From a virus: a stretch of DNA of 64,000 nucleotides. Shown in pieces: positions 1-64,000 of the stretch. Positions within the stretch are counted from its first letter, which is position 1. Every line of letters begins with the position of its first letter. The stretch is taken from positions 1 to 64,000 of the IMG/VR virus record IMGVR_UViG_3300026097_001139; one strand, written 5' to 3'. Below the pieces are notes generated by a model, which worked only from the letters and a program-made list of their open reading frames with translations, did not search any database and was not told the origin of the DNA. Position numbers and translations under genes: made by a program.

Positions 1-1
1 C

Positions 2-205
2 CTGTGGGCCACTGTAGAAGATCGGCATCCTAGAGAAGTAATCGGCAGTGTAAGCGAAGATTTAGCTACACAACTAGAATTACCGTTGGCTGACTTTTCA
101 GACACTGCCAGTGCATTTTTCAAACAGCACTATCGCAGTGACTGGACCAATCGAGGCATAATGGTTCGAGAAATTGATGTAATAAGGCAGATCGAAGGTT
201 GGTAA
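2..205 (+). CDS. 3' end of a gene entering the window (hypothetical)
   Basis: Open frame from nt 2 to TAA 203-205 (..SAFFKQHYRSDWTNRGIMVREIDVIRQIEGW*), overlapping the next start. Confidence 0.7.
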   Translation: MWATVEDRHPREVIGSVSEDLATQLELPLADFSDTASAFFKQHYRSDWTNRGIMVREIDVIRQIEGW

Positions 206-1179
206 CAATAAAGTTAATAACTAGCGATAGCTATGTATGGAATAAGTTATCGGTTATTGCACAGTTTACCTCTGCTGTTTGCAACAAGCATCCAGTGTGT
301 ATAGACCTCTTAAATGAAGGTCCTGCTTTTGAGAATCTTGACATTTATCAGTCTATTAGAGACATTTGCGAAACATACAATTACGATCTTGAAAATATAA
401 CAGTTACAACATGCAATCTCTATCAACAACCCATTGACAATATTGAATTTGAAATAACCTTTCCTAACCATTTTGTTTATAACACTGTAAAGTTGTTAGA
501 AAATGTAAACACGGAAAAAAATATTTCAAAAACGTTTGGATTGTTTGTAGGCCGCAGTAACAGTCACAGACTGGATCTAAGCAGTTATCTGTTCAATCAT
601 TATAAAGATCAAACCGATCAGACTTTTCATTATGATCCATCTGACGAATATCACCGAAATAATCTTGGGTTAGACGGTTTGCTAGCAATAGCAGGTGTTG
701 AGGTTAGTACTGAAATATCACAGTTTTTGCAACAATGTCCTATGATCTCTAGTGAATCAGTGACATACCCAATATTGATGGACCAGCACTGTAACATGTA
801 TTCGCGCTATCAAAACTTTTTTACTGAAGTGGTATGCGAAACATCCTACGTAGGTGAAACATTTTTTCCTACTGAAAAAATATGGAGACCTATTGCAATG
901 ATGACACCGTTTATTGTCCAAGGTCCGCAGAATTTTTTACATAGATTACAAAAGCTAGGTTTTAAAACATTTGATCGTTGGTGGGACGAAGGGTATGCAG
1001 AAGATCCGGCTGACTGGCAGACTGTGGAAATTAAAAAAGTGATAAATTTTTTGTCTAATAAAAGTATCAACGAACTGCAGAAGATCTACAATGAAATGCT
1101 TCCTACTCTAGAGCATAACAAAAAACTTTTAATCGACATGAATCAACAATTTGTGGATAGCACTGTATGTACAAATTAG
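199..1179 (+). CDS. Putative glycosyltransferase-like protein (GT10/fucosyltransferase-like C-terminal motif)
   Basis: VVCETSY..FPTEKIWRPI..PFIVQG..GFKTF..WDEGY motif shared with three other ORFs in the window; resembles the GT10 EN..Y.TEK motif. Confidence 0.5.
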   Translation: MVTIKLITSDSYVWNKLSVIAQFTSAVCNKHPVCIDLLNEGPAFENLDIYQSIRDICETYNYDLENITVTTCNLYQQPIDNIEFEITFPNHFVYNTVKLLENVNTEKNISKTFGLFVGRSNSHRLDLSSYLFNHYKDQTDQTFHYDPSDEYHRNNLGLDGLLAIAGVEVSTEISQFLQQCPMISSESVTYPILMDQHCNMYSRYQNFFTEVVCETSYVGETFFPTEKIWRPIAMMTPFIVQGPQNFLHRLQKLGFKTFDRWWDEGYAEDPADWQTVEIKKVINFLSNKSINELQKIYNEMLPTLEHNKKLLIDMNQQFVDSTVCTN

Positions 1180-2018
1180 ATTACAGTGAATTTTATATTA
1201 CCAACGTATGCAATCTCAGCTGCCCTGGATGCAACAGATTTAACAACTACAACTTTCGTGGTCGACAACGCTGGAAAGATTTAGAGTCAACATATAAAGA
1301 GTGGAGTAAAGTGGTCAGTATTCGTCACTGTGCAGTGTTAGGAGGAGAACCACTGTTGAATGCTGATGTTATTGATTGGTGCAGAGGTATACTTAAACTG
1401 TGGCCCAAGACTTATCTAAGATTGATTACCAATGGATACAGAATCGAACACAGACAAGATCTTTACAATCTCAATTTGGAATACAGAGATAGATTCAGTG
1501 TATGGGTAGGTGTACACAATGAAAATCATGTAGACGATATTGTGTCACGTGTAAAAAAATGGCAACAAGGTCCAATAATTGATACAATATACGACGAAGA
1601 TCCTTACAATGTATATAGAATATTGAAAGATGTCAACGGTATTTCTACTCGCATAGAATATAATTGGTGGTTTCACCAAGGAAGCATAATAGATCAAATG
1701 GGCGTAAAGCAACTGCACAACAGTGACAGAGAAGCAGCACACACCAATTGTCATATGAAAAACTGCCATCACTGGATTGATGGCAAGTTATACAAGTGCG
1801 GCGTAGTTGCATTGTTGCCAGAATTTGATAAGCAACATCAGTTGACATTAAGTACTAGTGATAGAGAGCTAATGCAGAGTTATCAACCTCTAACCATTGA
1901 TTCAAATAACAAAAAACAGTTTTTTGCCAATCTCGGCAACAGTATACCGCAGTGCAAGTTTTGCCCACAACAGTACAATGGCGACCAAATCTACGCAGAG
2001 TATAAAAAAAATCTATGA
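1167..2018 (+). CDS. Radical SAM protein with C-terminal Cys cluster
   Basis: CNLSCPGC (CX3CX2C), LGGEPLL, C-terminal C..C..YKC..CKFC. Confidence 0.9.
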   Translation: MYKLDYSEFYITNVCNLSCPGCNRFNNYNFRGRQRWKDLESTYKEWSKVVSIRHCAVLGGEPLLNADVIDWCRGILKLWPKTYLRLITNGYRIEHRQDLYNLNLEYRDRFSVWVGVHNENHVDDIVSRVKKWQQGPIIDTIYDEDPYNVYRILKDVNGISTRIEYNWWFHQGSIIDQMGVKQLHNSDREAAHTNCHMKNCHHWIDGKLYKCGVVALLPEFDKQHQLTLSTSDRELMQSYQPLTIDSNNKKQFFANLGNSIPQCKFCPQQYNGDQIYAEYKKNL

Positions 2019-3439
2019 AAGGTGATGAAGTAAACAAAGACTTTCGCAGTGGTTTTATTACCAATGCTGAAGACATGAGAGACGCACTGAATCAGGTCGG
2101 ACCCGGCATGTGTCTTGCCAAATGGAAACAGGTCAGTTTACATCTCACCAATGGATATAACAACAGTTGTTATCATCCTCCTTTGCACAGAATCGAATCA
2201 CAAGAACTGGAAAATAATCCCAGTGCACTACACAATACAGCCTGGAAAAAACGACAGCGCAAGCGCATGCTGTCTGGCGATCGTCCAGAAGAATGTAGCT
2301 ATTGTTGGGCCATGGAAGACAATGGCAAACTCAGTGACAGACACTATAGATCAGGAGAACCCTGGGCGGCCAAAGACTTTGACAATATTATTGCCAGCAC
2401 TGGCGATGAAGATGTAAACCCTGCGTATGTAGAAGTAAACTTCAACAGTGCCTGTAATCTACGTTGTAGTTACTGTAGCCCGCAGTTCAGCAGTTCCTGG
2501 ATGGAGGAAACCGAAAAACACGGGGCATGGCCAACCAGTACTCCACACAACGATCCAAAACATTTTCAAGGCGATCGCCGGCCTATCCCAGCAAGAGAAC
2601 ATAACCCATATGTGGAAGCATTTTGGGAATGGTGGCCTGAACTGTATCCTGAACTGGAACATTTTCGCATGACTGGTGGCGAGCCATTAATGGATAAGAA
2701 CACATATCGTGTGTTTGATTATGTATTGGAAAATCCTAATCCCAAGTTGCATCTAAACGTGACCAGTAATTTTAGTGTGGATGAACGTTTGTGGCAAAAA
2801 TACAAAGAACAAGTAAAACGCCTCTGCAACGAAGGGCATGTAGAACACTACATGCAATTTGTCAGTGTAGACGGTTGGGGTAAACAAGCAGAATACATGC
2901 GCAACGGTCTTGACTTTGATCTCATGTGGGACAGATGCAATCAATTTCTCAATGAAATTCCAGAGCGCAGCAGTCTCACTTTTATTGTAACAATGAACAA
3001 TCTCAGTGTGCCCAGCTTGGGTGATCTGTTTGCCGGCATACTAGGACTGAGAAAAGTCTACAGTGAAAGTTATCAACGAGTTTGGTTTGATACACCAGTG
3101 CTGCGTCAGCCGGAATGGCAAAGTCTGCAGATATTGCCTGAAAGTTATGTGCTACAGTTAGAAAGACTGTGGAGTTGGATGATAGCACAAGCTGAAACTC
3201 CGGACACTCGATTAAAAGGATTCAAGGACTATGAAATACAGCGTCTTGATCGTGACATTGCTTGGATGAGAGATGGGCAAAAACTAGACACAGAATATTT
3301 ACATCGTGCTCAGGCAGACTTTTATAGGTTTTTCAATGAACACGATCGCAGAAGAGGCACTGATTTTTTAAAAACTTTTCCAGAAATGCAAGACTGGTGG
3401 AAACTGTGTGAATACAGGAGCAAACGGCATGCAGGATGA
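2015..3439 (+). CDS. Radical SAM protein with N-terminal twitch-like domain
   Basis: N-terminal CLAKW..SCYH..CSYCW; core CNLRCSYC; TGGEPL; ATGA overlap. Confidence 0.92.
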   Translation: MKGDEVNKDFRSGFITNAEDMRDALNQVGPGMCLAKWKQVSLHLTNGYNNSCYHPPLHRIESQELENNPSALHNTAWKKRQRKRMLSGDRPEECSYCWAMEDNGKLSDRHYRSGEPWAAKDFDNIIASTGDEDVNPAYVEVNFNSACNLRCSYCSPQFSSSWMEETEKHGAWPTSTPHNDPKHFQGDRRPIPAREHNPYVEAFWEWWPELYPELEHFRMTGGEPLMDKNTYRVFDYVLENPNPKLHLNVTSNFSVDERLWQKYKEQVKRLCNEGHVEHYMQFVSVDGWGKQAEYMRNGLDFDLMWDRCNQFLNEIPERSSLTFIVTMNNLSVPSLGDLFAGILGLRKVYSESYQRVWFDTPVLRQPEWQSLQILPESYVLQLERLWSWMIAQAETPDTRLKGFKDYEIQRLDRDIAWMRDGQKLDTEYLHRAQADFYRFFNEHDRRRGTDFLKTFPEMQDWWKLCEYRSKRHAG

Positions 3440-4883
3440 TTTTGACAAATTTATCAACAGTTATGATTTGCGTATATTGCACAGTGGCGGTGATTATGGT
3501 AATTTTTTATTGTGGGCAATGGGATGGTTAGATCAAAAAGAATATCAAACCATCCAACAGGTGCAAACTGAAACTGGCAGTTTTCATCATAATATGGACA
3601 ATTATATAAACCGTGACTATGATTCGTCGCCTGTTGAGTTAGCAAATATTTATAATTCTGCCAGTATTGTTCGCTTGCATTATAATATCAACAATATAGA
3701 AAATGACATTTTATCTATTGCCGATACTGGACCTACTATGTTGATTGATCCAACAAACTGTATTTTGGAAATGTTAAACAATCGAGAAACCAAGATGCTA
3801 CAACAAGCCTCTTGTAAAATAGAAAACATTCAAGATTTGGCTTCGCAAATTCAAACATGGTTAAATGTGTTCGACAAGTGCAGGAATTTACAACATGAAA
3901 ATTTGTATATTGTAAAAATGAAACAGTTGGTTAAGAAACCAGCAATAACCATAAAACAGGCTTATCAATGGTGGAGAAAGCATGATGGAGTAAGGTCCAA
4001 TGATGAAATTAACGACACTGTATCTTACTGGCAAAGCAAACAAAAATTTCTAAATCACGACGAAAGTATACTAGCATTGCTTAGATCAAATGATCCTTTA
4101 TTGACACAAAACATACCTGCATTACAAACTATGCTTATAGATTCTGCAAAAAAACTTCCTAGTAAAACAGATATCGACGATCTTATGTACAGCCAATGCT
4201 TGCAAAAATTGCCACCAGACTGCGCAGAATATAAAAACCTAATAAAAAAGCCAACAGTTAGTAACATGTATCCTGCAGTTTTCTATGCTGCAAAAAATAT
4301 TAAAAATCAAGCTGAGGAAATTTACAAACAGGTAGTCAATCGAGATTTATCTTCATGTATAATAGTGTTACACAATGCTGATTCAGCAGGCCAAACTTTG
4401 GTAAACACACTGAATACTATCACAGACCACAATGAGGATTTATTCTATGGGTTGTCTATAAGTAAATTGTCTAGGCTAACGTTAAACGAATGGATAGGTT
4501 TTTTACGTACACGAGCCAAAAAAATAATCATAATAGATAGGAAAAATTTCGAACTAGAACACGCACTTCGTATATCAGAGTGTACTGCATCTGCCGATAT
4601 CAATGATATTTTTTCTTCACCGGACGATTCTACAGTGTTTGATACTGTATACGACCGTAAAAATACTAAAAAAATTCTATTAAAAGATCTTGTTTATTCT
4701 TTTGAGGAAACGATAAGATTGGTGTGTAATTGGACACAAACTGAAATAACTAAACCTATATGTGCTATCGAGTATTTTAAAAACAACAAATACAATAGCA
4801 TAGATCAAGAATACAATAAGATACATGGCGGATTTTCTTACTATGCCAAATATAAAAAAGCAACAGAATATTTACAGAGTTAA
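3429..4883 (+). CDS. Hypothetical AT-rich protein, internally duplicated, possibly sulfotransferase-like
   Basis: Long ORF; start placed at ATG 3429; two similar halves (ILHSGGDYGNFL / VLHNADSAGQTL; MKQLVKKPAITI / LKDLVYSFEETI). Confidence 0.45.
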   Translation: MQDDFDKFINSYDLRILHSGGDYGNFLLWAMGWLDQKEYQTIQQVQTETGSFHHNMDNYINRDYDSSPVELANIYNSASIVRLHYNINNIENDILSIADTGPTMLIDPTNCILEMLNNRETKMLQQASCKIENIQDLASQIQTWLNVFDKCRNLQHENLYIVKMKQLVKKPAITIKQAYQWWRKHDGVRSNDEINDTVSYWQSKQKFLNHDESILALLRSNDPLLTQNIPALQTMLIDSAKKLPSKTDIDDLMYSQCLQKLPPDCAEYKNLIKKPTVSNMYPAVFYAAKNIKNQAEEIYKQVVNRDLSSCIIVLHNADSAGQTLVNTLNTITDHNEDLFYGLSISKLSRLTLNEWIGFLRTRAKKIIIIDRKNFELEHALRISECTASADINDIFSSPDDSTVFDTVYDRKNTKKILLKDLVYSFEETIRLVCNWTQTEITKPICAIEYFKNNKYNSIDQEYNKIHGGFSYYAKYKKATEYLQS

Positions 4884-4886
4884 AAT

Positions 4887-6239
4887 ATGACAAGACTTAT
4901 AAATGAAACAGACTTGGAATTTCGCAAAAGAGTATTAGATAGTAAAAGCTCTAGCTTTTGTGGTGCCAAGTGGTACAATGCTACTATATGGCTTGGATCA
5001 GGAATGACCACCAGTTGCCACCATCCGCCTGCACATCTTGTACCTATTAAAGATGTAACTGAAAATCCCAAGCTACTACATAACACACCAGAAAAAAAAC
5101 AAGATCGAGAAATGATGCAACGGGGCGAACGTCCTCCAGGTTGTGAGTACTGCTGGAAAATAGAAGACATGGGCCGAGATGCAGTAAGTGACCGTGTGTA
5201 CAAAAGTGTAATCTATGACGACAAAGATTTACAAACTGTATTTGAAACAGACCCAAATGCAGATATTGACTTACAAACACTGGAGATCAGTTTTGACAGA
5301 ACTTGTCAACTTGCATGCAGCTATTGTAATCCTGCATTTTCCAGTACCTGGGTAAAAGATGTAAAACGCAATGGTGCATACAGTGGTCTTGTCAGTGATG
5401 GACGTAATCATTTTACACATCCTCATGACAGTGCGCAACTGTTTACAATCAATGAAGAAAATCCATATGTTGAAGCATTTTTCCGTTGGTGGGAAAGTGA
5501 CCTACATCGTACTCTCAAAGAGCTGAGAATCACAGGTGGAGAACCACTGATGAGTGGCTACACCTGGAGATTGATCGAGTGGTTTAAGCAAAATCGTGGC
5601 AAAAGTAAAACACGTCTTGCTATCAACAGCAACCTAAGTTTACCCACTGAAAAGATTCAAGAATTGCTAGACGCTTGTGAAGACATTGAACTAGATATCT
5701 ATACCAGTAACGAAAGCATGGACCAGCAGGCTGAGTATATTCGACACGGATTGAATTGGAACCAATGGCTGCGTAACATGGACTTATTGGTCCGCAGTCC
5801 GCAAATACGCAGTTTGCATAATATGTGCACAATCAACGCATTGTGTTTGGACAGTTTGCCAGAGTTCTTAGACAAGGTACTGACATGGAAGGCTGAGTTT
5901 GGCAAAGACCGTCCTAATTTTACGTTAAACATTTTGCGCTTTCCTAGTTTTCAAAGTCCATTGATATTCCCTGATGATATCCGCACAAAATACAAACAGG
6001 ACCTTGAAGCTTGGTTAAATACAAACAAGCACAATGAGTTGTTGCATCAACACGAAATCAATCATTTGCAGCGTTTAATAGACTACTTAGATGTTGTAAA
6101 AACTCCGCACTCAGAAACGTTCGAACATCCAAAACTTTTAAATGACTTTAAAAAGTTTTATTCGCAGTACGATGAGCGCAGAGACTTGGATTTTGCTACA
6201 GCATTTCCAAAGCTAAACAGCTGGTATTCCCAACTATGA
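4887..6239 (+). CDS. Radical SAM protein with N-terminal twitch-like domain
   Basis: CGAKW..SCHH..CEYCW; CQLACSYC; TGGEPL. Confidence 0.92.
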   Translation: MTRLINETDLEFRKRVLDSKSSSFCGAKWYNATIWLGSGMTTSCHHPPAHLVPIKDVTENPKLLHNTPEKKQDREMMQRGERPPGCEYCWKIEDMGRDAVSDRVYKSVIYDDKDLQTVFETDPNADIDLQTLEISFDRTCQLACSYCNPAFSSTWVKDVKRNGAYSGLVSDGRNHFTHPHDSAQLFTINEENPYVEAFFRWWESDLHRTLKELRITGGEPLMSGYTWRLIEWFKQNRGKSKTRLAINSNLSLPTEKIQELLDACEDIELDIYTSNESMDQQAEYIRHGLNWNQWLRNMDLLVRSPQIRSLHNMCTINALCLDSLPEFLDKVLTWKAEFGKDRPNFTLNILRFPSFQSPLIFPDDIRTKYKQDLEAWLNTNKHNELLHQHEINHLQRLIDYLDVVKTPHSETFEHPKLLNDFKKFYSQYDERRDLDFATAFPKLNSWYSQL

Positions 6240-7654
6240 AAAAAATAAAACTCTATGACAACACTGAATACCGTGAGTGGAAAGATCGAGTTCTGAATAG
6301 CAAAAGTCCCAGCTTTTGTGGCGCCAAGTGGTACAATGCCAGTGTATGGCTTCAGCAAGGCTGGACCACAAGTTGCCATCACAATCCACCGCATGCCATT
6401 GATGTAGAAGAAATCAAAAAAAATCCGCGAGCATTGCATAATACCACAGTTAAGAAAAATGAACGTGCAATGATGCAACGTGGCGAAAAACCAGCCAACT
6501 GTCAGTTTTGCTGGGTCATGGAAGAAACCGACCCGAATAATCTAGCAGACAGATATTGGTTAAGTACCATTGCAAGTGAAGAACAATTGCAAGCAGCATT
6601 TGATGCTCCGGCTGATCAAGATGTTGATTTATTGTATTTAGAAATAGCGTTTGATAGAACCTGTCAGTTGGCCTGTAGTTATTGTTGTCCTAGTATAAGC
6701 AGCAGTTGGGCAACCGACGTGCGCAACAACGGAGCATACGAAGGTTTAGAAACTGATCGCAGGCAACATTACATTTCTCCTTGCGACGACAGCATGACCA
6801 GTCGACCTAACGAAGTAAATGAATATGCAGAAGCATTTTTCAAGTGGTGGGAGGACAGTTTAGCTGGCAGTCTAAAGCAGTTGCGGATTACAGGTGGCGA
6901 ACCAATGATGAGTCCTCACATGTGGAGATTATTAGACTGGCTCGTAGAGAATCCAAACAAGGCAAAGTGCAGAATCGAAATCACTACAAATTTAGCTTAT
7001 GATGACTCAGTAGTAGATAAAATGCTTGATAAAGTGAGCAAAATCGATCTTCCTGTATGGGCATATGTGAGCAGTGAAAGCATCGGAGCCCAGGGCGAGT
7101 ATGTCAGAGACGGGCTTAATTGGAAACAGTGGGAACGTAACATCGATCGATTGATTGCAAGCAAAGACATAGAAGATATCAGTATCATTGGCACAGTTAA
7201 TGCACCAAATGCCGACGGATTTGTTGATTTTTTACGTTGGCTCGTGGAAAAAAAGAAAATAGCAAAACCACTAGGAAAAAATTTAATGTTTACTATTAAT
7301 CCAGTGCGTTTTCCGACATTCCAAAATATTGTAGTGCTGCCAGAAGATATTAGAGAAACCATAGCAGATGAAATTGATGAATTTATGGTTGCCAGTGATG
7401 TTCATAGTGTTATTGATCATTTAGAACGTGACCATATTCAGCGTATAAGCAAATATATTCGTAATGTCGTTAACCCGCATAAGGAAGATGTTACCAAACA
7501 CGACCTTACTCCTTATGAATTGCAACAAGGCAAAAATGACACCGAGCTACTACAAAAAGATTTTAAACGATTTTTTGTGCAGTATGACAAAAGACGAGAT
7601 AAAAATTTTACAGAAACGTTTCCGAGATTGGCTAAATGGTACAACAGTTTATGA
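6236..7654 (+). CDS. Radical SAM protein with N-terminal twitch-like domain (tandem paralog of 4887..6239)
   Basis: CGAKW..SCHH..CQFCW; CQLACSYC; TGGEPM; ATGA overlap. Confidence 0.92.
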   Translation: MKKIKLYDNTEYREWKDRVLNSKSPSFCGAKWYNASVWLQQGWTTSCHHNPPHAIDVEEIKKNPRALHNTTVKKNERAMMQRGEKPANCQFCWVMEETDPNNLADRYWLSTIASEEQLQAAFDAPADQDVDLLYLEIAFDRTCQLACSYCCPSISSSWATDVRNNGAYEGLETDRRQHYISPCDDSMTSRPNEVNEYAEAFFKWWEDSLAGSLKQLRITGGEPMMSPHMWRLLDWLVENPNKAKCRIEITTNLAYDDSVVDKMLDKVSKIDLPVWAYVSSESIGAQGEYVRDGLNWKQWERNIDRLIASKDIEDISIIGTVNAPNADGFVDFLRWLVEKKKIAKPLGKNLMFTINPVRFPTFQNIVVLPEDIRETIADEIDEFMVASDVHSVIDHLERDHIQRISKYIRNVVNPHKEDVTKHDLTPYELQQGKNDTELLQKDFKRFFVQYDKRRDKNFTETFPRLAKWYNSL

Positions 7655-9357
7655 GCTATGCTAACACGTTGAACAGTATTCAAGAAACATACAGTGTTGT
7701 ATCCACAGTGGATTTGGATTCTTATGCTGACATGCACTATGAAGACATGCAACAGCAATTGGTAGAATTACTTGCACGATTGCGCAAAGACGAATATACA
7801 GATCAAGAAAGGTTGGTGTTTACAACTACCACAGACAGTTATGTGCAACAAGACACAGTAGGCTTAGTTCTGCAAAATTTACAATTAGCCTTAAATCATG
7901 TTGACATCAGCAATTTTTTTGTTATAATAGTAACTAACAGTACACACTGGCAGGAACAACAAGAACGACTTAACAATCTAAGTCATGACCCTGTGCCAGT
8001 TGAATTCATCTACGTAAAAGAAGATGAACATCACAGAAGAATACTAGAACGCTTGCCAACCAGTAAAAAAGACGAATACCGTTACGGTAGTCTCAATCCA
8101 ATTAAAATTGATTTAAAAGACGTAACTGACAGTGAACAGTTTTTGCTGACTGGCAGTAAACGTTTTTGTATCTATCCTTGGATTCATTTACATGCATATC
8201 CCACTGGTGATGTTTATCCTTGCTGTCATGCAGAAATGCGCGAAGGTCCAGCAGGTAATGCCAAGCAAGATACACTAGAGAATATAAACAACAGTGACCG
8301 CATGCGAGAACTTCGCAGAGACATGCTCTCAGAAAAGTCAAACAGCTGGTGTACTAGATGCTACGAACAAGAAGATGCAGGATTTTTTTCTGGTAGACAA
8401 AGTGCTAACAAGCATCATGGTCACCATATCGGGCGAGTCAAAGATACCAATAAAGATGGCAGTGTAGATAAGTTTTCCATGACCTATTGGGATATAAGAT
8501 TCAGTAATTTGTGTAATCTCAGTTGCAGAAGCTGTGGGCATATCTTTTCAAGCAGTTGGTATCAAGATCAAGCCAAGCTTGCAGGCGAAGATTGGAAAAA
8601 AGAAAACAGTGTGCTCATCTATGCAGGCAGACATGAAACTGACATGTGGGAACAGTTGGTTGAGCATATAGACGACGTAGAACAGATATACTTTGCCGGT
8701 GGCGAACCACTGTTGATGATAGAACACTACAATATTCTAGAAGAACTGGAACGTCGCGGCAGATTTGATGTTAGACTGATCTACAACAGCAACTTCACTG
8801 AAGTCAAACTCAAAGACAGACTGGTGTTTGATTACTGGAAAAAGTTCGACAGTGTAGCTGTGGGTGCCAGTTTGGATGCTATGGGCAATCACGCAGAATA
8901 CATTCGCAAAGGCACAACCTGGGCAGACGTAGAACGCAACAGAGAACAGATGTTGAAAATTTGTCCTGATGTTGACTTTTATATCAGTCCCACTCTTAGT
9001 ATAATGAATGCCTGGCACATAACTGATTTTCATCGAGACTGGGTAGAAAAAGGATTGTTGCGTGCGCAGGATCTCAATGTAAACATATTACAGGATCCTA
9101 AACACTATCGAATTGACATAGCTCCGCCTGAATACAAAGCACAGCTACAACACAAATGGGAACAGCACCTTGAATGGCTGAGACCGCAAGATGATTTACA
9201 GCGTGCTACTCAAGGATTTGAGAGTGCAATACGTTTTATGAACAGCACAGATAATACAGCACTTATTAACGAATTTTGGAGCAAGACCAGCCAGCTCGAT
9301 CAAATACGAAAAGAAAACATACTAGAACAAATTCCAGAACTAGAGGCACTACGATGA
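7651..9357 (+). CDS. Radical SAM protein: extra N-terminal domain + twitch-like domain + core
   Basis: CIYPW..PCC..CTRC; CNLSCRSC; AGGEPL; start placed at the ATGA overlap 7651. Confidence 0.92.
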   Translation: MSYANTLNSIQETYSVVSTVDLDSYADMHYEDMQQQLVELLARLRKDEYTDQERLVFTTTTDSYVQQDTVGLVLQNLQLALNHVDISNFFVIIVTNSTHWQEQQERLNNLSHDPVPVEFIYVKEDEHHRRILERLPTSKKDEYRYGSLNPIKIDLKDVTDSEQFLLTGSKRFCIYPWIHLHAYPTGDVYPCCHAEMREGPAGNAKQDTLENINNSDRMRELRRDMLSEKSNSWCTRCYEQEDAGFFSGRQSANKHHGHHIGRVKDTNKDGSVDKFSMTYWDIRFSNLCNLSCRSCGHIFSSSWYQDQAKLAGEDWKKENSVLIYAGRHETDMWEQLVEHIDDVEQIYFAGGEPLLMIEHYNILEELERRGRFDVRLIYNSNFTEVKLKDRLVFDYWKKFDSVAVGASLDAMGNHAEYIRKGTTWADVERNREQMLKICPDVDFYISPTLSIMNAWHITDFHRDWVEKGLLRAQDLNVNILQDPKHYRIDIAPPEYKAQLQHKWEQHLEWLRPQDDLQRATQGFESAIRFMNSTDNTALINEFWSKTSQLDQIRKENILEQIPELEALR

Positions 9358-10577
9358 ATTTACCGCATGAACAATTTTGCGTGCTACCATGGATAAGTTT
9401 AGAAACAAGTCCTATTGGCACAGTGCGCCCTTGTTGCCTTGCAGAAGATGAAATCAAAGACAACAACGGTGAAAAGTTTGAACTTATTGCCAGCGATCTG
9501 GGAGAAATACAGTGTAGCGATTACATGCAGGATCTGCGACAACAGTTCTTGGATGGTAAACAGCCGCGAACCTGTAGGAAATGCTGGAAAGAAGAACGTG
9601 CAGGACGCACCAGCAAGCGTATGCACACGCTGGATCGGTTAAAACATGTGTTACCAGATCAAGAATGGACAGTTGACGCAAAGCCGTTGATGTTTCTTGA
9701 TCTCAAGCTTGGCAACATTTGCAACCTCAAGTGCAGAATCTGTGGTTCGTGGTCTAGTTCACAGTTTGCCGCTGAAGAACTGCAATTTCACAGAAGGGAA
9801 GAAGGTGATCGAAAAGACAGCTATCATTATGAAATGCTGAAAAAGGGAGCCTGGCCAAAAGAAACAGAAACATTCTGGGATCAATTTGACAGCGTAAGCT
9901 CGGATATCCGCTATATCGAATTCACAGGCGGCGAGCCGTTTATGATCAAAGAACACTTTAGAATACTGCAAAGTTTAGTAGATAAAGGCATTGCTGGCAA
10001 TGTGGAAATACACTACAATACCAATGGTACCATCTACCCCGAAGAAGGCGAAGCTCTGTGGAAACATTTTAAGACTGTAGAAATTGCATTCAGCATAGAT
10101 GATGTAGAAGATCGTTTTGAATATCAACGCAGCAATGCAGAATGGCACACTGTAAACGAAAATATTACCAGGTTCCGCGATCTCAAACATAGATATCCAG
10201 GAAAAATACAATTACAAGTGTGTAGCACAGTAAACGTATTCAACGTCTCTTATCTTGAAACGTTGGCTAATTGGATTGACCAACAAGAGTTTGATTTTGT
10301 GTATTGGAATATGATGCACGAAGCCTACTACTTTAGTATCAGTACATTGCCCAGTCGTGCAAAATATGAAATTGAACAAAGACTGCGCAGTGCACAGGTT
10401 AGCTCCAAGCACAAACAAGAGTTTGAAAATATCATAGATTTTATGAACGGCGGACCAAGTCATGATGGACAGATTCTCAGAATGAAAGTGAGAGACCTGG
10501 ATTTCAAACGCAGTCAGGACCTGAGAACGCATCACAGTGAACTAGCAGAGTGGATTGAATACGAGGGCGTACAGTGA
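9354..10577 (+). CDS. Radical SAM protein with N-terminal twitch-like domain
   Basis: CVLPW..PCC..CRKC; CNLKCRIC; TGGEPF; start placed at the ATGA overlap 9354. Confidence 0.92.
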   Translation: MNLPHEQFCVLPWISLETSPIGTVRPCCLAEDEIKDNNGEKFELIASDLGEIQCSDYMQDLRQQFLDGKQPRTCRKCWKEERAGRTSKRMHTLDRLKHVLPDQEWTVDAKPLMFLDLKLGNICNLKCRICGSWSSSQFAAEELQFHRREEGDRKDSYHYEMLKKGAWPKETETFWDQFDSVSSDIRYIEFTGGEPFMIKEHFRILQSLVDKGIAGNVEIHYNTNGTIYPEEGEALWKHFKTVEIAFSIDDVEDRFEYQRSNAEWHTVNENITRFRDLKHRYPGKIQLQVCSTVNVFNVSYLETLANWIDQQEFDFVYWNMMHEAYYFSISTLPSRAKYEIEQRLRSAQVSSKHKQEFENIIDFMNGGPSHDGQILRMKVRDLDFKRSQDLRTHHSELAEWIEYEGVQ

Positions 10578-10996
10578 AAGTAGGGTTTACATGCAGTACA
10601 TTTGACCTGTTGCATGCTGGACATGTAGCAATGCTTCGTGAAGCAAAAGAACAATGCGATTATCTAATGGTAGGACTACAGGTTGATCCAAGTCGAGATC
10701 GTCCTAATAAAAACGCACCTGTGCAAACACTGGTAGAAAGATATACACAGCTACAAGCAGTGCGTTATGTAGACGAAATTGTAGTGTACGAAAACGAAAG
10801 AGATTTAGAAGACATTCTGGAAATGATGCACATAGATGTGCGGATTCTAGGCGAAGAATACCGAGAACACGATTTTACCGGAAAGGATATTTGTAAAAAA
10901 CGTGGTATTCAGTTATACTTTAACAAAAGAGAACACCGTTTTAGCAGCAGTGATCTAAGACGAAGAGTAGCCTCTCTAGAAAATGCAAAAACCTAA
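10574..10996 (+). CDS. Cytidylyltransferase (glycerol-3-phosphate cytidylyltransferase/TagD-like)
   Basis: FDLLHAGH (HxGH) and RFSSSDLR motifs, 140 aa. Confidence 0.88.
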   Translation: MKVGFTCSTFDLLHAGHVAMLREAKEQCDYLMVGLQVDPSRDRPNKNAPVQTLVERYTQLQAVRYVDEIVVYENERDLEDILEMMHIDVRILGEEYREHDFTGKDICKKRGIQLYFNKREHRFSSSDLRRRVASLENAKT

Positions 10997-12299
10997 AGAA
11001 AAACCGTCAAGTCTGTGCATGGCACCGTGGACTCACACCTATCTTAGTCCTCAGACAGAACGCAGAATGTGCTGTGCCAGCAGAGAACCTGCACAGAACT
11101 TCAAGCAGTATATCGACACTGATACAGGCACCGGCGAATACAATCCAAGCACACTAGAAGAACATTGGAACAGCGAACACATGAAAAATGTGCGTCGTAG
11201 AATGATGGCAGGCGAAACACTCAACGAGTGCGAAGTGTGCAATAACAAATTGCTGAATACAGATGTATACAGAGACTACTTCTGGCATCTGTTTAAGCAT
11301 CACTACAACGATATTTGGGAAAAAACCGACGAGTCAGGGCATACAGATATGCAACCTGTTAGTTGGGACTATCGTTTTAGTAATCTCTGCAACTTTAAAT
11401 GCAGAACCTGCGGGGACATGTTGAGTTCAGCCTGGGAAACTGAACAGCGTAAAAACAACATGATCAATTGGGACGATCCAAAAAACAACTGGATGCGTCC
11501 CGAAGTCCGCGCAGAAATATCCAAATTTCAAGACACTCAGATTGAAGCCGAGTTTTCACAAGCTGTAGAAGAACACAGAGTGCAAGAAGTTTATTGGGTA
11601 GGCGGAGAACCTTTGATGTACGAGCAACATTGGAGGTACATGTCCAGGATCGTAGAATTGGGAGACGGTCCTGGACTTTATGCTCGATACAATACAAATC
11701 TCAGTAGAGTTGAATACCAAGGCACGCACTTATACAGAGATATTATCAAAAATATAAGAGACTGGCAAATCTGTGCCAGCATCGACGGCACCGGGCCCAT
11801 TGGCGAGTATATTCGCACGGGATTGAATTATCAACAATTTTTAGACAACTTCAAACAAGGCGTTGATATACAGAAAACACGCAGGCAGATGCGATTGGAT
11901 TTTACACTCACGTTGCCGGGCTTGTTTGAAGTGGAGGCAATGCAACAACTTGCAGATGAGCTAGGCGTGGACTTACTTGCAAAAGTAATCTTTGGGTTTT
12001 CGCCTGACATTGTGCTGAGTCCACTGGCACTGCCTAAGGAATTGCTGGACAAACAGATCGATCAACTGGCGCACAGTGTACCTGATGGTGCACTCAAAGA
12101 TGTGCTAGTACAACTGAAAAACAGGCCAACGTTTCAGGAGCAATGGCCTGGTCAGTGGCAATCGGGCTTGGTTGCTGGAAAAAAACGTATACTGCGTTTA
12201 GAGAGTATTCGCAACGACAAGTACACTCTAGACGATATTTTACAGGAACACAATAAGGAAATTTATGACTGGTGGCAATCAATTCCAATTATTGGATAA
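10983..12299 (+). CDS. Radical SAM protein with N-terminal twitch-like domain
   Basis: CMAPW..MCC..CEVC; CNFKCRTC; VGGEPL. Confidence 0.92.
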   Translation: MQKPKEKPSSLCMAPWTHTYLSPQTERRMCCASREPAQNFKQYIDTDTGTGEYNPSTLEEHWNSEHMKNVRRRMMAGETLNECEVCNNKLLNTDVYRDYFWHLFKHHYNDIWEKTDESGHTDMQPVSWDYRFSNLCNFKCRTCGDMLSSAWETEQRKNNMINWDDPKNNWMRPEVRAEISKFQDTQIEAEFSQAVEEHRVQEVYWVGGEPLMYEQHWRYMSRIVELGDGPGLYARYNTNLSRVEYQGTHLYRDIIKNIRDWQICASIDGTGPIGEYIRTGLNYQQFLDNFKQGVDIQKTRRQMRLDFTLTLPGLFEVEAMQQLADELGVDLLAKVIFGFSPDIVLSPLALPKELLDKQIDQLAHSVPDGALKDVLVQLKNRPTFQEQWPGQWQSGLVAGKKRILRLESIRNDKYTLDDILQEHNKEIYDWWQSIPIIG

Positions 12300-13362
12300 A
12301 GTTTCAATTGAACTCAAAAATAGAGCAACAGGGTCATTGTTGCCTGTGTATATTGATGTTTATGATAATAGTTTATCACGTAAATGGCTAGATGCACTAA
12401 AAGTAATCCTTAAAGACGATTTGCATTTAGAAAAAAACTACTGTTTCTTTGGATTTCCAGATGGCGAACGCAGTGCAGAATACATCTGTGAACAAATAAA
12501 TCGCAGTATAGCCGCAATCAACGCCAGTGATCTAGATTACAACATACATGACCATTTCACTGTGGAGAATACTATTACCACTGGTCCAGTTGGCGAGGAC
12601 TTGCCTGGGCATAAATTGGTCCAGGAAAAAATGAATTGGTTGCACAGATACTTTGAGGATTTACAAGGAACCAGTGCTGACATCAGTGCTTATTACAAAC
12701 AGGCCAATGATGCAACACGTTGGCACATACGTCAACTGAACTTGTTGTGTCACGAATACGAAAGTCTTGTGTTAAGCATGCGTAAAAAGATTCATGCACC
12801 TGAATGGCGTAGACCTAGTCAGTTAATGTGCTGGCTGAATGCACCGAGATTTACACTGGACGAGAATGATTACGAATTGTTTGGAGTCGACACACTGGCA
12901 AGACCTTTAGGCGGTGTGTTTGTGGGTGTAAACAAAGCTGTTGGTAAACACCACTGGGAAGTGTTTCACGATGAAGGACGCGACAGCAGAATCGATGAAC
13001 TGGTAACAACGTCTTTGAGCAGCCAAACCGAAGCCACTGGGGATTTTGACATTGAATGGGCAAACAATCCTGGCAACTACGAATTCTTTCAACGTGAAAT
13101 GGCAGACTTTCGGACCTGGCTTGTTGCAAATGGCTTTGACCCTGAAGACAAATGTCTAACCATTGGACATCCGCAGATAGGTCAAGTGGATTTAAATGCC
13201 AGCTTTGGCACAGAAGATTTTGAAACAATATGGGCCTTGCTCAACGATCATTTAGATGTGCACAGTGTAAGCACCGCAAATCACCGTGCAGAGTATCCAT
13301 ATCACTGGAGCGATCAAGATTACATGGCTCAACAAATTCGTGCACTGGCTGATCATGTATAA
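12265..13362 (+). CDS. Hypothetical protein
   Basis: 365-aa ORF in the operon; no motif recognised; start uncertain. Confidence 0.7.
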   Translation: MTGGNQFQLLDKVSIELKNRATGSLLPVYIDVYDNSLSRKWLDALKVILKDDLHLEKNYCFFGFPDGERSAEYICEQINRSIAAINASDLDYNIHDHFTVENTITTGPVGEDLPGHKLVQEKMNWLHRYFEDLQGTSADISAYYKQANDATRWHIRQLNLLCHEYESLVLSMRKKIHAPEWRRPSQLMCWLNAPRFTLDENDYELFGVDTLARPLGGVFVGVNKAVGKHHWEVFHDEGRDSRIDELVTTSLSSQTEATGDFDIEWANNPGNYEFFQREMADFRTWLVANGFDPEDKCLTIGHPQIGQVDLNASFGTEDFETIWALLNDHLDVHSVSTANHRAEYPYHWSDQDYMAQQIRALADHV

Positions 13363-13383
13363 TTACAGTGCAAGGGGAAAACC

Positions 13384-13512
13384 ATGAACACGTTAAAATA
13401 CATTGTTACATTTCGATGGGTACTTGACATCTATCGTAGAATCAAATTACATATTCTGTACAAGAAAAAACTTAAGGAACTTCGTAAAAGAGATCCTTTC
13501 ATCTACAAATAA
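13384..13512 (+). CDS. Small basic protein, 42 aa (MNTLKYIVTFRWVLDIYRRIKLHILYKKKLKELRKRDPFIYK)
   Basis: Translated by hand (below ORF-track cutoff); AAGGGG SD-like site; fills the gap before the carbamoyltransferase. Confidence 0.7.
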   Translation: MNTLKYIVTFRWVLDIYRRIKLHILYKKKLKELRKRDPFIYK

Positions 13513-13520
13513 GGCAGTAT

Positions 13521-15038
13521 ATGATACTGGGAATTAGCGCAGGGTTTCACGATGCGGGCGTATGTGTGCTTGACTATGACGGCAATATACACTTTGCATC
13601 TCACAGTGAAAGATTCAGCAAGAAAAAACATGACAAGCATCTGTGCAAGGCGATCCTAGATCGTTGTTTTGAATATCCAATTGAGCATGTTGCATACTAT
13701 GAGCGTCCTTGGATGCACAACATGCAACAATGGATCAGTGGACAATCAGTAAGTCAACACTGGAGTCTCAAAAGCACATTGAAATCAATACTGGGAGATT
13801 ATTGGAATCCACAGTTATCTACCAGTTGTTATCCGCATCATCTCAGTCATGCGGCTGCTGGCTTTCAGACTTCTCCTTATGACGATGCTACAGTAGTTGT
13901 GATTGATGCCATTGGTGAATTAGACACGATCAGTATATATTATGCATACTATGATAACAAAGGTCGTGCTCGTTATAGAAAGCTTTGGGGACAGAGATAT
14001 CCACACAGCATTGGTTTGTTTTACAGTGCGATCACACAGCGTGTTGGTCTGCGTCCAATGGATGAAGAATATATTACCATGGGAATGGCCGCATTTGGAC
14101 ACGAAAAAGCCAAGTCATTGATGACCAGCAATGTGCTCGAAACACAAATGAAACAGCGATATCTTTACAGTGATAACAAATTACAGTTCAAAGAAAACTT
14201 TCACACAGGTATAGATGCCAGTCATTGGGAAGACTACAGCAACGAAGAGATAGCATTTGCAGCTCAAACCATTGCAGAAGAACTTATTCAAGATGTAATG
14301 TATACTGCCGCTCGACTGGGAAACAGTAAAAATTTAGTTTACATGGGAGGAGTGGCACTAAACTGCGTAGCCAATCGCAACATTGGGCTCAACTTCGACA
14401 ATGTGTGGATCATGCCCAATCCTGGTGATGCCGGCAGTGGCTTGGGTTGTGCTGCACTGCATTATGGCAAGCGTGTCAACTGGGAACACCCATACACTGG
14501 CACCTGTATTGAAGGCGAGTATCCTGTAAATGAATTGCTAGATGAATTGTTATCCAATCGCATAGTAGGAGTAGCAGCCGGTGGTGCCGAGTTTGGCCCT
14601 AGAGCACTGGGCAATAGAAGTCTGCTGGCAGATCCTAGAGGCGATGACATTAAAGATCTAGTGAACACTATTAAAAAACGTCAAAAGTTTAGACCATTTG
14701 CTCCAGTGATACTGGAAGAATACGCAGATCAATATTTTGATATGCCTCGAGGATTTTCAAGCAGTCCGTACATGCAGGTAACAGCATACTGCAAACATCC
14801 AGAACTGTTTCCTGCTATTGTACATGTAGATGGCACAAGTCGAGTGCAAACAGTGCCCAAAGACAGTGCCAGTGGCATAAGACAACTACTAGAAAAATGG
14901 TATGTGTTAACAGATTGTCCTATGCTGCTGAATACCAGTTTAAACATTCGCGGAGAGCCAATGATTGACACTGTAGAAGACGCCATAAGATTCGAACAAT
15001 TGTATAACACTCCTGTGTGTACTCCTAAAAAAGGTTAA
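13521..15038 (+). CDS. O-carbamoyltransferase (NodU/CmcH/TobZ family)
   Basis: ILGISAGFHD, HHLSHAA, GGVALNC, EFGPRALGNRSLLADP, FRPFAP, HVDGTSRVQTV, LLNTSLN. Confidence 0.95.
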   Translation: MILGISAGFHDAGVCVLDYDGNIHFASHSERFSKKKHDKHLCKAILDRCFEYPIEHVAYYERPWMHNMQQWISGQSVSQHWSLKSTLKSILGDYWNPQLSTSCYPHHLSHAAAGFQTSPYDDATVVVIDAIGELDTISIYYAYYDNKGRARYRKLWGQRYPHSIGLFYSAITQRVGLRPMDEEYITMGMAAFGHEKAKSLMTSNVLETQMKQRYLYSDNKLQFKENFHTGIDASHWEDYSNEEIAFAAQTIAEELIQDVMYTAARLGNSKNLVYMGGVALNCVANRNIGLNFDNVWIMPNPGDAGSGLGCAALHYGKRVNWEHPYTGTCIEGEYPVNELLDELLSNRIVGVAAGGAEFGPRALGNRSLLADPRGDDIKDLVNTIKKRQKFRPFAPVILEEYADQYFDMPRGFSSSPYMQVTAYCKHPELFPAIVHVDGTSRVQTVPKDSASGIRQLLEKWYVLTDCPMLLNTSLNIRGEPMIDTVEDAIRFEQLYNTPVCTPKKG

Positions 15039-15046
15039 ACTAAAAA

Positions 15047-15754
15047 ATGTCAGAACTAGTAGAAATTATTGAAGTAGAACACTACACAGATCGCCTGTTT
15101 AGATTTAGAACAACAAAGCCAAAAGACTTTACTTTTCGGGCCGGTGAGTTTACAATGATAGGAATGGGGGATGATGATCTCATGAGAGCATACAGCATTA
15201 CCAGTGCCCCTGAAGATCCTTTTTTAGAATTTTACAGCATTAAAGTCCCGGACGGTCCGTTGACAAGTAGATTACAGCATGTTAAAATAGGAGATACAAT
15301 TGAAGTAGGTGATCGCCCAACTGGCAGTTTAACTACACAATTTGTAAAGCCTGGCAAAGACTTGTGGTTAATGGCTACCGGCACTGGTATTGCACCTTTT
15401 ATTAGTTTGTTAAGAGACGGTGAGATATTTGACATCTACAACAAAGTACACGTAACATGGACAGTGAGAACACCTGCTGAACTGTTGTGTTATCACGAAT
15501 TTTTACAGGATCTTGATATACATTACTTTCCAACAGTTACCCAAGAAGAATTTGCTAACACGGGACGTATACAAAAATTTATTGAAGCTGGTACCATTAT
15601 GGAAAACAGCAGTCCCGAAACAGATCGTGTAATGTTATGCGGAAGCATGGCTTTCAATAAAGACATGAAACAGTTGTTGCTAGCTGCAGGCTACGAAGAA
15701 GGCAACAAGAAAAATCCAGGTACGTTTGTGCTAGAACGTGCATTTGTAAGCTAG
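15047..15754 (+). CDS. fpr: Ferredoxin-NADP+ reductase
   Basis: [30 protein letters not shown]-terminal ERAF. Confidence 0.92.
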
Positions 15755-15761
15755 GAGAATT

Positions 15762-16103
15762 ATGACACATTTAGTAACTGATAATTGTATCAAATGCAAA
15801 CACACGGATTGTGTTGAAGTATGTCCAGTGGATTGTTTTTATGAAGGTCCGGACTTTCTAGTAATCAATCCTGATGAATGCATTGACTGTGCAGTTTGTA
15901 TTCCAGAGTGTCCTGTTGATGCCATTGTAGCTGAAGATGAAGTGCCCAATGACGGAGTTGATTGGTTTAAAATCAACGCTGAATTAGCTGAAAAATGGGC
16001 AGATAATAACATTACAGAAAAACTAGATCCTTTACCTGATCACGAATCATGGACAGATGTGCCAGGCAAGGTTCAATATATTCAACACTATATGGAAAGT
16101 TAG
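15762..16103 (+). CDS. fdxA: Ferredoxin (FdxA/FdI-type dicluster)
   Basis: [34 protein letters not shown]; AGGAG SD. Confidence 0.93.
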
Positions 16104-16105
16104 TA

Positions 16106-17125
16106 TTATTGGTCTCCTGAGCATTGTTGCCCGCAATGCTCGGCGCATGCTACTAACCTGCCGGTTTCGATAGTTTCTTTCCAGGTCGGTGGGATACTTT
16201 TAAACCATTCAACACATTCTTCTAGACTGTATTTAAATAAATCGTTTTTGGCTACTAACTGTTTAATTTGCCCATTTCGATAAATCATATCGCCTGCGCG
16301 ACCCGTGTATGTTTCTGGTGCATTGCCAATGTAGCAGCAAGGATATACTTTGCCATCGCTGCTTACATATATATTTCTATCTTTCATTGCTTCGCAAACA
16401 ATGGTTTTTTGATTATATATTTTTTGAGTATACTTGCTTGGAGAACTATCTATGAACTCTTTTGTAGTAAGGATGTGCTCAACATCAATTTTAAATTCCC
16501 GGCCGATCCAGTATATCACGTTTTTGTTTTTATCTATTACAGGACCATTATCGCGCCTGTGGTCTTTAACTTCAAATTGATCAAACCCTAGTTGTTTGCT
16601 AAGTTCACGTGCTTCTTCGATTTGATGTTGATTATGTTCAAACACCATAAAAACCCAACTAGTTTTACCGCCTGCATTTCTAACTGTTTGTGCATTCTCT
16701 AGTATTGTATTAAAATCAGTATTTCTTCTGTACAGTTTATGAGTATCTTCGAGGCCGTCTATTGCAAAGAAAATTCTGTCTGTCACACTAGCAAGATCTT
16801 TCCAAAAATCTAGATCACGTGCATTGCCGTTTGTGCTTATAATTAAATTAGCGGTTGGATTATGCTTACGAAAGTATTGCATAATAGCAGGCGTGTCGGG
16901 ATTCATTACAATATCGCCAAAGTTGCCGCACACATTTATTTTGTGAAGTTGTGCAATAAACTCTGGTTTAAATATTTGTTTTACTTCCTTTAGCGTCAAG
17001 TTCCGTTCAACATAACCTGCATTAGTAGGGTGCCCGAACACATTTCTCAGGCATAAAGGACACTCTGCGTTGCATAAACTTGATAGTTCTAAGTCTAATC
17101 GGCGTATAAACTTATAGTGATACAT
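16106..17125 (-). CDS. Radical SAM protein with C-terminal SPASM/twitch domain
   Basis: CNAECPLC; C-terminal C..GKVYPCC..CAEHC. Confidence 0.9.
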   Translation of the reverse strand: MYHYKFIRRLDLELSSLCNAECPLCLRNVFGHPTNAGYVERNLTLKEVKQIFKPEFIAQLHKINVCGNFGDIVMNPDTPAIMQYFRKHNPTANLIISTNGNARDLDFWKDLASVTDRIFFAIDGLEDTHKLYRRNTDFNTILENAQTVRNAGGKTSWVFMVFEHNQHQIEEARELSKQLGFDQFEVKDHRRDNGPVIDKNKNVIYWIGREFKIDVEHILTTKEFIDSSPSKYTQKIYNQKTIVCEAMKDRNIYVSSDGKVYPCCYIGNAPETYTGRAGDMIYRNGQIKQLVAKNDLFKYSLEECVEWFKSIPPTWKETIETGRLVACAEHCGQQCSGDQ

Positions 17126-18162
17126 TACAAATAACTTTCTAAACCACCTTTTCTAGAAAGATCTTGTGTACAGCAGCTGATTCCACCGTCCCAGAAGTAA
17201 CTGTGACGAAGTTCACTTACTATAGGATTTATTTTATGTTTTTCGCAGTAGTCAAATACCTGCTTATTATAGGCTGAGAATATGACATTCTCTTCATCTA
17301 GCACAAGGCAATTAACATCAAACACAGTGTCTTCGACAAATCCAACCCATTGACTTAAATAGCTGTCAACAAAGTTTGAAAATTCTGGAGTAGGTGTCTG
17401 TCCTGTCACATACCAACGCCCGTTAAAGTTTTCCTGTTTAAACTTGCCAACTTCCATAGCCGCCCATATTGAACTGTCCCAAATCTTACAAACGTCCCAA
17501 CCAGGAAAGTCGCCTGCTAGATCCAGCTGGTCGTCCCATTTACTACTTAATAACACACCTGGCTTGAGAATAGCAAACACTGCATCGCCATGGCCATCAG
17601 TTACAGCTTCGTGTATACGATAGTCTGGGCCTAGCACATTGTCAACAATCCAGCGTGTTTGTTCTGGTTTCAAATAGTCTGAATTGTCAAAGAAAACGTC
17701 TTTACCAACACGTACAATACAACTAGCACTGGCTCCGTTGAGCACACAGTTTTCGTCCCATTCTCCTTGGTGCGGATTAATCACTTGATCCGGATTGTGT
17801 TGTTCTAAATCTGCACAGATATTATCCAATTCTTGCACAGGCAGCACACGTAGTAATTTGTCGCCTAGTGTAATCTGCCAGTCTCTTGGCGTAAGAGGCG
17901 GAAGCGGAGCACCTTGATCAGCAATCTGTTGTTCATGAAAACGGTTTACATCGGGTAGGTCTGGTCTACGGACCTTTGCACCATATTCTTCTATGGTCTT
18001 TTGTAGGTTTTCTAGATCTTCGGCACTTTCTTCAAGTATCTGACTGAGTTGATTGAATACTTGTTTGTCTTCGATAAACTCAAAATGTTCTGGTGTAAAC
18101 ACACTGCCTATAATTACTTCTTCCAGTGGTTGCCAACTAGTGTAACTGTTAATTTTACTCAT
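17125..18162 (-). CDS. Amidinotransferase (glycine/inosamine-phosphate amidinotransferase family)
   Basis: INSYTSWQPLEEVIIG, PRD, GHGD, DGGISCCTQDLSR (catalytic Cys region). Confidence 0.85.
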   Translation of the reverse strand: MSKINSYTSWQPLEEVIIGSVFTPEHFEFIEDKQVFNQLSQILEESAEDLENLQKTIEEYGAKVRRPDLPDVNRFHEQQIADQGAPLPPLTPRDWQITLGDKLLRVLPVQELDNICADLEQHNPDQVINPHQGEWDENCVLNGASASCIVRVGKDVFFDNSDYLKPEQTRWIVDNVLGPDYRIHEAVTDGHGDAVFAILKPGVLLSSKWDDQLDLAGDFPGWDVCKIWDSSIWAAMEVGKFKQENFNGRWYVTGQTPTPEFSNFVDSYLSQWVGFVEDTVFDVNCLVLDEENVIFSAYNKQVFDYCEKHKINPIVSELRHSYFWDGGISCCTQDLSRKGGLESYL

Positions 18163-18170
18163 AATTTAAT

Positions 18171-19295
18171 TTATTCTTCCCATACATATGGATCTTTTTT
18201 GCGTACAGCAAAAGTTAGATACGTGTTTATTTTTTCCATGTCATGATCGTTGCGCATTACTAGAAATTCATCAGCAAAGTGCAATTCTATTTTCTGCTGT
18301 AAAGCGAGATTTAACAATTCATTTCTTCGGTGGTATTCATCTGGTAATGAATGTATGCTAGGTAATACTATTCCGTCAGCATCACATGTTTGTAAATACC
18401 ATTCGAGCATCATATGCCAATCGTTGTTGTCAAATTCTCCATCTTCATAAGATAGTTTTATTTTATACATATCACAATAACGGCTGATAGTGCTTCTTTG
18501 CATTGGATAACTAAGATTTTTTCCATATTCGCTAGCCCAACTAACAAAACTAATAAATTTTTTGTCTGACAAATCAATTGGCTGGCTAGTGTAGTAATCG
18601 CCGGGGATCCTAAAAAATCCGCCTGGGCTTCGACGACCGTATTCTTCTCCTTTGAGTAAAATTCTAACGTCGATACTTGCCCTAGTGTAGCCTTCGTTAT
18701 TGTTTACGTTGCCGTGTATATGTTCTTGGAAAAATAAGTGACTTTGTCCGGGGCTCAAATTTACTGGCCAGGCATGCTTTAAACTTTCTTCTTCGAATTT
18801 TTTCATTGACCATTTTTCTAATATTGTTTGACGGGTAATCCTACGGCTATCTTCTAAGTCCAAGATCCACATTGTATTAGTATCTCGAGCCTCAGTTAGA
18901 GGATTCCAAAAGGTTCTGCACCCTCGTCCATTGCCGACAAAGATGCCTTGGTGAAAGATCAGTTTTCTATTTTCTTTGGCTTGATTCGGAATAACAACAC
19001 GCATAGTTGCTTGTCGTTGAATCAAATAAGGCAAATTGTCGATTATAGGTTCAGCATATTCTTTAGCAAAAGAATCAATTAACTCCATCCAGTCTTTACG
19101 TAGGAATGCTGACTGAACATAGTATTGTATTTTTAATATTTCGTCAGGGGTAAATTTTTTGTGAATAGTTTCGAAACAGTTAACACTAGGGTGAATTTCT
19201 TGAACAACTTTTAGGGCCCATTTGGTGAAATCATATCTACCAAGGTCATAATTTAAGGTTTTATTGTTCCAGTGTATTTGATGACTCTTAAGCAT
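18171..19295 (-). CDS. Fe(II)/2-oxoglutarate oxygenase-like domain (H-Q-G variant) fused to a resolvase-like C-terminal domain
   Basis: FHQG..W.PLT..HIHGNVNN..TRASIDVR; C-terminal MQR..I..YC..DGIV..SI..LP, reminiscent of the sporadic carbohydrate cluster families (TIGR04324/TIGR04323, from recall). Confidence 0.7.
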   Translation of the reverse strand: MLKSHQIHWNNKTLNYDLGRYDFTKWALKVVQEIHPSVNCFETIHKKFTPDEILKIQYYVQSAFLRKDWMELIDSFAKEYAEPIIDNLPYLIQRQATMRVVIPNQAKENRKLIFHQGIFVGNGRGCRTFWNPLTEARDTNTMWILDLEDSRRITRQTILEKWSMKKFEEESLKHAWPVNLSPGQSHLFFQEHIHGNVNNNEGYTRASIDVRILLKGEEYGRRSPGGFFRIPGDYYTSQPIDLSDKKFISFVSWASEYGKNLSYPMQRSTISRYCDMYKIKLSYEDGEFDNNDWHMMLEWYLQTCDADGIVLPSIHSLPDEYHRRNELLNLALQQKIELHFADEFLVMRNDHDMEKINTYLTFAVRKKDPYVWEE

Positions 19296-19355
19296 ACATA
19301 TTCCCTTTTGTAGCTATACTTATTGTAAGTAAAACTTGTATTTTTACTTTCTGGG

Positions 19356-20483
19356 TCATCTATCAATACCCTTTATTTTAAAATCTTTTTTCATTTGCTC
19401 TAGCATCAGTTCTAGCTCTGTCCAGAGCACAGTTTCAAATCCGCCGTTGTAGAAATGTTCGTAATTATGCTGAATAGTCGGCATCATTGCCTTGTACATG
19501 GTTGTTCGTTCATCAATTGTCATACTATCTATCTTTTTGCATAACTCAGCTACTTTTTCTAGTCTACGATAATCATCTGGCTCTTGATCATAGCTTTCGT
19601 CCCAAAAATCGTCGAATGTTCTAAATCCATAAAGCTTGAGATACTCTAAACTGCCTTGTGGAGCAACCAGTATAAATGGCATTTGTAAACAGATTGGCTT
19701 GAATGTTTTTTCTGTAAGATGATGTCTGCGACCAGAATACACTGTTTCTGTAACAACATAGGCAAAACTTTCTGCTGATTCTTCAAACAAACTCAACCAA
19801 CAACTGTGCATAGGATGATCTGTTTCGCCTGGGAATTGCCAAGGTAAATCAGCATCACAAAGTGTCTGTTCAATGTCTGGATAATGTACGCTGAATTTTG
19901 CAGCAATATCTTCTATGTTTGTATTTTCCACCGGACAGGTTCTTGGACAGCTTAACCAAGCATTTTGTATTTTTTGTTTAATAAATTGATACATTAGCAG
20001 CACTCTATGATCACGTTTACCGCCTACGATGCGTGTAGGACATATAAAACTGCGGTTCATGGTCCTGTCTTCTGGTGCAGGCATCAACCATGAACGATTG
20101 TATCCTCGATACCAATCCATGGCTGCCCACCCGTGAAAGAAATAGTAATAATGTTTCCATCCGTAATCATCGCATATTTGTTCAACAAACTCGCTGTTGT
20201 GCTCACTGGTAACAATTGCTTTACCAAATGCTTCCCTGTCAAAGTCAAGATCTCTACTGCGTTCCGCTACCTCGCCAAAAAGTGGTCTGTGTAGGTCCAA
20301 ATGAATTGGCTCTTGGTCGTGAAAGTATATATAATGTAGTTCATGGAGATCATGTCCATAATTATATAAACTATCCGGATCACTTCTTCCGGGAGGATCA
20401 CAGAAATACATTCTGCATAAAGGTATATTTTGTTTTATCCACGGCCAAAACACATTGTTATAAAGTTCGTCAATTCTAATCAT
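19356..20483 (-). CDS. Putative glycosyltransferase-like protein (GT10-like motif)
   Basis: VVTETVY..HLTEKTFKPI..PFILV..GFRTF..WDESYD. Confidence 0.5.
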   Translation of the reverse strand: MIRIDELYNNVFWPWIKQNIPLCRMYFCDPPGRSDPDSLYNYGHDLHELHYIYFHDQEPIHLDLHRPLFGEVAERSRDLDFDREAFGKAIVTSEHNSEFVEQICDDYGWKHYYYFFHGWAAMDWYRGYNRSWLMPAPEDRTMNRSFICPTRIVGGKRDHRVLLMYQFIKQKIQNAWLSCPRTCPVENTNIEDIAAKFSVHYPDIEQTLCDADLPWQFPGETDHPMHSCWLSLFEESAESFAYVVTETVYSGRRHHLTEKTFKPICLQMPFILVAPQGSLEYLKLYGFRTFDDFWDESYDQEPDDYRRLEKVAELCKKIDSMTIDERTTMYKAMMPTIQHNYEHFYNGGFETVLWTELELMLEQMKKDFKIKGIDR

Positions 20484-23481
20484 GTTTGATATTTTTTACC
20501 TAGGAAATCGTGCACCCAAAGGTGTACATGCTGTTCGTGCTAGAGATATAGATCATGCGTGTGAAATGTCTCGTACTCGATATTATTGGATTGTTGATTA
20601 CTTATCTGATTACAGAGAGTGGGATTTTCTTTGGGAACCAGCACCATGGGAATCACATCAGCGTCATGCTTGGCCTAACCAGCATCAACTAGATGGTGGC
20701 ACATATCTGGTGCCAAAAGCAGGCTTCGCAGAAACCAATTGGCATGAATCGCCCGGTGTGCACAAATACAGCGACCCTGATCTATGGTACATACCAGACT
20801 ACATAGACCCAGCAAGTATTGATTTACAGTGGAGTCCAGATCCAATGGATCCACCTTACATATACGAGTTTCCTGTAGAATGGGGATGGAACAGAATAGG
20901 TGGACCAGAATATAGAATGCCTAATGCTGTGGGTAGAAAATTTGTCAGTGATTTTGTTGCAACAACTCAACATGATAGATCACTGTTTGATATACAGGAT
21001 AATCTAGCTGATGACGATCCACTATTCCGCTGGCGCCCAAATCCAACAGAACCTCCTTACGTGTATGTGTTCGGCAATCAATGGTGGCCGGCTACGCAAA
21101 GAACCAGTGTTACGTATACAGTAGAAGGTGCAACAGAAAAGAAATATGTTGCAGATATTTCCGCCACTCGTATTGCGGACACCGCGCACTATCGTACGCT
21201 GGAAAACTGCAAGTTTGACTACAGTTGGGAGCCAGATCCAGCGGATCCACCTTATGTGTATGTGTTCGGCAATCAATGGTATTCTGGCGAAATCATGCCC
21301 ACTGTGGAGTACAATGTACCTGGTGCCACTGAACGCAAATTCCTGGAATATCCGCAGGCAACACTGTTTGCTACACAAGAAAATTGGTACGTGCCTGATC
21401 ATGAACGTGACTTTGACTTTGACCGCAGTTGGTGCCCAGATCCTGGAGATCCGCCTTACATGTATGTGTTTGGCAATCAGTGGCACAACGCTGAAATAAT
21501 GAGTACCATTGAATATCATGTGCCCGGTGCAACAGAGCGCAAGTTTATGGAAGAGCCTGTTGCTACACTACTTGCTGACCAAGACGGTTGGACAGTGCCC
21601 GAAGAGGTTGATGCAGATGCAGTAGACTTTAGTTGGATACCAGATCCCGGGGATCCTCCTTACATTTATCACTTTGGCACTGAGTATCAAAGCAGTGTAA
21701 ATTTAACCTACACTGTAGAAGGTGCTACGGAAATTAAATTTGCAGGTGACATACCCAAGCGCAAGCCTGATACAAGAGCAGTTAAAACCCTTGATATTTT
21801 TTATATGGATCGTTCTAATGCAGTATCTCGCAGTCGCTTTGAACAGTTACAAGAACGCTACCCTGGCATACAGAAAGCACGATATTTTGGCAGTGTGTTT
21901 GACACTGTAAAGAGATGCGCTGGTAAATCTAAAACCCAGCGTTTTTGGGTAATCGGTAGCGAAAATGACTATTCAGAATTTGACTTTGATTGGCATCCAG
22001 AACCTTGGCAACGGCACATGACTCATGTGTTTGGAAGTCAGTGGAATAAATGGAGCGATACATTCTTAATCAATCGTTGGGAGTTTGACAGACACAGTCG
22101 TTGGGCAAAAAGCATTGAAGAATTTCCAAACTTGAACTTTGTGGAAAATCAAACAGTGCAAGCACCAGCGGACGCTTACAGCATTTACTTAATTGATCAC
22201 GGCAATCCAGAGAGCTTGCAAACATTTGAATACCTTGAACAGAACTACAGAGTGGTTAAACAGGCTAGATATTTTGACAACTATTTAGACACACTAAAAC
22301 GACTTGTTGCTGACGTAGAAGAAGAATACATTTGGGTTGCCAGCTCTGTATGTGACTATAGCCAGTTTGATTTCAGTTGGCAACCCGAAGCATGGCAACG
22401 TGAAATGCTTCATGTGTTTCCTAGTAACGAACAAAAGTTTGGTGATACGTTTTTCTTGCATGTGCCAAGTTTTAAGCGTGGCTGTGATGTTGAGTTATTG
22501 GATTGGTTTGAAACCGTGAACTATGTAGAAGTACAGCAAGCACCTCGATGGCCAATACCAGTGGTAAAACATAATGAATCTACACATGTTATGGCAGTAA
22601 AGAATCACACAGCGCAAGCGCCACTCTCACTGTTTACCAATGAATCTGCTCCAGTGAAATATCCTACGGTGAGTCTATGGCGCCGCGAAACCAAAACTGT
22701 TGTTCCGTTAGACCGCGGTGCCTCCAGTGTAATTGTGCCAAAAGAAGCACATGCCTTAGTTCGAACACAGATATATGACTACCCATACATAGACAAAACA
22801 CATAATACAAATGCAGTTGAGCCACTGGAGATAGTGTTTGTCAGCAACGGAGAAACCGTGGCACAGACGCATTTACAGCGTCTACGTGCGGCTCTGCCCG
22901 GCGATACACAGTTACACGTAGTAGAAGGTGTAAACGGACGACTAGAAGCATATAAACAAGCTGCTAATAGCGTAAAAACCGATTGGTTTATCCTAGTACC
23001 TGCTAAATTGGCGGTTTCTGACGAGTTTGACTGGTTTTGGCAACCAGACCGATTACAACAGCCAAAGCACTATATTTTCCATGCTTACAACCCTGTTACG
23101 GGCTTAGAGTATGGGCACATGGCTGCTGTTGCGTATAATCGTGAACTATTATTACAAAGTGCAGGAGATCAGCTGGATCTAGCCATGGAAAAAGCACACG
23201 AAGTAGTTCCAGTTCTAAGCGGCGTTGCAGAATACGGCGATGACATAACAGAGTGGCGCACAGCTTTTCGTGAAGTGCTAAAGTTGCGTGCAAGTTTGCC
23301 TGATATTGAAAATGAGTACAGACTTGGTGTTTGGAAGGAGTGCACTAGTAAGGTAACCCAAGAAGCAGTAGTTGCGGCAATGGAATACTATGACAGTGTT
23401 AATGGCAACGTAGACAAGCTACAAAATTCCTTTAGTTGGGATTGGGTAAACCGCCATTACGAAAAATTGAGTGCCAACTAA
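20482..23481 (+). CDS. 999-aa modular Trp/Pro-rich protein with four GT-A-like modules and five internal repeats
   Basis: Four DIF(Y/V)..W(V/I)..FDF.W.P modules plus five W.P.P.(D/E)PPY.Y.F repeats. Confidence 0.6.
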   Translation: MFDIFYLGNRAPKGVHAVRARDIDHACEMSRTRYYWIVDYLSDYREWDFLWEPAPWESHQRHAWPNQHQLDGGTYLVPKAGFAETNWHESPGVHKYSDPDLWYIPDYIDPASIDLQWSPDPMDPPYIYEFPVEWGWNRIGGPEYRMPNAVGRKFVSDFVATTQHDRSLFDIQDNLADDDPLFRWRPNPTEPPYVYVFGNQWWPATQRTSVTYTVEGATEKKYVADISATRIADTAHYRTLENCKFDYSWEPDPADPPYVYVFGNQWYSGEIMPTVEYNVPGATERKFLEYPQATLFATQENWYVPDHERDFDFDRSWCPDPGDPPYMYVFGNQWHNAEIMSTIEYHVPGATERKFMEEPVATLLADQDGWTVPEEVDADAVDFSWIPDPGDPPYIYHFGTEYQSSVNLTYTVEGATEIKFAGDIPKRKPDTRAVKTLDIFYMDRSNAVSRSRFEQLQERYPGIQKARYFGSVFDTVKRCAGKSKTQRFWVIGSENDYSEFDFDWHPEPWQRHMTHVFGSQWNKWSDTFLINRWEFDRHSRWAKSIEEFPNLNFVENQTVQAPADAYSIYLIDHGNPESLQTFEYLEQNYRVVKQARYFDNYLDTLKRLVADVEEEYIWVASSVCDYSQFDFSWQPEAWQREMLHVFPSNEQKFGDTFFLHVPSFKRGCDVELLDWFETVNYVEVQQAPRWPIPVVKHNESTHVMAVKNHTAQAPLSLFTNESAPVKYPTVSLWRRETKTVVPLDRGASSVIVPKEAHALVRTQIYDYPYIDKTHNTNAVEPLEIVFVSNGETVAQTHLQRLRAALPGDTQLHVVEGVNGRLEAYKQAANSVKTDWFILVPAKLAVSDEFDWFWQPDRLQQPKHYIFHAYNPVTGLEYGHMAAVAYNRELLLQSAGDQLDLAMEKAHEVVPVLSGVAEYGDDITEWRTAFREVLKLRASLPDIENEYRLGVWKECTSKVTQEAVVAAMEYYDSVNGNVDKLQNSFSWDWVNRHYEKLSAN
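20785..21780 (+). repeat. Five tandem ~67-aa coding repeats (W.PDP.DPPY.YVFGNQW..EY.VPGATE.KF)
   Basis: Visible in the protein and in near-identical DNA (gtgtatgtgttcggcaatcaatggt at ~21061 and ~21256); boundaries approximate. Confidence 0.85.
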
Positions 23482-24298
23482 TGTTATTTTGATATGCATT
23501 TATTTTTTTGCTCAAAAAAACTGTATCAGGTAGACACTTTGGGTTAATGCCAGGAAATTCAGACCCTGGATTGTAACCTGGATCGAGTACCACTTTTTTT
23601 ATGCTGTCTAGGATTTCTTGTTCGTGTTCAATAATACGTTGTTCTATTGAAGAAAAATCATAATCAAACACTTGTTTCAGCCATGTTAGTGATTGTAGCG
23701 GAAATGGATGCAAATCCATAAATTTTTCTTTGAAGATTTTTTTTAATTGTTTTTCTGACTCCTTAACACTGAACCCTATAACTTTGTTAATACTCGGTAA
23801 TAACCGACTATATGTATCTTTATACACTTTTAATAGAACTTCTCTTTCTGGCGGAGGATGACCTACGGGCATAGTAAGTTCGTTAAATGACGAATGGTGT
23901 ATCTGTGCTTCGGTATTGTCTAAATAGGCCATTGTTGTGGTAATTAGATTAAGTTGATTGATCATTTTGCCAATGAGATAATCAGAAATTTCGATTGTAG
24001 GATCTCGTTCCCACTTTAAACATGATTTGCCATTGTGATTGTGTAAGTTTTCGTGTCTGTTTGGCTCAGTCCAAACAACTATTACTAAATCATCTTTTGT
24101 AAATTTGTGCAATTTATTTGCAAGCACAACTTGATTAGCAATGTATTGATTTGCACATGCGCAACGGCCGTAGTTATATGTTTTTATATCAGTGGCAAAT
24201 TGAATAATTTCTGGCCACATAGACCACCAATAACTGGTGAGACTACACCCAAATGCAAATATTCGCTCCGGTTTTTTATTATACAGAGGAGTTGACAT
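23432..24298 (-). CDS. SGNH/GDSL-like protein
   Basis: FAFGCSLT, NYGRCACANQYI, late DLHP motif. Confidence 0.55.
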   Translation of the reverse strand: MSTPLYNKKPERIFAFGCSLTSYWWSMWPEIIQFATDIKTYNYGRCACANQYIANQVVLANKLHKFTKDDLVIVVWTEPNRHENLHNHNGKSCLKWERDPTIEISDYLIGKMINQLNLITTTMAYLDNTEAQIHHSSFNELTMPVGHPPPEREVLLKVYKDTYSRLLPSINKVIGFSVKESEKQLKKIFKEKFMDLHPFPLQSLTWLKQVFDYDFSSIEQRIIEHEQEILDSIKKVVLDPGYNPGSEFPGINPKCLPDTVFLSKKINAYQNNISWHSIFRNGGLPNPN

Positions 24299-24968
24299 AC
24301 TGTGAACTCAACGGAAAGATTTCTGCGATAACCTGTGCAACAGCTCGGGCAATTTCCATGTGTTCTTTTTGTGTACCATTTGCGGCCCGGAGTTCGATAT
24401 AGTGGATCCAGCTACGCAGTGTGCCATTCATGTACATGCGACTTTTAGTAAGTCCTTCGGGTAATACTGCACGAGCCTGTTCTTTTGCAATGTTATTTTC
24501 AATGGCCCAGCGATATGCTTTACGAGCTTCGATAATCACACGCTCTTGTGCCAGTGCCCATTCTGTAGCCAGCTCTGTGTCAAGTCTGTTGTCTTCGTCT
24601 AGCTCGATTGAATTTTGACGATTTGTTGTATCCTGTAGTCTGCATTCACGAATTTCGAACTCTAAATCCTTCACTGGATCTGCATAACGCTGTGAAAACT
24701 CTTGGAAGCTGAAACTGCGATGACGTAGGATTTGTCTAGCAATGTCTCGTGTGGTTTCGATCTCTAAGCAAGCAGATACCATTTCAAACGGCGACCAGTG
24801 TGCATGCTTTGCAAGGTAGTTGAGTAGGCGAGTAGAGGTCTCTGTATTAAATTGATTCGATGGATTAGATACTCTAGCCGCATACGCAATAAGATCTTGC
24901 ACATCTTCAATACCTTCGTGTTCAAAGTCAGAGCTTGGTTGACTGTAACTTACAAGTTTTACTTTCAT
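24279..24968 (-). CDS. thyX: FAD-dependent thymidylate synthase
   Basis: HWSPFE, RHRSFSFQEFSQRY, EQARAVLP, Q.EH. Confidence 0.96.
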   Translation of the reverse strand: MKVKLVSYSQPSSDFEHEGIEDVQDLIAYAARVSNPSNQFNTETSTRLLNYLAKHAHWSPFEMVSACLEIETTRDIARQILRHRSFSFQEFSQRYADPVKDLEFEIRECRLQDTTNRQNSIELDEDNRLDTELATEWALAQERVIIEARKAYRWAIENNIAKEQARAVLPEGLTKSRMYMNGTLRSWIHYIELRAANGTQKEHMEIARAVAQVIAEIFPLSSQYVNSSV

Positions 24969-25267
24969 AATTTTTCTAATAATTCGTCTGTTAAAGGTTG
25001 GACCATTTCAGCAACACGTTCAACATCAAGCGTGAACTTGATGCTGACAATTTCGCTGTCTAGTTCTATCATGGTTGTGTTTACATGATCTTCCACATCT
25101 TCGTAGCTTAACCCGTCAGTGATTAATTTTGTGACATTGATAGTTTTTTGTCGACGGCCTTCTAGCTTGAGTAGAATTTTAGCAATGCATTCAATGGGAA
25201 TAGTTGTGACTTCAATTTCTTGAATCAAGCTTTCCCATCGTTCAACAAAGTCATCACTGAGATACAT
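24965..25267 (-). CDS. Hypothetical protein
   Basis: ORF overlapping its neighbours in the operon. Confidence 0.7.
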   Translation of the reverse strand: MYLSDDFVERWESLIQEIEVTTIPIECIAKILLKLEGRRQKTINVTKLITDGLSYEDVEDHVNTTMIELDSEIVSIKFTLDVERVAEMVQPLTDELLEKL

Positions 25268-25895
25268 CGGCGGTCTTTTTCTTTCTAGTGGTAGTACGCT
25301 TTGGCTTCAATGCCTTAGCTTCGCTTTTCAATCGCTTGGCTTCCTCTAGTAGACCTTTTGCTTCTGCTTCCATTTTGGCAGCTTGACTTTCGAAATTTTC
25401 AGCTAATGCCGAGTCAGACAGTCCTTCGTTTTGCTTCATTGTGTTGTTTGCGGCTTCTACAATTTCTTGTGCTCTGCGCTGTGCACCGGGATCAACTAAG
25501 CCGCTGTTTTGATCAATTTCGGCTAGTTTTTGCACTGCTTCGCCGCCCTGTTCCAATTGATCTAGAATTGTGTTAAGCTCATCTAGTCTAACAGTGTTGT
25601 TTGGGCTAGGTGTCATGATCACTTGATTACTAGACACTTTCTTGATTTTACCTTCAACATGCAACACTTCCAGGATCGGACGGCCGTCCGGACTCATTGC
25701 TCGCTGAAGTGCTTCACCTAGATCAAGTGCTTGTTGCCCTGGCTCGCTTTCTACAGCTCGCATGAGTGCGTCCTGCATTTCTGTTTTAAGTGTTTCTGTG
25801 TAGCACACCAGTGCCATGTGATCTTCATTGGGCACTTTTCTAAACACCACAGCAACTTTGCGGTCACCGTGTTTTCCAATATGTTTTACAAACAT
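25254..25895 (-). CDS. Hypothetical protein with C-terminal coiled coil
   Basis: 213-aa ORF, AAGGAG SD. Confidence 0.75.
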   Translation of the reverse strand: MFVKHIGKHGDRKVAVVFRKVPNEDHMALVCYTETLKTEMQDALMRAVESEPGQQALDLGEALQRAMSPDGRPILEVLHVEGKIKKVSSNQVIMTPSPNNTVRLDELNTILDQLEQGGEAVQKLAEIDQNSGLVDPGAQRRAQEIVEAANNTMKQNEGLSDSALAENFESQAAKMEAEAKGLLEEAKRLKSEAKALKPKRTTTRKKKTADVSQ

Positions 25896-25898
25896 GTA

Positions 25899-26147
25899 TT
25901 ACTCCTTAGATGTTTTTTTAGCAGAACGTGTAACCGACTGTTCAGGTTCGGCTTGTTCTTGTGAAATTTCTGCCTGTGGATTTGACGCCAGCGATGACAA
26001 GAATAGGTTCAGTTTGTCATAGACAACGCCAACTGTGGACATTTCGTCTGGCTGGATAGCGCCGCGCTGACTCACTACTTCGATAATACTCTTGATTACT
26101 GCAAGGTCTTCGACTTTTAAATTGATTTCTGATTCAGTGTTTTCCAT
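25899..26147 (-). CDS. Hypothetical protein
   Basis: 82-aa ORF preceded by a TAAATA box. Confidence 0.7.
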   Translation of the reverse strand: MENTESEINLKVEDLAVIKSIIEVVSQRGAIQPDEMSTVGVVYDKLNLFLSSLASNPQAEISQEQAEPEQSVTRSAKKTSKE

Positions 26148-26187
26148 AGTACGTTATTTAACCGCCTGTATGCCCGTGTGATAATTT

Positions 26188-27447
26188 TTACTGTGATTCG
26201 TATTTGGCCCAAGTGCCAAAAGGAGGCTGTGGATCATCGTTGCTGTGAATAATCCAAACAGTATCGCAGTAGTTTGGATCTCCCCAGCTACCAAATGGAT
26301 ATCCGTCTGTGAACACCACCAGTTTTTTAGGTTCAATGTCTGCTTCCTTGAGATAGTTGAATATACACTCAAAACTAGTGCCACCCCATCCCTGACACTG
26401 ATACTCGGTGATGTCTGCGATGTTATCACTGTTGAAGTCTTGTGGATTGTAAACTTCTGTGTCAAAAGTAAACAAGTGAATTCTATAGTCAGTGAACGTA
26501 TCCATAATGCCTTGCACTTCGCTCAAGAAGTCACGGCCTTGTTCCTCAGAGATACTGCCGCTCATGTCAATTGCTACAGCAATATCAATAGCATCTGTGG
26601 TATCCATGCCTGGTAAAATAGCATCCATATGCCAACTGCGACGACTAACCTTTGAAAATGTGTAATCGTTCTTGATAATGCTTTGCAACTGCTGTTGTAA
26701 CAATTCACGCCAATTCATTTTAGGTTCAGTGAGATTCTGAATCATGCGTTGAACGTTGCCTGGAATTTCACCTGCCTTGGCAGTTTGAGCGGCACTGATC
26801 ATTGCTTCTTTGATTTCGTCTTTGATCTGTTGCCGTTCTTCTTCAGTGAGCTTAACAGGACCGGGCTTGTCGCCTTCCCCTTCTTCACCATTGCCAGCAC
26901 CTTCCATGATGTCTTCTAAGTGTTCATCTAACACTTTGTCTAACATTTTTTGTGCAGATGATTCGTCTGCATTTTCCAGCAAATCGTCGTATACTTGCTC
27001 AAAACTCCAATCTTCGTACTTGGCATCATACAAGCACTCTACAGTGGTAATAAATTCACCTACATTGTGTTTTTTAAGGTCACTGTTAACACAGTAGTCT
27101 TGTGCAATGTTGCTTAACATCCTGTCGCGGTCGCCTGTGCGAGCTAAGTGATCATATACTACATGTAGAACTTCGTGGCCGAATAAAAACTCGACTTCAC
27201 GCGGCTTAAGCATTTTGATAAATCTTGTATTGTAATAAAAGTGACGACCATCAGTAGCGGCAGTAGGGCACCATTCATCGGCATTTACCAGCTTGAGTCG
27301 GGTAGCAAGATTGCCAAAAAAGCTTGCACGGAGGAGCATGCCAATTCGTGCGCCTACAAGTATTTCTCGAACTTCTCTGTCCAGTGCTGGATCAGTAGGT
27401 CCGATGAGATCGGCAAATTTATTTTTGTCTTCTGCGGTTGTCGACAT
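26188..27447 (-). CDS. Metallopeptidase-like (HExxH) + VWA domain protein (DUF2201-like; MoxR partner)
   Basis: TAATDG, HEVLH, DMSGS MIDAS, GGTSF, FTDG. Confidence 0.88.
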   Translation of the reverse strand: MSTTAEDKNKFADLIGPTDPALDREVREILVGARIGMLLRASFFGNLATRLKLVNADEWCPTAATDGRHFYYNTRFIKMLKPREVEFLFGHEVLHVVYDHLARTGDRDRMLSNIAQDYCVNSDLKKHNVGEFITTVECLYDAKYEDWSFEQVYDDLLENADESSAQKMLDKVLDEHLEDIMEGAGNGEEGEGDKPGPVKLTEEERQQIKDEIKEAMISAAQTAKAGEIPGNVQRMIQNLTEPKMNWRELLQQQLQSIIKNDYTFSKVSRRSWHMDAILPGMDTTDAIDIAVAIDMSGSISEEQGRDFLSEVQGIMDTFTDYRIHLFTFDTEVYNPQDFNSDNIADITEYQCQGWGGTSFECIFNYLKEADIEPKKLVVFTDGYPFGSWGDPNYCDTVWIIHSNDDPQPPFGTWAKYESQ

Positions 27448-27473
27448 GCTTGCTCCTCACTTTCTATACATAT

Positions 27474-27502
27474 AGTATAGTTGATTGGCGTTTATTTGTC
27501 AA
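27474..27502 (-). promoter_or_regulatory. Sigma70-type (early) promoter
   Basis: TTGACA-N17-TATACT upstream of the GAGGAG SD. Confidence 0.85.
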
Positions 27503-27522
27503 GTTAAAACCTGATATAACCC

Positions 27523-27879
27523 TTATCCACATGCCAGTCTAAATAAACTTAATTCTCTATCACTGGCAATATAAATTCTCAAATCTCTGTAAGCATTGCT
27601 CCAGCTCCAGTGATTATTGACTGCCAGGGGCAGTGAGTTATCAAAATTTCCCGGACCTTGTGGTAGATTAAATTGATTACGCATAGAATAATGTGTTTTT
27701 ATTTCTTGCCATATTCGAATTTCGGCACTAAATCCGTAGGTATCAATAAACCATTGTTGAGCTTCTATAAAATGTAAAGGACCTTGATTTATTGTAATTC
27801 TAGCAGGAAAACTTATATGATATTTAAACCATTCAAAATAGTTAAACCTTTTATCAAGGCGTTGCACAGTGTATTTCAC
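27523..27879 (-). CDS. Hypothetical protein
   Basis: 118-aa ORF, AGGA SD, GTG start. Confidence 0.65.
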   Translation of the reverse strand: MKYTVQRLDKRFNYFEWFKYHISFPARITINQGPLHFIEAQQWFIDTYGFSAEIRIWQEIKTHYSMRNQFNLPQGPGNFDNSLPLAVNNHWSWSNAYRDLRIYIASDRELSLFRLACG

Positions 27880-27899
27880 GGTCTAGTCCTAAATATTGT

Positions 27900-28193
27900 T
27901 TAATATTTAAGCTGAAACAGTACCGCGTCATGTGCGCACTTAAAGACAAATCGTACTCGCCATTCCGGTGTTTGAGTGTAGTTGTTGTACACAGCTACAC
28001 TGTTCCACCACCAGCGTTTTCCTTTGGTACCAAACTCCTGGCGAATCTTCCATAAATTTTTTTTCAGTAGTTCGTCATTGTTGTTATAATAACGTTCAAC
28101 TGCTGGCAGTGTGCTGTCTTTCCACTCGTCTGGCGTTATAGTTAGTGATCTATTATTGTCCACTATTCCCATGGGAAATCGCCATCTTGCCAT
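27900..28193 (-). CDS. Hypothetical protein
   Basis: ORF; C-terminus F..AHDAVLFQLKY resembles that of 27523..27879; start uncertain. Confidence 0.6.
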   Translation of the reverse strand: MARWRFPMGIVDNNRSLTITPDEWKDSTLPAVERYYNNNDELLKKNLWKIRQEFGTKGKRWWWNSVAVYNNYTQTPEWRVRFVFKCAHDAVLFQLKY

Positions 28194-29290
28194 ACAGCAT
28201 ATTTGTAATATTCATTTACCGTTTGTATATCGTCTGTAGTTTCTATACACAATTCTTCGTTGGCAAAAAATAATTTCATGTTATTTTCTATTGCAAAATT
28301 GCATAAAAATTCCCTGCGATCTTGGTCTTCTGGCAGTGCAAAAATACTCAACATTATTATACCGTCAAATCTTTTAGTTATAAAGTTTTCAAGTCCCGGA
28401 AGCCAATCTATAAACAATGGTTCGTGAATTTGTTGTGGTAAAAAATCAACGCTTGCATCTGATAGATCAAACTTTCTTGAATATGAATCTATAAAAGCTC
28501 TTTGCATGCCGAAAGGAATGTGTTTGGTAAATGCAGTACTGCGATTCAAGTAAACCAATAAATTAGAATTTTTGTCAATTTGTTTGCGTTGAGAATAGTC
28601 CCCGGGCAATCTAAAATACCCGCCAGGTACTCTTTGGAATGTTTCGTGACCTCTTATTAAGAATCTTGCATCGAAACTAAAACGAGTCTTTTGTGTAGTG
28701 TTGTTAATAGATCCGTGAACCCTTTCTTGATCAAATAACAAAAATTCTCCCGGACTTAAACACTTGTTCTTTGATAATTTATAGCATTCTTCGTCGAATT
28801 TTTTTGCAGGCCACCGGTTTTCTATAAATTTTGATACTAGATCTCTACTAGGATCTAGATCTGCAATATAAAGTGAATTTGAATCGTACGCATCTGTAAG
28901 AGGTATCCAAGCAGTCATACTGCCTCGTCCACCGCCTACAAGTGCGTCGCAGTGGAAATTAACACGCTGTCCGTGTGCTTCTTGACCAGGAATGACTACC
29001 CTTAGATTAGGTTGCCGTTGTACTAGATAATCGGTATGTTCAATTAAAGGTGCTACGTTATCGGCAAAAAACTTATCCAGCATGCTCATGTATTTTGTGC
29101 ATTTACTGGTTTTATCTTGCACATATCTGGCTACTTGTGCAATCTCTTTTACTGACAAGACTTTGTGTATAGTACTTAGATCAGATACATTGGGCCACTT
29201 TTGTTGAATTGTGTCGAGTGTCCAAGTGGTAAAATCCAATTTTGCTGTATCATAAGACCCAACAAAGTCTTGCGGGATATTATAAATCAT
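28163..29290 (-). CDS. Fe(II)/2OG oxygenase (H-C-D..H) fused to a resolvase-like domain; paralog of 18171..19295
   Basis: FHCD..WIPLT..VHGSINN..TRFSFDAR; collinear with its paralog along the full length. Confidence 0.75.
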   Translation of the reverse strand: MIYNIPQDFVGSYDTAKLDFTTWTLDTIQQKWPNVSDLSTIHKVLSVKEIAQVARYVQDKTSKCTKYMSMLDKFFADNVAPLIEHTDYLVQRQPNLRVVIPGQEAHGQRVNFHCDALVGGGRGSMTAWIPLTDAYDSNSLYIADLDPSRDLVSKFIENRWPAKKFDEECYKLSKNKCLSPGEFLLFDQERVHGSINNTTQKTRFSFDARFLIRGHETFQRVPGGYFRLPGDYSQRKQIDKNSNLLVYLNRSTAFTKHIPFGMQRAFIDSYSRKFDLSDASVDFLPQQIHEPLFIDWLPGLENFITKRFDGIIMLSIFALPEDQDRREFLCNFAIENNMKLFFANEELCIETTDDIQTVNEYYKYAVWQDGDFPWE

Positions 29291-29299
29291 TGGAACTCC

Positions 29300-29355
29300 A
29301 AAAAAAACAGGGCTGGTCCAACATACGCCCTATGTTATTTACCGGACCAGCCCTG
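29300..29355 (-). terminator. Intrinsic terminator downstream of the MoxR gene with a large structured loop
   Basis: 12-bp perfect stem CAGGGCTGGTCC/GGACCAGCCCTG followed by T8 on the minus strand. Confidence 0.85.
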
Positions 29356-29361
29356 ACCTGG

Positions 29362-30462
29362 TTACGATTCGTTTGCGGCTAAAATGTATTTGCCGTAACG
29401 TTCGTGAAACTCGTCGAAGTTTTTAAGTTTGGTAGGTTGAACAGGAAGTTGATAGTTGTTAAGAGCAACTCGGGCACCCATAACAACCAATTCAGTTTCG
29501 AAGTTATCCATCATAAAGCGGAAGAACAGGTCGGCCATTTTGTGGAACTGTTTGTCGTCTACACTGTCGCTGTCGATAGCTTCGCGCAGTTCATAGCACA
29601 TGGCAATAACTAAGCTGTACATTGCGCTAATCTCATTGATCTCCAGTGTTTTAACCTTGCCGGCTAAAATATCAGTAGGGTTAGGCATTTGGCTTGCGAC
29701 CTTGCGATGTGCCATAAACTTCACAGCAAGACCTTCGCCTACAGTACCGGCAATGAGATCAGTGAGGCTTTGCTCATCAAGATCGTTGTCTTCAATCAGC
29801 TCACTTACAAAGGTCCACGAACGTGGCGTAGCAAATGCTCTGCTGGCTGCTTTTGCGTCAAAATCATAGAGATCTTGTTTAGCAAACGAAACGTAACCAA
29901 TTACGTCTTTGTGAATGCCATTTTCGGTGGCCCAGTCTAGCCAGTTGGTATAATCCACGCGCATTTCCACGTGTACAAAGCGATTGGCAAGCGGTGTAGG
30001 CATGCGATATGTTACGCCTTTGTCGCTTTCGCGGTTGCCAGCGGCTACCACTACTACATTATCTGGCAACTTGTATTGTCCAATGCGACGGTTGAGAATC
30101 AACTGATATGCAGCGGCCTGTACACTGGGCGCAGCTACGTTCATTTCGTCTAAGAATAATACAACAACTGGATATTGACTGGCTAGCTCTTCTGTTGGAA
30201 GATCCACTGGCGGAGCCCATTCCATTTTGCCAGACTCTTTGCTGTAATAAGGCATGCCTCGCACATCAGTTGGATCCATTAGACCCAAACGTAGATCAAG
30301 AAGCAGACCACCTGATTCACTAGCAATGTCTTCTACAAGTTCTGATTTACCAATACCTGGAGGACCCCAGAGAAAGATAGGACGCTTTTTAGCAAAGCAT
30401 TTTTTGATAAGTTTGCGAGCACCAGTACTGGTGACACTGCGATGTTCTGTTGCGGTGGACAT
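29362..30462 (-). CDS. MoxR-like AAA+ ATPase
   Basis: Walker A GPPGIGKS, Walker B LFLDE, AAGNR, LANRF, TPRSW. Confidence 0.9.
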   Translation of the reverse strand: MSTATEHRSVTSTGARKLIKKCFAKKRPIFLWGPPGIGKSELVEDIASESGGLLLDLRLGLMDPTDVRGMPYYSKESGKMEWAPPVDLPTEELASQYPVVVLFLDEMNVAAPSVQAAAYQLILNRRIGQYKLPDNVVVVAAGNRESDKGVTYRMPTPLANRFVHVEMRVDYTNWLDWATENGIHKDVIGYVSFAKQDLYDFDAKAASRAFATPRSWTFVSELIEDNDLDEQSLTDLIAGTVGEGLAVKFMAHRKVASQMPNPTDILAGKVKTLEINEISAMYSLVIAMCYELREAIDSDSVDDKQFHKMADLFFRFMMDNFETELVVMGARVALNNYQLPVQPTKLKNFDEFHERYGKYILAANES

Positions 30463-30494
30463 AGGGCGTATCCTTTTTTAGTGAATGTACAATT

Positions 30495-30523
30495 ATAATA
30501 GTTGATTACGCCCTTCGTGTCAA
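30495..30523 (-). promoter_or_regulatory. Sigma70-type (early) promoter
   Basis: TTGACA-N17-TATTAT. Confidence 0.85.
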
Positions 30524-30524
30524 C

Positions 30525-32966
30525 CTATAGTAACAAATATTCTGCTACAGTGTCACTTATGTTGCGCATGTATATCCAACGTGGATTGATAGGTTGATCT
30601 TTGCGCACTCGTAGTTTTCCTAACAAACCAATTGGAGCCCATTCCTGTCTTTTACTGCGAGGTGTGTATTCTACCTCAGGATCATAGTTAGGATTGACCT
30701 TTGGTGTCTGAAATGGTCTTCCGTCTTCGTCGTGGGTGGTTGCTGTGGCACCTTCAGGGATTTCCACGTCGTCTAAACTGGTTGCAGTTTGCTCTACTTG
30801 CTTGCCTTTCACAGTTTCTTTCCAGGAATATATGGTGTATTCTTGCATCACAGGACGACCAAAATCATCTGTGAGATACTTGCCTTGCCAGCTGTTTTCA
30901 GGTGCGTCACCTAGCACTCCTGGTACTGCACTTACTACACCAATTGGAGTCTCGTCTGATTGTGCAAGTCTGATTTTGTTAGCCTCTAGCACCACAGACA
31001 TGCCAACTCTGTCCTCATCATCAGGATTGCCGTCGACCCATTCGAAAAATTCTGCATAGTCGCCGGCTGGTGTTGCCGCTACGCCGTCAAAACGCACATT
31101 CCCGCCGCTGTCTACCTGAAATACTGGATCTTGCGTAGGGCTGAATGCATCACTGTATGCACGGAAATGAATGTAAGGTTTACCTTTTAGTGCACCCACT
31201 TCGCTCTGCACGGCTGCACCGGTAAAGTTTGCATTAAGTGCCTGTGCTCTAACACCAACACCGAATCCTGTTGTGCTTGCATTGGTAGCACCTAGCACAG
31301 CACTACCGCCAATGGCGCCTGCTCCATAGTCGTATGAAGCAAATACACTGCCTGCTGCAGGAACTGGTGTTTGATCTGAGTCGCCATTGATACCCAAAGA
31401 TTCTTTATAAAAGCGTATACTATCTACATCGTCTTCAAAAGCAACTGCAATGTAAGGTTGATTTTCTGCTGGATTACTATCGTACCAGAAGCCGTTGTCT
31501 TCCGGGTAGGTAAATCTGTATGCACCGGCAACAATGTTGTCAACGCCAGTAAATGTTTTTCTGCCAGTAACAGTTTGTTCATCGGCTAACACCATGTCGC
31601 CGTCGCCACCGCCACCACCGCCAGTGGCACTGATGGTTACATCTCCAGTGGCACTGGATACACTTATACCTGAGCCTGCATTGATACTGGTTACGCCACT
31701 GCCAGTGGCACTGATGGTTACTGTGCCGCCGCTTTCTGATACGTCAATGCCTGATCCTGCATTGATGCCAAGCACCCCGGTGTTTGTTACTGTGATAGTA
31801 CCTGACCCTGTAATTGGCGAGCCTGACACCGAAATTCCAGCACCTCCGGCTACTCCTACACTGCTCACAGTGCCGTCTCCTGTTCCGCCGGTATAGCCAA
31901 TGGAAATAGCCCCTGCAGAGTTTGTCACAGATATACTGCCTGAACCTGATATAGTGCCTTTGCTTAGTCCGCCGTTGTCACCTATCAGTAACTGTCCGTT
32001 GCCGTACACTGTTTCGCCAGTGCCACCGTTTGTCACTGCTACAATGCCGTTGACATTGTTGGCAATGCCAGCCAAATTGGCTGTGATAACATTGGCATTG
32101 AAACTGCCTGCTGAATCTCTTGCAACCACAGTGTTTGCAAGGTTGCTGTCACTGGCATTCACGCTCCAGGTTTGCGCAGTGTTGGCGTTGTATACATTGC
32201 CGCTGATATAACTGCCAGGCGTTAAAGCATTTTCCAGTGTGCCCAAGATGCTTGCATCGCTGGCATAGGTCATGCCCTTTACAAGTTCTGTAAAACCAGT
32301 TGGACGATCCTCTGGAAGAATTATGAAATCTCTCTTGGCAACAACAGCTATAACAATGTTGTTAACCTTGCCAAGAATCACTGGCTCTGGATCTCCGTTG
32401 AGATCTCTTAGACTGGCACTTTCCCACAGTGTTCCCGGAAATCCAGTGGCAGCCGGAGGACCAATCAAGGACCAACTTGCACCGTCGCTGATGAAAAGCT
32501 GTTGTGATGTTTCATTGAAATAGAAGTCACCAGCCAGTCCAGCATCCGGGGCACTGGTTACAAAAGGCACACGATTATTTGTGATCCACTCTAATCCTCG
32601 GTCTGTCTCTGCGTATACCTTGACTTGAAAATTCACAGTGTCTAGCCATAACTCTCCAACCTTGGCTTCGACACTAGGAGCTGTGTTGCTCACATACAAC
32701 CCGCTGACGTTTTTCCATTGAACACCTGTGTAGGTCTTTATGCATCCGTCTGATGTGTCATACCAGATTTGTCCTTCCAATGGATTTTCTGGGCTGTTTG
32801 CGTCAGCAAAGTTTTCTAAATGCTTTACAAGATTCTCAGTTTCGATTTCGCCGTAGGGTGTGACATTTTTTCCTACTAGGCTTAAACTGGTAGCTTCTGT
32901 ATCGGTAGTACCGTCCGGAATGACAGCAACTATTTCTCCGCGAGTGTTATTAATGATATATGGCAT
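30525..32966 (-). CDS. Tail fibre/virion protein with C-terminal peptidase G2 (intramolecular chaperone) domain
   Basis: N-terminal LENFA..P..GQIWYD; G/S/T-rich 27-aa repeats; C-terminal DYAEFFEW.DGNP..EDR.G..YTPRSKRQEW..IGLLGKL; CTAAATA box upstream. Confidence 0.8.
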   Translation of the reverse strand: MPYIINNTRGEIVAVIPDGTTDTEATSLSLVGKNVTPYGEIETENLVKHLENFADANSPENPLEGQIWYDTSDGCIKTYTGVQWKNVSGLYVSNTAPSVEAKVGELWLDTVNFQVKVYAETDRGLEWITNNRVPFVTSAPDAGLAGDFYFNETSQQLFISDGASWSLIGPPAATGFPGTLWESASLRDLNGDPEPVILGKVNNIVIAVVAKRDFIILPEDRPTGFTELVKGMTYASDASILGTLENALTPGSYISGNVYNANTAQTWSVNASDSNLANTVVARDSAGSFNANVITANLAGIANNVNGIVAVTNGGTGETVYGNGQLLIGDNGGLSKGTISGSGSISVTNSAGAISIGYTGGTGDGTVSSVGVAGGAGISVSGSPITGSGTITVTNTGVLGINAGSGIDVSESGGTVTISATGSGVTSINAGSGISVSSATGDVTISATGGGGGGDGDMVLADEQTVTGRKTFTGVDNIVAGAYRFTYPEDNGFWYDSNPAENQPYIAVAFEDDVDSIRFYKESLGINGDSDQTPVPAAGSVFASYDYGAGAIGGSAVLGATNASTTGFGVGVRAQALNANFTGAAVQSEVGALKGKPYIHFRAYSDAFSPTQDPVFQVDSGGNVRFDGVAATPAGDYAEFFEWVDGNPDDEDRVGMSVVLEANKIRLAQSDETPIGVVSAVPGVLGDAPENSWQGKYLTDDFGRPVMQEYTIYSWKETVKGKQVEQTATSLDDVEIPEGATATTHDEDGRPFQTPKVNPNYDPEVEYTPRSKRQEWAPIGLLGKLRVRKDQPINPRWIYMRNISDTVAEYLLL

Positions 32967-32998
32967 TCGTGACTCCTGTTACATATTTAGCCTAGACG

Positions 32999-33706
32999 CT
33001 AGACCGGCTTGTGCAATACTAGATGGAGGTTGCCGTTGAGATCGTTGCGAATGCCGCTGTGAATATCTCGTGGCAGTTGATGATCAACCACTATGGATCG
33101 GTTGCTCCATAAATTGAGAATTTCCAGAGCAAATTTTCCGGCATAAGCTAAATCAGGTATGCTAACACTGCGACTGTCAGTGTACATCAACCATGTTTCG
33201 ATGTTGGTGCTGATCCATGCTCGTCCTCCTGGTTTCAGCATGTCGTAAATCCATTCAATTCGGTTGTTCATTTCTGCAATGCTGGCAAAGTGAATACTGT
33301 TTACTGCTACGATTTTATCAAACAAGTTTTTTCTTTTACAACAAAACTCTTGATCAAACGTGTCAACAATGTCGGGATTCATATCCTCCCAACTGTCCAT
33401 GCCAATCAAATTTGGAAAGTACTGCTTCCATGGATGTAATCCACAGCCAATATCTATAGCTGTGTCACTGTCTTGTATATTCAATTGACCAAGATAGTAC
33501 CAGCTCTGCATATCAGTAATTTTATGATTCAAACAAAATTCTCTTGAATGGATATACACTGTGTCATTTAAGTATGCCCGTAAAAAAGTTAGGTCTTGAT
33601 AGCTCCAGCAATAATGGTCTGTGTTGTTTTTTATCTGATCAGATTGCGGTAAAATATCCCAGCTTTGTTGCCAATACTGTATGTTGTAAGGGCGTTTGAC
33701 TGTCAT
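32999..33706 (-). CDS. Class I SAM-dependent methyltransferase
   Basis: IDIGCG, FDKIVAVNSIHF, LKPGG. Confidence 0.8.
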   Translation of the reverse strand: MTVKRPYNIQYWQQSWDILPQSDQIKNNTDHYCWSYQDLTFLRAYLNDTVYIHSREFCLNHKITDMQSWYYLGQLNIQDSDTAIDIGCGLHPWKQYFPNLIGMDSWEDMNPDIVDTFDQEFCCKRKNLFDKIVAVNSIHFASIAEMNNRIEWIYDMLKPGGRAWISTNIETWLMYTDSRSVSIPDLAYAGKFALEILNLWSNRSIVVDHQLPRDIHSGIRNDLNGNLHLVLHKPV

Positions 33707-35238
33707 GGAGTCCAGTTGAGTTTGTTGTTTATATAATTTGTTAAGATTCTGTCAATACGTGGATTATTCTTAGTGTGCTTTACTGTGTTATGTACTTGTC
33801 TTGACATACTAAACACTTCGTCTAATGGCAAGTAACTATGAGTATTAAGACTCCAATTATTCAGTTTATAACTTGAATTTTCCATCTGCTCTTTAGCATA
33901 AAGATCTGTAATTTCGTCGCATTCATGTACATTTGTTAAGTCACTTTCCCACATCCTTACCTTAGCACTGTATCCGACCGGTTCTGCAAACTCACTTTCT
34001 TTAGGACCATTTGAAAATGCATGTGCTGACTTTTGTTGTGCCATGTGGTCTCTTTCTGTTGGAAGTTCTCGGTAACCATACTTTTCGTAATTTTCGCATA
34101 GTTTACTTTTCTTTACTAAATCACCTAATACCAGTTCAAGTGTAAAGGCTTGCAAACTTTGATCAGACCAATGTTTTTTTGCCCAGTCCAGTGTGCCGAG
34201 CATGCTGTCAACTGGTTCTGCTGGCAAGCCATTGATCAACCCAATGGTACCGCTATAATAGCCTTTTTTATTGTTGTAGAAATAATTCTTTACATCAAGT
34301 AAACCTTGTTTCAATTTGTCTGGGTCATATCCCTTGCCTATTAACTTTCCAGCTTCTTTGTGAAAAGTTTCGATACCATAGTAGTGTCCAACAAAGTTCA
34401 TTCTGGCCAGTTCTTCGCGATCTTTGGGTCTTGCTACCAGCAGATCGGCACGAATAAAACCAGTGAACATTGTTTCGAAGTCTAATCGTTCAACTACATC
34501 TGCAAACTTGGTAATTTTCTCTGTTCGGTCATTGAATGTTTCGTCTGCTACAGCGTATCGTGTTACACCAAATCTATCGTATGCATTTTTTATGTCTTCC
34601 TCAAAATCATCAGCGTCACGAGTGTAGTCGCCTTTAACACCTAGTATTGGATAGTTACAAAATGCACATTGAAATTTGCAACCTCGAGAAAACTCTAGTG
34701 TTAATGCTTCTTCTGACGTTATAAAGTCTCTATCTTCGTATATTACTTTGAGAGAACGCATAGGGTATGCTGGGTATTGGTCGTTGCAATCAAGAACCTT
34801 GCGATTCAACTTATCTAACATGAGAAAAACAGGACGTGGCCCATTGCTGAATTCATATTCAAGTAGTTTAACTATACCAAGTTCTCCGTACCCATACAAA
34901 TAGTAGTCAACATTGTTGCTTTTAAAGTCTGGGCCAACTGCAGACCCAATCACAGTCATTATATCGGGATTTTTTGATTTGATATATTCAAGTAATCTTT
35001 CCCAACGCGGAACCCATTTCATCCACATAAGGCTAAGGCCAATCCATTTCACTGACGTGATGTCTCGGCTATCAACAAATTGTCTAAGTTGTTCATCGCT
35101 CCATTGATGGACATATTCCACCACTTCCACATCCCAATTGTGATTAGTTCTCAAATAATGGGCAATCCGGTGACTTCCCGATAATCGCGCATTAAAAATT
35201 TCGTGTCCAGGTTGGAAGAGTATTGCTCTATTTTTCAT
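33703..35238 (-). CDS. Radical SAM protein of B12-binding (class B methylase-like) architecture
   Basis: N-terminal Rossmann-like domain with GYGE; SRGCKFQCAFC; DETFND; GIETF. Confidence 0.8.
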   Translation of the reverse strand: MKNRAILFQPGHEIFNARLSGSHRIAHYLRTNHNWDVEVVEYVHQWSDEQLRQFVDSRDITSVKWIGLSLMWMKWVPRWERLLEYIKSKNPDIMTVIGSAVGPDFKSNNVDYYLYGYGELGIVKLLEYEFSNGPRPVFLMLDKLNRKVLDCNDQYPAYPMRSLKVIYEDRDFITSEEALTLEFSRGCKFQCAFCNYPILGVKGDYTRDADDFEEDIKNAYDRFGVTRYAVADETFNDRTEKITKFADVVERLDFETMFTGFIRADLLVARPKDREELARMNFVGHYYGIETFHKEAGKLIGKGYDPDKLKQGLLDVKNYFYNNKKGYYSGTIGLINGLPAEPVDSMLGTLDWAKKHWSDQSLQAFTLELVLGDLVKKSKLCENYEKYGYRELPTERDHMAQQKSAHAFSNGPKESEFAEPVGYSAKVRMWESDLTNVHECDEITDLYAKEQMENSSYKLNNWSLNTHSYLPLDEVFSMSRQVHNTVKHTKNNPRIDRILTNYINNKLNWTP

Positions 35239-35705
35239 TTAAATAAAATTACACTTGTTAGTTTGTCGGCTGCTGAACTTGCTGCCCATGCTTCCGGTTT
35301 GACTTTAGGTTCCGTGTTACACGTACCCTTGATGTATCCAACCGCTTGTTGAATTACAACACTACTGGCATATTTATCAGAAGTGTTTATGTCTAGGTGT
35401 ACTTCGATGTCTTGAACTATGTAAGGATTGAGTCTTTGGTACATATTACTGGCTTTATATACCTCGGTCATCAATCGCAATGCCGGCCGATTAATCCTTT
35501 TATCAAAATCACGTTCACGAGTAACTTCGCCGAATATTTTGCATCCATTGCAACCATTGATGTGTACTACTACTGCAACAGTATACTCTGCATACCATAT
35601 ATTGTTTTTAAAAATGCGAGCAGAGTCTGCTCCGAGATATATTTTAGTTTCCGGGCTTTGCGAATTGATATAGTCAATGACCTGGTCTAGGTTTATATCA
35701 CGCAC
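35235..35705 (-). CDS. RNase H-like YkuK/DUF458 family protein
   Basis: IYLGADS, RLMTEV, EVHLDIN, KPEAWAASSAAD. Confidence 0.8.
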   Translation of the reverse strand: MRDINLDQVIDYINSQSPETKIYLGADSARIFKNNIWYAEYTVAVVVHINGCNGCKIFGEVTRERDFDKRINRPALRLMTEVYKASNMYQRLNPYIVQDIEVHLDINTSDKYASSVVIQQAVGYIKGTCNTEPKVKPEAWAASSAADKLTSVILFK

Positions 35706-35713
35706 TGCCCGCT

Positions 35714-35746
35714 CTACCTTTGCCGGGCAACATTGTAAAGAGACAT
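35714..35746 (-). CDS. 10-aa upstream ORF (MSLYNVARQR)
   Basis: AGGAG SD and CTAAATA box upstream; TAG stop lies inside a hairpin preceding the next GTG. Confidence 0.45.
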   Translation of the reverse strand: MSLYNVARQR

Positions 35747-35787
35747 TGAATACTCCTGTTGCTTGGAGTATTTAGCCAATGCCAGTG

Positions 35788-36522
35788 CTAGTTACTCCAA
35801 ACATCGGCATAGTAGCCTTTGCCATTGGTATCTCCGCCGTTATTCTCAACTTCAACACCATTGTAATAGACATCAGTGATAGTGTCTTCACCATTCAAGT
35901 ATTCTACAACATGAATTTTTAGTTTGCGTGGATCAAACTTTTCACCTCCAGTTATATGTATAACACCATCAAAAAACGTGCCTTTCTCTGCGCTGTACAT
36001 CTGGGCTATGTATTCCACATCTTCCACTGGTTCATCACAACAGGAGTGTTCATTTATTTCAATAGCATCGTCGCCAGACTCTTCATATACTTGATCCACA
36101 AGAGCAGTTAATTCCGTGTAGGTGACTACAGTATTAAGGTGTGTTGAATTGTAATCATCGCCGTCTACTTCGGCAACTTCGATCCACGCACTGTCGTAAT
36201 TAACGCCGAATGTGTGCTCAATCTCGTTTGGCGGTTCATACCATGGTCTTGGGTCGCCATCTTCGTCGACCATAAATTGAGCAGATTTTGGTATTTCACT
36301 GATGTATTCGAAAGCAAAATCACCGTCTTCTGATCCTATCATATATTGAACTAGATCATATTCACCGTGTTCTTCTTTTACACCGTTCCAAAATTCATGT
36401 GCTTGTTTGTTAATAGACAGGTATACAGATTCGCCACCGTATCCATTAATAGTAATACGATAGTAGCGATCTGGATTTTTAATTGCTTCGACCAGTTGCT
36501 CTTTCTCTTCAATTGTTGCCAT
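35788..36522 (-). CDS. Acidic hypothetical protein
   Basis: ORF; start placed at MATIEEK. Confidence 0.7.
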   Translation of the reverse strand: MATIEEKEQLVEAIKNPDRYYRITINGYGGESVYLSINKQAHEFWNGVKEEHGEYDLVQYMIGSEDGDFAFEYISEIPKSAQFMVDEDGDPRPWYEPPNEIEHTFGVNYDSAWIEVAEVDGDDYNSTHLNTVVTYTELTALVDQVYEESGDDAIEINEHSCCDEPVEDVEYIAQMYSAEKGTFFDGVIHITGGEKFDPRKLKIHVVEYLNGEDTITDVYYNGVEVENNGGDTNGKGYYADVWSN

Positions 36523-36526
36523 GCTT

Positions 36527-37393
36527 TTACCCCAATGGTTTTGGTGGGTTGAATACACCATTACTTAGACTAGCAACTATAACATCGTTCACTACAAAAT
36601 GTCTACCGGTCCATTCTATAACAAATTCCTTTTTGTATTCTTCTAATTGGGTGTGGTGTTCCATTAATTGAATACCAGTAATTGAACTATAACTGACTGT
36701 AATTTTATTATATAAGGATAAATTAAATATTTCAGACAATGTGACACTGTTCATTGAACATACAGTATTATCTTTGTGATTGTCAATGCCAAAGTAACTT
36801 AACCAATGATTAAATTTTGTAGGAAATAACAAAGTACAAGGTATATTGTTTGGTAAAAAAAGAGTAGAAATAAGCCTATAGTTACCTGGATGAATCATCA
36901 AGAAATTTTTCTTTTTTGCTCCTAAACTAAAAGGAGTTCTAAAAAAATCTGGAGGATTTGTGTAGAATTGATATAATTTTACCAGGTTATATACAGTATC
37001 TTTGTCAGTGTTATCGTGCTTAGGTGTATAGTCAACTGGAAACCGGAATACTCTTGGTGATTGGTCAGTTTTTAAAAGAGATTGCATGGTATTTGAAAAT
37101 TTATGCAGTAGAGGTAGTCGGCTTACCTGGTTGTAAAAATTTTTAAATTTTCCAGTGTCGGTTTGAACTACAAAGCTATCTTTTCCTGCAAAATGGCATA
37201 CCTGCTTCATGTATTCAACAACTTCTTGAGTGTACCCTGGTGCTTTTTCATGCATTATAGTATGCAACGGATTGGGCTGTCGTAAAAGATTACTTCCTAC
37301 ATATGTGTCGATTTGATCTGGACATTTCCACGAAAAAGTGTAATTCTTGTTGCTACTACCTTGTAGTTGGTTACTTTTCCTGAATGTGTTCAT
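36527..37393 (-). CDS. Hypothetical protein (tandem paralog A)
   Basis: Shares NPPDFFRTPFS, IHPGNYRL, ITGIQ..EHH, IEWTG with the next ORF. Confidence 0.75.
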   Translation of the reverse strand: MNTFRKSNQLQGSSNKNYTFSWKCPDQIDTYVGSNLLRQPNPLHTIMHEKAPGYTQEVVEYMKQVCHFAGKDSFVVQTDTGKFKNFYNQVSRLPLLHKFSNTMQSLLKTDQSPRVFRFPVDYTPKHDNTDKDTVYNLVKLYQFYTNPPDFFRTPFSLGAKKKNFLMIHPGNYRLISTLFLPNNIPCTLLFPTKFNHWLSYFGIDNHKDNTVCSMNSVTLSEIFNLSLYNKITVSYSSITGIQLMEHHTQLEEYKKEFVIEWTGRHFVVNDVIVASLSNGVFNPPKPLG

Positions 37394-37399
37394 ATTTTT

Positions 37400-38215
37400 T
37401 TATCTTGCCGGCTCCAACGGAACAAAAATGCCATTTTTCAGTGTTGCAACTATAATATCATTCACTATAAATTGAGTCCCTGTCCACTCAATTTTATATT
37501 CTTTTTTGTATTCAGGGAGGATAGGATGATGTTCAACAATCTGAATACCAGTGATATGGCTATACCTTATATCGGCCTGCGGCTGAATAGTATCAAGATT
37601 GATTGCTTTTTCTAGAAGTTTGTATGGTGCTTGTAATATAGTCATTGTACGTTCGAAAGAAAAAGGCAGAATACTGTGCAAAACAACGTCGTTGGTTTTA
37701 AAAAAAAGAGTACAAGGAATAGGATCTTGCAAAAACATTGTTGACATAAGCCTATAATTCCCTGGATGAATAAAAATTTTGTGACCTGAAACACTATTAC
37801 CCCCGATGCTAAAAGGAGTTCTAAAAAAATCAGGAGGGTTAACAATAAACTCGTAAAGTTTTGTTAGATTATACAAGTTAGATTTAGTTGCTTGTCCAGA
37901 CGGAATAAAATTGGGCTCGTAGCGGTATACTCTAGATTTTTCTGTCGGTGCTAATTTTTTTAGTGAATAATGGAAGCGGCGTGCAACTGAATTTGATGTG
38001 CTATCGAAAAACTGCTTTAGTGAATGTGTGTCGGTGCACACAATATAACTATCCGTATTTGCAAATCTACAGCATGCTTTAAGGTAATTTGGAATAAGGG
38101 TTTTTTTATCAGTGCCGAAAGATCGTCGAATAGTTAAATCTTCAGTGTCAACTGTGCTACCATTTGGTAGATACAATCTATCCGGGGTTAAAAATTTTAA
38201 TTTTAAATCCGTCAT
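37400..38215 (-). CDS. Hypothetical protein (tandem paralog B)
   Basis: Same motifs as 36527..37393. Confidence 0.75.
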   Translation of the reverse strand: MTDLKLKFLTPDRLYLPNGSTVDTEDLTIRRSFGTDKKTLIPNYLKACCRFANTDSYIVCTDTHSLKQFFDSTSNSVARRFHYSLKKLAPTEKSRVYRYEPNFIPSGQATKSNLYNLTKLYEFIVNPPDFFRTPFSIGGNSVSGHKIFIHPGNYRLMSTMFLQDPIPCTLFFKTNDVVLHSILPFSFERTMTILQAPYKLLEKAINLDTIQPQADIRYSHITGIQIVEHHPILPEYKKEYKIEWTGTQFIVNDIIVATLKNGIFVPLEPAR

Positions 38216-39177
38216 TGGTACTCACTGAGTTTAAATCCTGTGCCTAGCATGTAGTTGACACTGGCAGTAGGATCATTACTCCACACCAGCACTTCTGGAT
38301 CGTCGTAGAGAAAATCACAGTTTTTACAGTATTCAATGTCGTCAAATCTGCCTTCTCTGTGCGCAGATCTCAACTGTTCATATTCATCGCCCCAGTAGAT
38401 ATCTTCGAAACTTTGATCTTCGAAGTGACCCAGCACACTGAGTGCTTCGTTAGGCGGGCCCATGGTTTGACAGCATGGAGTAACTGCACCTTGTTTGCCG
38501 TCTAATCCCCCTGCTCTCACTGTGAGTTCAGGAGCAAAAGGTCTGCCGCAGGTTTTTCTTTTCTCAGGGTTGCGTAAGTACAGTGGCTGATAGTTGCCAC
38601 TCCAGTTGTGCATTTTCCAGATATATCCTATGCAGCCCACTGAGTCTATGAATGCAGTTTTATACTGCTCTATTTCGTAGTCTATTTGACTGTTGTCCAG
38701 TATAAGATGATAACTGCTGAGTTCACAGGCACTGCGGTGACGTTGTATACACTGTTTGGTTTCTATGGCATTGTCACGTATTTCGTAAAAACGATCTTGA
38801 CTCATCCACTGCTTGTACAGAGCAGGAGTGTATCCTATACAGCTAAAGCGAATAAAATCGATGCCAGCGACGACTACGTCATTGAGAAAATCACCTGTTA
38901 AATTTGTACCGTTGCAGTACATGAAACTCTTTAGACCGCGGCGTGTGCAAGCCTCGATGTATTCAGGCAAGTCTTTGGCAAGAGTAGGCTCACCAGATCC
39001 CTCCAGGTTAATGATCGGAGTGCCGTATTTTGCTACAACCTGATCCAGCACAGACTCAAATAAATCAAGTGGCATTTTGCGAGTAAAATTTTGCCCGCGA
39101 CCTGTGCTTTGTGGACACATATCACAGGAATAGTTACACCCGCCAAATACTTCAAGGACAACTCGTTCTAGCTTCAT
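38212..39177 (-). CDS. Radical SAM protein with C-terminal SPASM/twitch domain
   Basis: CNYSCDMC, GSGEPT, CGRPF..PCC..CKNC. Confidence 0.92.
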   Translation of the reverse strand: MKLERVVLEVFGGCNYSCDMCPQSTGRGQNFTRKMPLDLFESVLDQVVAKYGTPIINLEGSGEPTLAKDLPEYIEACTRRGLKSFMYCNGTNLTGDFLNDVVVAGIDFIRFSCIGYTPALYKQWMSQDRFYEIRDNAIETKQCIQRHRSACELSSYHLILDNSQIDYEIEQYKTAFIDSVGCIGYIWKMHNWSGNYQPLYLRNPEKRKTCGRPFAPELTVRAGGLDGKQGAVTPCCQTMGPPNEALSVLGHFEDQSFEDIYWGDEYEQLRSAHREGRFDDIEYCKNCDFLYDDPEVLVWSNDPTASVNYMLGTGFKLSEYQ

Positions 39178-39183
39178 GGAAAG

Positions 39184-39191
39184 TATTTATA
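39184..39191 (-). promoter_or_regulatory. T4-type late promoter box TATAAATA
   Basis: Exact T4 late consensus 6 nt before the ATG; related TAA(A/G)TA boxes precede genes starting at 19295, 26147, 27879, 29290, 32966, 35746, 46643, 47290, 47933, 55755. Confidence 0.65.
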
Positions 39192-39210
39192 CGGTGTCAA
39201 TTGTGCTCCG

Positions 39211-39489
39211 CTAGCATTCTACTTCGGCACCGTAGCCGTCTTCTGTGCTGTACAGTCTCACAATTGGCTTGCCATCAATCTTCATTCCTACGGAAACATA
39301 TGGCCCGCCACTGGGATCAAACATACCAAGGTCGTCCATGTTGAGGCTGTCCTGTCCCTCTTTGCCGCCTAGACGACTGTACTTTAAACTGTCGCCGGTC
39401 ATGCGAAACTGATACCGGTTTTCCGCAAGTACAACCCAGGTATATTCATCGCCGTATCTATTAGAATAAACTTTGCCTGCTTCAAACAT
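39211..39489 (-). CDS. Hypothetical phage protein
   Basis: 92-aa ORF, TAATG overlap. Confidence 0.7.
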   Translation of the reverse strand: MFEAGKVYSNRYGDEYTWVVLAENRYQFRMTGDSLKYSRLGGKEGQDSLNMDDLGMFDPSGGPYVSVGMKIDGKPIVRLYSTEDGYGAEVEC

Positions 39490-39806
39490 TACAACTCCAC
39501 TATCTCTACACTGTCACCGAACCGTTCTTTCAGTTGATTCCAAACACCAGCATTGCTCATACGTAATCCTTGAGATTCTTTCAACAAACGGTATGTGCTA
39601 CCACTTTCTGTGGTTGCAGTAATCCATTCACTGTCAATGTCGATTTCTAAAATTTTAATAGGACTGCTCAAACGCCAACTATCACCGTCAAGATATCCAC
39701 CACTCCAACCTGACAGAATCTTTTGAAACTGTTTGCCACCGTGGTTGACTTCGATAATCACCCAAGAGTTTGGAGCAATATCCTGTTCTGGTTCAAGGTT
39801 CATCAT
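39489..39806 (-). CDS. Hypothetical phage protein (WSGGYLDGDSWRLSSPI motif)
   Basis: ORF; start placed at MMNLEP. Confidence 0.7.
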   Translation of the reverse strand: MMNLEPEQDIAPNSWVIIEVNHGGKQFQKILSGWSGGYLDGDSWRLSSPIKILEIDIDSEWITATTESGSTYRLLKESQGLRMSNAGVWNQLKERFGDSVEIVEL

Positions 39807-39954
39807 CTTTCCGGTATTCCTTATCCACATCTTCTATAAAACGTTTAACATACCCCATTGCCTCATCTGCGAGTTCAGGAGATACATCGTAAGTTTCTAT
39901 TATAGTCTCTAAATTTGTTTCAAACTGTTCTATAAGTTATTCTATTGTCAGCAA
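39793..39954 (-). pseudogene. Possible small gene interrupted by an in-frame TAA
   Basis: TTG-LTIE-TAA(39937-39939)-LIEQFETNLETIIETYDVSPELADEAMGYVKRFIEDVDKEYRKDDEP*. Confidence 0.3.
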
Positions 39955-39990
39955 AGTCTAAGCACCAGCGGAATATTTTACGAATCTTTA

Positions 39991-40206
39991 TCATACTTGA
40001 TCCATTGTGCGTTCGTGTTCTTCTTCATAGTAGATAGGATCCATTTCTAAACTGGCAGAATAGTCGAATATATTATAACCTTGAAGAGCGTACCAAGTGG
40101 CTCGCTTAGGTGTCATAATTAGCAATTTGTCTCGCACACTTCCAGCACTTGCCACACGAGAGTGCGGTTCAAATCTTTCAATGCTGTAGAGCCTATGTTC
40201 AATCAC
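39991..40206 (-). CDS. Hypothetical protein
   Basis: 71-aa ORF, GTGA overlap. Confidence 0.6.
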   Translation of the reverse strand: MIEHRLYSIERFEPHSRVASAGSVRDKLLIMTPKRATWYALQGYNIFDYSASLEMDPIYYEEEHERTMDQV

Positions 40207-40967
40207 AGTTCGGGTCCTTGCTTGCGAATCTGTTTATTATATGCTATTGCTTCTTCAATCAGCGTGAACGGCACATTTCTATCTCTACAGAGTTTTACCA
40301 TTGCGGCGGTATCTTTAGGAAAACAATGTCCTCCCCAACCTCGTTGTTCTGTGACATATGAATGATCAGAATTAATTCTACTATCTCTACAAACGCTTTC
40401 TCGAACATTTGAAAAATCAGCACCAACAGTTTCACACAAGTCATACAGTTGATTGAAAAAACTTACCTTCGTTGCTAGATAACTGTTTTCAGCATATTTT
40501 ACAATGCTTGCTTCGATGTCTGATATTAAGTAACATTCGATATTTGGGAAGGCGATGTTCCATACCCTTTTCCAGAAGTCTTGATCTCCGCCACCTAGGA
40601 TTACAAAATCTTGATTTTTAAAATCTTCATCTGCTGTATTTTGTCTTAAAAATTCAGGGGAGTATGTTATAGCATGTTCTGGGAATTGTTTCTGGATCGA
40701 AATCACTCCATCTATGTCAACGGCACTTTTTATTACAACAGGGATCTCCGGTGAAACAGTTTCTAGGACACTCACAATCCTGGAATAATCACAACTTCCG
40801 TCGGAACTCTCAGGGGTATTTACACAAATCACTACACCTATTACATCTGTATAATTAGCAACCGTTTCTGGACCTAGTTTAGGATCTACAACAACAATTT
40901 CCATGTGTTGTTTAAACTTATTTGCTACTGCGTGTCCGACAGATCCGTACCCAGCAATTGCTATCAT
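40203..40967 (-). CDS. UDP-glucose/GDP-mannose 6-dehydrogenase family (short form)
   Basis: GYGSVG, CVNTP, IKS, SPEFL, KYAENSYLATKVSFFN, GWGGHCFPKD. Confidence 0.9.
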   Translation of the reverse strand: MIAIAGYGSVGHAVANKFKQHMEIVVVDPKLGPETVANYTDVIGVVICVNTPESSDGSCDYSRIVSVLETVSPEIPVVIKSAVDIDGVISIQKQFPEHAITYSPEFLRQNTADEDFKNQDFVILGGGDQDFWKRVWNIAFPNIECYLISDIEASIVKYAENSYLATKVSFFNQLYDLCETVGADFSNVRESVCRDSRINSDHSYVTEQRGWGGHCFPKDTAAMVKLCRDRNVPFTLIEEAIAYNKQIRKQGPEL

Positions 40968-40968
40968 C

Positions 40969-41445
40969 TTATTTCCTTGTGCAATCCATTTTGTGGATAT
41001 GTTCTTTGTTTTCTCTCAAATCAGTTACCAATCCGCACTCATAACACTTAAACCAAACATCATCTGCCCAACGAATCTTTCTACCACTGTGTTGTTCATA
41101 CTTTGCGATGATGTCGTCGAACTCCCACAGTTCTTCTGTTTCAAAGTCATCTAACCAATCACCAAAGTGATTCCAATCTTCCGTTCGCATAGGTGCAACA
41201 TCGTATTCGTGCCAACCGTTCCAATAATCATCGCCTGGAACATTCCGAATGTCGATACGACCTGTTGAATAATCTTCGGTGACTTCTTGTCGTTCAAAAG
41301 TGTCACCAACTTTATACCTACCCTTCTCGACAAGCACACTGCCCTCTTGAACGACATGTGTCACTGTTTTGGTAAGTCCACGCTCCTCATACCACTGCAT
41401 ATTAGCAACTCCCATCCAGTTAGTTGAATAACTTATAGCCATCAC
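40969..41445 (-). CDS. Hypothetical protein with C-terminal CxxC..H...C putative zinc site
   Basis: ORF in operon; CYEC..HIHKMDC. Confidence 0.7.
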   Translation of the reverse strand: MMAISYSTNWMGVANMQWYEERGLTKTVTHVVQEGSVLVEKGRYKVGDTFERQEVTEDYSTGRIDIRNVPGDDYWNGWHEYDVAPMRTEDWNHFGDWLDDFETEELWEFDDIIAKYEQHSGRKIRWADDVWFKCYECGLVTDLRENKEHIHKMDCTRK

Positions 41446-41657
41446 TCACCTTTCCAGTTGATCAACACCTGTAAACATTCCCATTCACCGTAAGTGAGAC
41501 TAAACCGTTCAGTGCTGTTTTTGCGGTCAATCACAATGTCGCATCCTTCGCCATTGCTCCACTCAGTGACTTCCATGTAGTCATTCTCGCCAGCATGGAA
41601 ACAGTAGGGTTTGAGTTGAGAGAATACTGCTCGTCTTTGTGATACTTCAATGCTCAC
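41442..41657 (-). CDS. Hypothetical phage protein
   Basis: Start placed at GTG 41657; EVTEWSNGEG.D motif. Confidence 0.6.
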   Translation of the reverse strand: MSIEVSQRRAVFSQLKPYCFHAGENDYMEVTEWSNGEGCDIVIDRKNSTERFSLTYGEWECLQVLINWKGE

Positions 41658-41838
41658 GCCTTCTCTCCACAAAAATCTTAAGTGTACCACCATCGTCCTG
41701 AAAATCATAGCGCAAGCTCTCGCCTGATCGAAAGTGGCGTGTATAACTGCGACCGTCTTCGTCGATTACTTCCAGTCGGTTAACCTTTGCTAATTTCTCT
41801 GTGGCAAGTTCTAACGCCATTTCATGTAGGTCCATCAT
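41647..41838 (-). CDS. Hypothetical phage protein
   Basis: VNRLEVIDEDGRSY..QDDGGTLKIF; ATGA overlap. Confidence 0.65.
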   Translation of the reverse strand: MMDLHEMALELATEKLAKVNRLEVIDEDGRSYTRHFRSGESLRYDFQDDGGTLKIFVERRREH

Positions 41839-42032
41839 TTGTCTCCAAATACATCAGGTGCAGATTCTGCCGCACGTTGCATATCATAGTCCAGGGGATA
41901 GTGCTTCAAACACCTGCGTGCCTGTTCTCTAACATACTTGGGCACACGCGGCGTTTTCTTTGGATCTAGCAAGTCTTTCAAAAACTGTTCTGTGTTAATT
42001 ACAGCATGTTTCCTTTCGACAGGCAGTGTCAT
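41835..42032 (-). CDS. Hypothetical phage protein (MTLP.ER..LKHYP)
   Basis: 65-aa ORF in operon. Confidence 0.65.
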   Translation of the reverse strand: MTLPVERKHAVINTEQFLKDLLDPKKTPRVPKYVREQARRCLKHYPLDYDMQRAAESAPDVFGDK

Positions 42033-42034
42033 AT

Positions 42035-42655
42035 CTAGGGTCTCTTCTCTACCACTTGATCTGCTAGTCCATATTCCACAGCTTCTTGAGCACTGAGAAA
42101 AGTATCAAACTTCATGTCTTCGTATAAGTCATCGTAGGTTTTACCTGCTGTGTTATGCACAGCATACAGTTCAGTTAACCTTTTGTTGATTCTCTTGCTT
42201 TCATCTAGATGTCGCTTTTGATCCTCAAACTCAAGCTCTTGTACGTGCACACTGCCTGACGTGCCGCGTGTACCAGAACTTACCCTGTGGATCATTGTGC
42301 GTGACTCGGGTAATACATAGCGTTTACCGGGCGCACCTGCCATTGCCAGGAACGATCCCATGCTGGCAGCCTGGCCCATTACATAGGTTGCTACATCAGG
42401 CTTGATAAACTGCATGGTATCATATATGCTTAATCCAGCAGTAACGCCGCCGCCTGGACTGTTGATAAACAAGCTGATTTCTTTTTCAGGATTTTCGCTT
42501 TCTAAAAATAACAACTGTGCTACCACAGTGTTCGCCATGTGATCTTCAACTACGCCGTTGAGCATCACAATGCGTTCTTTGAGCAGTCTACTGTAGATGT
42601 CATAAGCACGTTCGCCTTTGGCTGTGCTTTCTACTACCATTGGAATTAAAGACAT
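42035..42655 (-). CDS. clpP: ATP-dependent Clp protease proteolytic subunit
   Basis: [25 protein letters not shown] (Ser), MIH (His), [17 protein letters not shown] (Asp); true start MSLIPMV after AAGGA. Confidence 0.95.
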
Positions 42656-42670
42656 GTTTTTCCTTATAGT

Positions 42671-42745
42671 TGGAGCTACGGACAGGACTTGCACCTGCAT
42701 AAAACGGATTTGCAGTCCGTCGCCTAACTGTTCAGCCACCGTAGC
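42671..42745 (-). tRNA. tRNA-Cys (GCA)
   Basis: Acceptor GCTACGG/CCGTAGC, U73, encoded CCA, anticodon arm ACGGA-CTGCAAA-TCCGT. Confidence 0.92.
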
Positions 42746-42749
42746 ATGC

Positions 42750-42823
42750 TGGCACCGGATGACGGAATCGAACCGCCGCCAAGGGTTTTGGAGACCCCTG
42801 TCATACCATTAGACCAATCCGGC
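42750..42823 (-). tRNA. tRNA-Trp (CCA)
   Basis: Acceptor GCCGGAT/ATCCGGT, G73, encoded CCA, anticodon arm GGGGT-CTCCAAA-ACCCT, T-loop TTCGATT. Confidence 0.93.
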
Positions 42824-43023
42824 TATTTTTGTTCAACTTTTTGCAATTGCTCAACCATGTTCAAAAACTGATCAAACATTTGGTTGGTTTTGTCCTTGCC
42901 TGCAGGAATACAAATTGCCTTAGCATCGTGCACTCGCACCTGCTCAAGTGCTTCCTGACAAACATCTTTGCTAGCATATGACATTTCCAGTCCTAACGCA
43001 ACCGATAAGAGCAAATAGGTCAT
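42823..43023 (-). CDS. Hypothetical protein
   Basis: 66-aa ORF, ATGA overlap. Confidence 0.6.
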   Translation of the reverse strand: MTYLLLSVALGLEMSYASKDVCQEALEQVRVHDAKAICIPAGKDKTNQMFDQFLNMVEQLQKVEQK

Positions 43024-43259
43024 ACCACTGGCACCTCATGGTTGAATGCTTTGATGATGGCTTCTTGTTCAACCTGCTTTGCACGACTGTTAAAGGTGTC
43101 AATCAAACTGTCCATCATGAAGTCGCTGAGTGCGTCACTGCATCCCAGCAGTGCGCCTTGTAAATTTGCCGTGGCGTACAAATAAGCGTCGCCGCCATAG
43201 AGATTTTTCTGTGCAGCTATCATGCGTTCAATTGCCGCTGACAGTTGGTCTTTTTTCAT
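43020..43259 (-). CDS. Hypothetical protein
   Basis: 79-aa ORF, GAGG SD, ATGA overlap. Confidence 0.65.
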   Translation of the reverse strand: MKKDQLSAAIERMIAAQKNLYGGDAYLYATANLQGALLGCSDALSDFMMDSLIDTFNSRAKQVEQEAIIKAFNHEVPVV

Positions 43260-43459
43260 CGTGTTACCTCTTTGATTGAGTTTTGCAACTCTTTGTCAAT
43301 TACTTTTTTGAATTTTCTATATCGCTTGCCAAATGTCATGGGCTTGGAGAACACATCAATTTCTCCTGAGTCTCTTCGATAGGCAAACATTTTGTCACCT
43401 TTAACCAAGTAGGTGTGGCAACGCAGACCAACAGTTTGTTCCAGCAATGCTTCCATCAT
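43256..43459 (-). CDS. Hypothetical protein
   Basis: 67-aa ORF, GGAGG SD, ATGA overlap. Confidence 0.65.
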   Translation of the reverse strand: MMEALLEQTVGLRCHTYLVKGDKMFAYRRDSGEIDVFSKPMTFGKRYRKFKKVIDKELQNSIKEVTR

Positions 43460-43848
43460 GCCGCCTCCAAATCAAAGTATTCTTCATAGGGCAGAGGCTC
43501 AACATCATCTGGCAAGCCTTTTTTGCACTCTGCTTCCCAAGCCTCTGCGGCCTGCTCTTCCTCGAACTGAATACGCAGTTGAGCGCAGATGTTATCGTAG
43601 GTAGCCTCCATGTCCTCGATGCTCATCTCATCCCAGTCAAGGCGCAAGCGGCAACCGTAGAGGTCCTTGCTCGCATCGCTGATACCATTGATCAACTCGT
43701 TGCGACGGAAGTCCTCTACAGTGTAGATGCCCATGTCATACCAATGACTCATATCGTCTGTGTACTTAGACATCCACAGACTAGGCTCCTGTTCCATCAT
43801 CAGGTCAGCCTTAGCATTCAAACTCTCAATGTATTGTAACAAAGTCAT
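43456..43848 (-). CDS. Acidic hypothetical early protein
   Basis: 130-aa ORF, AAGGAG SD. Confidence 0.7.
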   Translation of the reverse strand: MTLLQYIESLNAKADLMMEQEPSLWMSKYTDDMSHWYDMGIYTVEDFRRNELINGISDASKDLYGCRLRLDWDEMSIEDMEATYDNICAQLRIQFEEEQAAEAWEAECKKGLPDDVEPLPYEEYFDLEAA

Positions 43849-43979
43849 ACTAGCTCTCCTTGATATTCTTTGATTTCAATAACTCGGTTGATCCACTGTG
43901 GTAGCAACGAAAACCCTTGTTGATTTGCACTCACGCACAAGCTGAACTTGTCGTTGAAAAAAACAAAAGTTTTGACCAT
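43845..43979 (-). CDS. Small hypothetical protein (44 aa)
   Basis: Hand-translated MVKTFVFFNDKF..YQGELV; ATGA overlap with the next gene. Confidence 0.5.
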   Translation of the reverse strand: MVKTFVFFNDKFSLCVSANQQGFSLLPQWINRVIEIKEYQGELV

Positions 43980-43993
43980 TTGTGGTTTGCGCT

Positions 43994-44107
43994 TTACCAT
44001 TTTGTAAACAATTCGCCTTTAACAGCAAGAGCAATTACCAGTCCAAGGACCGTGACTGCAAGACCAATTTCATCGGCATATGTAGTCTGGTAAACAAAAT
44101 TAGGCAT
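43994..44107 (-). CDS. Small membrane protein (37 aa)
   Basis: Hand-translated MPNFVYQTTYADEIGLAVTVLGLVIALAVKGELFTKW; GGAG SD, directly after a promoter. Confidence 0.6.
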   Translation of the reverse strand: MPNFVYQTTYADEIGLAVTVLGLVIALAVKGELFTKW

Positions 44108-44138
44108 TTGTGTACTCCATATCAAACCCTACATATAC

Positions 44139-44167
44139 ATAATACTAAAGCAGCGATGGTGTGTCAA
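44139..44167 (-). promoter_or_regulatory. Sigma70-type (early) promoter
   Basis: TTGACA-N17-TATTAT with an upstream A-tract. Confidence 0.85.
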
Positions 44168-44200
44168 CCTTTTTATCAAAAAGAGTTAAATTTTTAGTAA

Positions 44201-44785
44201 TCAAGCAACCACAAGTTCGTAGATTTCCTTCCAGTTACGCACCCGGGTGATATTGAGATTGGTTGAATCAAACTCCAGGTTATGCCCGTGATCCATAAGC
44301 AAGCTGCGTAGCCCGCAACGTGATCCCTCCACAGCATTTTCTGGTTTGTCTTCTACCCACCAACAACCAGTGTTGGTATACTCGTCCAGTGCTTCGTCTT
44401 TGTCTGCACCAGTGTCCAGGTACACATAACGTTCAAACACACTGTCGCCAAACATTTCGCGAAGATTTTTGGTACGCAAGTGTTGTGCATACACTTCGTT
44501 GCTGAGACTGGTGATAGCATGGAAAATATAACCGTGTTCTTGATGCAGTTTTTTCACATAGTGAATTGCATCACGCAAAGGCGGTAGTTTGCGTATCTGT
44601 GCACTTTCGTTGAACATGCGAATCAAGCGTTTTGCTTCACTGCTTTCAATGCCATACTTGATGTGCATTTTGTATTGACCCAGTGATTTCACAGTGTAAC
44701 CGTGACGCTTCATCCACTGATCGAACGCATATTCCCAGTCCAGTAATACACCGTCGCAGTCTACCAATATTACTTTGTCTTTCAT
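44201..44785 (-). CDS. HAD-family phosphatase (5'(3')-deoxyribonucleotidase / T4 gp30.2-like)
   Basis: LVDCDGVLLDW, AITS, K, VEDKPEN. Confidence 0.8.
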   Translation of the reverse strand: MKDKVILVDCDGVLLDWEYAFDQWMKRHGYTVKSLGQYKMHIKYGIESSEAKRLIRMFNESAQIRKLPPLRDAIHYVKKLHQEHGYIFHAITSLSNEVYAQHLRTKNLREMFGDSVFERYVYLDTGADKDEALDEYTNTGCWWVEDKPENAVEGSRCGLRSLLMDHGHNLEFDSTNLNITRVRNWKEIYELVVA

Positions 44786-44964
44786 TGTTCTTCCAAGATT
44801 ACTTTGAATTGATTGTAGCTTGCACGTAGTTCACGCAACAGCATGCCTCTTGTGCTTGGCGATATTGTTTCCAAGAAAAGATCATGCACTGGTTCTGGAT
44901 CACCGTGATGGTCGCCAATGCGATCAATCAGTTCTTTTACTAGTTGATCTGATGTTGCATTCAT
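44782..44964 (-). CDS. Hypothetical protein
   Basis: 60-aa ORF, AGGAG SD. Confidence 0.6.
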   Translation of the reverse strand: MNATSDQLVKELIDRIGDHHGDPEPVHDLFLETISPSTRGMLLRELRASYNQFKVILEEQ

Positions 44965-44977
44965 ATATATGCTCCTG

Positions 44978-45349
44978 TTAAGCTACATGCACACTGTAGC
45001 TGTTTGTGCGCGGTTTATAAACAAGTGTGTACCCTAGTTGCTCCAACTGCTGTATTGCACGCTGTTTGCGAATTTTGTGTTCCGATACAGTGTACTGCAC
45101 AACACGATCATATTTTACTTCCGTGTGGGCTGGTTTGCGGCGTGTTGCTGGACGAGCAGTTTGGTATGCATTGGTGTAAGAAAAAACTAGGTTGCGAAGG
45201 ATATTGTCAACAGCAGCTACGTTTGCTTGATGTGAAGCACTGTCAAAAAGTGTGCGATTAGCGCGATATGCAGCACGAGCACGACTGTTAATGTCCATTA
45301 CAGCAAAACGCTTGTTTACGGACTCGTTTGTGTCTTTTACTTGCAACAT
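44978..45349 (-). CDS. Hypothetical early protein
   Basis: Start placed at MLQVKD after GAGGA. Confidence 0.65.
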   Translation of the reverse strand: MLQVKDTNESVNKRFAVMDINSRARAAYRANRTLFDSASHQANVAAVDNILRNLVFSYTNAYQTARPATRRKPAHTEVKYDRVVQYTVSEHKIRKQRAIQQLEQLGYTLVYKPRTNSYSVHVA

Positions 45350-45381
45350 GCAGTTGATCCTCATAACTTCACTGTACATAT

Positions 45382-45410
45382 AGTATATGATCAGTTTGCA
45401 AAAAGGTCAA
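45382..45410 (-). promoter_or_regulatory. Sigma70-type (early) promoter
   Basis: TTGACC-N17-TATACT; the -35 box sits in the palindrome CAAAAAGG-TTGA-CCTTTTTG. Confidence 0.8.
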
Positions 45411-45422
45411 CCTTTTTGAATT

Positions 45423-45626
45423 TTAGAGTTGAGGATCCGATCCTGGATATACATATTGCTCTGGATCAAAGTCTGATGCGCCACTGGCTGGCCCAAACAA
45501 AGCATCAGCTTCGTCTTTTACCCAGGTCAAGCTTACATCCAACTTTTTGGCAATCTGCTCCTGTGTGAGCTTGCCTTCGCGTAGAAGTTCTTGTATTTCA
45601 AATATTGTTGCACTCATAGCACTCAT
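45423..45626 (-). CDS. Small helix-turn-helix protein
   Basis: LTQEQIAKKLDVSLTWVK; GGGAG SD; start MSAMSA. Confidence 0.65.
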   Translation of the reverse strand: MSAMSATIFEIQELLREGKLTQEQIAKKLDVSLTWVKDEADALFGPASGASDFDPEQYVYPGSDPQL

Positions 45627-45658
45627 AAAAATCTCCCAGTACACAACATAATACATGT

Positions 45659-45687
45659 AGTATACTTGGGAGATCCATCATTGTCAA
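45659..45687 (-). promoter_or_regulatory. Sigma70-type (early) promoter
   Basis: TTGACA-N17-TATACT. Confidence 0.85.
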
Positions 45688-46643
45688 TGGGTATTTTCGA
45701 TACTGTCTACCAGTCCTGGAGAAAACACAGTTTTTGCATGTGTCTTGCGGATTTCCGCTGCACGAGCATGCAATTCTGCTTCTTCTTCTTCGCTTAGGTA
45801 AACAATGTTAACACCTTCGCTTTCTAGCTTGCGTAGGTTTGTTTCGCCGTCTTTCAAGCTCAGTGCACGTTCGTTCCGCGCTGCTTGAATTGCCGCTTTG
45901 ATGAACACATCCTGCACTGCCTGTGGCAAGCTGTTGAACCAATCTTGGTTAACAACAATGCTTGTAAGGAACAAACTGTGCTCAGTGTGAACAATACTTT
46001 CGATCCACTCGTCACAACGATCAGGATAAATTCTCTGCGTTACGTATTCTGCAGCCTGTACTTTACCATTTTTAGCTAGTTCCCAAGTTTGCTCTGTGTC
46101 AGCCGGAACAGCTTCGCCGCCTAGCATTTCAATAGCTTCTTGAGCTTGTTGACTTAGTCCTGCACGAATTGGCAAACCAGCTAGTTCGCCCAAGCTGGTT
46201 ACACGCTGACTGCTTGGTAGCAATCTGTAACCACCACTGTAGGTGTAGGCTAGTCCTTTGATGCCACTGTCTTTGTCAAACTTGTTAAGAAGTTCTTCGC
46301 CAATTTCACCTTCTAGAACTTTTGCCGCATGCTCGTGATCGCGGAAAAGATAAGGCAAGTCAAGTACATGCATTTCTGGATTGAACTGACGTGCAAGACT
46401 GGTTGTTTGCATCTGTGCAATCTGCACCTCGCCACTCTGTAGCAGTCTCCAGAGGTTGTGTCTATTAACTGGCACTTTTGCTTGGTGCTTTGCGTTGTAT
46501 TCGTCGTCAGTGAGCACCTCGACATTGATGTCAAGATCGTCGCCTGCGTACTCTTTGACTAGGTTAGCAAAGTCTTCTGCTACTCTGTAAAAGAGGTATT
46601 TTGGTTCATGGGCAATAACCCAAGTTAGGTTGTAAGTTGTCAT
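45684..46643 (-). CDS. TRAP transporter substrate-binding protein (DctP-like), no signal peptide
   Basis: LDLPYLFRDHEHA..VLEGEIG, GYR, LAGLPIR, VNQDWFNSLP..Q; start MTTYNL. Confidence 0.85.
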   Translation of the reverse strand: MTTYNLTWVIAHEPKYLFYRVAEDFANLVKEYAGDDLDINVEVLTDDEYNAKHQAKVPVNRHNLWRLLQSGEVQIAQMQTTSLARQFNPEMHVLDLPYLFRDHEHAAKVLEGEIGEELLNKFDKDSGIKGLAYTYSGGYRLLPSSQRVTSLGELAGLPIRAGLSQQAQEAIEMLGGEAVPADTEQTWELAKNGKVQAAEYVTQRIYPDRCDEWIESIVHTEHSLFLTSIVVNQDWFNSLPQAVQDVFIKAAIQAARNERALSLKDGETNLRKLESEGVNIVYLSEEEEAELHARAAEIRKTHAKTVFSPGLVDSIENTH

Positions 46644-46687
46644 AAGATCTCTCTCTAATATTGCAATACGAATGGTATTTAGCAAGG

Positions 46688-47290
46688 TTAATATTCAAAC
46701 CCCAGGTATTCAAAGTCATCATGCCAGAATTCTTGTACAAGTAATTTGTGTTTATCTGTTAGTCTAGTGGTAATCTGTTTAGACACGTTTACTTTGCGCA
46801 GGGAATAATCTGCTTCGCCAAAGTATTTGGTCATTAGTTCTTCATAGTCATTATCAAGTGAAGATTTGTTTAACACAATATTACAGTGTTTTGCCCAATA
46901 CCACTGGGGTGCAAAAAACGCACCACAAGAACTAGTTTCAGTAATTGCTTTTATATGATCGACAAGCCATTGTGCAAAGTCTAGTTCAGATTTAAATTCA
47001 AGTTCGTTGCTTTTGCGTGCATAATCTCTGTGTAAGTACCTCCAAGCACTTGCAAATCTATCATATGGATGTTGTACTACACAAAATCGATCTTTTGCTA
47101 ATAGTTGTTTTTGAAATTCTGACAAATGAAACAAACTTGGATGCTGATTCTCGTCTGTAGTGTGCCAGTACATATCAAGCACCCGGTGCCTGTCATTTAG
47201 TTGTAGATTATGTACTATAGCACTTGATGCATTTTTGGTAATAGCAAAAAACGTTAACTGCGGTGTATCATTGCAAGAAAGCGTATACAT
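46688..47290 (-). CDS. Sulfotransferase family 2-like protein
   Basis: ITKNASSAI (5'-PSB-like), QHPYDRFASAW (3'-PB-like), PQW, DDFEYLGFEY. Confidence 0.75.
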   Translation of the reverse strand: MYTLSCNDTPQLTFFAITKNASSAIVHNLQLNDRHRVLDMYWHTTDENQHPSLFHLSEFQKQLLAKDRFCVVQHPYDRFASAWRYLHRDYARKSNELEFKSELDFAQWLVDHIKAITETSSCGAFFAPQWYWAKHCNIVLNKSSLDNDYEELMTKYFGEADYSLRKVNVSKQITTRLTDKHKLLVQEFWHDDFEYLGFEY

Positions 47291-47321
47291 GCTTCTACTT
47301 ATAGTTTACAACTTAGCCACA

Positions 47322-47933
47322 TTAATATTCAAACCCTAGGTATTCAAAGTCATCTGCGTATATTTTTTGGATTATTTTTTTGTGATAATGTTTTAACTCG
47401 ACACTGTTTTTACTGTTTAAAACATTTTTCCTAGGTAAATTGTAAATGCCAGGCATTACATACTTTTTTAGTAAATTGTTGAAATCTTTGTCAAGATTAT
47501 TAAAGTCGAGGTAGATATTGCAATGTTGTGCCCAGTGCCATTGTGGTGCATAAAAATAAAAAAAATTCGGGTCGAAAGTAGCGTGTTTATAATCCATGTG
47601 TTTTTCATAAAATCGTTTAAGGAGAAATTCCTCAAACGATTCATCTGAATCATACGAGTCAATATGTATTACAGAATATTGCCATAGACTTTTTGCACGC
47701 TCGTAAGGATGTCGTAAAACACATACTCGGTTATTTGCTAATGCTGGATACTCTAAATCTGATAAATTGTTTATACTTGCATGAGGTTTATAGCAAACTT
47801 GTTTGGTTTTGTATTTTTCGTGTGAGCTAAATGGAAAAGCATAATACAGTGCTGCAGATATTGATACACTAGCAGTTTTTGGAATCCAGAAAAATGTTAA
47901 GATAGGTTGATCGTTTCGTAAAATTGTATCCAC
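47322..47933 (-). CDS. Sulfotransferase family 2-like protein (tandem paralog)
   Basis: IPKTASVSI, RHPYERAKSLW, PQW, DDFEYLGFEY. Confidence 0.8.
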   Translation of the reverse strand: MDTILRNDQPILTFFWIPKTASVSISAALYYAFPFSSHEKYKTKQVCYKPHASINNLSDLEYPALANNRVCVLRHPYERAKSLWQYSVIHIDSYDSDESFEEFLLKRFYEKHMDYKHATFDPNFFYFYAPQWHWAQHCNIYLDFNNLDKDFNNLLKKYVMPGIYNLPRKNVLNSKNSVELKHYHKKIIQKIYADDFEYLGFEY

Positions 47934-48029
47934 GCTCCTATTTATTAAAATTAAAATAGTAAAAACGAAAAAAAATAAATATTAGTATGTTGCCGTTTAT
48001 CAATAAATTACACCGTGTGATTACTACAT

Positions 48030-49175
48030 ATGATCCCGTTAGTTCCTAAAAGCAAATCATTAAATATCGATCAATTTTTTTCTATTCTTCATACATGGGA
48101 AAACTACCGAGACGTGTACAAATATTCCAGTAATCATTTATATACAAAATTCTCTTCTGACAGACAGTTTCCAATTTTTGATTTTTCCGAATCGGCTGAT
48201 GTAATAAATTCAGATCAATCAAGCATCAAATTTCTTATAGAATTAAAAGAAGGAAGCCAAAAAATTCCAGACTGGATTGTTAGCGTCAATGACCTAGATT
48301 CATCAGTCCACTATGTCATCATAACACCAGATAAATTCAATGCAGAGCAATTAATTTTAAAAAACCAATTATCAGAAAAACTCAACTACTCAGTAGTTTG
48401 GTTTCCTTACCATTTATATTGTTTAACGCCCGGCGACTTTTTTGCACCATTGTATAACTTTTGTTCAATGGACAATAACAAGTTTTACAATTTTTCAAAA
48501 GAAAAAGAAATCAGTTTTTTAGCAATGTCAGGTACCAATCGGCCCGAGCGGACATACTTTACTATAAAGTTAAAGAAAAATTTTGGTGATTGCAGTGCTA
48601 TTAGTTATAATGGACAAACATACGGTGTTACTGAAATTTTTGAAAAAGACTTTCAATTTCCGAGGGAAGTTCATCATTCGTCACTGGATTCAGGTGTAAG
48701 GACTGGAAATATATTTTCAGCTGGGGGTATAAAACAAGACGTTGGACATGCTGTGTCTGTAGATTTATTTGATTCAGCATACCTACAAATAGTAAGCGAA
48801 ACGCAAGCAGGTATTGACACTCATGACAATTTCTTTGTAACAGAAAAAACCACAAAAGTTTTGTTCACTGGAATGCCTTTTGTAATCTTTGGCGCACGCG
48901 ACTATTTGAAAAATCTTAGAGAACTTGGGTTTATGACATATGAGTCCTTGTGGAGTGAAGAATATGATTCTTTACCTAGTTGGCGGCAACGAGTAGGTGC
49001 AATTATTTCTTTACTTCACAAACTTAAAGAATTTGATTGGCAAGCAGCACTGCCAACTCTCAGAGAAATCCACTATAACAATCTCATGGTTTTAGCAAAT
49101 AGAAATAAAATTTTCCACAACTGTTTGCTTGAAGCTGAAAATTCAATAGCAAAAATTATCAAGGAACATGGATAA
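48030..49175 (+). CDS. Putative glycosyltransferase-like protein (GT10-like motif)
   Basis: RPER, IVSETQ..FFVTEKTTK..PFVIFG..GFMTY..WSEEYD. Confidence 0.5.
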   Translation: MIPLVPKSKSLNIDQFFSILHTWENYRDVYKYSSNHLYTKFSSDRQFPIFDFSESADVINSDQSSIKFLIELKEGSQKIPDWIVSVNDLDSSVHYVIITPDKFNAEQLILKNQLSEKLNYSVVWFPYHLYCLTPGDFFAPLYNFCSMDNNKFYNFSKEKEISFLAMSGTNRPERTYFTIKLKKNFGDCSAISYNGQTYGVTEIFEKDFQFPREVHHSSLDSGVRTGNIFSAGGIKQDVGHAVSVDLFDSAYLQIVSETQAGIDTHDNFFVTEKTTKVLFTGMPFVIFGARDYLKNLRELGFMTYESLWSEEYDSLPSWRQRVGAIISLLHKLKEFDWQAALPTLREIHYNNLMVLANRNKIFHNCLLEAENSIAKIIKEHG

Positions 49176-50321
49176 ATGACACATCTTCCATTTAAGTATT
49201 CCAGCAACATTGACAAAAGGAAGCATATCCAAGATTTAACAAATGCATATGATGTATGGCACGAAAACTCTAATTTGTATACAAATGCACACAGGATTCC
49301 TGATTGTTTTTTAGATAAAAAATACCCAGCGTATCACGCTCAAGAATCGGCTGATGTGATTAATGCAGATCGATCTAAGATTAAATTTTTTATAATAATC
49401 CAAGAGAGCTTGAGATTTATTGATAATAAAAAACCAGAATTAACTATACCTAGCTTGTCATATTTAAAAGCTGACTGTACATATATCTTCATTACCGGGG
49501 ACAACTTTAACGCTGATGATTTTCCTATTTACAATGGTAATGGCGAAAAATTATCTTATATAAACATTTACTTTCCATGGTGGATTTATTGGTTAACTCC
49601 GGTTGATTTTTCTGATCCTACGTATAACTACTCGTTGACTGGATATAACAAATTTTATGATTTTTACAGTAAAAAAACTGTAGATTTTATTTCATTAATG
49701 GGCACAATGCGACCAGAAAGACAATACCTTGTTAGAAAATTATACCCAAAATTATACAAAAAAATATGTGCAGTTTCGATTGCTGATGAATTGCTTGGTC
49801 ACACAGAGATCTTTGATCACGACTTTGATTACACTCCTCAACAGTTCTGGGGAGATCGATCGGTATTTAAAAAATTATCAGTGGCCCACAGTCTGCCAAT
49901 TGATCTTTATAATCAAGCTAAATTAAATTTAGTAGTTGAAACACAAATTGCTTATGATAGTGTGGATAATTTTTTTGTAACAGAAAAAACCATAAAATCA
50001 CTGTTTACTGGGATTCCGTTTATACTTTATGGCGCCAAAAACTTTTTATCGAATCTACGCAAAATAGGATTCAAAACCTACAGTACATTGTGGAATGAAG
50101 ATTATGATTCGTTGCCTACACACAAAGAACGTGCTAAAGCTATTGTAAAACTTATATCAAATCTTGAAAATTTTGACTGGCAAGCAGCAATACCAGAACT
50201 CGAACGCATACATTATCACAATTTAAAATTACTCAATAATAGAAATAAAATTGTAACACCTGCTTTTTTAAACTTAGAACACAAGATAATAGAAATTATT
50301 AACCAAGTAGAATCTGCATAA
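49176..50321 (+). CDS. Putative glycosyltransferase-like protein (tandem paralog)
   Basis: RPER, LVVETQ..FFVTEKTIK..PFILYG..GFKTY..WNEDYD. Confidence 0.5.
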   Translation: MTHLPFKYSSNIDKRKHIQDLTNAYDVWHENSNLYTNAHRIPDCFLDKKYPAYHAQESADVINADRSKIKFFIIIQESLRFIDNKKPELTIPSLSYLKADCTYIFITGDNFNADDFPIYNGNGEKLSYINIYFPWWIYWLTPVDFSDPTYNYSLTGYNKFYDFYSKKTVDFISLMGTMRPERQYLVRKLYPKLYKKICAVSIADELLGHTEIFDHDFDYTPQQFWGDRSVFKKLSVAHSLPIDLYNQAKLNLVVETQIAYDSVDNFFVTEKTIKSLFTGIPFILYGAKNFLSNLRKIGFKTYSTLWNEDYDSLPTHKERAKAIVKLISNLENFDWQAAIPELERIHYHNLKLLNNRNKIVTPAFLNLEHKIIEIINQVESA

Positions 50322-50328
50322 TTACACT

Positions 50329-51585
50329 ATGTCAAAAAAATTTCCAGTGAAAGGCGATACAGCCTGCTTGTTAAAATGGGCCTGGAGTACTGTATATCTC
50401 GGTCAAGGCACTAGCAGCAGTTGCCATAGAACAGATCAAGCACCTATTCCCTTAGACAACTTTGCCAGTTTCCATAATCTTCCCAACAAAGTTCGCGCTA
50501 GGGAGATGATGCGGCGCGGAGAATGGCCGCAAGAAGGTTGCCAATACTGCGAAAAGATCGAAGCCGCAGGAGGAGTCAGTGACAGACTGTATCAACTTCA
50601 AGCTGGGCACGATCTTGATAGAACTCCCGAGGAATTGTATGAAGATCCTGAAACCAACGAAGTAGTGCCTACAATACTGGAAGTTTATTTTAACAATGTA
50701 TGTAATATGGCATGTCTCTATTGCGGAGGGCACTTTAGTACCAAGTGGGAAGAAGAAACCAAACGCTTCGGGGAGTTCAAACACGGAAGTGTAGAAATCG
50801 CTAATTGGAGTCAGAAAAATGAAAATTATGATCAACAGTTGGCTGACTTTTGGCAGTATCTACACGAACACGACAGATATAAAAAAATACGATACTACCA
50901 GATACTAGGCGGCGAGCCGTTTTTTCAAAAGGAATTTGATCTCAGCATAGACTTTTGGGAGAGTCATCCCAATCCGGAGCTCACGTTCAACGTCATTACC
51001 AATCTCAAAGTAGCACCCAAAAAGTTTCGCTCCTATATAGATCGATTCGAGCAAATGGTAGAAAACGGCGCACTTAAAAGATTGCAAATCACAGGCAGTT
51101 TAGACAGCTGGGGACCACAAGAAGAGTACGTTCGCTGGGGACTGGACCTCCAAGAATGGGAAGAAAACTTTACATATTTGTTAGACAAACCCTGGGTGGT
51201 GCAGTGTGTAAATGCCGCTATCAGTCCTCTTACAATAAAAACTGCTCCTGAATTAGTAAAAAAAATCAACGAATGGAACGAGATTCGCCCGCCGCACAAT
51301 CCTGTTAATTACAGTTTTATGACAGTGATGGCGCCCCCGCATATGGATCCTGCAATCTTCGGCGCAGGAGTGTTTGAAGATGATTTAGATGCTGTCATAG
51401 CCGAAATGAAAGATCACAATGCACAAGAACATATGCAAGGCATAAAAAAACAAATAAGTAACAGTATACGCAGAGTTGATAGGATTCGAGATTTACAGGC
51501 CTACCTTGATGAAATTGATCGGAGGAGAGGCACAGATTGGCGATCTCTATTTCCTTGGCTAGATTGTGAATGGAGACAGGAATAA
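50329..51585 (+). CDS. Radical SAM protein with N-terminal twitch-like domain
   Basis: CLLKW..SCHR..CQYCE; CNMACLYC; LGGEPF. Confidence 0.92.
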   Translation: MSKKFPVKGDTACLLKWAWSTVYLGQGTSSSCHRTDQAPIPLDNFASFHNLPNKVRAREMMRRGEWPQEGCQYCEKIEAAGGVSDRLYQLQAGHDLDRTPEELYEDPETNEVVPTILEVYFNNVCNMACLYCGGHFSTKWEEETKRFGEFKHGSVEIANWSQKNENYDQQLADFWQYLHEHDRYKKIRYYQILGGEPFFQKEFDLSIDFWESHPNPELTFNVITNLKVAPKKFRSYIDRFEQMVENGALKRLQITGSLDSWGPQEEYVRWGLDLQEWEENFTYLLDKPWVVQCVNAAISPLTIKTAPELVKKINEWNEIRPPHNPVNYSFMTVMAPPHMDPAIFGAGVFEDDLDAVIAEMKDHNAQEHMQGIKKQISNSIRRVDRIRDLQAYLDEIDRRRGTDWRSLFPWLDCEWRQE

Positions 51586-51620
51586 TCAATACCGAAATGC
51601 ATTTAACAGATGAGTAAACC

Positions 51621-52265
51621 ATGTACGACTACTTTAACACTGTAGATAATATTTCTTTTGAGCTTAAACCTATAGATAGCAAGGTTTTACAAATATCTTT
51701 TGACAACGGACACTCACAGTCGGAAATTATTGCTGAGCTAGAAAAAGAAACTTGGAATCCATACGGCGTTGAAACCAAAATAGATCATGACATGTGGGGT
51801 GGGTATCGCTACAAGGTGCACAGACCGGCAAGTCCTATGCTACAACAAACAGTACGCTATTTTGGTACAGATCAAGCAAAACGCAAAGTAATTGATGCAC
51901 TGTACGCTCAGAAAGAAGAATTCACAAGCCGATGGGGCATGACACCTGACATGATGATGGATAACAGCCAACTCCATGCAGAGTTTACATTGGACAAGCC
52001 TGGGTTTGAAAATGGTATTCACTGTGATTATAGATTGCTAATTGGCACCGGCATGGTGTACTTTACAGATCACGATAGCATAGATCACTGTACTTTTTTC
52101 TACGATGATCCGAAAAGGAATAATCCACTTCAAGTACCTAGTGATTTCGGACAAGGGTGGTTTCACGCCAACGACTGGAACACCTGGCACGACGGCTGGA
52201 ACCGTACCAGCCAAGATAGATATAGCATGTTATTGGGTCTAACAGTATTATTAAAAAATAGGTAA
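51621..52265 (+). CDS. Fe(II)/2OG oxygenase
   Basis: GIHCD..GMVYF..WHDG..RYS (HxD..H..R). Confidence 0.7.
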   Translation: MYDYFNTVDNISFELKPIDSKVLQISFDNGHSQSEIIAELEKETWNPYGVETKIDHDMWGGYRYKVHRPASPMLQQTVRYFGTDQAKRKVIDALYAQKEEFTSRWGMTPDMMMDNSQLHAEFTLDKPGFENGIHCDYRLLIGTGMVYFTDHDSIDHCTFFYDDPKRNNPLQVPSDFGQGWFHANDWNTWHDGWNRTSQDRYSMLLGLTVLLKNR

Positions 52266-52268
52266 ATT

Positions 52269-52409
52269 ATGGCAGGAAAGAAAAATTCAACAGCAGGCAC
52301 ACTAATTGCCGAGCGCAGAGTAAAAAAACGTACCAGTATTGGGCATAGTCCTTGTAGCAGTTATAAAGGAAAAAACTCAGTTAAGAAACGCTATCGAGGG
52401 CAAGGTTGA
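52269..52409 (+). CDS. Small highly basic protein (46 aa) ending KKRYRGQG
   Basis: Hand-translated; fills the gap between genes; TTGA overlap with the next start. Confidence 0.65.
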   Translation: MAGKKNSTAGTLIAERRVKKRTSIGHSPCSSYKGKNSVKKRYRGQG

Positions 52410-53128
52410 CAAGGAAAAAAATATTAATAGTCGGCGACAGTTGGGCCGAGTCTATGTGGCGAATATCTGGTACAAAAACACTTGTCGATGATCATATAAC
52501 TGGAATGCTTGAACAACACGGACACATAGTTTATAATTTTGGTTTTGTAGGACGTGGAAATGTAGAGTCATGGGAGAGCGCAGATAAATTCTTTACAGAA
52601 AACAAAGCAAACGGATATTGCTTGCCTGATTTTGTAATTTGGTTTCATACTGACGTTTTACGTGACTACGCAAGTGAACTTGTTGATATTAAAAAAAACA
52701 ATAAACCATGGACACTGACGCATTTAGTTACAAAGTCTGCAGAAAGAGCCTATGGTAAGATTTGCAAAATAATAAAAAGCCACAAACTGACCAATCTTAT
52801 ATTGATAGAAGGTCAAGCTCCGACAGTTGAGCCAGAATTTTCAGAATATATCGACAAACCTTTACATACTGTTAAAAACTGGAGAAGTAAAATTGTAAAT
52901 AAACACGATTTGCCCGAATCACAGTTGTTGACAGACGTCACGTTGTTCGAGTATGGCGAAAATCTTGATAGTATAGAATTCAGAACAACCGAACTAGAAA
53001 AAATCTCAAAAATCCGCGAGGCAATGACCAATAGCTTGCTATTCCCAGACGATGCACATCCAGGACGCAAAGCACATGAGCAACTTACCCAGCAAGTGTT
53101 AGACGTTATCCGTAAAACAAATTACTGA
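52406..53128 (+). CDS. SGNH/GDSL-like hydrolase or acyltransferase
   Basis: IVGDSW, NFGFVGRGN, DDAHP. Confidence 0.7.
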   Translation: MTRKKILIVGDSWAESMWRISGTKTLVDDHITGMLEQHGHIVYNFGFVGRGNVESWESADKFFTENKANGYCLPDFVIWFHTDVLRDYASELVDIKKNNKPWTLTHLVTKSAERAYGKICKIIKSHKLTNLILIEGQAPTVEPEFSEYIDKPLHTVKNWRSKIVNKHDLPESQLLTDVTLFEYGENLDSIEFRTTELEKISKIREAMTNSLLFPDDAHPGRKAHEQLTQQVLDVIRKTNY

Positions 53129-54869
53129 GACTCGCAGTGCCAAGGTTGTAATAGTCAACAGCTAACAATGCAATATCGCCCTGTGAGTACACGCCACTGT
53201 CAATGGCATTACTCCAATATGCCAAGTCGCCAGTGCTGATTTCTGTTCCAAACAGTTCTTTCCAGATTTTTTGCATCAACACACTGCTGTCGTCGCCACT
53301 GGTGAAAGAAGCGGCAGCAGCTGCAATCTCCTGCTTGCTCATGCCTTGATTGAGAAAATCCACACCAGTTTGCACTAGACCAAACTGTTGCTGTTCTTGA
53401 TCTGTAAACAGTGTGTCTATGAGCTTGACCACCCAGCCTTGATCACTGCTGAGTGGTTCATGTTCCACATCGTCAACCAGCTGTTGCATGGTCAATGACC
53501 CTAGGTACACCGTGGCACGCTCACCCACATTCATTTCCCACCAACCTGTGTCCACAGGTGTTTCTTGTCCAAGCTGGATGAGATCAACAAGCCCATCATT
53601 GTTCACGTCGTGATATACATTGAGGTTGTGCTCTTCAACGCCGTCTGTGAGTTGCACACCGTTTTCACTGTAGGCAAATTCGCCGTCAACCGGCGTAAAG
53701 CTAAAATTGGTATTGGTTGCTTGACGAAAACTGCCATCGCCATTGTTTAGCCAGAAAACCTCGTGTGCCTGTTGCCATTCTGAGTCGTTGTGAAATTCTA
53801 TCCTGCGCTTGTCGATGATAAAGTCGATGTAGCCATCTTGGTTCAAGTCATCAAACTGCAAGTGCCCACTGACCGCATCTTGTGTATTTGGAAAAACCTG
53901 ATGTTCTACAAATTCACTGCGGTCATTTTGCAACAGAACCTGATAGTAGTCTGGAGACCCTGTGAGCCCACCGTCCCAATAAGCTTCGTAGATCACAATC
54001 AAGTCTTTAAGTCCGTCGTTGTTGACATCAATGTTGTAGTGATCAACTGCGCCACGTCGTGGCAATTGATCATAGCGACTGCTGAATTCAAACTGCTGTG
54101 ATTCTGGGTTGTATTCCCAAATTTCGTTGGCAGTGTTTGCATTTTCGTTAGCATAAAATCCCAGTGCTATGCCAGTGTTGCCGTTGGCTAACTCTACAAA
54201 TCCTGTACCACTGGTTGGCTTGGCAGCATTGCCCTGGAACAAATCATCGTGTGTGGTCCAAGTGCCATCGCCATTGTTTTCATGAATCACAGCTGCTTCA
54301 CTGGAACTCTGATAGCCGAAGGTGGCTGTAGCAATGTCTAAATCACCATCTCTGTCGTAGTCAAAGAAGTCCGCAATATGATTGTAAGCTCTGGTATCAC
54401 TGCCAAAAAAACCATCTGCCCAGCGCAGCCCTGACGCAGTGTTTTCTATGAAATGCAACTCACTGCCTGGCTTCTGGTCCGGAGTTGGATACAGTGTAGG
54501 ATTTTCGAAACCAGGGTCAACAACCACGGCGTCGTCATCACCATCACCATCGAAATCTCCTACCATCATGTCTCGAGGAAATGCATACACGTTGCTGTTT
54601 TCATGATTTTCCATGATCTCAGCACCTTTTTCTTCATAGGTGCCAGTGCTGGCGTTCCACACCCAAACCAAGGGCTTGTTGTGAAAGCTTTCTCTCAGTG
54701 GTGCGTTGCCCTGGTTTGGAAACGTGATCAGGTCTGTGTAACCATCGCCATTGGCATCCAGCCTGGCAATGTATTCTTGAGTGAAAACTGTTTGATCATC
54801 GTTGGCTCTTTCGGTGATGTTCCAGTTCTCATAGAACAAATTGGTGCTGTGATAGTTGAATGTCTTCAT
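53106..54869 (-). CDS. FG-GAP/VCBS repeat protein with a DUF4214-like C-terminus
   Basis: Repeated D.(D/N).DG..D motifs (DANGDGYTD, DFDGDGDDD, DYDRDGDLD, DVNNDGLKD, DLNQDGYID, DVNNDGLVD); C-terminal DLAYWSNAIDSG. Confidence 0.8.
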   Translation of the reverse strand: MKTFNYHSTNLFYENWNITERANDDQTVFTQEYIARLDANGDGYTDLITFPNQGNAPLRESFHNKPLVWVWNASTGTYEEKGAEIMENHENSNVYAFPRDMMVGDFDGDGDDDAVVVDPGFENPTLYPTPDQKPGSELHFIENTASGLRWADGFFGSDTRAYNHIADFFDYDRDGDLDIATATFGYQSSSEAAVIHENNGDGTWTTHDDLFQGNAAKPTSGTGFVELANGNTGIALGFYANENANTANEIWEYNPESQQFEFSSRYDQLPRRGAVDHYNIDVNNDGLKDLIVIYEAYWDGGLTGSPDYYQVLLQNDRSEFVEHQVFPNTQDAVSGHLQFDDLNQDGYIDFIIDKRRIEFHNDSEWQQAHEVFWLNNGDGSFRQATNTNFSFTPVDGEFAYSENGVQLTDGVEEHNLNVYHDVNNDGLVDLIQLGQETPVDTGWWEMNVGERATVYLGSLTMQQLVDDVEHEPLSSDQGWVVKLIDTLFTDQEQQQFGLVQTGVDFLNQGMSKQEIAAAAASFTSGDDSSVLMQKIWKELFGTEISTGDLAYWSNAIDSGVYSQGDIALLAVDYYNLGTASLSNLFYG

Positions 54870-55069
54870 CAGTGACTCCACCTTGTTGTAGTGTCGGAAA
54901 ATGTTAATCCAGGATTTTGGGCGTAATGTGCTTCAAGTTCTCGTGCAAATACAAGTTCTTGTGCCTTGAATGCAAGAAACACAACTTCTTGATCTGTCAA
55001 GTAGTCAGCACTGATATCTCCGCACAGCACTGCCTCAGCCACTGCTAACCGGTTGTCTGATAATTTCAA
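54869..55069 (-). CDS. Hypothetical protein
   Basis: 66-aa ORF, GAGGA SD, TTG start. Confidence 0.65.
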   Translation of the reverse strand: MKLSDNRLAVAEAVLCGDISADYLTDQEVVFLAFKAQELVFARELEAHYAQNPGLTFSDTTTRWSH

Positions 55070-55100
55070 GGTGTCTAGTCCTCTATTTCAGTTTAGTACT

Positions 55101-55129
55101 AGTTTACTTGAAATTGTGTACACTGTCAA
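55101..55129 (-). promoter_or_regulatory. Sigma70-type promoter
   Basis: TTGACA-N17-TAAACT. Confidence 0.75.
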
Positions 55130-55490
55130 GCCATAGATCTGCTGAATCATAAAGACTCAGCATGCTTGCAGTTTTTTCGTCAAACACCACAAGACACATG
55201 GTTTTGGGATTGCCGCGAGACACAAACCCATAAGGCCCTACTACATGTCGGCTTACTGCAAGAAGATCTTTAGGTCTTTTATCAATTGTGGTGAAAGGAA
55301 TGTACCAATGAGGACGTTTAAGGTCTTTGGTGAATACTTTTATACCCGGCCATGCAAGATGTAGATTGTTATTGTCTCTTTTGTCTTGCCACCATCTAGC
55401 CCAAGCTTCTGTCCAGGAACAATCTTTGGATTGCCATTGATCAAATGCTTCCCAAAATATTTCATTTTTCGGGGTAGATTTGTTCGCCAT
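55104..55490 (-). CDS. Hypothetical protein
   Basis: Start placed at MANKST. Confidence 0.65.
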   Translation of the reverse strand: MANKSTPKNEIFWEAFDQWQSKDCSWTEAWARWWQDKRDNNNLHLAWPGIKVFTKDLKRPHWYIPFTTIDKRPKDLLAVSRHVVGPYGFVSRGNPKTMCLVVFDEKTASMLSLYDSADLWLDSVHNFK

Positions 55491-55755
55491 CACGCAAGAG
55501 GTATACAGAGAACAAGTCTGTATCAAATTGGTTGTTGAGTTTTTTTGCCAGGTTTATGGCATGTCCAGGATTGCTAAAGCTCACTTTTTTATATTTAGGC
55601 CCTGGGTATTGTGTAAGCAGATTAGATGTTTTAAGGTTAATAGGAGTACCATCGTAGAACACTGCCCAGATACCGTCGCTAGCAAGAACTTGCTCGTTTT
55701 TATAACTGTCTTTGTTGGCCTTTTCGGCTAACACCTGTGGTTTTGGTCTACTCAA
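55462..55755 (-). CDS. Hypothetical phage protein (MSRPKP..SFSNPGHAINLAKKLN)
   Basis: 97-aa ORF preceded by ATAAATA and AGGA. Confidence 0.75.
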   Translation of the reverse strand: MSRPKPQVLAEKANKDSYKNEQVLASDGIWAVFYDGTPINLKTSNLLTQYPGPKYKKVSFSNPGHAINLAKKLNNQFDTDLFSVYLLRDGEQIYPEK

Positions 55756-55779
55756 TTTGATATCCTGTAAGCATATTTA

Positions 55780-55983
55780 TTACCACTTTCCGCCTTGTAG
55801 CTGGACTTCAATGGTTTCCATTTGCTCTTTTTTACTTTGTTTTAGTTCATCTAAGTCACTTAGCAGTTTAAGCAGTTCAGTTTGCAAGTTTTTAGCATCG
55901 CGCAATGGCCAAGTAAAATCCTTGGCCTGTTTATTTTCCAATGTTTGCACTCGTTCTGCAAACCTTTTGATATACAAGCTCAT
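55780..55983 (-). CDS. Hypothetical protein
   Basis: 67-aa ORF, ATGA overlap. Confidence 0.65.
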   Translation of the reverse strand: MSLYIKRFAERVQTLENKQAKDFTWPLRDAKNLQTELLKLLSDLDELKQSKKEQMETIEVQLQGGKW

Positions 55984-56444
55984 ATTCTATCCTTGATGCT
56001 GCTGATTATTTCTTCTTTGGTGCGAAATGGTCCTCTGTGTTCATACCGATCTAGCATGATCAATTTCGGACATAGTATGGTTTTCCATTTGGTTTTTTGT
56101 TTTACCTGATACCATCCCGCTGCAAACCAACTTTTGCTGTGCTCACCTTTGGTAAAAATTGGCAATTGATCAACAACATTGAACAATGGATTGTATGGTT
56201 TACAGTTGGTTGGATACCCGTGTACTTGATGTTCTTGGTTTTGTATTTCCGGATCGCTGTCTACAAAACTAATAGGTGTAGACAGTCGTTCATTGATCAT
56301 GTTCAGTGTTTTAAACTGTTCGATGCGTCCTTGCACTTTGAGGTTGTACACACCTTCACTGTTGAGCTCAATCTCGCCCACTTTATCTGTATCGTTTTGC
56401 AGTATCCAATAGCGATCAGCTACCACTGTCTTAGCTCTTAACAT
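55980..56444 (-). CDS. Hypothetical protein
   Basis: 154-aa ORF in operon after the RNase H gene. Confidence 0.7.
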   Translation of the reverse strand: MLRAKTVVADRYWILQNDTDKVGEIELNSEGVYNLKVQGRIEQFKTLNMINERLSTPISFVDSDPEIQNQEHQVHGYPTNCKPYNPLFNVVDQLPIFTKGEHSKSWFAAGWYQVKQKTKWKTILCPKLIMLDRYEHRGPFRTKEEIISSIKDRI

Positions 56445-57441
56445 TCAATAAATCTCCTTGGTATTTGGCTGTTAGCCATTTAGCAAATTGTTCTGCACTT
56501 TCGCTGAGCTTTGCTAAGTTGTGCTTGCCGCAAAATTTCATAAATCTCACGCCTACCTGTGGCACTTCCTTTTGTTCTAATTCTTGCACAATAGCTACAT
56601 CAACCGCGTCCTTGATCTGTTGCGGTTGTGCTGTTAAGTCAATGAGAGCACGATTGCGTTCATAATCGTCTAGTACACGATGTTCTTCGCCGTTGTGATC
56701 AGTCCATCGACTTAGCATGAGATTGTTCCATGCATAGCCACGCTTTTCGCGATCTTCGTATGCTTCTAACAACCCCACCTTGTTTTTGGTGCCTTTTTTG
56801 CGTACACCGGGATATGCTGAAAAGATATTGTCACTGCTGTCGCCTCTCATGCATTTTTCGAAAAGCAACCAGCCTGGATCAGGTGTTTCCTTGGGAGCCT
56901 TGGTTTTCTTGTCAATGACAGGTTTTCCTTTGCCATCAAATACACCGTCTGTGGTGATCAATTGATCTGCAATACCATTGTACTGTGTAACACGATTGTT
57001 CAGCAATTGTACAAAGTCTGTGTCGCTGCTGACAATAACATGTTGATCTTCCGGATGCAGATCAATCCATCTTGCAATTACATCATCCGCTTCTGCTTCT
57101 GGTTGACGGATAACACTGCAATTGGTCTGTGTACGCAGATACTCAATGAGATTGTCAAGAGTTTCCCAAAACATCTTGTCCTCTTCTAGTTCTGCGTCTG
57201 TGAGTGCTGCTCTTGCTACACTGCGATTCTTTTTGTATGGTTCGTAAACGTCTTTACGCCAACTACGACCTTCGAGTGCAAATACCACATGATCTGCGCC
57301 AAATTGTTGAAATACCTTGTTTACACTGCTCATTGTGACATGCAGTGCCCAGCCTACTTTTTCTTCAGCATCAGCGGCTCTATATGCTGTGTGCCTTGCA
57401 CGAAAAAACATGTTAGCAGTGTCAATAAGCAAATATTTCAT
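56431..57441 (-). CDS. rnh: RNase H / 5'-3' exonuclease (T4 rnh-like, FEN family)
   Basis: LLIDTAN, SWRK..YK.NR, EADDVI, SSDTDFVQL, GDSSDNI. Confidence 0.9.
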   Translation of the reverse strand: MKYLLIDTANMFFRARHTAYRAADAEEKVGWALHVTMSSVNKVFQQFGADHVVFALEGRSWRKDVYEPYKKNRSVARAALTDAELEEDKMFWETLDNLIEYLRTQTNCSVIRQPEAEADDVIARWIDLHPEDQHVIVSSDTDFVQLLNNRVTQYNGIADQLITTDGVFDGKGKPVIDKKTKAPKETPDPGWLLFEKCMRGDSSDNIFSAYPGVRKKGTKNKVGLLEAYEDREKRGYAWNNLMLSRWTDHNGEEHRVLDDYERNRALIDLTAQPQQIKDAVDVAIVQELEQKEVPQVGVRFMKFCGKHNLAKLSESAEQFAKWLTAKYQGDLLNVKS

Positions 57442-57448
57442 ACTATAC

Positions 57449-58144
57449 CTAATATAGATTGTTAGTTCTTATATACTGTAACACAATGTCAGCCCAATGT
57501 CTATGACCATCTTCGCCATAATGATAACTGTCAGGGTTCACTGTGCGCATACCAGCATCTTGTAATTGATTATGAAAGGTGCCTGCATCCGAGTATGGGT
57601 CCATGTAACTACTACCCCAGTCTTTTTGCTGTTTTATATTGCTAAAACTGGTATTGCCATTAAAAAACACATGATCGATTCCAGCTTCATTTAGTTCCTC
57701 GTGAAAGTTCCAAATTTTTTCGTGTGCCTCGATAGTTTTTTGTTGCCAGTCCACATCTATTACGTATTGCTTATAGCGTTCTCTGTGACTTTCTGGCACT
57801 TCGTCTACGCCGCTGGCGTTAACTTGATAGTATACGTCGTCAATTAGCCACTCTTCTCGTTCCCAAGTGCTCCACTGAATTATTACCAATGCCTGGTCGC
57901 GATTGCGTTCCATCCACTTGCGTGTAGTGCGGATGATCCTGTCATTACTACTGGCACTTTCGGCATCGCACATGAATTTACAAGCTAGCACTGTAGCTAA
58001 CTGTCTCCCCCAACTCACAGACAGATTAGCAGGATGCGGACGACGCAACAAATGACCGTATTCTGGGTCATCTTCTGCAAATGCTGCTGGGTGTACTGCT
58101 TCTGCGGCAGCTGTATGACTGTCGCCATTTACATACAGTATCAT
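57449..58144 (-). CDS. SGNH-like protein
   Basis: VNGDSH, SASSNDRI, DSYHY..GH..WA. Confidence 0.65.
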   Translation of the reverse strand: MILYVNGDSHTAAAEAVHPAAFAEDDPEYGHLLRRPHPANLSVSWGRQLATVLACKFMCDAESASSNDRIIRTTRKWMERNRDQALVIIQWSTWEREEWLIDDVYYQVNASGVDEVPESHRERYKQYVIDVDWQQKTIEAHEKIWNFHEELNEAGIDHVFFNGNTSFSNIKQQKDWGSSYMDPYSDAGTFHNQLQDAGMRTVNPDSYHYGEDGHRHWADIVLQYIRTNNLY

Positions 58145-58815
58145 AAAATGCCTTCTCGTGTAGCATGGCTAAGCAGTCTATCTGCCCAAGCACGCTGGGC
58201 ATCGCTGTCATAGTGATGCTGACCTGGTGTAATTTCTTTGTATCCGTTCTTGCCACACCATTTAATATAGGTCTCGCCGATGGTGTAAGGTTCAACAAAA
58301 CTGCCGTGCCAATCCAGTTGATAGGCTTTTGAATAAATTCTAAATGTGTGAAAAGCATGGAAAAATATATGCGGAATTTTCATCCACTGCAACATAGTAT
58401 GCAAATTATAATACTTTTCATGCCAATACCATGCTTGACTTTCGTGGAAAGGTTTAGTAGTTTGCTGAAATTCCTTCCAATGATTATATCTGTTACGTAA
58501 TCCACTGCCGTCGATCATCGAATCGTCGACCATTTCAAGATTGTTTACCTGCATGTATTGTAATTCGCCGTACCACGGTACTAACCATTCGCCTCGGCCC
58601 ATTTCTGTAACACCAATAACAACAAAATCCGGCGTATTGTTTTGCAAGTATTCCATTGTAGTACGATAGATATAATCGTTGCTGGCACCTGTAAAGGCAT
58701 GATTTATAGTTTTGTTTGCTCTTAGTCTGCGTGATATTGTGCTAGCAATTGTAGGTTTGCCTGATTCTATTTCCGCACCGGCCATGTTGCTGTCGCCGTT
58801 GAAGTATATGTGCAT
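58141..58815 (-). CDS. SGNH-like protein (tandem paralog)
   Basis: FNGDSN, GASNDYI, GQHHY..WA. Confidence 0.65.
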   Translation of the reverse strand: MHIYFNGDSNMAGAEIESGKPTIASTISRRLRANKTINHAFTGASNDYIYRTTMEYLQNNTPDFVVIGVTEMGRGEWLVPWYGELQYMQVNNLEMVDDSMIDGSGLRNRYNHWKEFQQTTKPFHESQAWYWHEKYYNLHTMLQWMKIPHIFFHAFHTFRIYSKAYQLDWHGSFVEPYTIGETYIKWCGKNGYKEITPGQHHYDSDAQRAWADRLLSHATREGIL

Positions 58816-59186
58816 TATGTTACCTCTGTGTATCCGTCGCCAAGATCTCGTTTATTGCTAGGACCCTGTTGTGCTTGATCCTGTTCCCAGGTTTCCATAA
58901 CAACGTGTCTACACACGTTCTGAAACCATTGATCTACAATGTCAGCATCTGTCTTACCCTGATAACCTGCTCTAACTAGATTAGCAACAAACTTATCATT
59001 CCAGTCTAGTTCAAACGCTCCTTGACTGGGGTCCATTTCATCCAGTTCTAATCCAAGCACCGCTACATAAGGATCACCGCGCTCTGTGGCCAGTTCTTTT
59101 TCGGATTTCTTTGGTGTCTTTTTAGGTTTCTCTTGTGCTTCCGGTGTCTTAACAGGTTTTTTCTTTCCAAAAATTTTCTCAAACAT
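58815..59186 (-). CDS. Hypothetical phage protein
   Basis: FELDWNDKFV.NL..AGY..IVDQWF motif; TAATG overlap. Confidence 0.7.
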   Translation of the reverse strand: MFEKIFGKKKPVKTPEAQEKPKKTPKKSEKELATERGDPYVAVLGLELDEMDPSQGAFELDWNDKFVANLVRAGYQGKTDADIVDQWFQNVCRHVVMETWEQDQAQQGPSNKRDLGDGYTEVT

Positions 59187-60597
59187 ATTCAGGATCCTCT
59201 TCTATCTTAAACAAGTATAACAGCAACGGCATACTTGGTTTTTGTCCATGTAGGTATTCAGTGTAAGGCACTTGTTTGATATCGTCTAGAAGATTAGGAA
59301 TATCGAACTCTTGTTCTAGGACATTGTTGAGATTACTGGTATCCAAGTCATCAAATAAAGCCAAAAACATTTGATTGGTGAGATAGTTTCCTACCACGTA
59401 AAACTCTCTGCTGTTGTAGTGCTTTTCTAAAAAGCCCTGTACATCTAAGACTTTTATTTTTTTATCACCCTTGATAACAGCGTCGGTTCTGCCTCTCCAC
59501 CACATTACCCCGTCGATGATTTCCAGTTTGTCTCCGACCTTGTACCACCGGTCACTGCCGATGGTTCTACAATCAAATGTTTGGTCGTCGATGTGAATTT
59601 CTGAACTGGGATTTTGTATTGGGAACCTATTTGGATTGTATGTGTCCGCATTATCTAGATCAGTGACACTTAAATAGAGATTACCTACTTCTGTGTTGCC
59701 GAAGTTATGATATACACGTCGAGGTTTTGTTTTTGTAAGCAGTTGTTTCATTTCGTCATTGGTTGGACCAAGTATGGTAACCAAATCGATATCATGATCA
59801 AACTCAAGATCTAAATCTGGAAGCCTGCGTATCCAATTGTAAACAACCATCCATTTTGTAATTTGATTTTTATTACAGTATTCGACGGCCTTGGTTAGAA
59901 ATTCGTCTCTACTTTCTTTCAAATGTGTTTTTTGTATACAGTGATGCTTGCTGGTCATCATCCAGCTGGGCAAACCAAAATTCAGAAACAAACTACCGTG
60001 ATGCATAGTCTTGTGATGCAAGACCACGTCTTGGTTGTTGTGATCATACATTTCGATAATGGCTTTGGCGTTTTCTTGCACACTGTGATGTGAAATTTCT
60101 AACACTTTTGGAAAACCCGTTGTACCACTGGTATGTGTTTTTACCGCGGCTGTGGTAGGCTGTATTTCTACGTCTGGTATCTTGCGAGTTGCTTTCTGTA
60201 TAGGCTTGATGCCGTCCTGTGTCAAAATTCTTTGAGCATGAATTATAGGACGTTTCAGCTCCAGCCTGTTGATTTCATAGTCCGTAGCATCTGTAACATA
60301 ACAGTCAATGTATTCATAAAAATCTCTCCATGCAGGATGATTTGCTTGCAGTATGTTAAATTCGTGCTGTGCTGTTGCCATGCCTAGTCGCCATGCTGCC
60401 ATGACCACCGGGTACACAATTTCAAGATTGTTTGGATTAAGCAACACGCTTTTGCCTAGTGTGTTGCCATCAAATGCAAGATAAAACTGCTCCATGTAGT
60501 ATTCAACTAAATCGTTGATCTGTTCTGGATATAGTATCTGATCATTGTGTTGAATTGTAATATCTGATCTACACAGATATGCAGTATTAGTAATCAT
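59179..60597 (-). CDS. Adenylate-forming (AMP-binding/ANL) enzyme-like protein
   Basis: HTSGTTGFPK, FGNTE, GD..GR; start placed at MITNTA. Confidence 0.75.
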   Translation of the reverse strand: MITNTAYLCRSDITIQHNDQILYPEQINDLVEYYMEQFYLAFDGNTLGKSVLLNPNNLEIVYPVVMAAWRLGMATAQHEFNILQANHPAWRDFYEYIDCYVTDATDYEINRLELKRPIIHAQRILTQDGIKPIQKATRKIPDVEIQPTTAAVKTHTSGTTGFPKVLEISHHSVQENAKAIIEMYDHNNQDVVLHHKTMHHGSLFLNFGLPSWMMTSKHHCIQKTHLKESRDEFLTKAVEYCNKNQITKWMVVYNWIRRLPDLDLEFDHDIDLVTILGPTNDEMKQLLTKTKPRRVYHNFGNTEVGNLYLSVTDLDNADTYNPNRFPIQNPSSEIHIDDQTFDCRTIGSDRWYKVGDKLEIIDGVMWWRGRTDAVIKGDKKIKVLDVQGFLEKHYNSREFYVVGNYLTNQMFLALFDDLDTSNLNNVLEQEFDIPNLLDDIKQVPYTEYLHGQKPSMPLLLYLFKIEEDPEYV

Positions 60598-61687
60598 AAA
60601 GATCCAGCATCTCCCACGGTAAATCTGCTTTTCCAAAATGCCCATAGTTGGTAGTAGTGCGATAGATCGGACGGAACAATTGGAATTGATCAATGATACC
60701 CTTTGGTGTAAGATCTACATACTCTCGAATGTTGTTTGTTAGTTTCTCGTTATCCCCGTTGCTTTGGACATACACACTCATTGGTTCTGTTTCGCCAATA
60801 GCATATGCAATCTGCACAGTGCATTCACTTGCTTCGCCGCTGGCTACAACGTTCTTCGCCAACCATCTAGCCATATATGCTGCACTGCGATCTACTTTAC
60901 TAGGATCCTTGCCGCTGAATGCTCCGCCACCGTGTGGGCTGTACCCACCGTAGGTGTCTACAATAATTTTACGTCCAGTTACCCCTGCATCTCCGTCTGG
61001 CCCGCCGATGACAAATCGTCCTGTTGGGTTGATATAAAACCAGGTGCTGTCCAATAGATGCGGGGGAATGACACTGCGGATAATTTTTTCTACTTCGTGT
61101 TTGACAAATGCCTGCTCAGTTTCTTCTGTGTGCTGTGTACTGCACACAATGCGATCAATACCAACTGGTTTTCCATTGTTGTCGTATTGCATGGTTACCT
61201 GACTTTTATTATCTGGGCCTAACCAGTCATAACCCGGCATTTGTTTACGGTAATCTGTCAAGGCTTGAGTGATTACATGACTCCAGTAGATAGCACTGGG
61301 CATGTACTCTTTGGTTTCGTCGCAGGCATACCCAAACATAAGTCCTTGATCGCCTGCACCAAATGTGTCTGTGCCTAGTGCAATGTCTGAGCTTTGGTCG
61401 TGCATGAGATTGCTGAATTCAAAATTCCTCCAATGAAATCCTTCTTGCTCGTAGCCAATTTCTTTTACAGTGTCACGAATTTTGGCTTCTACATAGTTCC
61501 AGTCTAGGTCCGGGCACTTGTACTCGCCTCCAATGATAACTCTGTTTGTGGTTACCATGGTTTCGCATGCACATCGCATGCTTTCGTCTTGATAGTCCAT
61601 GATACAGTCAAGCACAGTGTCGCTGATTGCATCTGCAATTTTATCAGGATGGCCTTCGCTTACGCTTTCACTTGTGAAATAATACAT
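60587..61687 (-). CDS. metK: S-adenosylmethionine synthetase
   Basis: FTSESVSEGHPDK, GAGDQG, GGGAFSGKDPSKVDRS. Confidence 0.97.
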   Translation of the reverse strand: MYYFTSESVSEGHPDKIADAISDTVLDCIMDYQDESMRCACETMVTTNRVIIGGEYKCPDLDWNYVEAKIRDTVKEIGYEQEGFHWRNFEFSNLMHDQSSDIALGTDTFGAGDQGLMFGYACDETKEYMPSAIYWSHVITQALTDYRKQMPGYDWLGPDNKSQVTMQYDNNGKPVGIDRIVCSTQHTEETEQAFVKHEVEKIIRSVIPPHLLDSTWFYINPTGRFVIGGPDGDAGVTGRKIIVDTYGGYSPHGGGAFSGKDPSKVDRSAAYMARWLAKNVVASGEASECTVQIAYAIGETEPMSVYVQSNGDNEKLTNNIREYVDLTPKGIIDQFQLFRPIYRTTTNYGHFGKADLPWEMLDLYDY

Positions 61688-61709
61688 TGTTTACCTTTTT
61701 GTTAGAGAT

Positions 61710-63074
61710 TTATTTACTTGCCAGAGATAAGAGCAAGTTTTGGTTGGGCTTCGGTTGATTGTCTTCTAGTTGGATATAATGAATGGAATCTAAGCAATTT
61801 TTGATATTATCTTCAATATCAATAAAGTTGCTGTATATGTGTTTATTTATCTCGTTAATATCTAGTTTATCTGCGCCGAAAACAAAAAAATGCAGTCTTT
61901 TGTTGATATAGTCAGGAACAATAGAATAGGACACATCCAAATAATCAGATAAAAATTCGCGCAAGCGACTAAGATCTATTAAATGATTCTGTTTCTGGAA
62001 TAGTGTCAACGGATTACTGATATAATATCCTGTTTTGTTTTTGGTAATCGTGTGCCGTAATTTGCTGGTACTGTTGTTTCTTTTAATAACAGTTCCATCT
62101 ACACAGTGTGTAAATTCTATATCTGTGTCAACGTCTTGCATGCCAAAAGGCACATATGATTCAATCAAGTGTTTGTCTATACAATTTGAAGCATACACTC
62201 CAGTTGAAGCTGTGTAATAAAAGCAGGTAATACTCGTTGCACCATGATCAGTAATTAGCGATTGTGCTGTAGGAATGTCTAGATCGGCACAGGTAACAAA
62301 CACAAATTCTGTGCTGAACTCACTGGGTAATGCTTGATTTAAATTTTTTACACTTGATAGATATATGTGAGTGGCACCGATTTTTTTACAAAATAAGAAT
62401 TTCTTATACAAATAATTTGTCAAGGTTGTATTGGCAGCAATGTCTGTGTCGTAATAGTGTGTTTTGCAATTAACCAATGCAGGTAACGTATATGAAATTA
62501 AACTTTGCAACAATGTTCTTGTAGGATGCACTGGCATATCGCTGTCGGTGAACCCAATAGACTTGTTGGTGTACAAGCACTGGTCTAGGATATCTTTGTG
62601 CGTGAGATATACCAGTCCACTGGGATAAACACTGTCATCGCACTGCGTTATAAAGGCATTTTGATTGATGTTTTTTGATTCCGGGAACACAGAGTGTACG
62701 TTTTCCCACGGTTGAACCACAAAAGATTCTTTAGTAGGAATAACTTGATCTGTTAAGCCAGTGTAATCTACAATTGTTCCAATCACGCAATCAATAAAAC
62801 TATAAAAGTTTCGATCGTGTTTTGATAGTTTTTTTGCATTCGGCATTGCACCGTAGTACACAGGAATACCGTGAGCCCAGCAAGCAGTCATTGCCGCTGT
62901 TGCTGTGAATAAATGATTGGTGTTAATGTACACACACTGTGGTTTTACTGATAAACTCTCTAACTGCTCGTAGTAATAATTTTCTGCAAGAGTTAAATGA
63001 TCTCGAGTGTAAATCTTGCCTGAAAAATCAATAAATGTAAGATCTTTATGGAAAAAATCACTTACGCAATTCAT
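61710..63074 (-). CDS. Degenerate ANL-like protein (probable paralog of 59179..60597)
   Basis: Similar length and landmarks (AMTACWAHG..FIDCVI; LP.L..C.TH; V.DY..KRL); P-loop motif lost; TGATG overlap with queE. Confidence 0.45.
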   Translation of the reverse strand: MNCVSDFFHKDLTFIDFSGKIYTRDHLTLAENYYYEQLESLSVKPQCVYINTNHLFTATAAMTACWAHGIPVYYGAMPNAKKLSKHDRNFYSFIDCVIGTIVDYTGLTDQVIPTKESFVVQPWENVHSVFPESKNINQNAFITQCDDSVYPSGLVYLTHKDILDQCLYTNKSIGFTDSDMPVHPTRTLLQSLISYTLPALVNCKTHYYDTDIAANTTLTNYLYKKFLFCKKIGATHIYLSSVKNLNQALPSEFSTEFVFVTCADLDIPTAQSLITDHGATSITCFYYTASTGVYASNCIDKHLIESYVPFGMQDVDTDIEFTHCVDGTVIKRNNSTSKLRHTITKNKTGYYISNPLTLFQKQNHLIDLSRLREFLSDYLDVSYSIVPDYINKRLHFFVFGADKLDINEINKHIYSNFIDIEDNIKNCLDSIHYIQLEDNQPKPNQNLLLSLASK

Positions 63075-63943
63075 CAAGTTCCCCATGCGTTTCCAAAGAT
63101 GTCGACGTGGAGACGGGGCGAATATCTCCATCCCCGCTCCATTGCGAGCTCTGCCACTCTCTGTGTGTTGAGACTGTATTCTTCGCTACGACCGCCCAAT
63201 GGCATAACATACACCGGGCACTGGATATTCTCTGCGGCATACTGTGATACAGCAGTGCCAACTTCGTCCACGTCCACTGCATCAGCAACCACAAACTTAA
63301 AATAAATGTCACTGTTGTTAACATCAGCATAAGACCTAGCGACTTCAGGGCATATCGCATCATCCCAGGACTCCCCACTGACTGTGAGCTTGGGAGAGCA
63401 ACTCCAGGTGAGTTTAAAACTTCTTTCTGCTTCCAGGCAATCAAGTAATTCTCTCTGAAGAGGCTGTGTGCAATTTGTCTCAATCGTGACATTTTTCAAA
63501 TCCTGCATCTTGGGATGTGCAAATAGTTCAGGCCAAAACCGTTGCCACAGCATGGGCTCGCCGCCTGTTAGTATGAGATGGACATCCTGTCCGCTGGACA
63601 TGGTCCAACAACCTTCGGGCGTGAGACTGAGCAAGTGTTCTACTACTTCGTCTACGGTTTTATTCATCATGAATTTTTTAAATTCAGGATAGATACTAGC
63701 GTATGTATCACAGCCTGTGTGCACTATGGGTAATTCTTCAAAGGATATATCCCGCTTGTGCACGTCAGTGGCAATTAAGTCTGCTACTTCTGGATTGTAT
63801 TTTTCGCGTTGCCATCCTCTATCTAGACCGAACCCTTGACATCTAAAGTTGCAACCAAAGGTACGCAGGAACACACTGGGCACTCCTACGTATTGTCCTT
63901 CACCTTGTACGCTGTAGAATGCTTCGCTGTAACGTAGATTCAT
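63074..63943 (-). CDS. queE: 7-carboxy-7-deazaguanine synthase (radical SAM)
   Basis: SEAFYSVQGEG..G.PSVFLRTFGCNFRC..GCDT, LTGGEP, IETN, SPKL, RYSPRLH. Confidence 0.88.
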   Translation of the reverse strand: MNLRYSEAFYSVQGEGQYVGVPSVFLRTFGCNFRCQGFGLDRGWQREKYNPEVADLIATDVHKRDISFEELPIVHTGCDTYASIYPEFKKFMMNKTVDEVVEHLLSLTPEGCWTMSSGQDVHLILTGGEPMLWQRFWPELFAHPKMQDLKNVTIETNCTQPLQRELLDCLEAERSFKLTWSCSPKLTVSGESWDDAICPEVARSYADVNNSDIYFKFVVADAVDVDEVGTAVSQYAAENIQCPVYVMPLGGRSEEYSLNTQRVAELAMERGWRYSPRLHVDIFGNAWGT

Positions 63944-64000
63944 TTCCTGTTATACTTCACTGTGTATTCTTGACCATTGGTCCAAAACGTGATGGTAGAA

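Follow-up and report, generated by a model that had tools for sequence, protein, structure and literature searches.

Closest described systems

Several described systems share elements with the locus analyzed here, which occupies positions 1 to 24298 of a 64,000-nt stretch of viral DNA (the window). The best solved match to the accessory domain of its main radical SAM enzymes is the twitch domain of BtrN (PDB 4M7T, residues 167-238; E 2e-5), the 2-deoxy-scyllo-inosamine dehydrogenase of butirosin biosynthesis, which acts on an aminocyclitol, a sugar-type substrate. The auxiliary-cluster ligands of BtrN (C169, C187, C232, and C235) all align with the phage N-terminal domain, but the twitch domain is C-terminal in BtrN and lies ahead of the core in the phage enzymes. 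For the radical SAM core of the latter, the matches to anSME and viperin are weak and of about the same strength. Array members share their architecture, a four-Cys twitch domain at the N terminus and then a CxxxCxxC core, with the family model NF033640 (N-twitch), which is a catalogue entry only, whereas here five fixed orthogroups stand in one operon. Literature searches found no biochemical study of any NF033640 member, and this main enzyme family of the locus appears never to have been experimentally tested. As we know of no member with an established substrate, the sugar substrate proposed below is drawn from gene neighbors.

Peptides are the usual substrates of SPASM/twitch radical SAM enzymes. 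Mycofactocin and PQQ are both made with a small peptide whose C terminus does not vary, a radical SAM/SPASM enzyme and, for mycofactocin, a glycosyltransferase. In the phage locus, too, a very short gene for a peptide whose aromatic C-terminal motif is invariant stands among radical SAM and glycosyltransferase genes. Here, however, a set of five N-twitch enzymes takes the place of the single C-terminal SPASM enzyme, the peptide is highly basic, and PqqD/RRE and peptidase went undetected in the module.

Virion glycosylation in chloroviruses, mimivirus, and mycobacteriophages relies on soluble glycosyltransferases and sugar-nucleotide enzymes encoded beside structural genes, with no lipid-carrier export. 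The phage module resembles these systems in that gene set and in its independence of a lipid carrier, but to our knowledge radical SAM arrays are absent from all of them, as are amidinotransferases and carbamoyltransferases. Bacterial polysaccharide-type clusters (e.g., Crocinitomicaceae L120) have an accessory set in common with the phage. However, they carry 1 to 3 N-twitch copies, all of the type encoded at 7636-9357 (the type with which the search was seeded), and lack the amidinotransferase, the micro-ORF, and the 365-aa protein encoded from 12265 (the 12265 protein). In agreement with the original prediction, no characterized phage pathway with such an enzyme set was found in the literature.

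A conserved module of T4-like giant phages

The source is an 88-kb IMG/VR virus fragment, about 25% complete, of an uncultured T4-like giant phage. Its gene order is kept across 44 IMG/VR contigs, so that the expected co-occurrence in relatives holds, and recurs on 4 to 7 MAG contigs with wrong taxon labels. One relative, complete at 328 kb, has terminal repeats and encodes a T4-type (gp23-type) capsid protein, and the locus was rightly taken for phage DNA rather than a bacterial LPS/capsule island. The phages that share the module are uncultured T4-like jumbo phages of about 320 to 370 kb. In relatives it comes after a tail-fibre gene and adjoins tail genes on the same strand.

The core comprises five fixed N-twitch orthogroups, the 12265 protein, the carbamoyltransferase, the amidinotransferase, and a GT-B protein, with the micro-ORF inside it. 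Most + strand genes of the window are joined by start/stop overlaps of 4 to 35 nt or gaps of <10 nt, as the predicted translational coupling implied. We propose that the 24 kb are the core of a conserved phage module that most likely runs a cytoplasmic sugar-tailoring pathway with a soluble acceptor, a reading to which we assign a probability of about one half.

N-twitch radical SAM enzymes

As predicted, positions 1 to 24298 hold eight radical SAM genes, six of which are NF033640 paralogs (279 to 404 bits; cutoff, 170 bits). A further paralog lies elsewhere in the window.

2015-3439, +, N-twitch radical SAM, core orthogroup 1 (326 bits; 41 loci; clade SH-aLRT 100)
4887-6239, +, N-twitch radical SAM, core orthogroup 2 (303 bits; 42 loci)
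6236-7654, +, N-twitch radical SAM, extra copy of orthogroup 2 (279 bits)
7636-9357, +, N-twitch radical SAM, core orthogroup 3 (404 bits, residues 174-571)
9276-10577, +, N-twitch radical SAM, core orthogroup 4 (332 bits; 38 loci)
10983-12299, +, N-twitch radical SAM, core orthogroup 5 (287 bits; 34 loci)
50329-51585, +, N-twitch radical SAM paralog outside the 24 kb (226 bits)

The whole 88-kb record has eight genes above the cutoff (226 to 404 bits) and 14 control genomes have none, which places the radical SAM count beyond chance. The auxiliary-cluster Cys residues are invariant in all eight paralogs. Each of the five orthogroups has SH-aLRT support of 99 to 100, and the extra copy is nested in the orthogroup 2 clade (43% identity to 4887-6239). 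The orthogroup 3 protein has a ~170-aa N-terminal extension, and most orthologs, of about 428 aa, do not. Outside the phages, the complete five-orthogroup set was seen on Bdellovibrionota-labeled contigs, such as a Bacteriovoracaceae contig.

Other radical SAM genes and cofactor supply

1167-2018, +, short accessory radical SAM, 283 aa (PF04055, 42 bits; only 6 related loci)
15047-15754, +, Fpr-type ferredoxin-NADP reductase, FNR (NF008178, 2.8e-34; PF00175, PF00970)
15762-16103, +, 7Fe-type ferredoxin with DUF3470 tail (PF11953, 3.5e-14; PF00037)
16106-17125, -, accessory radical SAM with SPASM-like C-terminal region (PF04055, 42 bits; PF13186, 20 bits; TIGR04317, 1.6e-16)
33703-35238, B12-type radical SAM outside the 24 kb
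38212-39177, radical SAM outside the 24 kb
60587-61687, -, MetK, S-adenosylmethionine synthetase, a support gene outside the 24 kb (PDB MetK match, 6e-114)
63074-63943, QueE-like radical SAM outside the 24 kb

None of the eight radical SAM genes of the 24 kb has a B12-binding domain, and the suggested analogy to GenK/GenD1 fails there. The four further radical SAM genes and metK that had been placed elsewhere in the window were all located. Cofactors are supplied from within the module, by ferredoxin, FNR, and metK here and by further genes in relatives, which supports the self-contained pathway proposed originally. A metK ortholog lies within the cluster itself in 10 relatives, and genes for a 5'-deoxyadenosine-nucleosidase-like protein (PNP_UDP_1) and Fe-S assembly (FeS_assembly_P) also occur inside relatives' clusters. 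The placement of these genes inside relatives' clusters is a new observation.

Sugar, carbamoyl, and amidino enzymes

199-1179, +, GT-B-like protein (C-terminal 100 aa 39% identical to 19356-20483, E 9e-20)
10574-10996, +, cytidylyl/adenylyl nucleotidyltransferase, RfaE domain II-like (PF01467, 4.7e-15; TIGR02199, 2e-22; 8 loci)
13521-15038, +, NodU/CmcH/TobZ-type carbamoyltransferase (PF16861, 1e-49; PF02543, 1.6e-37; 27 loci)
17125-18162, -, amidinotransferase of the AGAT/StrB1/SxtG/HsvA superfamily (profile against PDB, AGAT, 1.5e-26)
18171-19295, -, 2OG-Fe(II) oxygenase fused to a LIC12192-like domain (TIGR04324, 1.3e-19; TIGR04323, 6.7e-13; both below cutoff)
19356-20483, -, GT-B-fold glycosyltransferase-like protein (AF2 pLDDT 86)
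40203-40967, UDP-glucose dehydrogenase-like ORF outside the 24 kb
48030-49175 and 49176-50321, +, two tandem GT-B-like paralogs (42% mutual identity)

The anticipated carbamoyltransferase, cytidylyltransferase, ferredoxin, and reductase are thus confirmed by Pfam/NCBIfam matches, and the Fe/2OG enzyme by its subcutoff model; a paralog of the latter (28163-29290) matches PhyH. The amidinotransferase, of the arginine type, had no Pfam match, and its assignment comes from a profile of 12 sequences that also matches SxtG, HsvA, and StrB1. Two of its residues, H191 and C330, do not vary, the latter aligning to the catalytic Cys region of AGAT.

The expected GT-like proteins are borne out by the fold of 19356-20483 and by its C-terminal domain, which is common to the proteins starting at 199, 48030, and 49176 (one paralog family). 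The 199-1179 protein had no Pfam, NCBIfam, or PHROG match; its homologs stand between radical SAM genes in 16 relatives. Foldseek matched the 19356-20483 model to OtsA and WaaG (probability 1.0, E 2.6e-4), and VIA-align to T4 beta-glucosyltransferase (Z 10.9), T4 alpha-glucosyltransferase (Z 10.4), and POGLUT2 (Z 9.9). The T4 enzymes, its top structural matches over 271 to 279 residues, are likewise minimal GT-B enzymes of similar size from T4-type phages, but they are just 6 to 7% identical to it in these model-based alignments and score only some 1 Z unit above other GT-B folds. The T4 enzymes glucosylate DNA hydroxymethylcytosine (hmC). The classical route to hmC is missing from complete relatives, in which no ThyA-family hydroxymethylase occurs.

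Two sulfotransferases and epimerases lie elsewhere in the window; the former, like the UDP-glucose dehydrogenase-like ORF, had been predicted. Relatives' arrays contain an SDR epimerase, and bacterial N-twitch homologs neighbor genes for carbamoyltransferase, GT4, sulfotransferase, GDSL, UDP-glucose dehydrogenase, and epimerase proteins. Together with the GT-B folds and the cytidylyltransferase, these bear out the predicted handling of sugars.

In the proposed pathway, the phage MetK supplies SAM, and FNR and ferredoxin supply electrons. Each radical SAM enzyme would take a hydrogen from one of the carbons of a sugar or aminosugar, with oxidation, epimerization, deoxygenation, or C-C chemistry as the possible outcome, as in BtrN-type enzymes. 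An amine would next be amidinated and a hydroxyl carbamoylated, and the GT-B proteins would finally move the product onto a soluble acceptor made in infection. Candidate acceptors are a virion protein, given the position after the tail-fibre gene; phage DNA, given the predicted structural proximity to T4 DNA glucosyltransferases and the presence of 7-deazaguanine genes; and the micro-ORF peptide. The original interpretation, a self-contained phage pathway for a decorated glycan on virion proteins, DNA, or the host surface, is partly supported. The sugar pathway leaves the micro-ORF and the 12265 protein unexplained. It is also weakened by the fusion of the family to TPR repeats in Elusimicrobia, by the peptide substrates of most SPASM/twitch enzymes, and by the small number of relatives that have the nucleotidyltransferase, FNR, and ferredoxin.

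The micro-ORF and the 12265 protein

12265-13362, +, conserved 365-aa protein matching no sequence family (34 loci)
13384-13512, +, micro-ORF, 42 aa here and 33 aa in most relatives (ends ...RKRDPFIYK)

Homologs of the 12265 protein form >6,600 metagenome clusters (90% identity), every one hypothetical. Variability in the micro-ORF is concentrated at the third codon position (0.40 versus 0.14 and 0.07), and synonymous codon differences outnumber nonsynonymous ones (5,447 versus 2,155). This pattern indicates that purifying selection acts on this 33- to 42-aa reading frame, a new finding. Its presence in the core raises the reading, absent from the original prediction, that the substrate is a peptide.

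Alternative readings

It is possible, though rather unlikely, that the radical SAM set rebuilds the micro-ORF C terminus (...DPFIYK) with the 12265 protein as binding partner, followed by amidination (e.g., of the terminal Lys), carbamoylation, and glycosylation, in a logic like that of PQQ, mycofactocin (which also has a glycosyltransferase), or PEARL-type peptides. Of the phage-type loci, 39 have the micro-ORF, the distant arrays L050 and L052 among them, and in most it overlaps its neighbors on both sides, at the 12265-ortholog stop and at the start of the gene that follows; besides the strong purifying selection, its C-terminal 20 residues are almost invariant. This reading would also suit a family of mainly peptide maturases, the fusion of N-twitch enzymes in Elusimicrobia to TPR repeats, which usually bind proteins, and the AF2 model of the 12265 protein (pLDDT 85). 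That model shows a putative cyclophilin-like barrel that carries a helical insert, and such barrels bind Pro-containing peptides, although the matches reach only Z 7 to 8. However, the peptide is absent from bacterial N-twitch loci, including the five-orthogroup Bacteriovoracaceae contig, and from Vibrio phage K566; the failure to detect RRE/PqqD or a peptidase and the NDP-sugar genes of the arrays also argue against it, and the micro-ORF might instead encode a small subunit or serve as a translational leader.

We consider it improbable that LPS or capsule precursors are decorated through the host lipid carrier and export, for example in superinfection exclusion. The surface-polysaccharide-type clusters of bacterial homologs, the sulfotransferases, UDP-glucose dehydrogenase-like ORF, and epimerases, and the fit of the 2OG oxygenase to "sporadic carbohydrate cluster" models from Leptospira O-antigen regions point that way, but no priming transferase (PF02397 or PF00953) or flippase (PF01943) occurs in the complete or a 91%-complete relative, which disfavors the host-surface glycan made by the phage alone that had been suggested. 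The module proteins, as Fe-S enzymes, also all look cytoplasmic, and the adjoining same-strand genes of relatives are tail genes. Somewhat less probable still is a free aminoglycoside- or aminocyclitol-like molecule made during infection, its guanidino and carbamoyl groups following the pattern of streptidine, bluensidine, or saxitoxin. The StrB1/SxtG-type amidinotransferase and TobZ/SxtI-type carbamoyltransferase are both core and BtrN is nearest to the twitch domain, yet inositol-phosphate synthase, 2-deoxy-scyllo-inosose synthase, and aminotransferase were not found in the core, no exporter or self-resistance gene was seen, and the presence of several glycosyltransferases suggests that the product is attached to a macromolecule. 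Finally, a hot spot collecting independent auxiliary genes, with no single pathway, is very unlikely. Content does vary among relatives (the genes at 1167, 3408, 6236, 16106, and 18171, FNR, and ferredoxin are each in 2 to 6 loci), and more N-twitch copies are dispersed around the genomes of complete relatives. However, stops and starts overlap, and the five orthogroups, the 12265 protein, the micro-ORF, and the carbamoyltransferase stay in fixed order even where the core proteins have diverged to 35 to 60% identity.

Other ORFs of the 24 kb

3408-4883, +, lineage-specific 491-aa protein (homologs only in loci L001 and L002)
20482-23481, +, 999-aa repeat protein of a virus-only family (Atlas neighbors all viral hypotheticals)
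23432-24298, -, 288-aa protein

The first and last of these matched nothing in Pfam, NCBIfam, PHROGs, or PDB sequences. The 288-aa protein is possibly the one originally called SGNH, a call that could not be confirmed, as no ORF of positions 1 to 24298 matched an SGNH/GDSL model. The 999-aa protein had no Pfam match and is weakly similar (23 to 26% identity, E about 1e-6) to a 308-aa family flanking the arrays of relatives.

Conserved gene order in uncultured jumbo phages

The window covers the initial 64 kb of an IMG/VR virus record of 88,386 bases, rated by CheckV as ~25% complete. A megablast search of 50,697 phage records with the 24 kb under study (positions 1-24298) gave no match. Beyond these 24 kb, the window carries the following genes.

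Phage-type genes in the window outside 1-24298
ThyX
MoxR-type ATPase with a DUF2201/VWA partner
813-aa Peptidase_G2/pre-neck-appendage-like protein
ClpP
T4 RNase H-like exonuclease
QueE-like gene

A search seeded with one cluster protein identified 52 IMG/VR loci with homologs. One of these lies in a 328,292-bp genome that is complete and ends in direct terminal repeats (G001), and another in a 316-kb genome rated 91% complete (G002); both encode a capsid protein of the T4 gp23 type (326-332 bits). Because the window holds phage-type genes and the same module occurs in complete or near-complete relatives that bear a capsid gene, the window is DNA of an uncultured T4-like jumbo phage. The same phage-type genes, together with relatives that have terminal repeats and a gp23-type capsid, rule out the bacterial polysaccharide island that the original prediction had named as one reading that would undo it.

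That prediction also depended on the genes co-occurring in relatives, and they do so in the same order in 44 of the 52 viral loci. On one strand, orthologs of five radical SAM genes, which we name by their start coordinates (2015, 4887, 7636, 9276, and 10983), are followed by 12265, which encodes a conserved 365-aa protein, and then by the carbamoyltransferase gene. On the opposite strand of these loci come the amidinotransferase and then a GT-B protein, often with a gene whose product is homologous to the N-terminal half of the protein at 20482-23481 (999 aa). Per-gene counts, which are bounded by locus length, were 41 loci for 2015, 42 for 4887, 42 for 7636, 38 for 9276, 34 for 10983, 34 for 12265, 27 for the carbamoyltransferase, and 20-21 for the amidinotransferase and GT-B protein. 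A maximum-likelihood tree of 105 proteins of the N-twitch family (NF033640) resolved the five orthogroups with SH-aLRT values of 99-100 and placed 6236 as an extra copy within the 4887 group. Promoter and terminator scans gave results at chance level.

Upstream of the array in relatives, on the same strand, lie a tail-fiber-like gene related to 30525-32966 of the window, then five to seven Pfam-less ORFs, and then a 308-aa protein. This block is missing here because the contig begins just inside that region. The conserved upstream ORFs (317, 104, 2 × 263, and 115 aa) had no Pfam match. Three examples of the 308-aa protein are as follows.

Positions of the 308-aa gene immediately 5' of the array in related loci
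L016, 6242-7210
L014, 5464-6390
L001, 493-1416

Its 65-69% identity across relatives exceeds that of every other gene in the region. It carries "SYDEP" and "DGD" motifs of GT-A-like appearance and is weakly similar to modules of the 999-aa protein. Searches of Pfam and of PDB sequences gave no match, and the family comprises at least 8000 metagenome clusters.

Homologs were also found on contigs with bacterial labels. Seven contigs labeled as bacterial MAGs (Haliscomenobacter, Legionellales, Rickettsiales, Porticoccaceae, Flavobacterium, and Polynucleobacter; L056-L062) are 48-70% identical to the phage genes, and at least four of them (L056-L059) have the jumbo-phage order; these look like phage contigs mis-binned into MAGs. 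On a contig labeled Bacteriovoracaceae UBA6144 (L064), N-twitch copies fall inside or next to all five phage orthogroups; 12265, the micro-ORF described below, the carbamoyltransferase, and the amidinotransferase are missing from it. Bacteroidota, Bacillota, Spirochaetota, and Elusimicrobia carry one to seven copies, all of the 7636 type, a result biased towards that type because a 7636-type sequence seeded the bacterial search. On one Elusimicrobia MAG contig (L081, 25-15158), six tandem genes fuse long TPR regions to an N-twitch radical SAM domain (Pfam scans covered five of them; the sixth was identified by BLAST only), an architecture whose domain content suggests protein or peptide binding.

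The N-twitch radical SAM enzymes

Our inventory of 1-24298 agrees with the original prediction, including its eight radical SAM genes, in all but two respects: the SGNH protein and the B12 radical SAM assignment. Six of the eight radical SAM genes (2015, 4887, 6236, 7636, 9276, and 10983) scored 279-404 bits against NF033640 (N_Twi_rSAM), well above the curated cut-off of 170 bits, and two more genes of the record, 50329 and 75456, scored 226-243 bits. The 88-kb record thus holds eight genes above the cut-off, versus none in each of 14 control genomes. G001 has 11, five in the array and the others scattered genome-wide; one of the scattered genes directly adjoins queE.

In every N-twitch gene the SPASM/twitch match is N-terminal to the PF04055 match, whereas in BtrN-type dehydrogenases the twitch domain is C-terminal to the radical SAM core. 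Measured against the leading sequence of their alignment (A4), the eight paralogs share 18-27% identity, and the alignment was too divergent to serve in a genome scan. The CxxxCxxC cysteines (C120, C124, and C127) and four N-terminal cysteines (C5, C24, C66, and C69) are invariant throughout. By family profile, the N-terminal domain aligns with the C-terminal twitch domain of BtrN (E = 2e-5), and its cysteines fall on BtrN C169, C187, C232, and C235, the auxiliary-cluster ligands of that enzyme. The 7636 enzyme, of orthogroup 3, has an N-terminal extension of ~170 aa (7636-8160, plus strand) with no detectable family; it is common to ~12 relatives and absent from most orthologs (~428 aa).

The B12 radical SAM enzymes (GenK/GenD1) that the original prediction placed among its analogies did not hold up inside the 24 kb, where none of the eight genes matches PF02310; GenK/GenD1 class B methylases have an N-terminal cobalamin-binding domain, which these eight lack. 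Weak PF02310 matches were confined to 33703-35238 and 69200-71149, both outside 1-24298.

Tailoring enzymes and cofactor supply

The following ORFs are considered in this section.

Tailoring, sugar-related, and unassigned ORFs of the window
13521-15038, carbamoyltransferase
17125-18162, minus strand, amidinotransferase
19356-20483, GT-B protein
20482-23481, 999-aa protein
23432-24298, ORF with an FGCS-type motif at its start
40203-40967, minus strand, UDP-glucose dehydrogenase-like ORF of only 254 aa

Both Pfam domains of the carbamoyltransferase scored above their cut-offs (PF02543, 130 bits; PF16861, 169 bits), although the match misses the first ~80 positions of the N-terminal domain profile. 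The amidinotransferase had no Pfam match; a 12-ortholog profile (A2) established the assignment, with matches to AGAT (1.5e-26), SxtG (9e-21), HsvA (1.5e-19), and StrB1 (5.8e-19). C330, H191, and several Asp residues are invariant in the 12 sequences, and C330 lies within the stretch aligned to the AGAT C terminus. Enzymes of the NodU/TobZ type carbamoylate sugar hydroxyls, and those of the AGAT/StrB1 type amidinate amines. The assignments of the cytidylyltransferase, FNR, and ferredoxin were clear. The 2OG oxygenase matched models named "sporadic carbohydrate cluster", with scores that fell short of cut-off; the ORFs at 18171-19295 and 28163-29290 (minus strand) are paralogous 2OG oxygenases, 36% identical.

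One of the GT-like proteins of the original prediction could be placed by structure: the model of 19356-20483 (md1c8e0b0d679) has a confident GT-B fold, with a Foldseek probability of 1.0 to OtsA and WaaG. In an independent search with VIA-align, the best 40 rows were nearly all GT-B enzymes, led by T4 beta-glucosyltransferase (Z 10.9) and alpha-glucosyltransferase (Z 10.4), while protein O-glucosyltransferase 2 and further GT-B enzymes trailed these by no more than about one Z unit. The C-terminal domain is common to 199-1179, 48030-49175, and 49176-50321. The GT-B-like proteins had no Pfam or NCBIfam match.

The predicted SGNH protein was not recovered, as no ORF of 1-24298 matched an SGNH/GDSL model at E ≤ 0.01; 23432-24298 has the FGCS-type motif but gave no HMM or PDB match. 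Family assignment was attempted for this ORF, for 3408-4883, and for the 999-aa gene, and none was obtained; a tandem-repeat search of the last returned nothing notable. The UDP-glucose dehydrogenase-like ORF matched in its N-terminal and central domains, its C-terminal UDP-binding domain was unmatched, and it may be split or truncated.

FNR and ferredoxin genes lie inside the cluster and metK lies 45 kb away; in 10 relatives, metK is inside the cluster. Nine relatives encode an FeS_assembly_P protein 3' of the carbamoyltransferase, eight have an SDR sugar-nucleotide epimerase/dehydratase within the array, and 14 have a PNP_UDP_1 family member flanked on both sides by radical SAM genes. MTA/5'-deoxyadenosine nucleosidases belong to the PNP_UDP_1 family, and we infer such a function for the protein here. 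With these genes, the module brings its own SAM, electron, and Fe-S assembly supply, and by-product removal is probably module-encoded as well.

A conserved micro-ORF and the 12265 protein

The sole sizeable gap of the operon (13363-13520) contains a 42-codon ORF (13384-13512, plus strand) whose product terminates with RKRDPFIYK. We found a version of 33 aa in 39 phage-type loci, among them the distant arrays L050 and L052. In most of these the ORF overlaps the stop of its 12265-type neighbor as well as the next start (metK or carbamoyltransferase), so that 12265 is its constant neighbor and the carbamoyltransferase is not. The C terminus is basic and nearly invariant, ending in DPFIYK. The last 20 codons occur as 36 distinct nucleotide sequences, with variability of 0.40 at third positions versus 0.14 at first and 0.07 at second positions and with 5447 synonymous versus 2155 non-synonymous codon differences; identical 20 C-terminal residues are encoded by 11 different DNA sequences. 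These codon-position and substitution statistics indicate that the micro-ORF is translated and that purifying selection acts on it. None of the bacterial loci has it, nor do Vibrio phage K566 and the single-copy phage loci.

The 12265 protein matched no family or structure in Pfam, NCBIfam, PHROGs, a PDB profile search, or the protein Atlas. Its AF2 model is confident (pLDDT 85, pTM 0.84) and had no Foldseek match; the model resembles a cyclophilin-like barrel with an inserted helical bundle, at Z scores of only 7-8, a range where chance matches are possible. Longer fused forms were sought without success, a weak line of evidence. The family spans more than 6600 metagenome clusters at 90% identity, on contigs of up to 370 kb, all annotated as hypothetical.

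Proposed pathway and alternatives

In phages, the N-twitch genes have GT-B proteins, a nucleotidyltransferase, and an SDR epimerase as neighbors. On a Crocinitomicaceae chromosome, their neighbors are a carbamoyltransferase, a GT4-UbiA-GDSL fusion, a sulfotransferase, a GDSL protein, a UDP-glucose dehydrogenase, and an epimerase. These sugar-enzyme neighborhoods in phages and bacteria, with the known carbamoyl and amidino chemistries, suggest that the module is most likely a cytoplasmic sugar-tailoring pathway. In this scheme, sugar carbons would be edited by the radical SAM enzymes, amidino and carbamoyl groups would be added to the product, and its transfer to an acceptor would fall to the GT-B proteins.

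Three candidate acceptors can be considered. DNA is one, given the T4 glucosyltransferase ranking of the GT-B model and the QueE-related genes: the record has, beyond its QueE-like gene, two further twitch-first radical SAM genes in that region, and QueE is present in all three most complete relatives. One twitch-first gene lies beyond the window.

Twitch-first radical SAM gene of the record
78808-79836, orthologs head the array in seven relatives

The adjacent ORF (77351-78808, minus strand) had no Pfam, PHROG, or PDB sequence match. T4-type DNA glycosylation needs a ThyA-family dNMP hydroxymethylase (PF00303), whereas G001 and G002 are without one, which argues against the classical hydroxymethyl-pyrimidine route to glycosylated DNA. 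Virion protein is a second candidate, in view of the tail-fiber neighborhood, and the micro-ORF peptide is a third.

Alternatively, the sugar pathway might serve to remodel the host surface. O-antigen and capsule loci carry a lipid-carrier priming transferase and a Wzx flippase, whereas neither a priming phosphoglycosyltransferase (PF02397/PF00953) nor a Wzx-type flippase (PF01943) is encoded by the complete G001 or the 91%-complete G002 (our own record being ~25% complete), which argues against a phage-built lipid-linked surface glycan. Host-surface remodeling is thus less well supported, as are a free aminoglycoside-like metabolite, despite the StrB1- and TobZ-type chemistries, and a mere gene hot spot, set beside the gene order described above.

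A different possibility is that the five N-twitch enzymes and 12265 modify the C terminus of the micro-ORF peptide, which would then be amidinated, carbamoylated, and glycosylated to give a peptide-derived small molecule or cofactor. As in RiPP and peptide-cofactor systems, where a small precursor gene sits beside radical SAM genes, the micro-ORF lies beside such genes in 39 loci and is under purifying selection, and such a route would account for the micro-ORF, for 12265, and for the TPR fusions of Elusimicrobia. However, it leaves the sugar-nucleotide genes unexplained, and the peptide is missing wherever the enzymes occur in bacteria. No Pfam match to an RRE/PqqD peptide-recognition domain or to a processing peptidase was found in the module, in which 12265 and several ORFs of relatives lack assignment. 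We regard a peptide scaffold as unlikely, though if true it would be a phage counterpart of PQQ and mycofactocin logic, drawn from the N-twitch family and shared by jumbo phages that number in the thousands in the environment.

Neither virus-encoded glycosylation nor DNA hypermodification is a new type of system, and all enzyme superfamilies seen here are known. The novelty is in the combination of five fixed N-twitch members, guanidino- and carbamoyl-adding enzymes, a micro-peptide, and in-cluster cofactor supply in an abundant clade of uncultured jumbo phages. Given the cluster counts of the 12265 and 308-aa families, the module appears common in such phages, which spend 10-20 kb of genome, along with their own SAM, reductant, and Fe-S support, on chemistry so far undescribed. 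Five anciently diverged N-twitch members in fixed order hold the promise of new C-H functionalization reactions. With any of the acceptors, the outcome would be a novel form of self-decoration or a novel metabolite in phages, be it a decorated virion glycan, a sugar-hypermodified DNA base, or a peptide-derived molecule, and each product would probably bear on host recognition or evasion of host defenses.

Literature searches found no study of the N-twitch family or of the module; a passing remark mentions a marine T4-like genome with 12 radical SAM genes (PMC5332604). In the phage collection, the 12265 protein had no match and the N-twitch search found only distant copies, four each in Vibrio phages K566 and K567 and two in Ralstonia phage RsoM2USA. 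K566 shares no other module gene. In this cultured, T4-like phage (L053), the four distant genes lie at 160-168 kb among hypothetical genes, and it offers a possible laboratory entry point to the N-twitch family.

What the first reader, a model, noticed from the sequence alone, without database searches (positions are those of the whole stretch)
18171..19295. Candidate Fe(II)/2OG halogenase: H-Q-G replaces H-x-D, while its paralog keeps H-C-D
Seen: codons at 18945..18953 read His-Gln-Gly. The aligned position in paralog 28163..29290 (28946..28954) reads His-Cys-Asp. The distal His and 2OG-binding Arg are retained in both. Known: replacing the facial-triad carboxylate with Ala or Gly is the signature of non-heme Fe/2OG halogenases (SyrB2 HxA; WelO5 and BesD HxG). 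Inference: a hydroxylase/halogenase pair in one phage, possibly halogenating a sugar or nucleotide.
Basis: partly seen in the sequence, partly recalled or inferred. Interest (0 to 1): 0.8.

Follow-up and report, generated by a model that had tools for sequence, protein, structure and literature searches.

The report
Phage sugar-pathway oxygenase with Gly-Gln iron site
A giant uncultured phage carries a two-domain iron/2-oxoglutarate enzyme whose usual iron-binding aspartate is a conserved glycine, always paired with one particular glutamine. It is either an oxygenase with a rebuilt iron site (more likely) or the first virus-encoded radical halogenase, and only an assay can decide.

Summary
On the minus strand, codons 18953..18945 read His115-Gln116-Gly117 in a 374-aa protein, and its 36%-identical paralog (28163..29290) reads His-Cys-Asp. 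Both keep the distal His and the Arg-x-Ser 2OG site.

The Gly is not sporadic:
- It is kept in 125 close homologs, 22 cluster representatives and 9 distant bacterial homologs, and across 93 homologous genes all four Gly codons are used.
- No acidic residue is specific to the Gly forms.
- Gly is always coupled to Gln190, four residues before the distal His. This is the register where the sugar oxygenase HygX (H-x-G...E-x3-H) keeps its relocated iron ligand.
- Gly and Asp forms interconvert at least five times within one clade, and the phage's own H-C-D paralog is nested among H-Q-G forms.

Homologs sit in sugar loci. In jumbo phages these hold an SDR epimerase, a cupin and an amidinotransferase; in bacteria they are capsule/EPS loci.

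My reading:
- non-halogenating oxygenase with a rebuilt Gly/Gln site, about 0.55;
- radical halogenase, about 0.25.

AspH shows that a 2-His site does not by itself give halogenation. This scan has met the same family on other genomes before, with the same unresolved verdict.

The parts
18171..19295 (-). P0001, 374 aa. A two-domain enzyme: an N-terminal PhyH-like Fe(II)/2OG oxygenase domain (about residues 1-235) fused to a C-terminal TIGR04323-like alpha/beta domain (about residues 240-370).
   Evidence: ORF. NCBIfam: TIGR04324 E 1.3e-19 (residues 28-212) and TIGR04323 E 6.7e-13 (residues 258-361), both below cut-off. AF2 model pLDDT 89.6. Fold matches.
18945..18953 (-). His115-Gln116-Gly117. 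This is the proximal metal motif, with Gly in place of the facial-triad carboxylate.
   Evidence: Aligned to the H-Q-D of PtlH.
18711..18728 (-). Gln190-Glu191-His192-Ile193-His194-Gly195. His194 is the distal metal ligand. Gln190 (-4) is strictly coupled to Gly117. Glu191 is common but dispensable.
   Evidence: HygX E-x3-H register from PMC13374393.
18669..18686 (-). Thr204-Arg205-Ala206-Ser207-Ile208-Asp209. This is the Arg-x-Ser motif that binds the 2OG C5 carboxylate.
   Evidence: R205 is invariant in all 108 rows; S207 is nearly invariant there (105 of 108; A, G or T in three). Aligned to the PtlH R-M-S-M-D.
18174..18578 (-). C-terminal domain (residues 240-374), with a serine-recombinase/resolvase catalytic-domain fold. 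Conserved Q266, R267, S313, R324, F340, E343. Function unknown.
   Evidence: Alignment A2. AF2 pLDDT 85.6. VIA-align wide: Z 12.7 to 3bvp and 4bqq, with the next fold class at Z about 7. ESM Atlas structure rows.
28163..29290 (-). P0002, the 375-aa paralog with the same two domains. It has His113-Cys114-Asp115 and also keeps the Gln at -4 (QERVHG).
   Evidence: Pfam PhyH E 2.3e-4. Nested among H-Q-G forms in the tree.
17125..18162 (-). P0005, an amidinotransferase 8 nt downstream of P0001 on the same strand. The catalytic Cys region reads GGISCCTQD.
   Evidence: phmmer against PDB: AGAT 2jdx E 5.6e-14, plus HsvA, StrB1 and SxtG. Homologs lie within 3 genes of the oxygenase in 29 of 80 viral loci.
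16106..17125 (-). P0006, a radical SAM/SPASM enzyme. It is the last gene of the co-directional run and overlaps P0005 by 1 nt.
   Evidence: Pfam Radical_SAM 1.1e-10 and SPASM 7e-4. Coordinates.
19356..20483 (-). P0003, a 375-aa protein of a virus-only family, 60 nt upstream of P0001. It has paralogs at 199..1179 and 48030..49175. Its only functional lead is a weak GT10-like signal.
   Evidence: Atlas GT10 rows score 0.78-0.79, a lead only.

Best explanation
P0001 is an active Fe(II)/2-oxoglutarate oxygenase of a sugar-tailoring pathway, with a rebuilt iron site. Iron is held by His115 and His194, and 2OG is anchored by Arg205/Ser207. The aspartate of the usual H-x-D has been replaced by Gly117. 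The space it leaves is served by Gln190, four residues before the distal His, which is the register where the aminoglycoside oxygenase HygX places its relocated Glu ligand. In this reading Gln190 either ligates iron through its amide oxygen or organises a water or substrate hydroxyl at that position. The enzyme then performs O2-dependent hydroxylation, or a related oxidation, of an amino- or guanidino-sugar (or cyclitol-like) intermediate. That intermediate would be made together with the adjacent amidinotransferase, and in relatives with an SDR epimerase/dehydratase, a small cupin and an aminotransferase.

Shown: the fold, the motif, its conservation, the Gly-Gln coupling and the sugar context. 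Inferred: iron binding by Gln190, the reaction type and the substrate. The paralog P0002 (H-C-D plus Gln) is a secondary return to the carboxylate form.
For: Fold and intact Fe/2OG residues.

Gly117-Gln190 coupling:
- Gln is present in 22/22 HxG representatives, 125/125 close homologs and 9/9 bacterial HTG homologs.
- It is present in only 3/86 HxD representatives, and all three are in the P0002 clade.
- Every other in-clade HxD lineage has lost it.

HygX precedent in the same PhyH-like sugar-oxygenase fold class: H-x-G...E-x3-H, with the acid relocated to -4 (PMC13374393). HygX's relatives AviO1, EvdO2 and EvdMO1 are structural neighbours of the model at Z 12.4-12.7.

At least five Gly<->Asp switches occur inside one 99/99-supported clade. 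This is easiest to understand if the two site designs are functionally interchangeable.

AspH shows that a 2-His 2OG enzyme can be a plain hydroxylase (PMC6817910).

Context is glycan biosynthesis, where halogenation is, as far as I know, unknown:
- viral neighbours are an SDR epimerase/dehydratase in 50/80 loci, a cupin in 45/80 and an amidinotransferase in 29/80;
- bacterial homologs lie beside Bac_transf, Wzz/GNVR, Poly_export and GT2 genes.
Against: The -4 residue is Gln and never Glu in well over 150 sequences, although Gln to Glu is a single base change. So a carboxylate is selected against there, which a simple 'relocated ligand' does not predict. A neutral amide that donates hydrogen bonds to a bound anion would fit a halide site. 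The HygX equivalence rests on motif register and a review's statement, not on a residue-level structural alignment made here. Gln as a permanent iron ligand in a 2OG oxygenase is unusual (from memory, IPNS Gln330 is a resting-state ligand only).
Confidence: 0.55

Rival explanations
1. Radical halogenase. Gly117 opens a coordination site for chloride or bromide, and Gln190's amide N-H stabilises the bound halide. A Cl-Fe(IV)=O species abstracts a hydrogen from a sugar-type substrate and the halogen rebounds. P0002 (H-C-D) would be the hydroxylating counterpart.
For: The HxG/A motif, with retained distal His and 2OG Arg, is the accepted marker used to mine Fe/2OG halogenases (PMC13519999; PMC11186838). 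The Gly is conserved under synonymous codon variation. No acidic column is specific to HxG forms, and Glu191 is Gly, His or Ala in 6 of 22 representatives. Gln, never Glu, at -4 suggests selection for a neutral hydrogen-bond donor next to the open site. The fold is the PhyH-like class of SyrB2 and CurA Hal, and CurA Hal is the top Foldseek hit at E 1.5e-8. Gly/Asp toggling plus G-type and D-type paralogs in one genome resembles halogenase/hydroxylase pairs.
Against: AspH (2-His) does not halogenate with chloride, and HygX (HxG) is not a halogenase. PMC13519999 itself warns that HxA/G searches give false positives. The NCBIfam scan at E<=0.1 gave no halogenase family, only TIGR04324 and TIGR04323 plus a weak, sub-cut-off thioredoxin match. 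PtlH and other hydroxylases match the model as well as or better than the halogenases. The enzyme is a common core gene of phage and bacterial glycan loci, and I know of no halogenated glycans. A Glu-length side chain at -4 reaches the metal in HygX, so Gln190 may occupy the halide's place.
Confidence: 0.25
2. Substrate-ligating oxidase. The site vacated by Asp is used by the substrate itself (a hydroxyl, amine, guanidino or carboxylate group), with Gln190 positioning it. The outcome is not simple hydroxylation but, for example, oxidative cyclisation, desaturation, ketone formation or epimerisation, as in HygX or SnoN/SnoK-type chemistry.
For: In HygX the substrate hydroxyl and C-H lie next to iron at the gap left by the Gly (PMC13374393). 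Structural neighbours include the cyclising or epimerising enzymes SnoK, SnoN, AviO1 and EvdO2. The pathway partners make polar, chelating amino/guanidino sugars.
Against: No substrate is known. Nothing in the sequence distinguishes this from the best explanation. Repeated reversion to HxD would remove the substrate-binding site, yet these lineages persist.
Confidence: 0.12
3. Non-catalytic or iron-free protein. The oxygenase domain has decayed into a binding module for the C-terminal domain or for a pathway partner.
For: Loss of a metal ligand is a common route to pseudo-enzymes. Pfam PhyH does not detect P0001.
Against: His115, His194, Arg205, Trp130 and Phe188 are invariant, and Ser207 and Asp209 nearly so, across forms down to about 20% identity. 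There is strong purifying selection on Gly117 and Gln190. 2-His sites bind iron and turn over in AspH and in the FIH D201G variant.
Confidence: 0.05

Closest known systems
NCBIfam TIGR04324 'sporadic carbohydrate cluster 2OG-Fe(II) oxygenase' with TIGR04323 'LIC12192 family sporadic carbohydrate cluster protein'
   Same: Both halves of P0001 and P0002 match these two models (E 1e-19 to 2e-24 and 7e-13 to 3e-8). Bacterial homologs lie in surface-polysaccharide loci, as the family names imply.
   Different: Scores are below the curated cut-offs (70.8 against 150; 48.7 against 55). Here the two models' regions are fused into one polypeptide, as in eight of the ten wider-family representatives tested (the other two are short and matched TIGR04324 only). 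The H-x-G/Gln-x3-His site is a derived state within an otherwise HxD family. I found no paper on either family.
HygX, the hygromycin B orthoester-forming Fe/2OG oxygenase (PDB 4XCA/4XCB)
   Same: A PhyH-like fold class acting on an amino-sugar substrate. It has H-x-G at the proximal motif and a functional residue exactly four positions before the distal His (PMC13374393). Its relatives AviO1, EvdO2 and EvdMO1 are structural neighbours of the model.
   Different: HygX has Glu at -4, whereas this family has an invariant Gln and never Glu. No detectable sequence similarity to HygX was found. HygX has no resolvase-like C-terminal domain as far as the review describes.
SyrB2 / CurA Hal carrier-protein-dependent Fe/2OG halogenases (PDB 2FCT, 3NNF)
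   Same: PhyH-like DSBH fold (Foldseek E 1.5e-8 to 6e-6). A 2-His motif with a small residue in place of the carboxylate, and Arg-anchored 2OG.
   Different: Identity is only 10-13% in the structural alignments. There is no hit to any halogenase model in NCBIfam. There is no carrier protein or NRPS/PKS context; the context is glycan genes. There is a Gln at -4 that could fill the halide site.
PtlH, 1-deoxypentalenic acid 11-beta-hydroxylase (PDB 2RDN)
   Same: It is the best sequence and structure match among solved proteins (profile E 9.6e-10; Z 14.2 over 210 residues). The motif F-H-Q-D / H / R-x-S-x-D is in the same register.
   Different: PtlH has the canonical Asp and is a single-domain terpenoid hydroxylase.
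AspH, human aspartate/asparagine beta-hydroxylase
   Same: A natural 2OG oxygenase whose iron is held by only two His, with an R-x-S 2OG site (PMC6817910).
   Different: It belongs to a different DSBH subfamily (Pfam Asp_Arg_Hydrox), has a protein substrate and a TPR partner domain. It is a functional analogy only.

Membership tests
Fe(II)/2OG radical halogenases (SyrB2, CurA Hal, WelO5, BesD, AdaV types) | DSBH fold with a distal His and an Arg/Ser-anchored 2OG site | tested here: met
   AF2 pLDDT 89.6. Z 14.2 to PtlH, and CurA Hal/SyrB2 hit by Foldseek. H194 and R205 invariant, S207 nearly so.
Fe(II)/2OG radical halogenases (SyrB2, CurA Hal, WelO5, BesD, AdaV types) | H-x-Ala/Gly in place of H-x-Asp/Glu, conserved among orthologs | tested here: met
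   HQG at 18945..18953. Found in 125 close homologs, 22 representatives and 9 bacterial homologs. All four Gly codons are used.
Fe(II)/2OG radical halogenases (SyrB2, CurA Hal, WelO5, BesD, AdaV types) | The vacated coordination site is free for a halide (no other protein ligand) | tested here: inconclusive
   No acidic column is specific to HxG forms. However, the invariant Gln190 sits at the register of HygX's relocated ligand.
Fe(II)/2OG radical halogenases (SyrB2, CurA Hal, WelO5, BesD, AdaV types) | Sequence membership in a described halogenase family | tested here: not met
   The NCBIfam scan at E<=0.1 returned only TIGR04324, TIGR04323 and a weak thioredoxin hit. The PDB sequence search found PtlH, not a halogenase.
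Fe(II)/2OG radical halogenases (SyrB2, CurA Hal, WelO5, BesD, AdaV types) | Halide-dependent C-H halogenation | not testable with these tools
   This needs an enzyme assay with the (unknown) substrate.
NCBIfam TIGR04324 / TIGR04323 | Score at or above the curated cut-off (150 and 55 bits) | tested here: not met
   70.8 and 48.7 bits for P0001; 86.7 and 33.5 bits for P0002. The proteins are homologous but outside the curated subfamilies, as are all ten wider-family representatives tested.
Pfam PF05721 PhyH | Gathering score of 22 bits | tested here: not met
   P0001 has no hit at E<=1. P0002 scores exactly 22.0 bits, E 2.3e-4. By fold both belong to the PhyH-like class.
HygX-type relocated-ligand oxygenases (H-x-G...E-x3-H) | Gly at the proximal motif | tested here: met
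HygX-type relocated-ligand oxygenases (H-x-G...E-x3-H) | Glu four residues before the distal His, acting as metal ligand | tested here: not met
   The residue is Gln190 in every HxG member and never Glu. Whether it binds metal was not testable.
Amidinotransferases (AGAT/StrB1/SxtG), for the neighbour P0005 | Significant full-length similarity, with the C-terminal catalytic Cys region | tested here: met
   AGAT 2jdx E 5.6e-14 in three collinear stretches. GGISCCTQD aligns to GGGFHCWTCD.

The most novel reading that the evidence does not exclude
P0001 and its hundreds of viral and bacterial relatives are a new family of free-standing Fe(II)/2OG radical halogenases. They would act on a sugar, nucleotide-sugar or aminocyclitol-type intermediate, with Gln190 as the halide-stabilising residue. 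That would make them the first virus-encoded enzymes of this class, and would imply halogenated glycans on phage or bacterial surfaces. Natural Gly-to-Asp revertants such as P0002 would provide built-in hydroxylase controls.
Probability: 0.25. Interest if true: 0.85.

Novelty: new variant of a known kind. Interest (0 to 1): 0.55.

Why it matters
If it is a halogenase, it would open a large, uncharacterised and mostly viral family of carrier-independent C-H halogenases acting on polar sugar-type substrates. That is a substrate class no known Fe/2OG halogenase covers. It would also predict an unknown kind of halogenated glycan.

If instead Gln190 serves the iron site, the family is a natural and widespread 2-His-plus-amide variant of the facial triad. 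It has toggled back and forth with the canonical 2-His-1-Asp design several times. That is a useful evolutionary test bed for what the carboxylate ligand actually contributes.

Either way, the gene marks a conserved amidino/guanidino-sugar tailoring module in roughly 350-kb T4-like jumbo phages. The product and target of that module are unknown.

Tried and rejected
- Plus-strand reading of the given coordinates: full of stops. The genes are on the minus strand.
- Cultured-phage relatives: megablast of 16000..24000 and tblastn of P0001 against the INPHARED phage collection (50,697 records) found nothing.
- PHROGs: no family for P0001, P0002 or P0003.
Context was therefore taken from the search for related loci instead.
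- Glu191 as a substitute carboxylate ligand: rejected as obligatory, because it is Gly, His or Ala in 6 of 22 HxG representatives and is also present in the HxD paralog clade.
- Asp209, Glu287, Glu343 and Asp17 as compensating acids: rejected, because they are equally conserved in HxD forms.
- A single origin of HxG as one clean clade: rejected, with 0% of bootstrap trees showing one change.
- A phylogenetically independent test of the Gly-Gln coupling: only 3 well-supported contrasts exist, too few for significance. The coupling rests on the raw 22/22 against 3/86 counts and on the repeated loss of Gln in revertants.
- Sequence route to HygX, SyrB2 or CurA: the PDB profile searches (A1, A3) reached only PtlH, AndA, EasH, PhyH and GriE.
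- PDB sequence search for the C-terminal domain: only chance-level hits.
- Literature: no paper for 'sporadic carbohydrate cluster' or for '2OG halogenase' with 'phage'. My recollection that SyrB2 Ser231 (-4 from His235) lines the chloride pocket could not be verified in the library and is not used as evidence.
- Sequencing runs: no RNA holder is listed. The one full holder is labelled soil metagenome and may be the source sample. Nothing about expression or habitat is concluded from this.
- The ESM Atlas GT10 lead for P0003 scored 0.78-0.79, below the level at which it counts.
Full report
**The object.** The coordinates given hold an ORF on the minus strand (18171..19295, 374 aa, P0001). The plus strand is closed by many stops. 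The stated paralog is also on the minus strand (28163..29290, 375 aa, P0002).

**Host genome.** The window is part of an 88,386-bp IMG/VR virus record that CheckV rates 25% complete. Relatives of the gene lie on viral contigs rated 23-59% complete at 85-217 kb. One of these (216.7 kb) carries a Gp23-type major capsid gene. The carriers therefore look like T4-like jumbo phages of roughly 350 kb.

**What the protein is.** NCBIfam detects two parts in both paralogs:
- an N-terminal match to TIGR04324, 'sporadic carbohydrate cluster 2OG-Fe(II) oxygenase' (E 1.3e-19 for P0001, 1.8e-24 for P0002);
- a C-terminal match to TIGR04323, the 'LIC12192 family' (E 6.7e-13 for P0001, 3.4e-8 for P0002).

All of these scores are below the curated cut-offs. 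Pfam PhyH just reaches its threshold on P0002 and misses P0001.

An AlphaFold2 model built on a 13-sequence alignment has mean pLDDT 89.6. Residues 1 to about 235 match PhyH-like oxygenases:
- PtlH at Z 14.2 over 210 residues;
- FtmOx1, GriE, EvdMO1, AviO1, EvdO2, PHYHD1 and EctD at Z 12.3-13.2;
- by Foldseek, CurA Hal E 1.5e-8, PtlH 9e-8 and SyrB2 5e-6.

A family profile aligns to PtlH at E 9.6e-10, with H-x-D, the distal His and R-x-S-x-D in register. This fixes His115/Gly117, His194 and Arg205/Ser207 as the metal and 2OG positions.

The C-terminal 135 residues, modelled alone (pLDDT 85.6), have the serine-recombinase catalytic-domain fold. They match at Z 12.7 to 3bvp and 4bqq, and the next fold class scores about 7. 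The function of this domain is unknown.

**Is the Gly sporadic? No.** Evidence from three searches:
- The search for homologous proteins returned 362 relatives. All 125 of the retrieved close homologs that could be matched carry H-x-G, at 54-62% identity to P0001.
- 273 viral contigs encode a relative. The 80 kept all read HQG.
- Nine bacterial MAG loci (Planctomycetota, Alphaproteobacteria, Binataceae, Thiohalocapsa) encode 24-28% identical proteins that read HTG.

Across 93 homologous genes the Gly codon is GGT 57, GGC 20, GGA 9, GGG 7. That is synonymous drift under amino-acid conservation.

An exhaustive HMMER search of 1.84 billion cluster representatives gave 1,439 hits. Among the best 150, the triad column reads HxD 90, HxG 32 and HxA 1. 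His194 and Arg205 are invariant and Ser207 nearly so in those that cover the region. All ten wider-family representatives tested match TIGR04324 below its cut-off. The eight of full length are fusions of the same two domains.

**Does another residue fill the site?** Column statistics over 108 representatives show no Asp/Glu column that is specific to the HxG forms. Asp209, Glu287, Glu343 and Asp17 are equally conserved in HxD forms. Glu191 is Gly, His or Ala in 6 of 22 HxG representatives.

One column is specific. Gln190, four residues before the distal His, is Gln in:
- 22/22 HxG representatives;
- 125/125 close homologs;
- 9/9 bacterial homologs.

It is Gln in only 3/86 HxD representatives, all three in the P0002 clade. 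It is never Glu.

An earlier follow-up in this scan, on another genome, pointed to HygX. I checked that lead in the literature. [quoted passage not shown] P0001 reads H-Q-G...Q-E-H-I-H, that is Gln-x3-His in the same register. HygX's relatives AviO1, EvdO2 and EvdMO1 are among the model's structural neighbours. A non-acidic residue does sit exactly where a proven relocated ligand sits in a related sugar oxygenase.

**Evolution of the site.** I built a careful IQ-TREE (LG+C20 PMSF, with the triad and Gln190 columns removed, rooted on eight HxD outgroup rows). It places all HxG forms in one 99/99-supported clade of 35 rows, 22 HxG and 13 HxD. Well-supported branches force at least five Gly<->Asp changes, and no bootstrap tree needs only one.

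P0002, together with its two relatives P0127 and P0128, is nested in a 95/93-supported set with five H-Q-G forms, including P0001. It still carries Gln at -4. It is therefore best read as a return from Gly to Asp, not as the ancestral hydroxylase. Every other in-clade HxD lineage has lost the Gln, with M, S, P, N, E, G or A there instead. Gly and Gln thus travel together, and the pair has been exchanged for Asp repeatedly.

**Context.** In the window the co-directional run has gaps of 60, 8 and -1 nt:
- P0003, a virus-only family, weakly GT10-like;
- P0001;
- P0005;
- P0006.

P0005 is an amidinotransferase. It matches AGAT at E 5.6e-14, and also HsvA, StrB1 and SxtG, and its catalytic Cys region is kept. 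P0006 is a radical SAM/SPASM enzyme.

In 80 viral loci, the most frequent genes within three positions of the oxygenase are:
- an NAD-dependent epimerase/dehydratase (50 loci);
- a small Asp_Arg_Hydrox-like cupin (45);
- the amidinotransferase (29);
- DegT-type aminotransferase fragments (20).

In bacteria the HTG homologs lie beside an initiating sugar transferase, Wzz/GNVR, Poly_export, an ABC transporter, GT2 genes and an SDR. These are capsule or exopolysaccharide loci. The substrate is therefore a sugar-type intermediate, probably carrying an amine or guanidino group in the phages.

**Halogenase or not.** In favour of a halogenase:
- HxG/A with an otherwise intact site is the accepted mining marker (PMC13519999, PMC11186838).
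- The strict Gln, never Glu, at -4 would suit a hydrogen-bond donor to a bound anion.

Against a halogenase:
- HygX is HxG and is not a halogenase.
- The mining paper itself warns of false positives.
- No halogenase family is detected by sequence.
- The enzyme is a common core gene of glycan loci, where I know of no halogenation.
- Repeated Gly/Gln-to-Asp exchange is more easily tolerated if the two designs do the same job.

I therefore put a non-halogenating oxygenase with a rebuilt Gly/Gln site at about 0.55. A halogenase gets about 0.25, a substrate-ligating non-hydroxylating oxidase about 0.12, and an inactive protein about 0.05. What is shown is the fold, the motif, the coupling and the context. 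The role of Gln190, the reaction and the substrate are inferred.

**Prior sightings and novelty.** This scan has already met the same family on several other phage genomes. Independent follow-ups there reached the same 'Gly-Gln site: rebuilt iron site or halogenase' verdict, and I did not count those as evidence. New points here are:
- the nested H-C-D-plus-Gln paralog in the same genome;
- the at least five forced Gly/Asp switches on a rooted careful tree;
- the bacterial HTG homologs in EPS loci;
- the resolvase-fold assignment of the C-terminal domain.

I found no publication on the family.

**Limits.**
- The HygX equivalence is by motif register and literature, not by a residue-level superposition.
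- Only the best 150 of 1,439 family hits were examined.

Noticed in passing
window 1167..12299 (+), also 16106..17125, 33703..35238, 38212..39177, 50329..51585: There is an exceptional density of radical SAM genes, at least eight in a row on the plus strand. Three of them have the SPASM domain N-terminal to the radical SAM core. Further copies lie elsewhere in the window.
   Followed up: partly
window 13521..15754 (+): A carbamoyltransferase (Carbam_trans_N/C, E 1e-49) is followed by an FAD/NAD ferredoxin-reductase-type protein at the end of the radical SAM run.
   Followed up: no
window 26188..30462 (-): The H-C-D paralog P0002 and two small ORFs sit between a MoxR-type AAA ATPase (29362..30462) and its usual DUF2201 metallopeptidase/VWA partner (26188..27447), as if inserted into that pair.
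   Followed up: no
window 18174..18578 (-); model m5c49a4ca5f62: The TIGR04323-like C-terminal domain has the serine-recombinase (resolvase) catalytic-domain fold, at Z 12.7 and well above the next fold class. It has its own invariant Gln-Arg, Ser, Arg and Phe-x-x-Glu positions. Whether the position of the recombinase nucleophile is kept was not examined.
   Followed up: partly
L049, L058, L064, L072, L074 (viral loci): These contigs carry two divergently oriented H-Q-G copies about 3 kb apart. The second copy reads Arg-x-Ala instead of Arg-x-Ser at the 2OG site.
   Followed up: no
L003-L011 (bacterial MAG loci): Distant H-T-G homologs (24-28% identity, all with Q-E-H-x-H-G) occur in Planctomycetota, Alphaproteobacteria, Binataceae and Thiohalocapsa MAGs. 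They lie inside capsule/EPS loci with Bac_transf, Wzz/GNVR, Poly_export and GT2 genes.
   Followed up: partly
window 20482..23481 (+): A 999-aa ORF diverges from the oxygenase operon and has no Pfam or PHROGs family. Related segments (about 27% identity) recur near the oxygenase in 15-16 viral loci.
   Followed up: no
window 42671..42823 (-); 24279..24968 (-); 30525..32966 (-): tRNA-Cys and tRNA-Trp genes, a ThyX thymidylate synthase, and an 813-aa fibre-like protein with a C-terminal Peptidase_G2 intramolecular-chaperone domain. All are consistent with a large tailed phage.
   Followed up: no

Follow-up and report, generated by a model that had tools for sequence, protein, structure and literature searches.

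A phage ATPase gene ends in a terminator hairpin whose loop is complementary to the gene's own translation start, a complementarity kept with changed sequences in about half of related loci

In an uncultured jumbo phage, the mRNA of a MoxR-like AAA+ ATPase gene carries, at the top of its predicted terminator hairpin, a 13-nt element that is the exact reverse complement of the gene's own ribosome-binding and start region, and 114 of 241 distinct orthologous loci (47%) keep at least 8 nt of such complementarity with many different sequences, which suggests that the finished mRNA most likely represses its own translation by base pairing. The window (the whole 64,000-nt stretch of DNA that was analysed, positions 1 to 64,000 of the IMG/VR record IMGVR_UViG_3300026097_001139) belongs to an 88-kb record estimated to be about 25% complete. 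A near-identity DNA search of the phage collection found nothing, and the nearest named relative of the gene in question is Pseudomonas phage PA5oct, at 49% protein identity. All genes around the element are on the minus strand, namely an 813-aa Peptidase_G2-domain protein (30525..32966), the 366-aa ATPase (29362..30462), a PhyH/2OG-oxygenase-like protein (28163..29290), two small ORFs, and a DUF2201 VWA/metallopeptidase-like protein (26188..27447), the last being a VWA-domain partner gene near the ATPase. In Pfam searches, the ATPase passed for AAA (32 bits) and AAA_5 (23.9 bits against a cut-off of 22) and scored 25.6 bits for AAA_3 (MoxR) against a cut-off of 27; it belongs to PHROG 1297, and its closest solved structures are midasin AAA modules, so that "MoxR-like" is the safe name. 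The features of the locus are as follows.

30495..30523, minus strand: predicted sigma-70-type promoter of the ATPase gene, TTGACA (30523-30518), 17-nt spacer, TATTAT (30500-30495), with an inferred transcription start near 30488 and hence a 5' UTR of about 26 nt
30459..30475, minus strand: translation initiation region, with the ribosome-binding site AAGGA (30475-30471), the spacer UACGCCCU and AUG (30462-30460); the 13-nt target AUACGCCCUAUGU is 30471-30459
29362..30462, minus strand: 366-aa AAA+ ATPase of the MoxR/midasin-like (AAA_5) group, PHROG 1297 'ATPase'
29308..29355, minus strand: predicted terminator hairpin, with outer stem arms at 29344-29355 and 29308-29319 (12 bp), the 5' bulge GGUAAAU at 29337-29343, and an inner hairpin at 29320-29336 with the apical loop GGGCG (29326-29330)
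29323..29335, minus strand: element antisense to the start region (ACAUAGGGCGUAU on the mRNA), comprising the 5' arm, the apical loop and 3 nt of the 3' arm of the inner hairpin
29300..29307, minus strand: U8 tract of the predicted intrinsic terminator
30507..30514, plus strand: third, 8-nt copy (AGGGCGUA in mRNA sense) inside the promoter spacer, probably chance or private to this lineage
28163..29290, minus strand: downstream PhyH/2OG-oxygenase-like gene, whose GGAG follows the U8 tract directly and whose ATG lies 9 nt after that tract, leaving no room for its own promoter

The observation underlying the original prediction proved correct. The plus strand at 29323-29335 reads ATACGCCCTATGT, and the only other match in the window, even with up to 2 mismatches, is 30459-30471 on the minus strand, where it runs from the last base of the ribosome-binding site through the 8-nt spacer and AUG to the first base of codon 2. 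The downstream copy lies in a hairpin with a 12-bp outer stem (9 G-C pairs), a 7-nt bulge on the 5' side, an inner stem AACAUA/UAUGUU of 5-6 bp and the apical loop GGGCG, followed directly by U8, for which RNAfold gave -30 kcal/mol (z = -4.25 against shuffles); a simple terminator scanner missed this hairpin only because its loop limit is 8 nt. The promoter matched 11 of 12 consensus positions and was the best in the region, and relatives carry the same TTGAC-N17-TAnAAT layout. We estimated that a 13-nt perfect antisense match between a 35-nt start window and a 90-nt 3'UTR has a chance of about 23 x 78 / 4^13, roughly 3e-5 per gene. When each start region (-25..+10) of the 120 ORFs of the 88-kb record was compared with its own 90-nt 3' flank, this gene was the single outlier (13 nt), the next best values being 10 and then 8. 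A search of Rfam covariance models returned no hit at E up to 1 in 29200-30600, and among sequencing runs no RNA run was found to contain the sequence, only one soil DNA run that is probably the source sample.

To determine whether the complementarity is maintained in related phages, a check that had been set in advance, we collected orthologous loci by three IMG/VR scans, using the window's protein and two divergent orthologues as queries, and by one metagenome scan, which together gave 241 loci with distinct leader/3'UTR sequences at 65-75% protein identity to the window. At least 8 nt of perfect antisense between leader and 3'UTR was present in 114 loci and at least 10 nt in 47, whereas leaders paired with 3'UTRs of other loci reached at least 8 nt in only 8.6% and at least 10 nt in 1.2% of pairs. 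The observed mean (7.46 nt, compared to 5.85 nt for foreign pairs) lay 22.9 standard deviations above 2000 permutations, although the sequences are related to one another and the locus counts therefore overstate the number of independent events. In the first set of 74 loci, shuffled 3'UTRs reached 8 nt in 3.9% and ORF-internal windows in 3.4%, while direct (same-sense) matches reached 8% and reversed matches 1.4%. About half of the orthologous loci lack a match of 8 nt or more, so the feature is dispensable. The metagenome scan found no relative closer than 75% protein identity, so the window's own CGCCC version remains a single example. Nine cultured phages with homologous ATPases (PA5oct, Phosso, Atu_ph07, inbricus, PAP02, JES2013, PBECO4, ECBP1 and D505; N4-like and rV5-like relatives are among the cultured phages lacking it) had plain terminators or operon junctions and only background matches of 5-9 nt, with the gene in most of them sitting inside a tight operon, and the feature is therefore confined to this uncultured clade.

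The matching words are not one conserved motif. They fall into 21 families that share no 6-mer, about ten of which are present in two or more loci, and all target positions -25 to +10. The largest class has ACACAGCC(C) immediately before AUG, opposite GGGCUGUGU in an ACACA-GGGC-UGUGU inner hairpin, and a GGGCUGUGUU version recorded in a different genome agrees with this class, although this is not independent proof; together with the next class, AGCCCUAUGUC opposite GACAUAGGGCU, and the window's own AUACGCCCUAUGU, it forms one 48-locus family. Other examples are AGACUCUCACAU opposite AUGUGAGAGUCU, GAAAGGAGUA (the ribosome-binding site itself) opposite UACUCCUUUC, AAUGUCUC (start codon and codon 2) opposite GAGACAUU, GUCCGUGA (codons 2-3) opposite UCACGGAC, and a two-part form, AGGAGCUU plus UGUCUC, with AGCUCC directly after the stop codon against the ribosome-binding site and GAGACA in the terminator loop against the start codon. 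The outer stems differ freely while the loop word tracks the leader. On a quick maximum-likelihood tree of the ATPase (IQ-TREE), the classes corresponded to clades, and several lineages inside the ACACAGCC clade that have replaced the hairpin with a plain GC stem-loop also lack the leader word (for example the orthologous loci L013 and L028, sisters of L018), which looks like joint loss.

We next examined covariation in the 24 distinct loci that share the GCC/GGC core. Position -6 of the duplex was A:U in 5 loci, G:C in 9 and G:U in 6, that is, a change from A:U to G:C through G:U. The window differs from the main class at three consecutive pairs with both sides changed, and the extra G in its apical loop is matched by an extra C in its leader, while two further loci, L260 and L304, carry CAUAGCCC opposite GGGCUAUG, where the main class has CACAGCCC opposite GGGCUGUG. 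The register also moves: in the window and the AGCCCUAUGUC class the leader pairs with the 5' arm of the inner hairpin and covers AUG, whereas in the ACACAGCC class it pairs with the 3' arm and covers the spacer and part of the ribosome-binding site, with the GGGC:GCCC core staying fixed. A comparison of G:U against A:C, intended to reveal sense-strand RNA pairing, was only suggestive, with 15 against 4 inside the helix but 12 against 34 at helix borders, where the outer stem confounds the count and makes it unusable. Collectively, these data support a selected RNA-RNA pairing. An explanation at the DNA level, in which the two copies are inverted binding sites for a DNA-binding regulator or recombinase flanking the gene, or a relic of an inverted duplication, appears very unlikely. 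An inverted repeat is indeed the same site for a protein that binds double-stranded DNA, and in the window a third copy lies in the promoter spacer; however, at least ten unrelated sequences would each need a co-evolving protein, the target is always the translation start and not the promoter, the partner lies in a hairpin loop (apart from the unstructured cases given below), the two-part cases have their modules in non-mirrored order and so are not one inverted DNA duplication, and the third copy is not conserved. In all 241 loci the gene had a leader 5' and a hairpin region 3' in the same layout; orientation relative to flanking genes did not enter this comparison.

Of the first 80 loci with at least 8 nt, 40 had the element enclosed by the stem that precedes the U tract, 25 had no run of four or more U after the element (by inspection, about 20 of these sit in equivalent hairpins), 13 had it unstructured directly after the stop codon, and 2 had it enclosed by another hairpin. 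Folding of the full 1.19-kb transcript with RNAfold gave inconsistent pairing probabilities (0 to 0.88), since pairing between a loop and a leader alongside an intact stem is a pseudoknot that nested folding programs cannot represent. We therefore used duplex energy plus the cost of opening both sites, which gave an estimated net of -13.9 kcal/mol for the window and -4 to -14 kcal/mol across classes, comparable with working small RNA-mRNA pairs. A 13-bp helix inside a 24-nt loop leaves only 3 nt on the 3' side in the window, and full pairing together with a fully closed outer stem may therefore be strained.

The interpretation offered in the original prediction was partly supported. It had proposed a compact switch in which the loop acts as antisense to the gene's own start, by 3'-to-5' fold-back or in trans, a GTAAATA box in the hairpin launches a late transcript that begins with the antisense stretch, lacks the left stem arm and reads into the 2OG-oxygenase gene, and a further copy lies in the promoter spacer. 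The first of these is strongly supported by the comparative data, while the other two are not supported. The third copy is real in the window (4 copies of the 8-nt word in 64 kb against 0.59 expected, a fourth TACGCCCT lying at 10564-10571), but only 2 of 172 loci had an 8-nt upstream antisense copy, against 3 in the reversed control. The GTAAATA word is likewise present at 29336-29342, a start 6-8 nt downstream would put the antisense seed at a free 5' end, and the downstream gene needs some source of transcription. However, GTAAATA matches only 6 of the 8 bases of the T4 late box, no T4-type late transcription machinery was identified here, TATAAATA occurs twice in 88 kb where about 10 are expected, and TAAATA is under-represented (52 against about 113), with neither placed consistently before genes. 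TAAATA sits in the hairpin bulge only in the window and in about ten loci of the ACACAGCC class and is absent from the other classes, so that the three-way switch with a loop-embedded late promoter seems improbable.

We favour, with a probability of roughly 0.65, translational self-repression by this pairing, in cis or in trans. In this view, the ATPase gene is a single-gene transcription unit with a consensus early promoter, a short 5' UTR, the ORF and an intrinsic terminator, and once RNA polymerase has transcribed the 3' end, about 1.1 kb after the start, the element could pair with the start region of the same molecule (fold-back, a pseudoknot-type contact) or of sister molecules. In the window's sequence class, pairing would begin between the exposed GGGC(G) apical loop and GCCC just 5' of AUG and would spread by displacing one arm of the small inner hairpin; because the inner hairpin is a near-palindrome, the leader is almost a copy of one arm, and loop docking followed by strand displacement is therefore the natural, although inferred, pathway. 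Pairing would occlude the 30S binding site, so that translation would be limited mainly to the period before the 3' end exists, or would fall as transcripts accumulate and their 3' ends titrate new start sites, and the untranslated mRNA would probably also decay faster. The analysis itself establishes the complementarity, its position in the hairpin, its conservation with changed sequences and favourable computed energies, whereas the presence of both ends on one transcript, pairing in vivo, the block of 30S binding with lower protein output (repression rather than activation) and the choice between cis and trans are inferences from sequence alone, the promoter, start and terminator being consensus predictions. 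Precedents exist: 3'UTR pairing with the ribosome-binding site blocks initiation in icaR (PMC3868564), sequences resembling the 16S anti-Shine-Dalgarno tail placed hundreds of nt downstream pair with the ribosome-binding site and repress expression in vivo (PMC12697547), and a terminator loop serves as a pairing site in the small RNA LhrC (PMC4132741).

A less likely alternative is that the pairing is real but mainly serves another purpose, either tying the two mRNA ends together to control decay, by protecting the 5' end or creating a double-strand cleavage site, or stiffening the loop so that the terminator closes less well and polymerase reads through into the promoter-less downstream gene. 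In most loci the downstream gene starts 9-20 nt after the hairpin and has no visible promoter, and the 25 hairpins lacking a run of four or more U imply that read-through must be common; in addition, the hbs mRNA uses a 5'/3'-UTR interaction to control ribonuclease action (PMC5737220), and icaR pairing also creates an RNase III site. On the other hand, the target is always the ribosome-binding site, spacer or start codon (or the first codons) and not the extreme 5' end, the downstream gene differs between clades while the ATPase partner stays the same, the pairing does not touch the outer stem arms that drive termination, and duplexes of 8-13 bp are short for RNase III. A more speculative version of self-repression, which we consider possible but unlikely, is that the element acts as a built-in completion timer: the mRNA would be translatable only while still being transcribed, and upon emergence of the terminator its GGGC-type apical loop would dock on the GCCC just before AUG, strand-displace the inner hairpin and lock the start site in a pseudoknot with the mRNA's own terminator, so that protein yield per transcript would be set by gene length and polymerase speed rather than by mRNA lifetime. 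If so, this would be an easily evolved design that this phage group has rebuilt with at least ten different sequences.

Documented 5'-3' UTR contacts in bacterial mRNAs are very few (icaR, hok, hbs), and most rest on a single gene, whereas one phage gene family here offers more than 100 natural variants of the same idea, many with changed but still matching sequences, the kind of evidence usually available only for ribosomal RNA or riboswitches. Full-text literature searches found no paper describing this arrangement. If confirmed, it would show that phages use their own terminators as self-directed antisense regulators, that a terminator loop can be a programmable 8-13-nt silencer of the gene it ends, and that long-range masking of the ribosome-binding site, recently shown to be a cost that genomes avoid, can also be used as a regulatory device, in a design compact enough to copy in synthetic gene circuits.

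The element resembles icaR-type 5'-3' UTR pairing and, more loosely, hok fold-back inhibition, but the putative silencer sits in the loop of the gene's own intrinsic terminator, often covers the spacer and AUG rather than the Shine-Dalgarno sequence alone, occurs in phages, and has been rebuilt with many sequences across a gene family. In icaR of Staphylococcus aureus (PMC3868564), a 3'UTR motif pairs with the ribosome-binding region of the same mRNA and blocks formation of the initiation complex, whether in cis or in trans; that motif (UCCCCUG) lies in a long 3'UTR (over 100 nt) rather than in the terminator loop, pairs with the Shine-Dalgarno sequence only, and concerns one gene in one genus, whereas the present element is supported by many changed-sequence versions but by no experiment. 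In hok mRNA of plasmid R1 (tac/fbi; PMC9841398 and references therein), a long-distance contact between the 5' and 3' ends likewise keeps the full-length mRNA translationally silent, but there the 3' end pairs with the extreme 5' end (tac), the ribosome-binding site is masked indirectly, slow 3' trimming activates the mRNA, an antisense RNA (Sok) takes part and the product is a toxin, none of which is evident here: the target is at -9..+4 relative to AUG, about 17 nt from the predicted 5' end, and no antisense gene or second set of alternative pairings was seen at the locus. In LhrC of Listeria (PMC4132741) and small RNAs derived from 3'UTRs, the loop of a Rho-independent terminator is used as an antisense site against a ribosome-binding region, and a stable 3' fragment sharing the mRNA's terminator could act in trans in this way; those RNAs act on other genes, however, while here the best and only conserved target is the gene's own start region and no separate small transcript is known. 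In T4-type temporal translational control (genes e, soc and I-TevI), an RNA structure also masks the ribosome-binding site in one transcript class, but the T4 mask is a local hairpin whose 5' arm is missing from transcripts started at a late promoter inside it, whereas here the proposed mask lies 1.1 kb away at the 3' end and no late promoter is supported. Finally, work on Bacillus subtilis mRNAs (PMC12697547) shows experimentally that a short sequence complementary to the ribosome-binding site, placed hundreds of nt downstream, pairs with it, lowers translation and speeds decay; there the effect is an accidental cost that genomes avoid, while here the sequence appears to be kept on purpose and is displayed on a hairpin.

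Among the related loci, one clade (L008, L037, L047, L051, L110, L125, L132 and L150) shared a conserved hairpin frame in the 3' flank of the ATPase gene, GG(A/G)GGCAGG ... CCGUAAGUCC(U/C)CC, whatever the loop carried, and the unpaired CA and GUAAGU parts of this frame look like a conserved internal-loop motif. In the window (29288-29307) and in most related loci, the gene after the ATPase starts 9-20 nt after the hairpin, with its own GGAG but no promoter, and 25 of 80 hairpins lack a clean U tract, so substantial read-through or processing at this hairpin is likely. A fourth copy of TACGCCCT in the window was located at 10564-10571 on the minus strand, and was regarded as probably arising by chance. 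In addition, a recurring C-TAAATA-(C/U)C word was observed in or next to promoter spacers (TTGAC-N8/9-TAAATA-CC...) in the regions upstream of 68439-69137, 80417-81148 and 82152-84806 of G000 (the last two lie beyond the window), while relatives often have TTGACAATAAATC, and this word may represent an extended -35/spacer signature of this phage group.

Small ORFs lie between the ATPase and the VWA gene (window 27523-28193 and related loci), and in relatives the gene after the hairpin often begins MKYK(V/I)TK(M/L)D. The DUF2201 VWA/metallopeptidase-like partner of the ATPase (window 26188-27447, minus strand) is labelled 'HNH endonuclease' in PHROG 1314 and in several phage records, whereas Pfam shows no HNH domain, so the label looks like a propagated misannotation.
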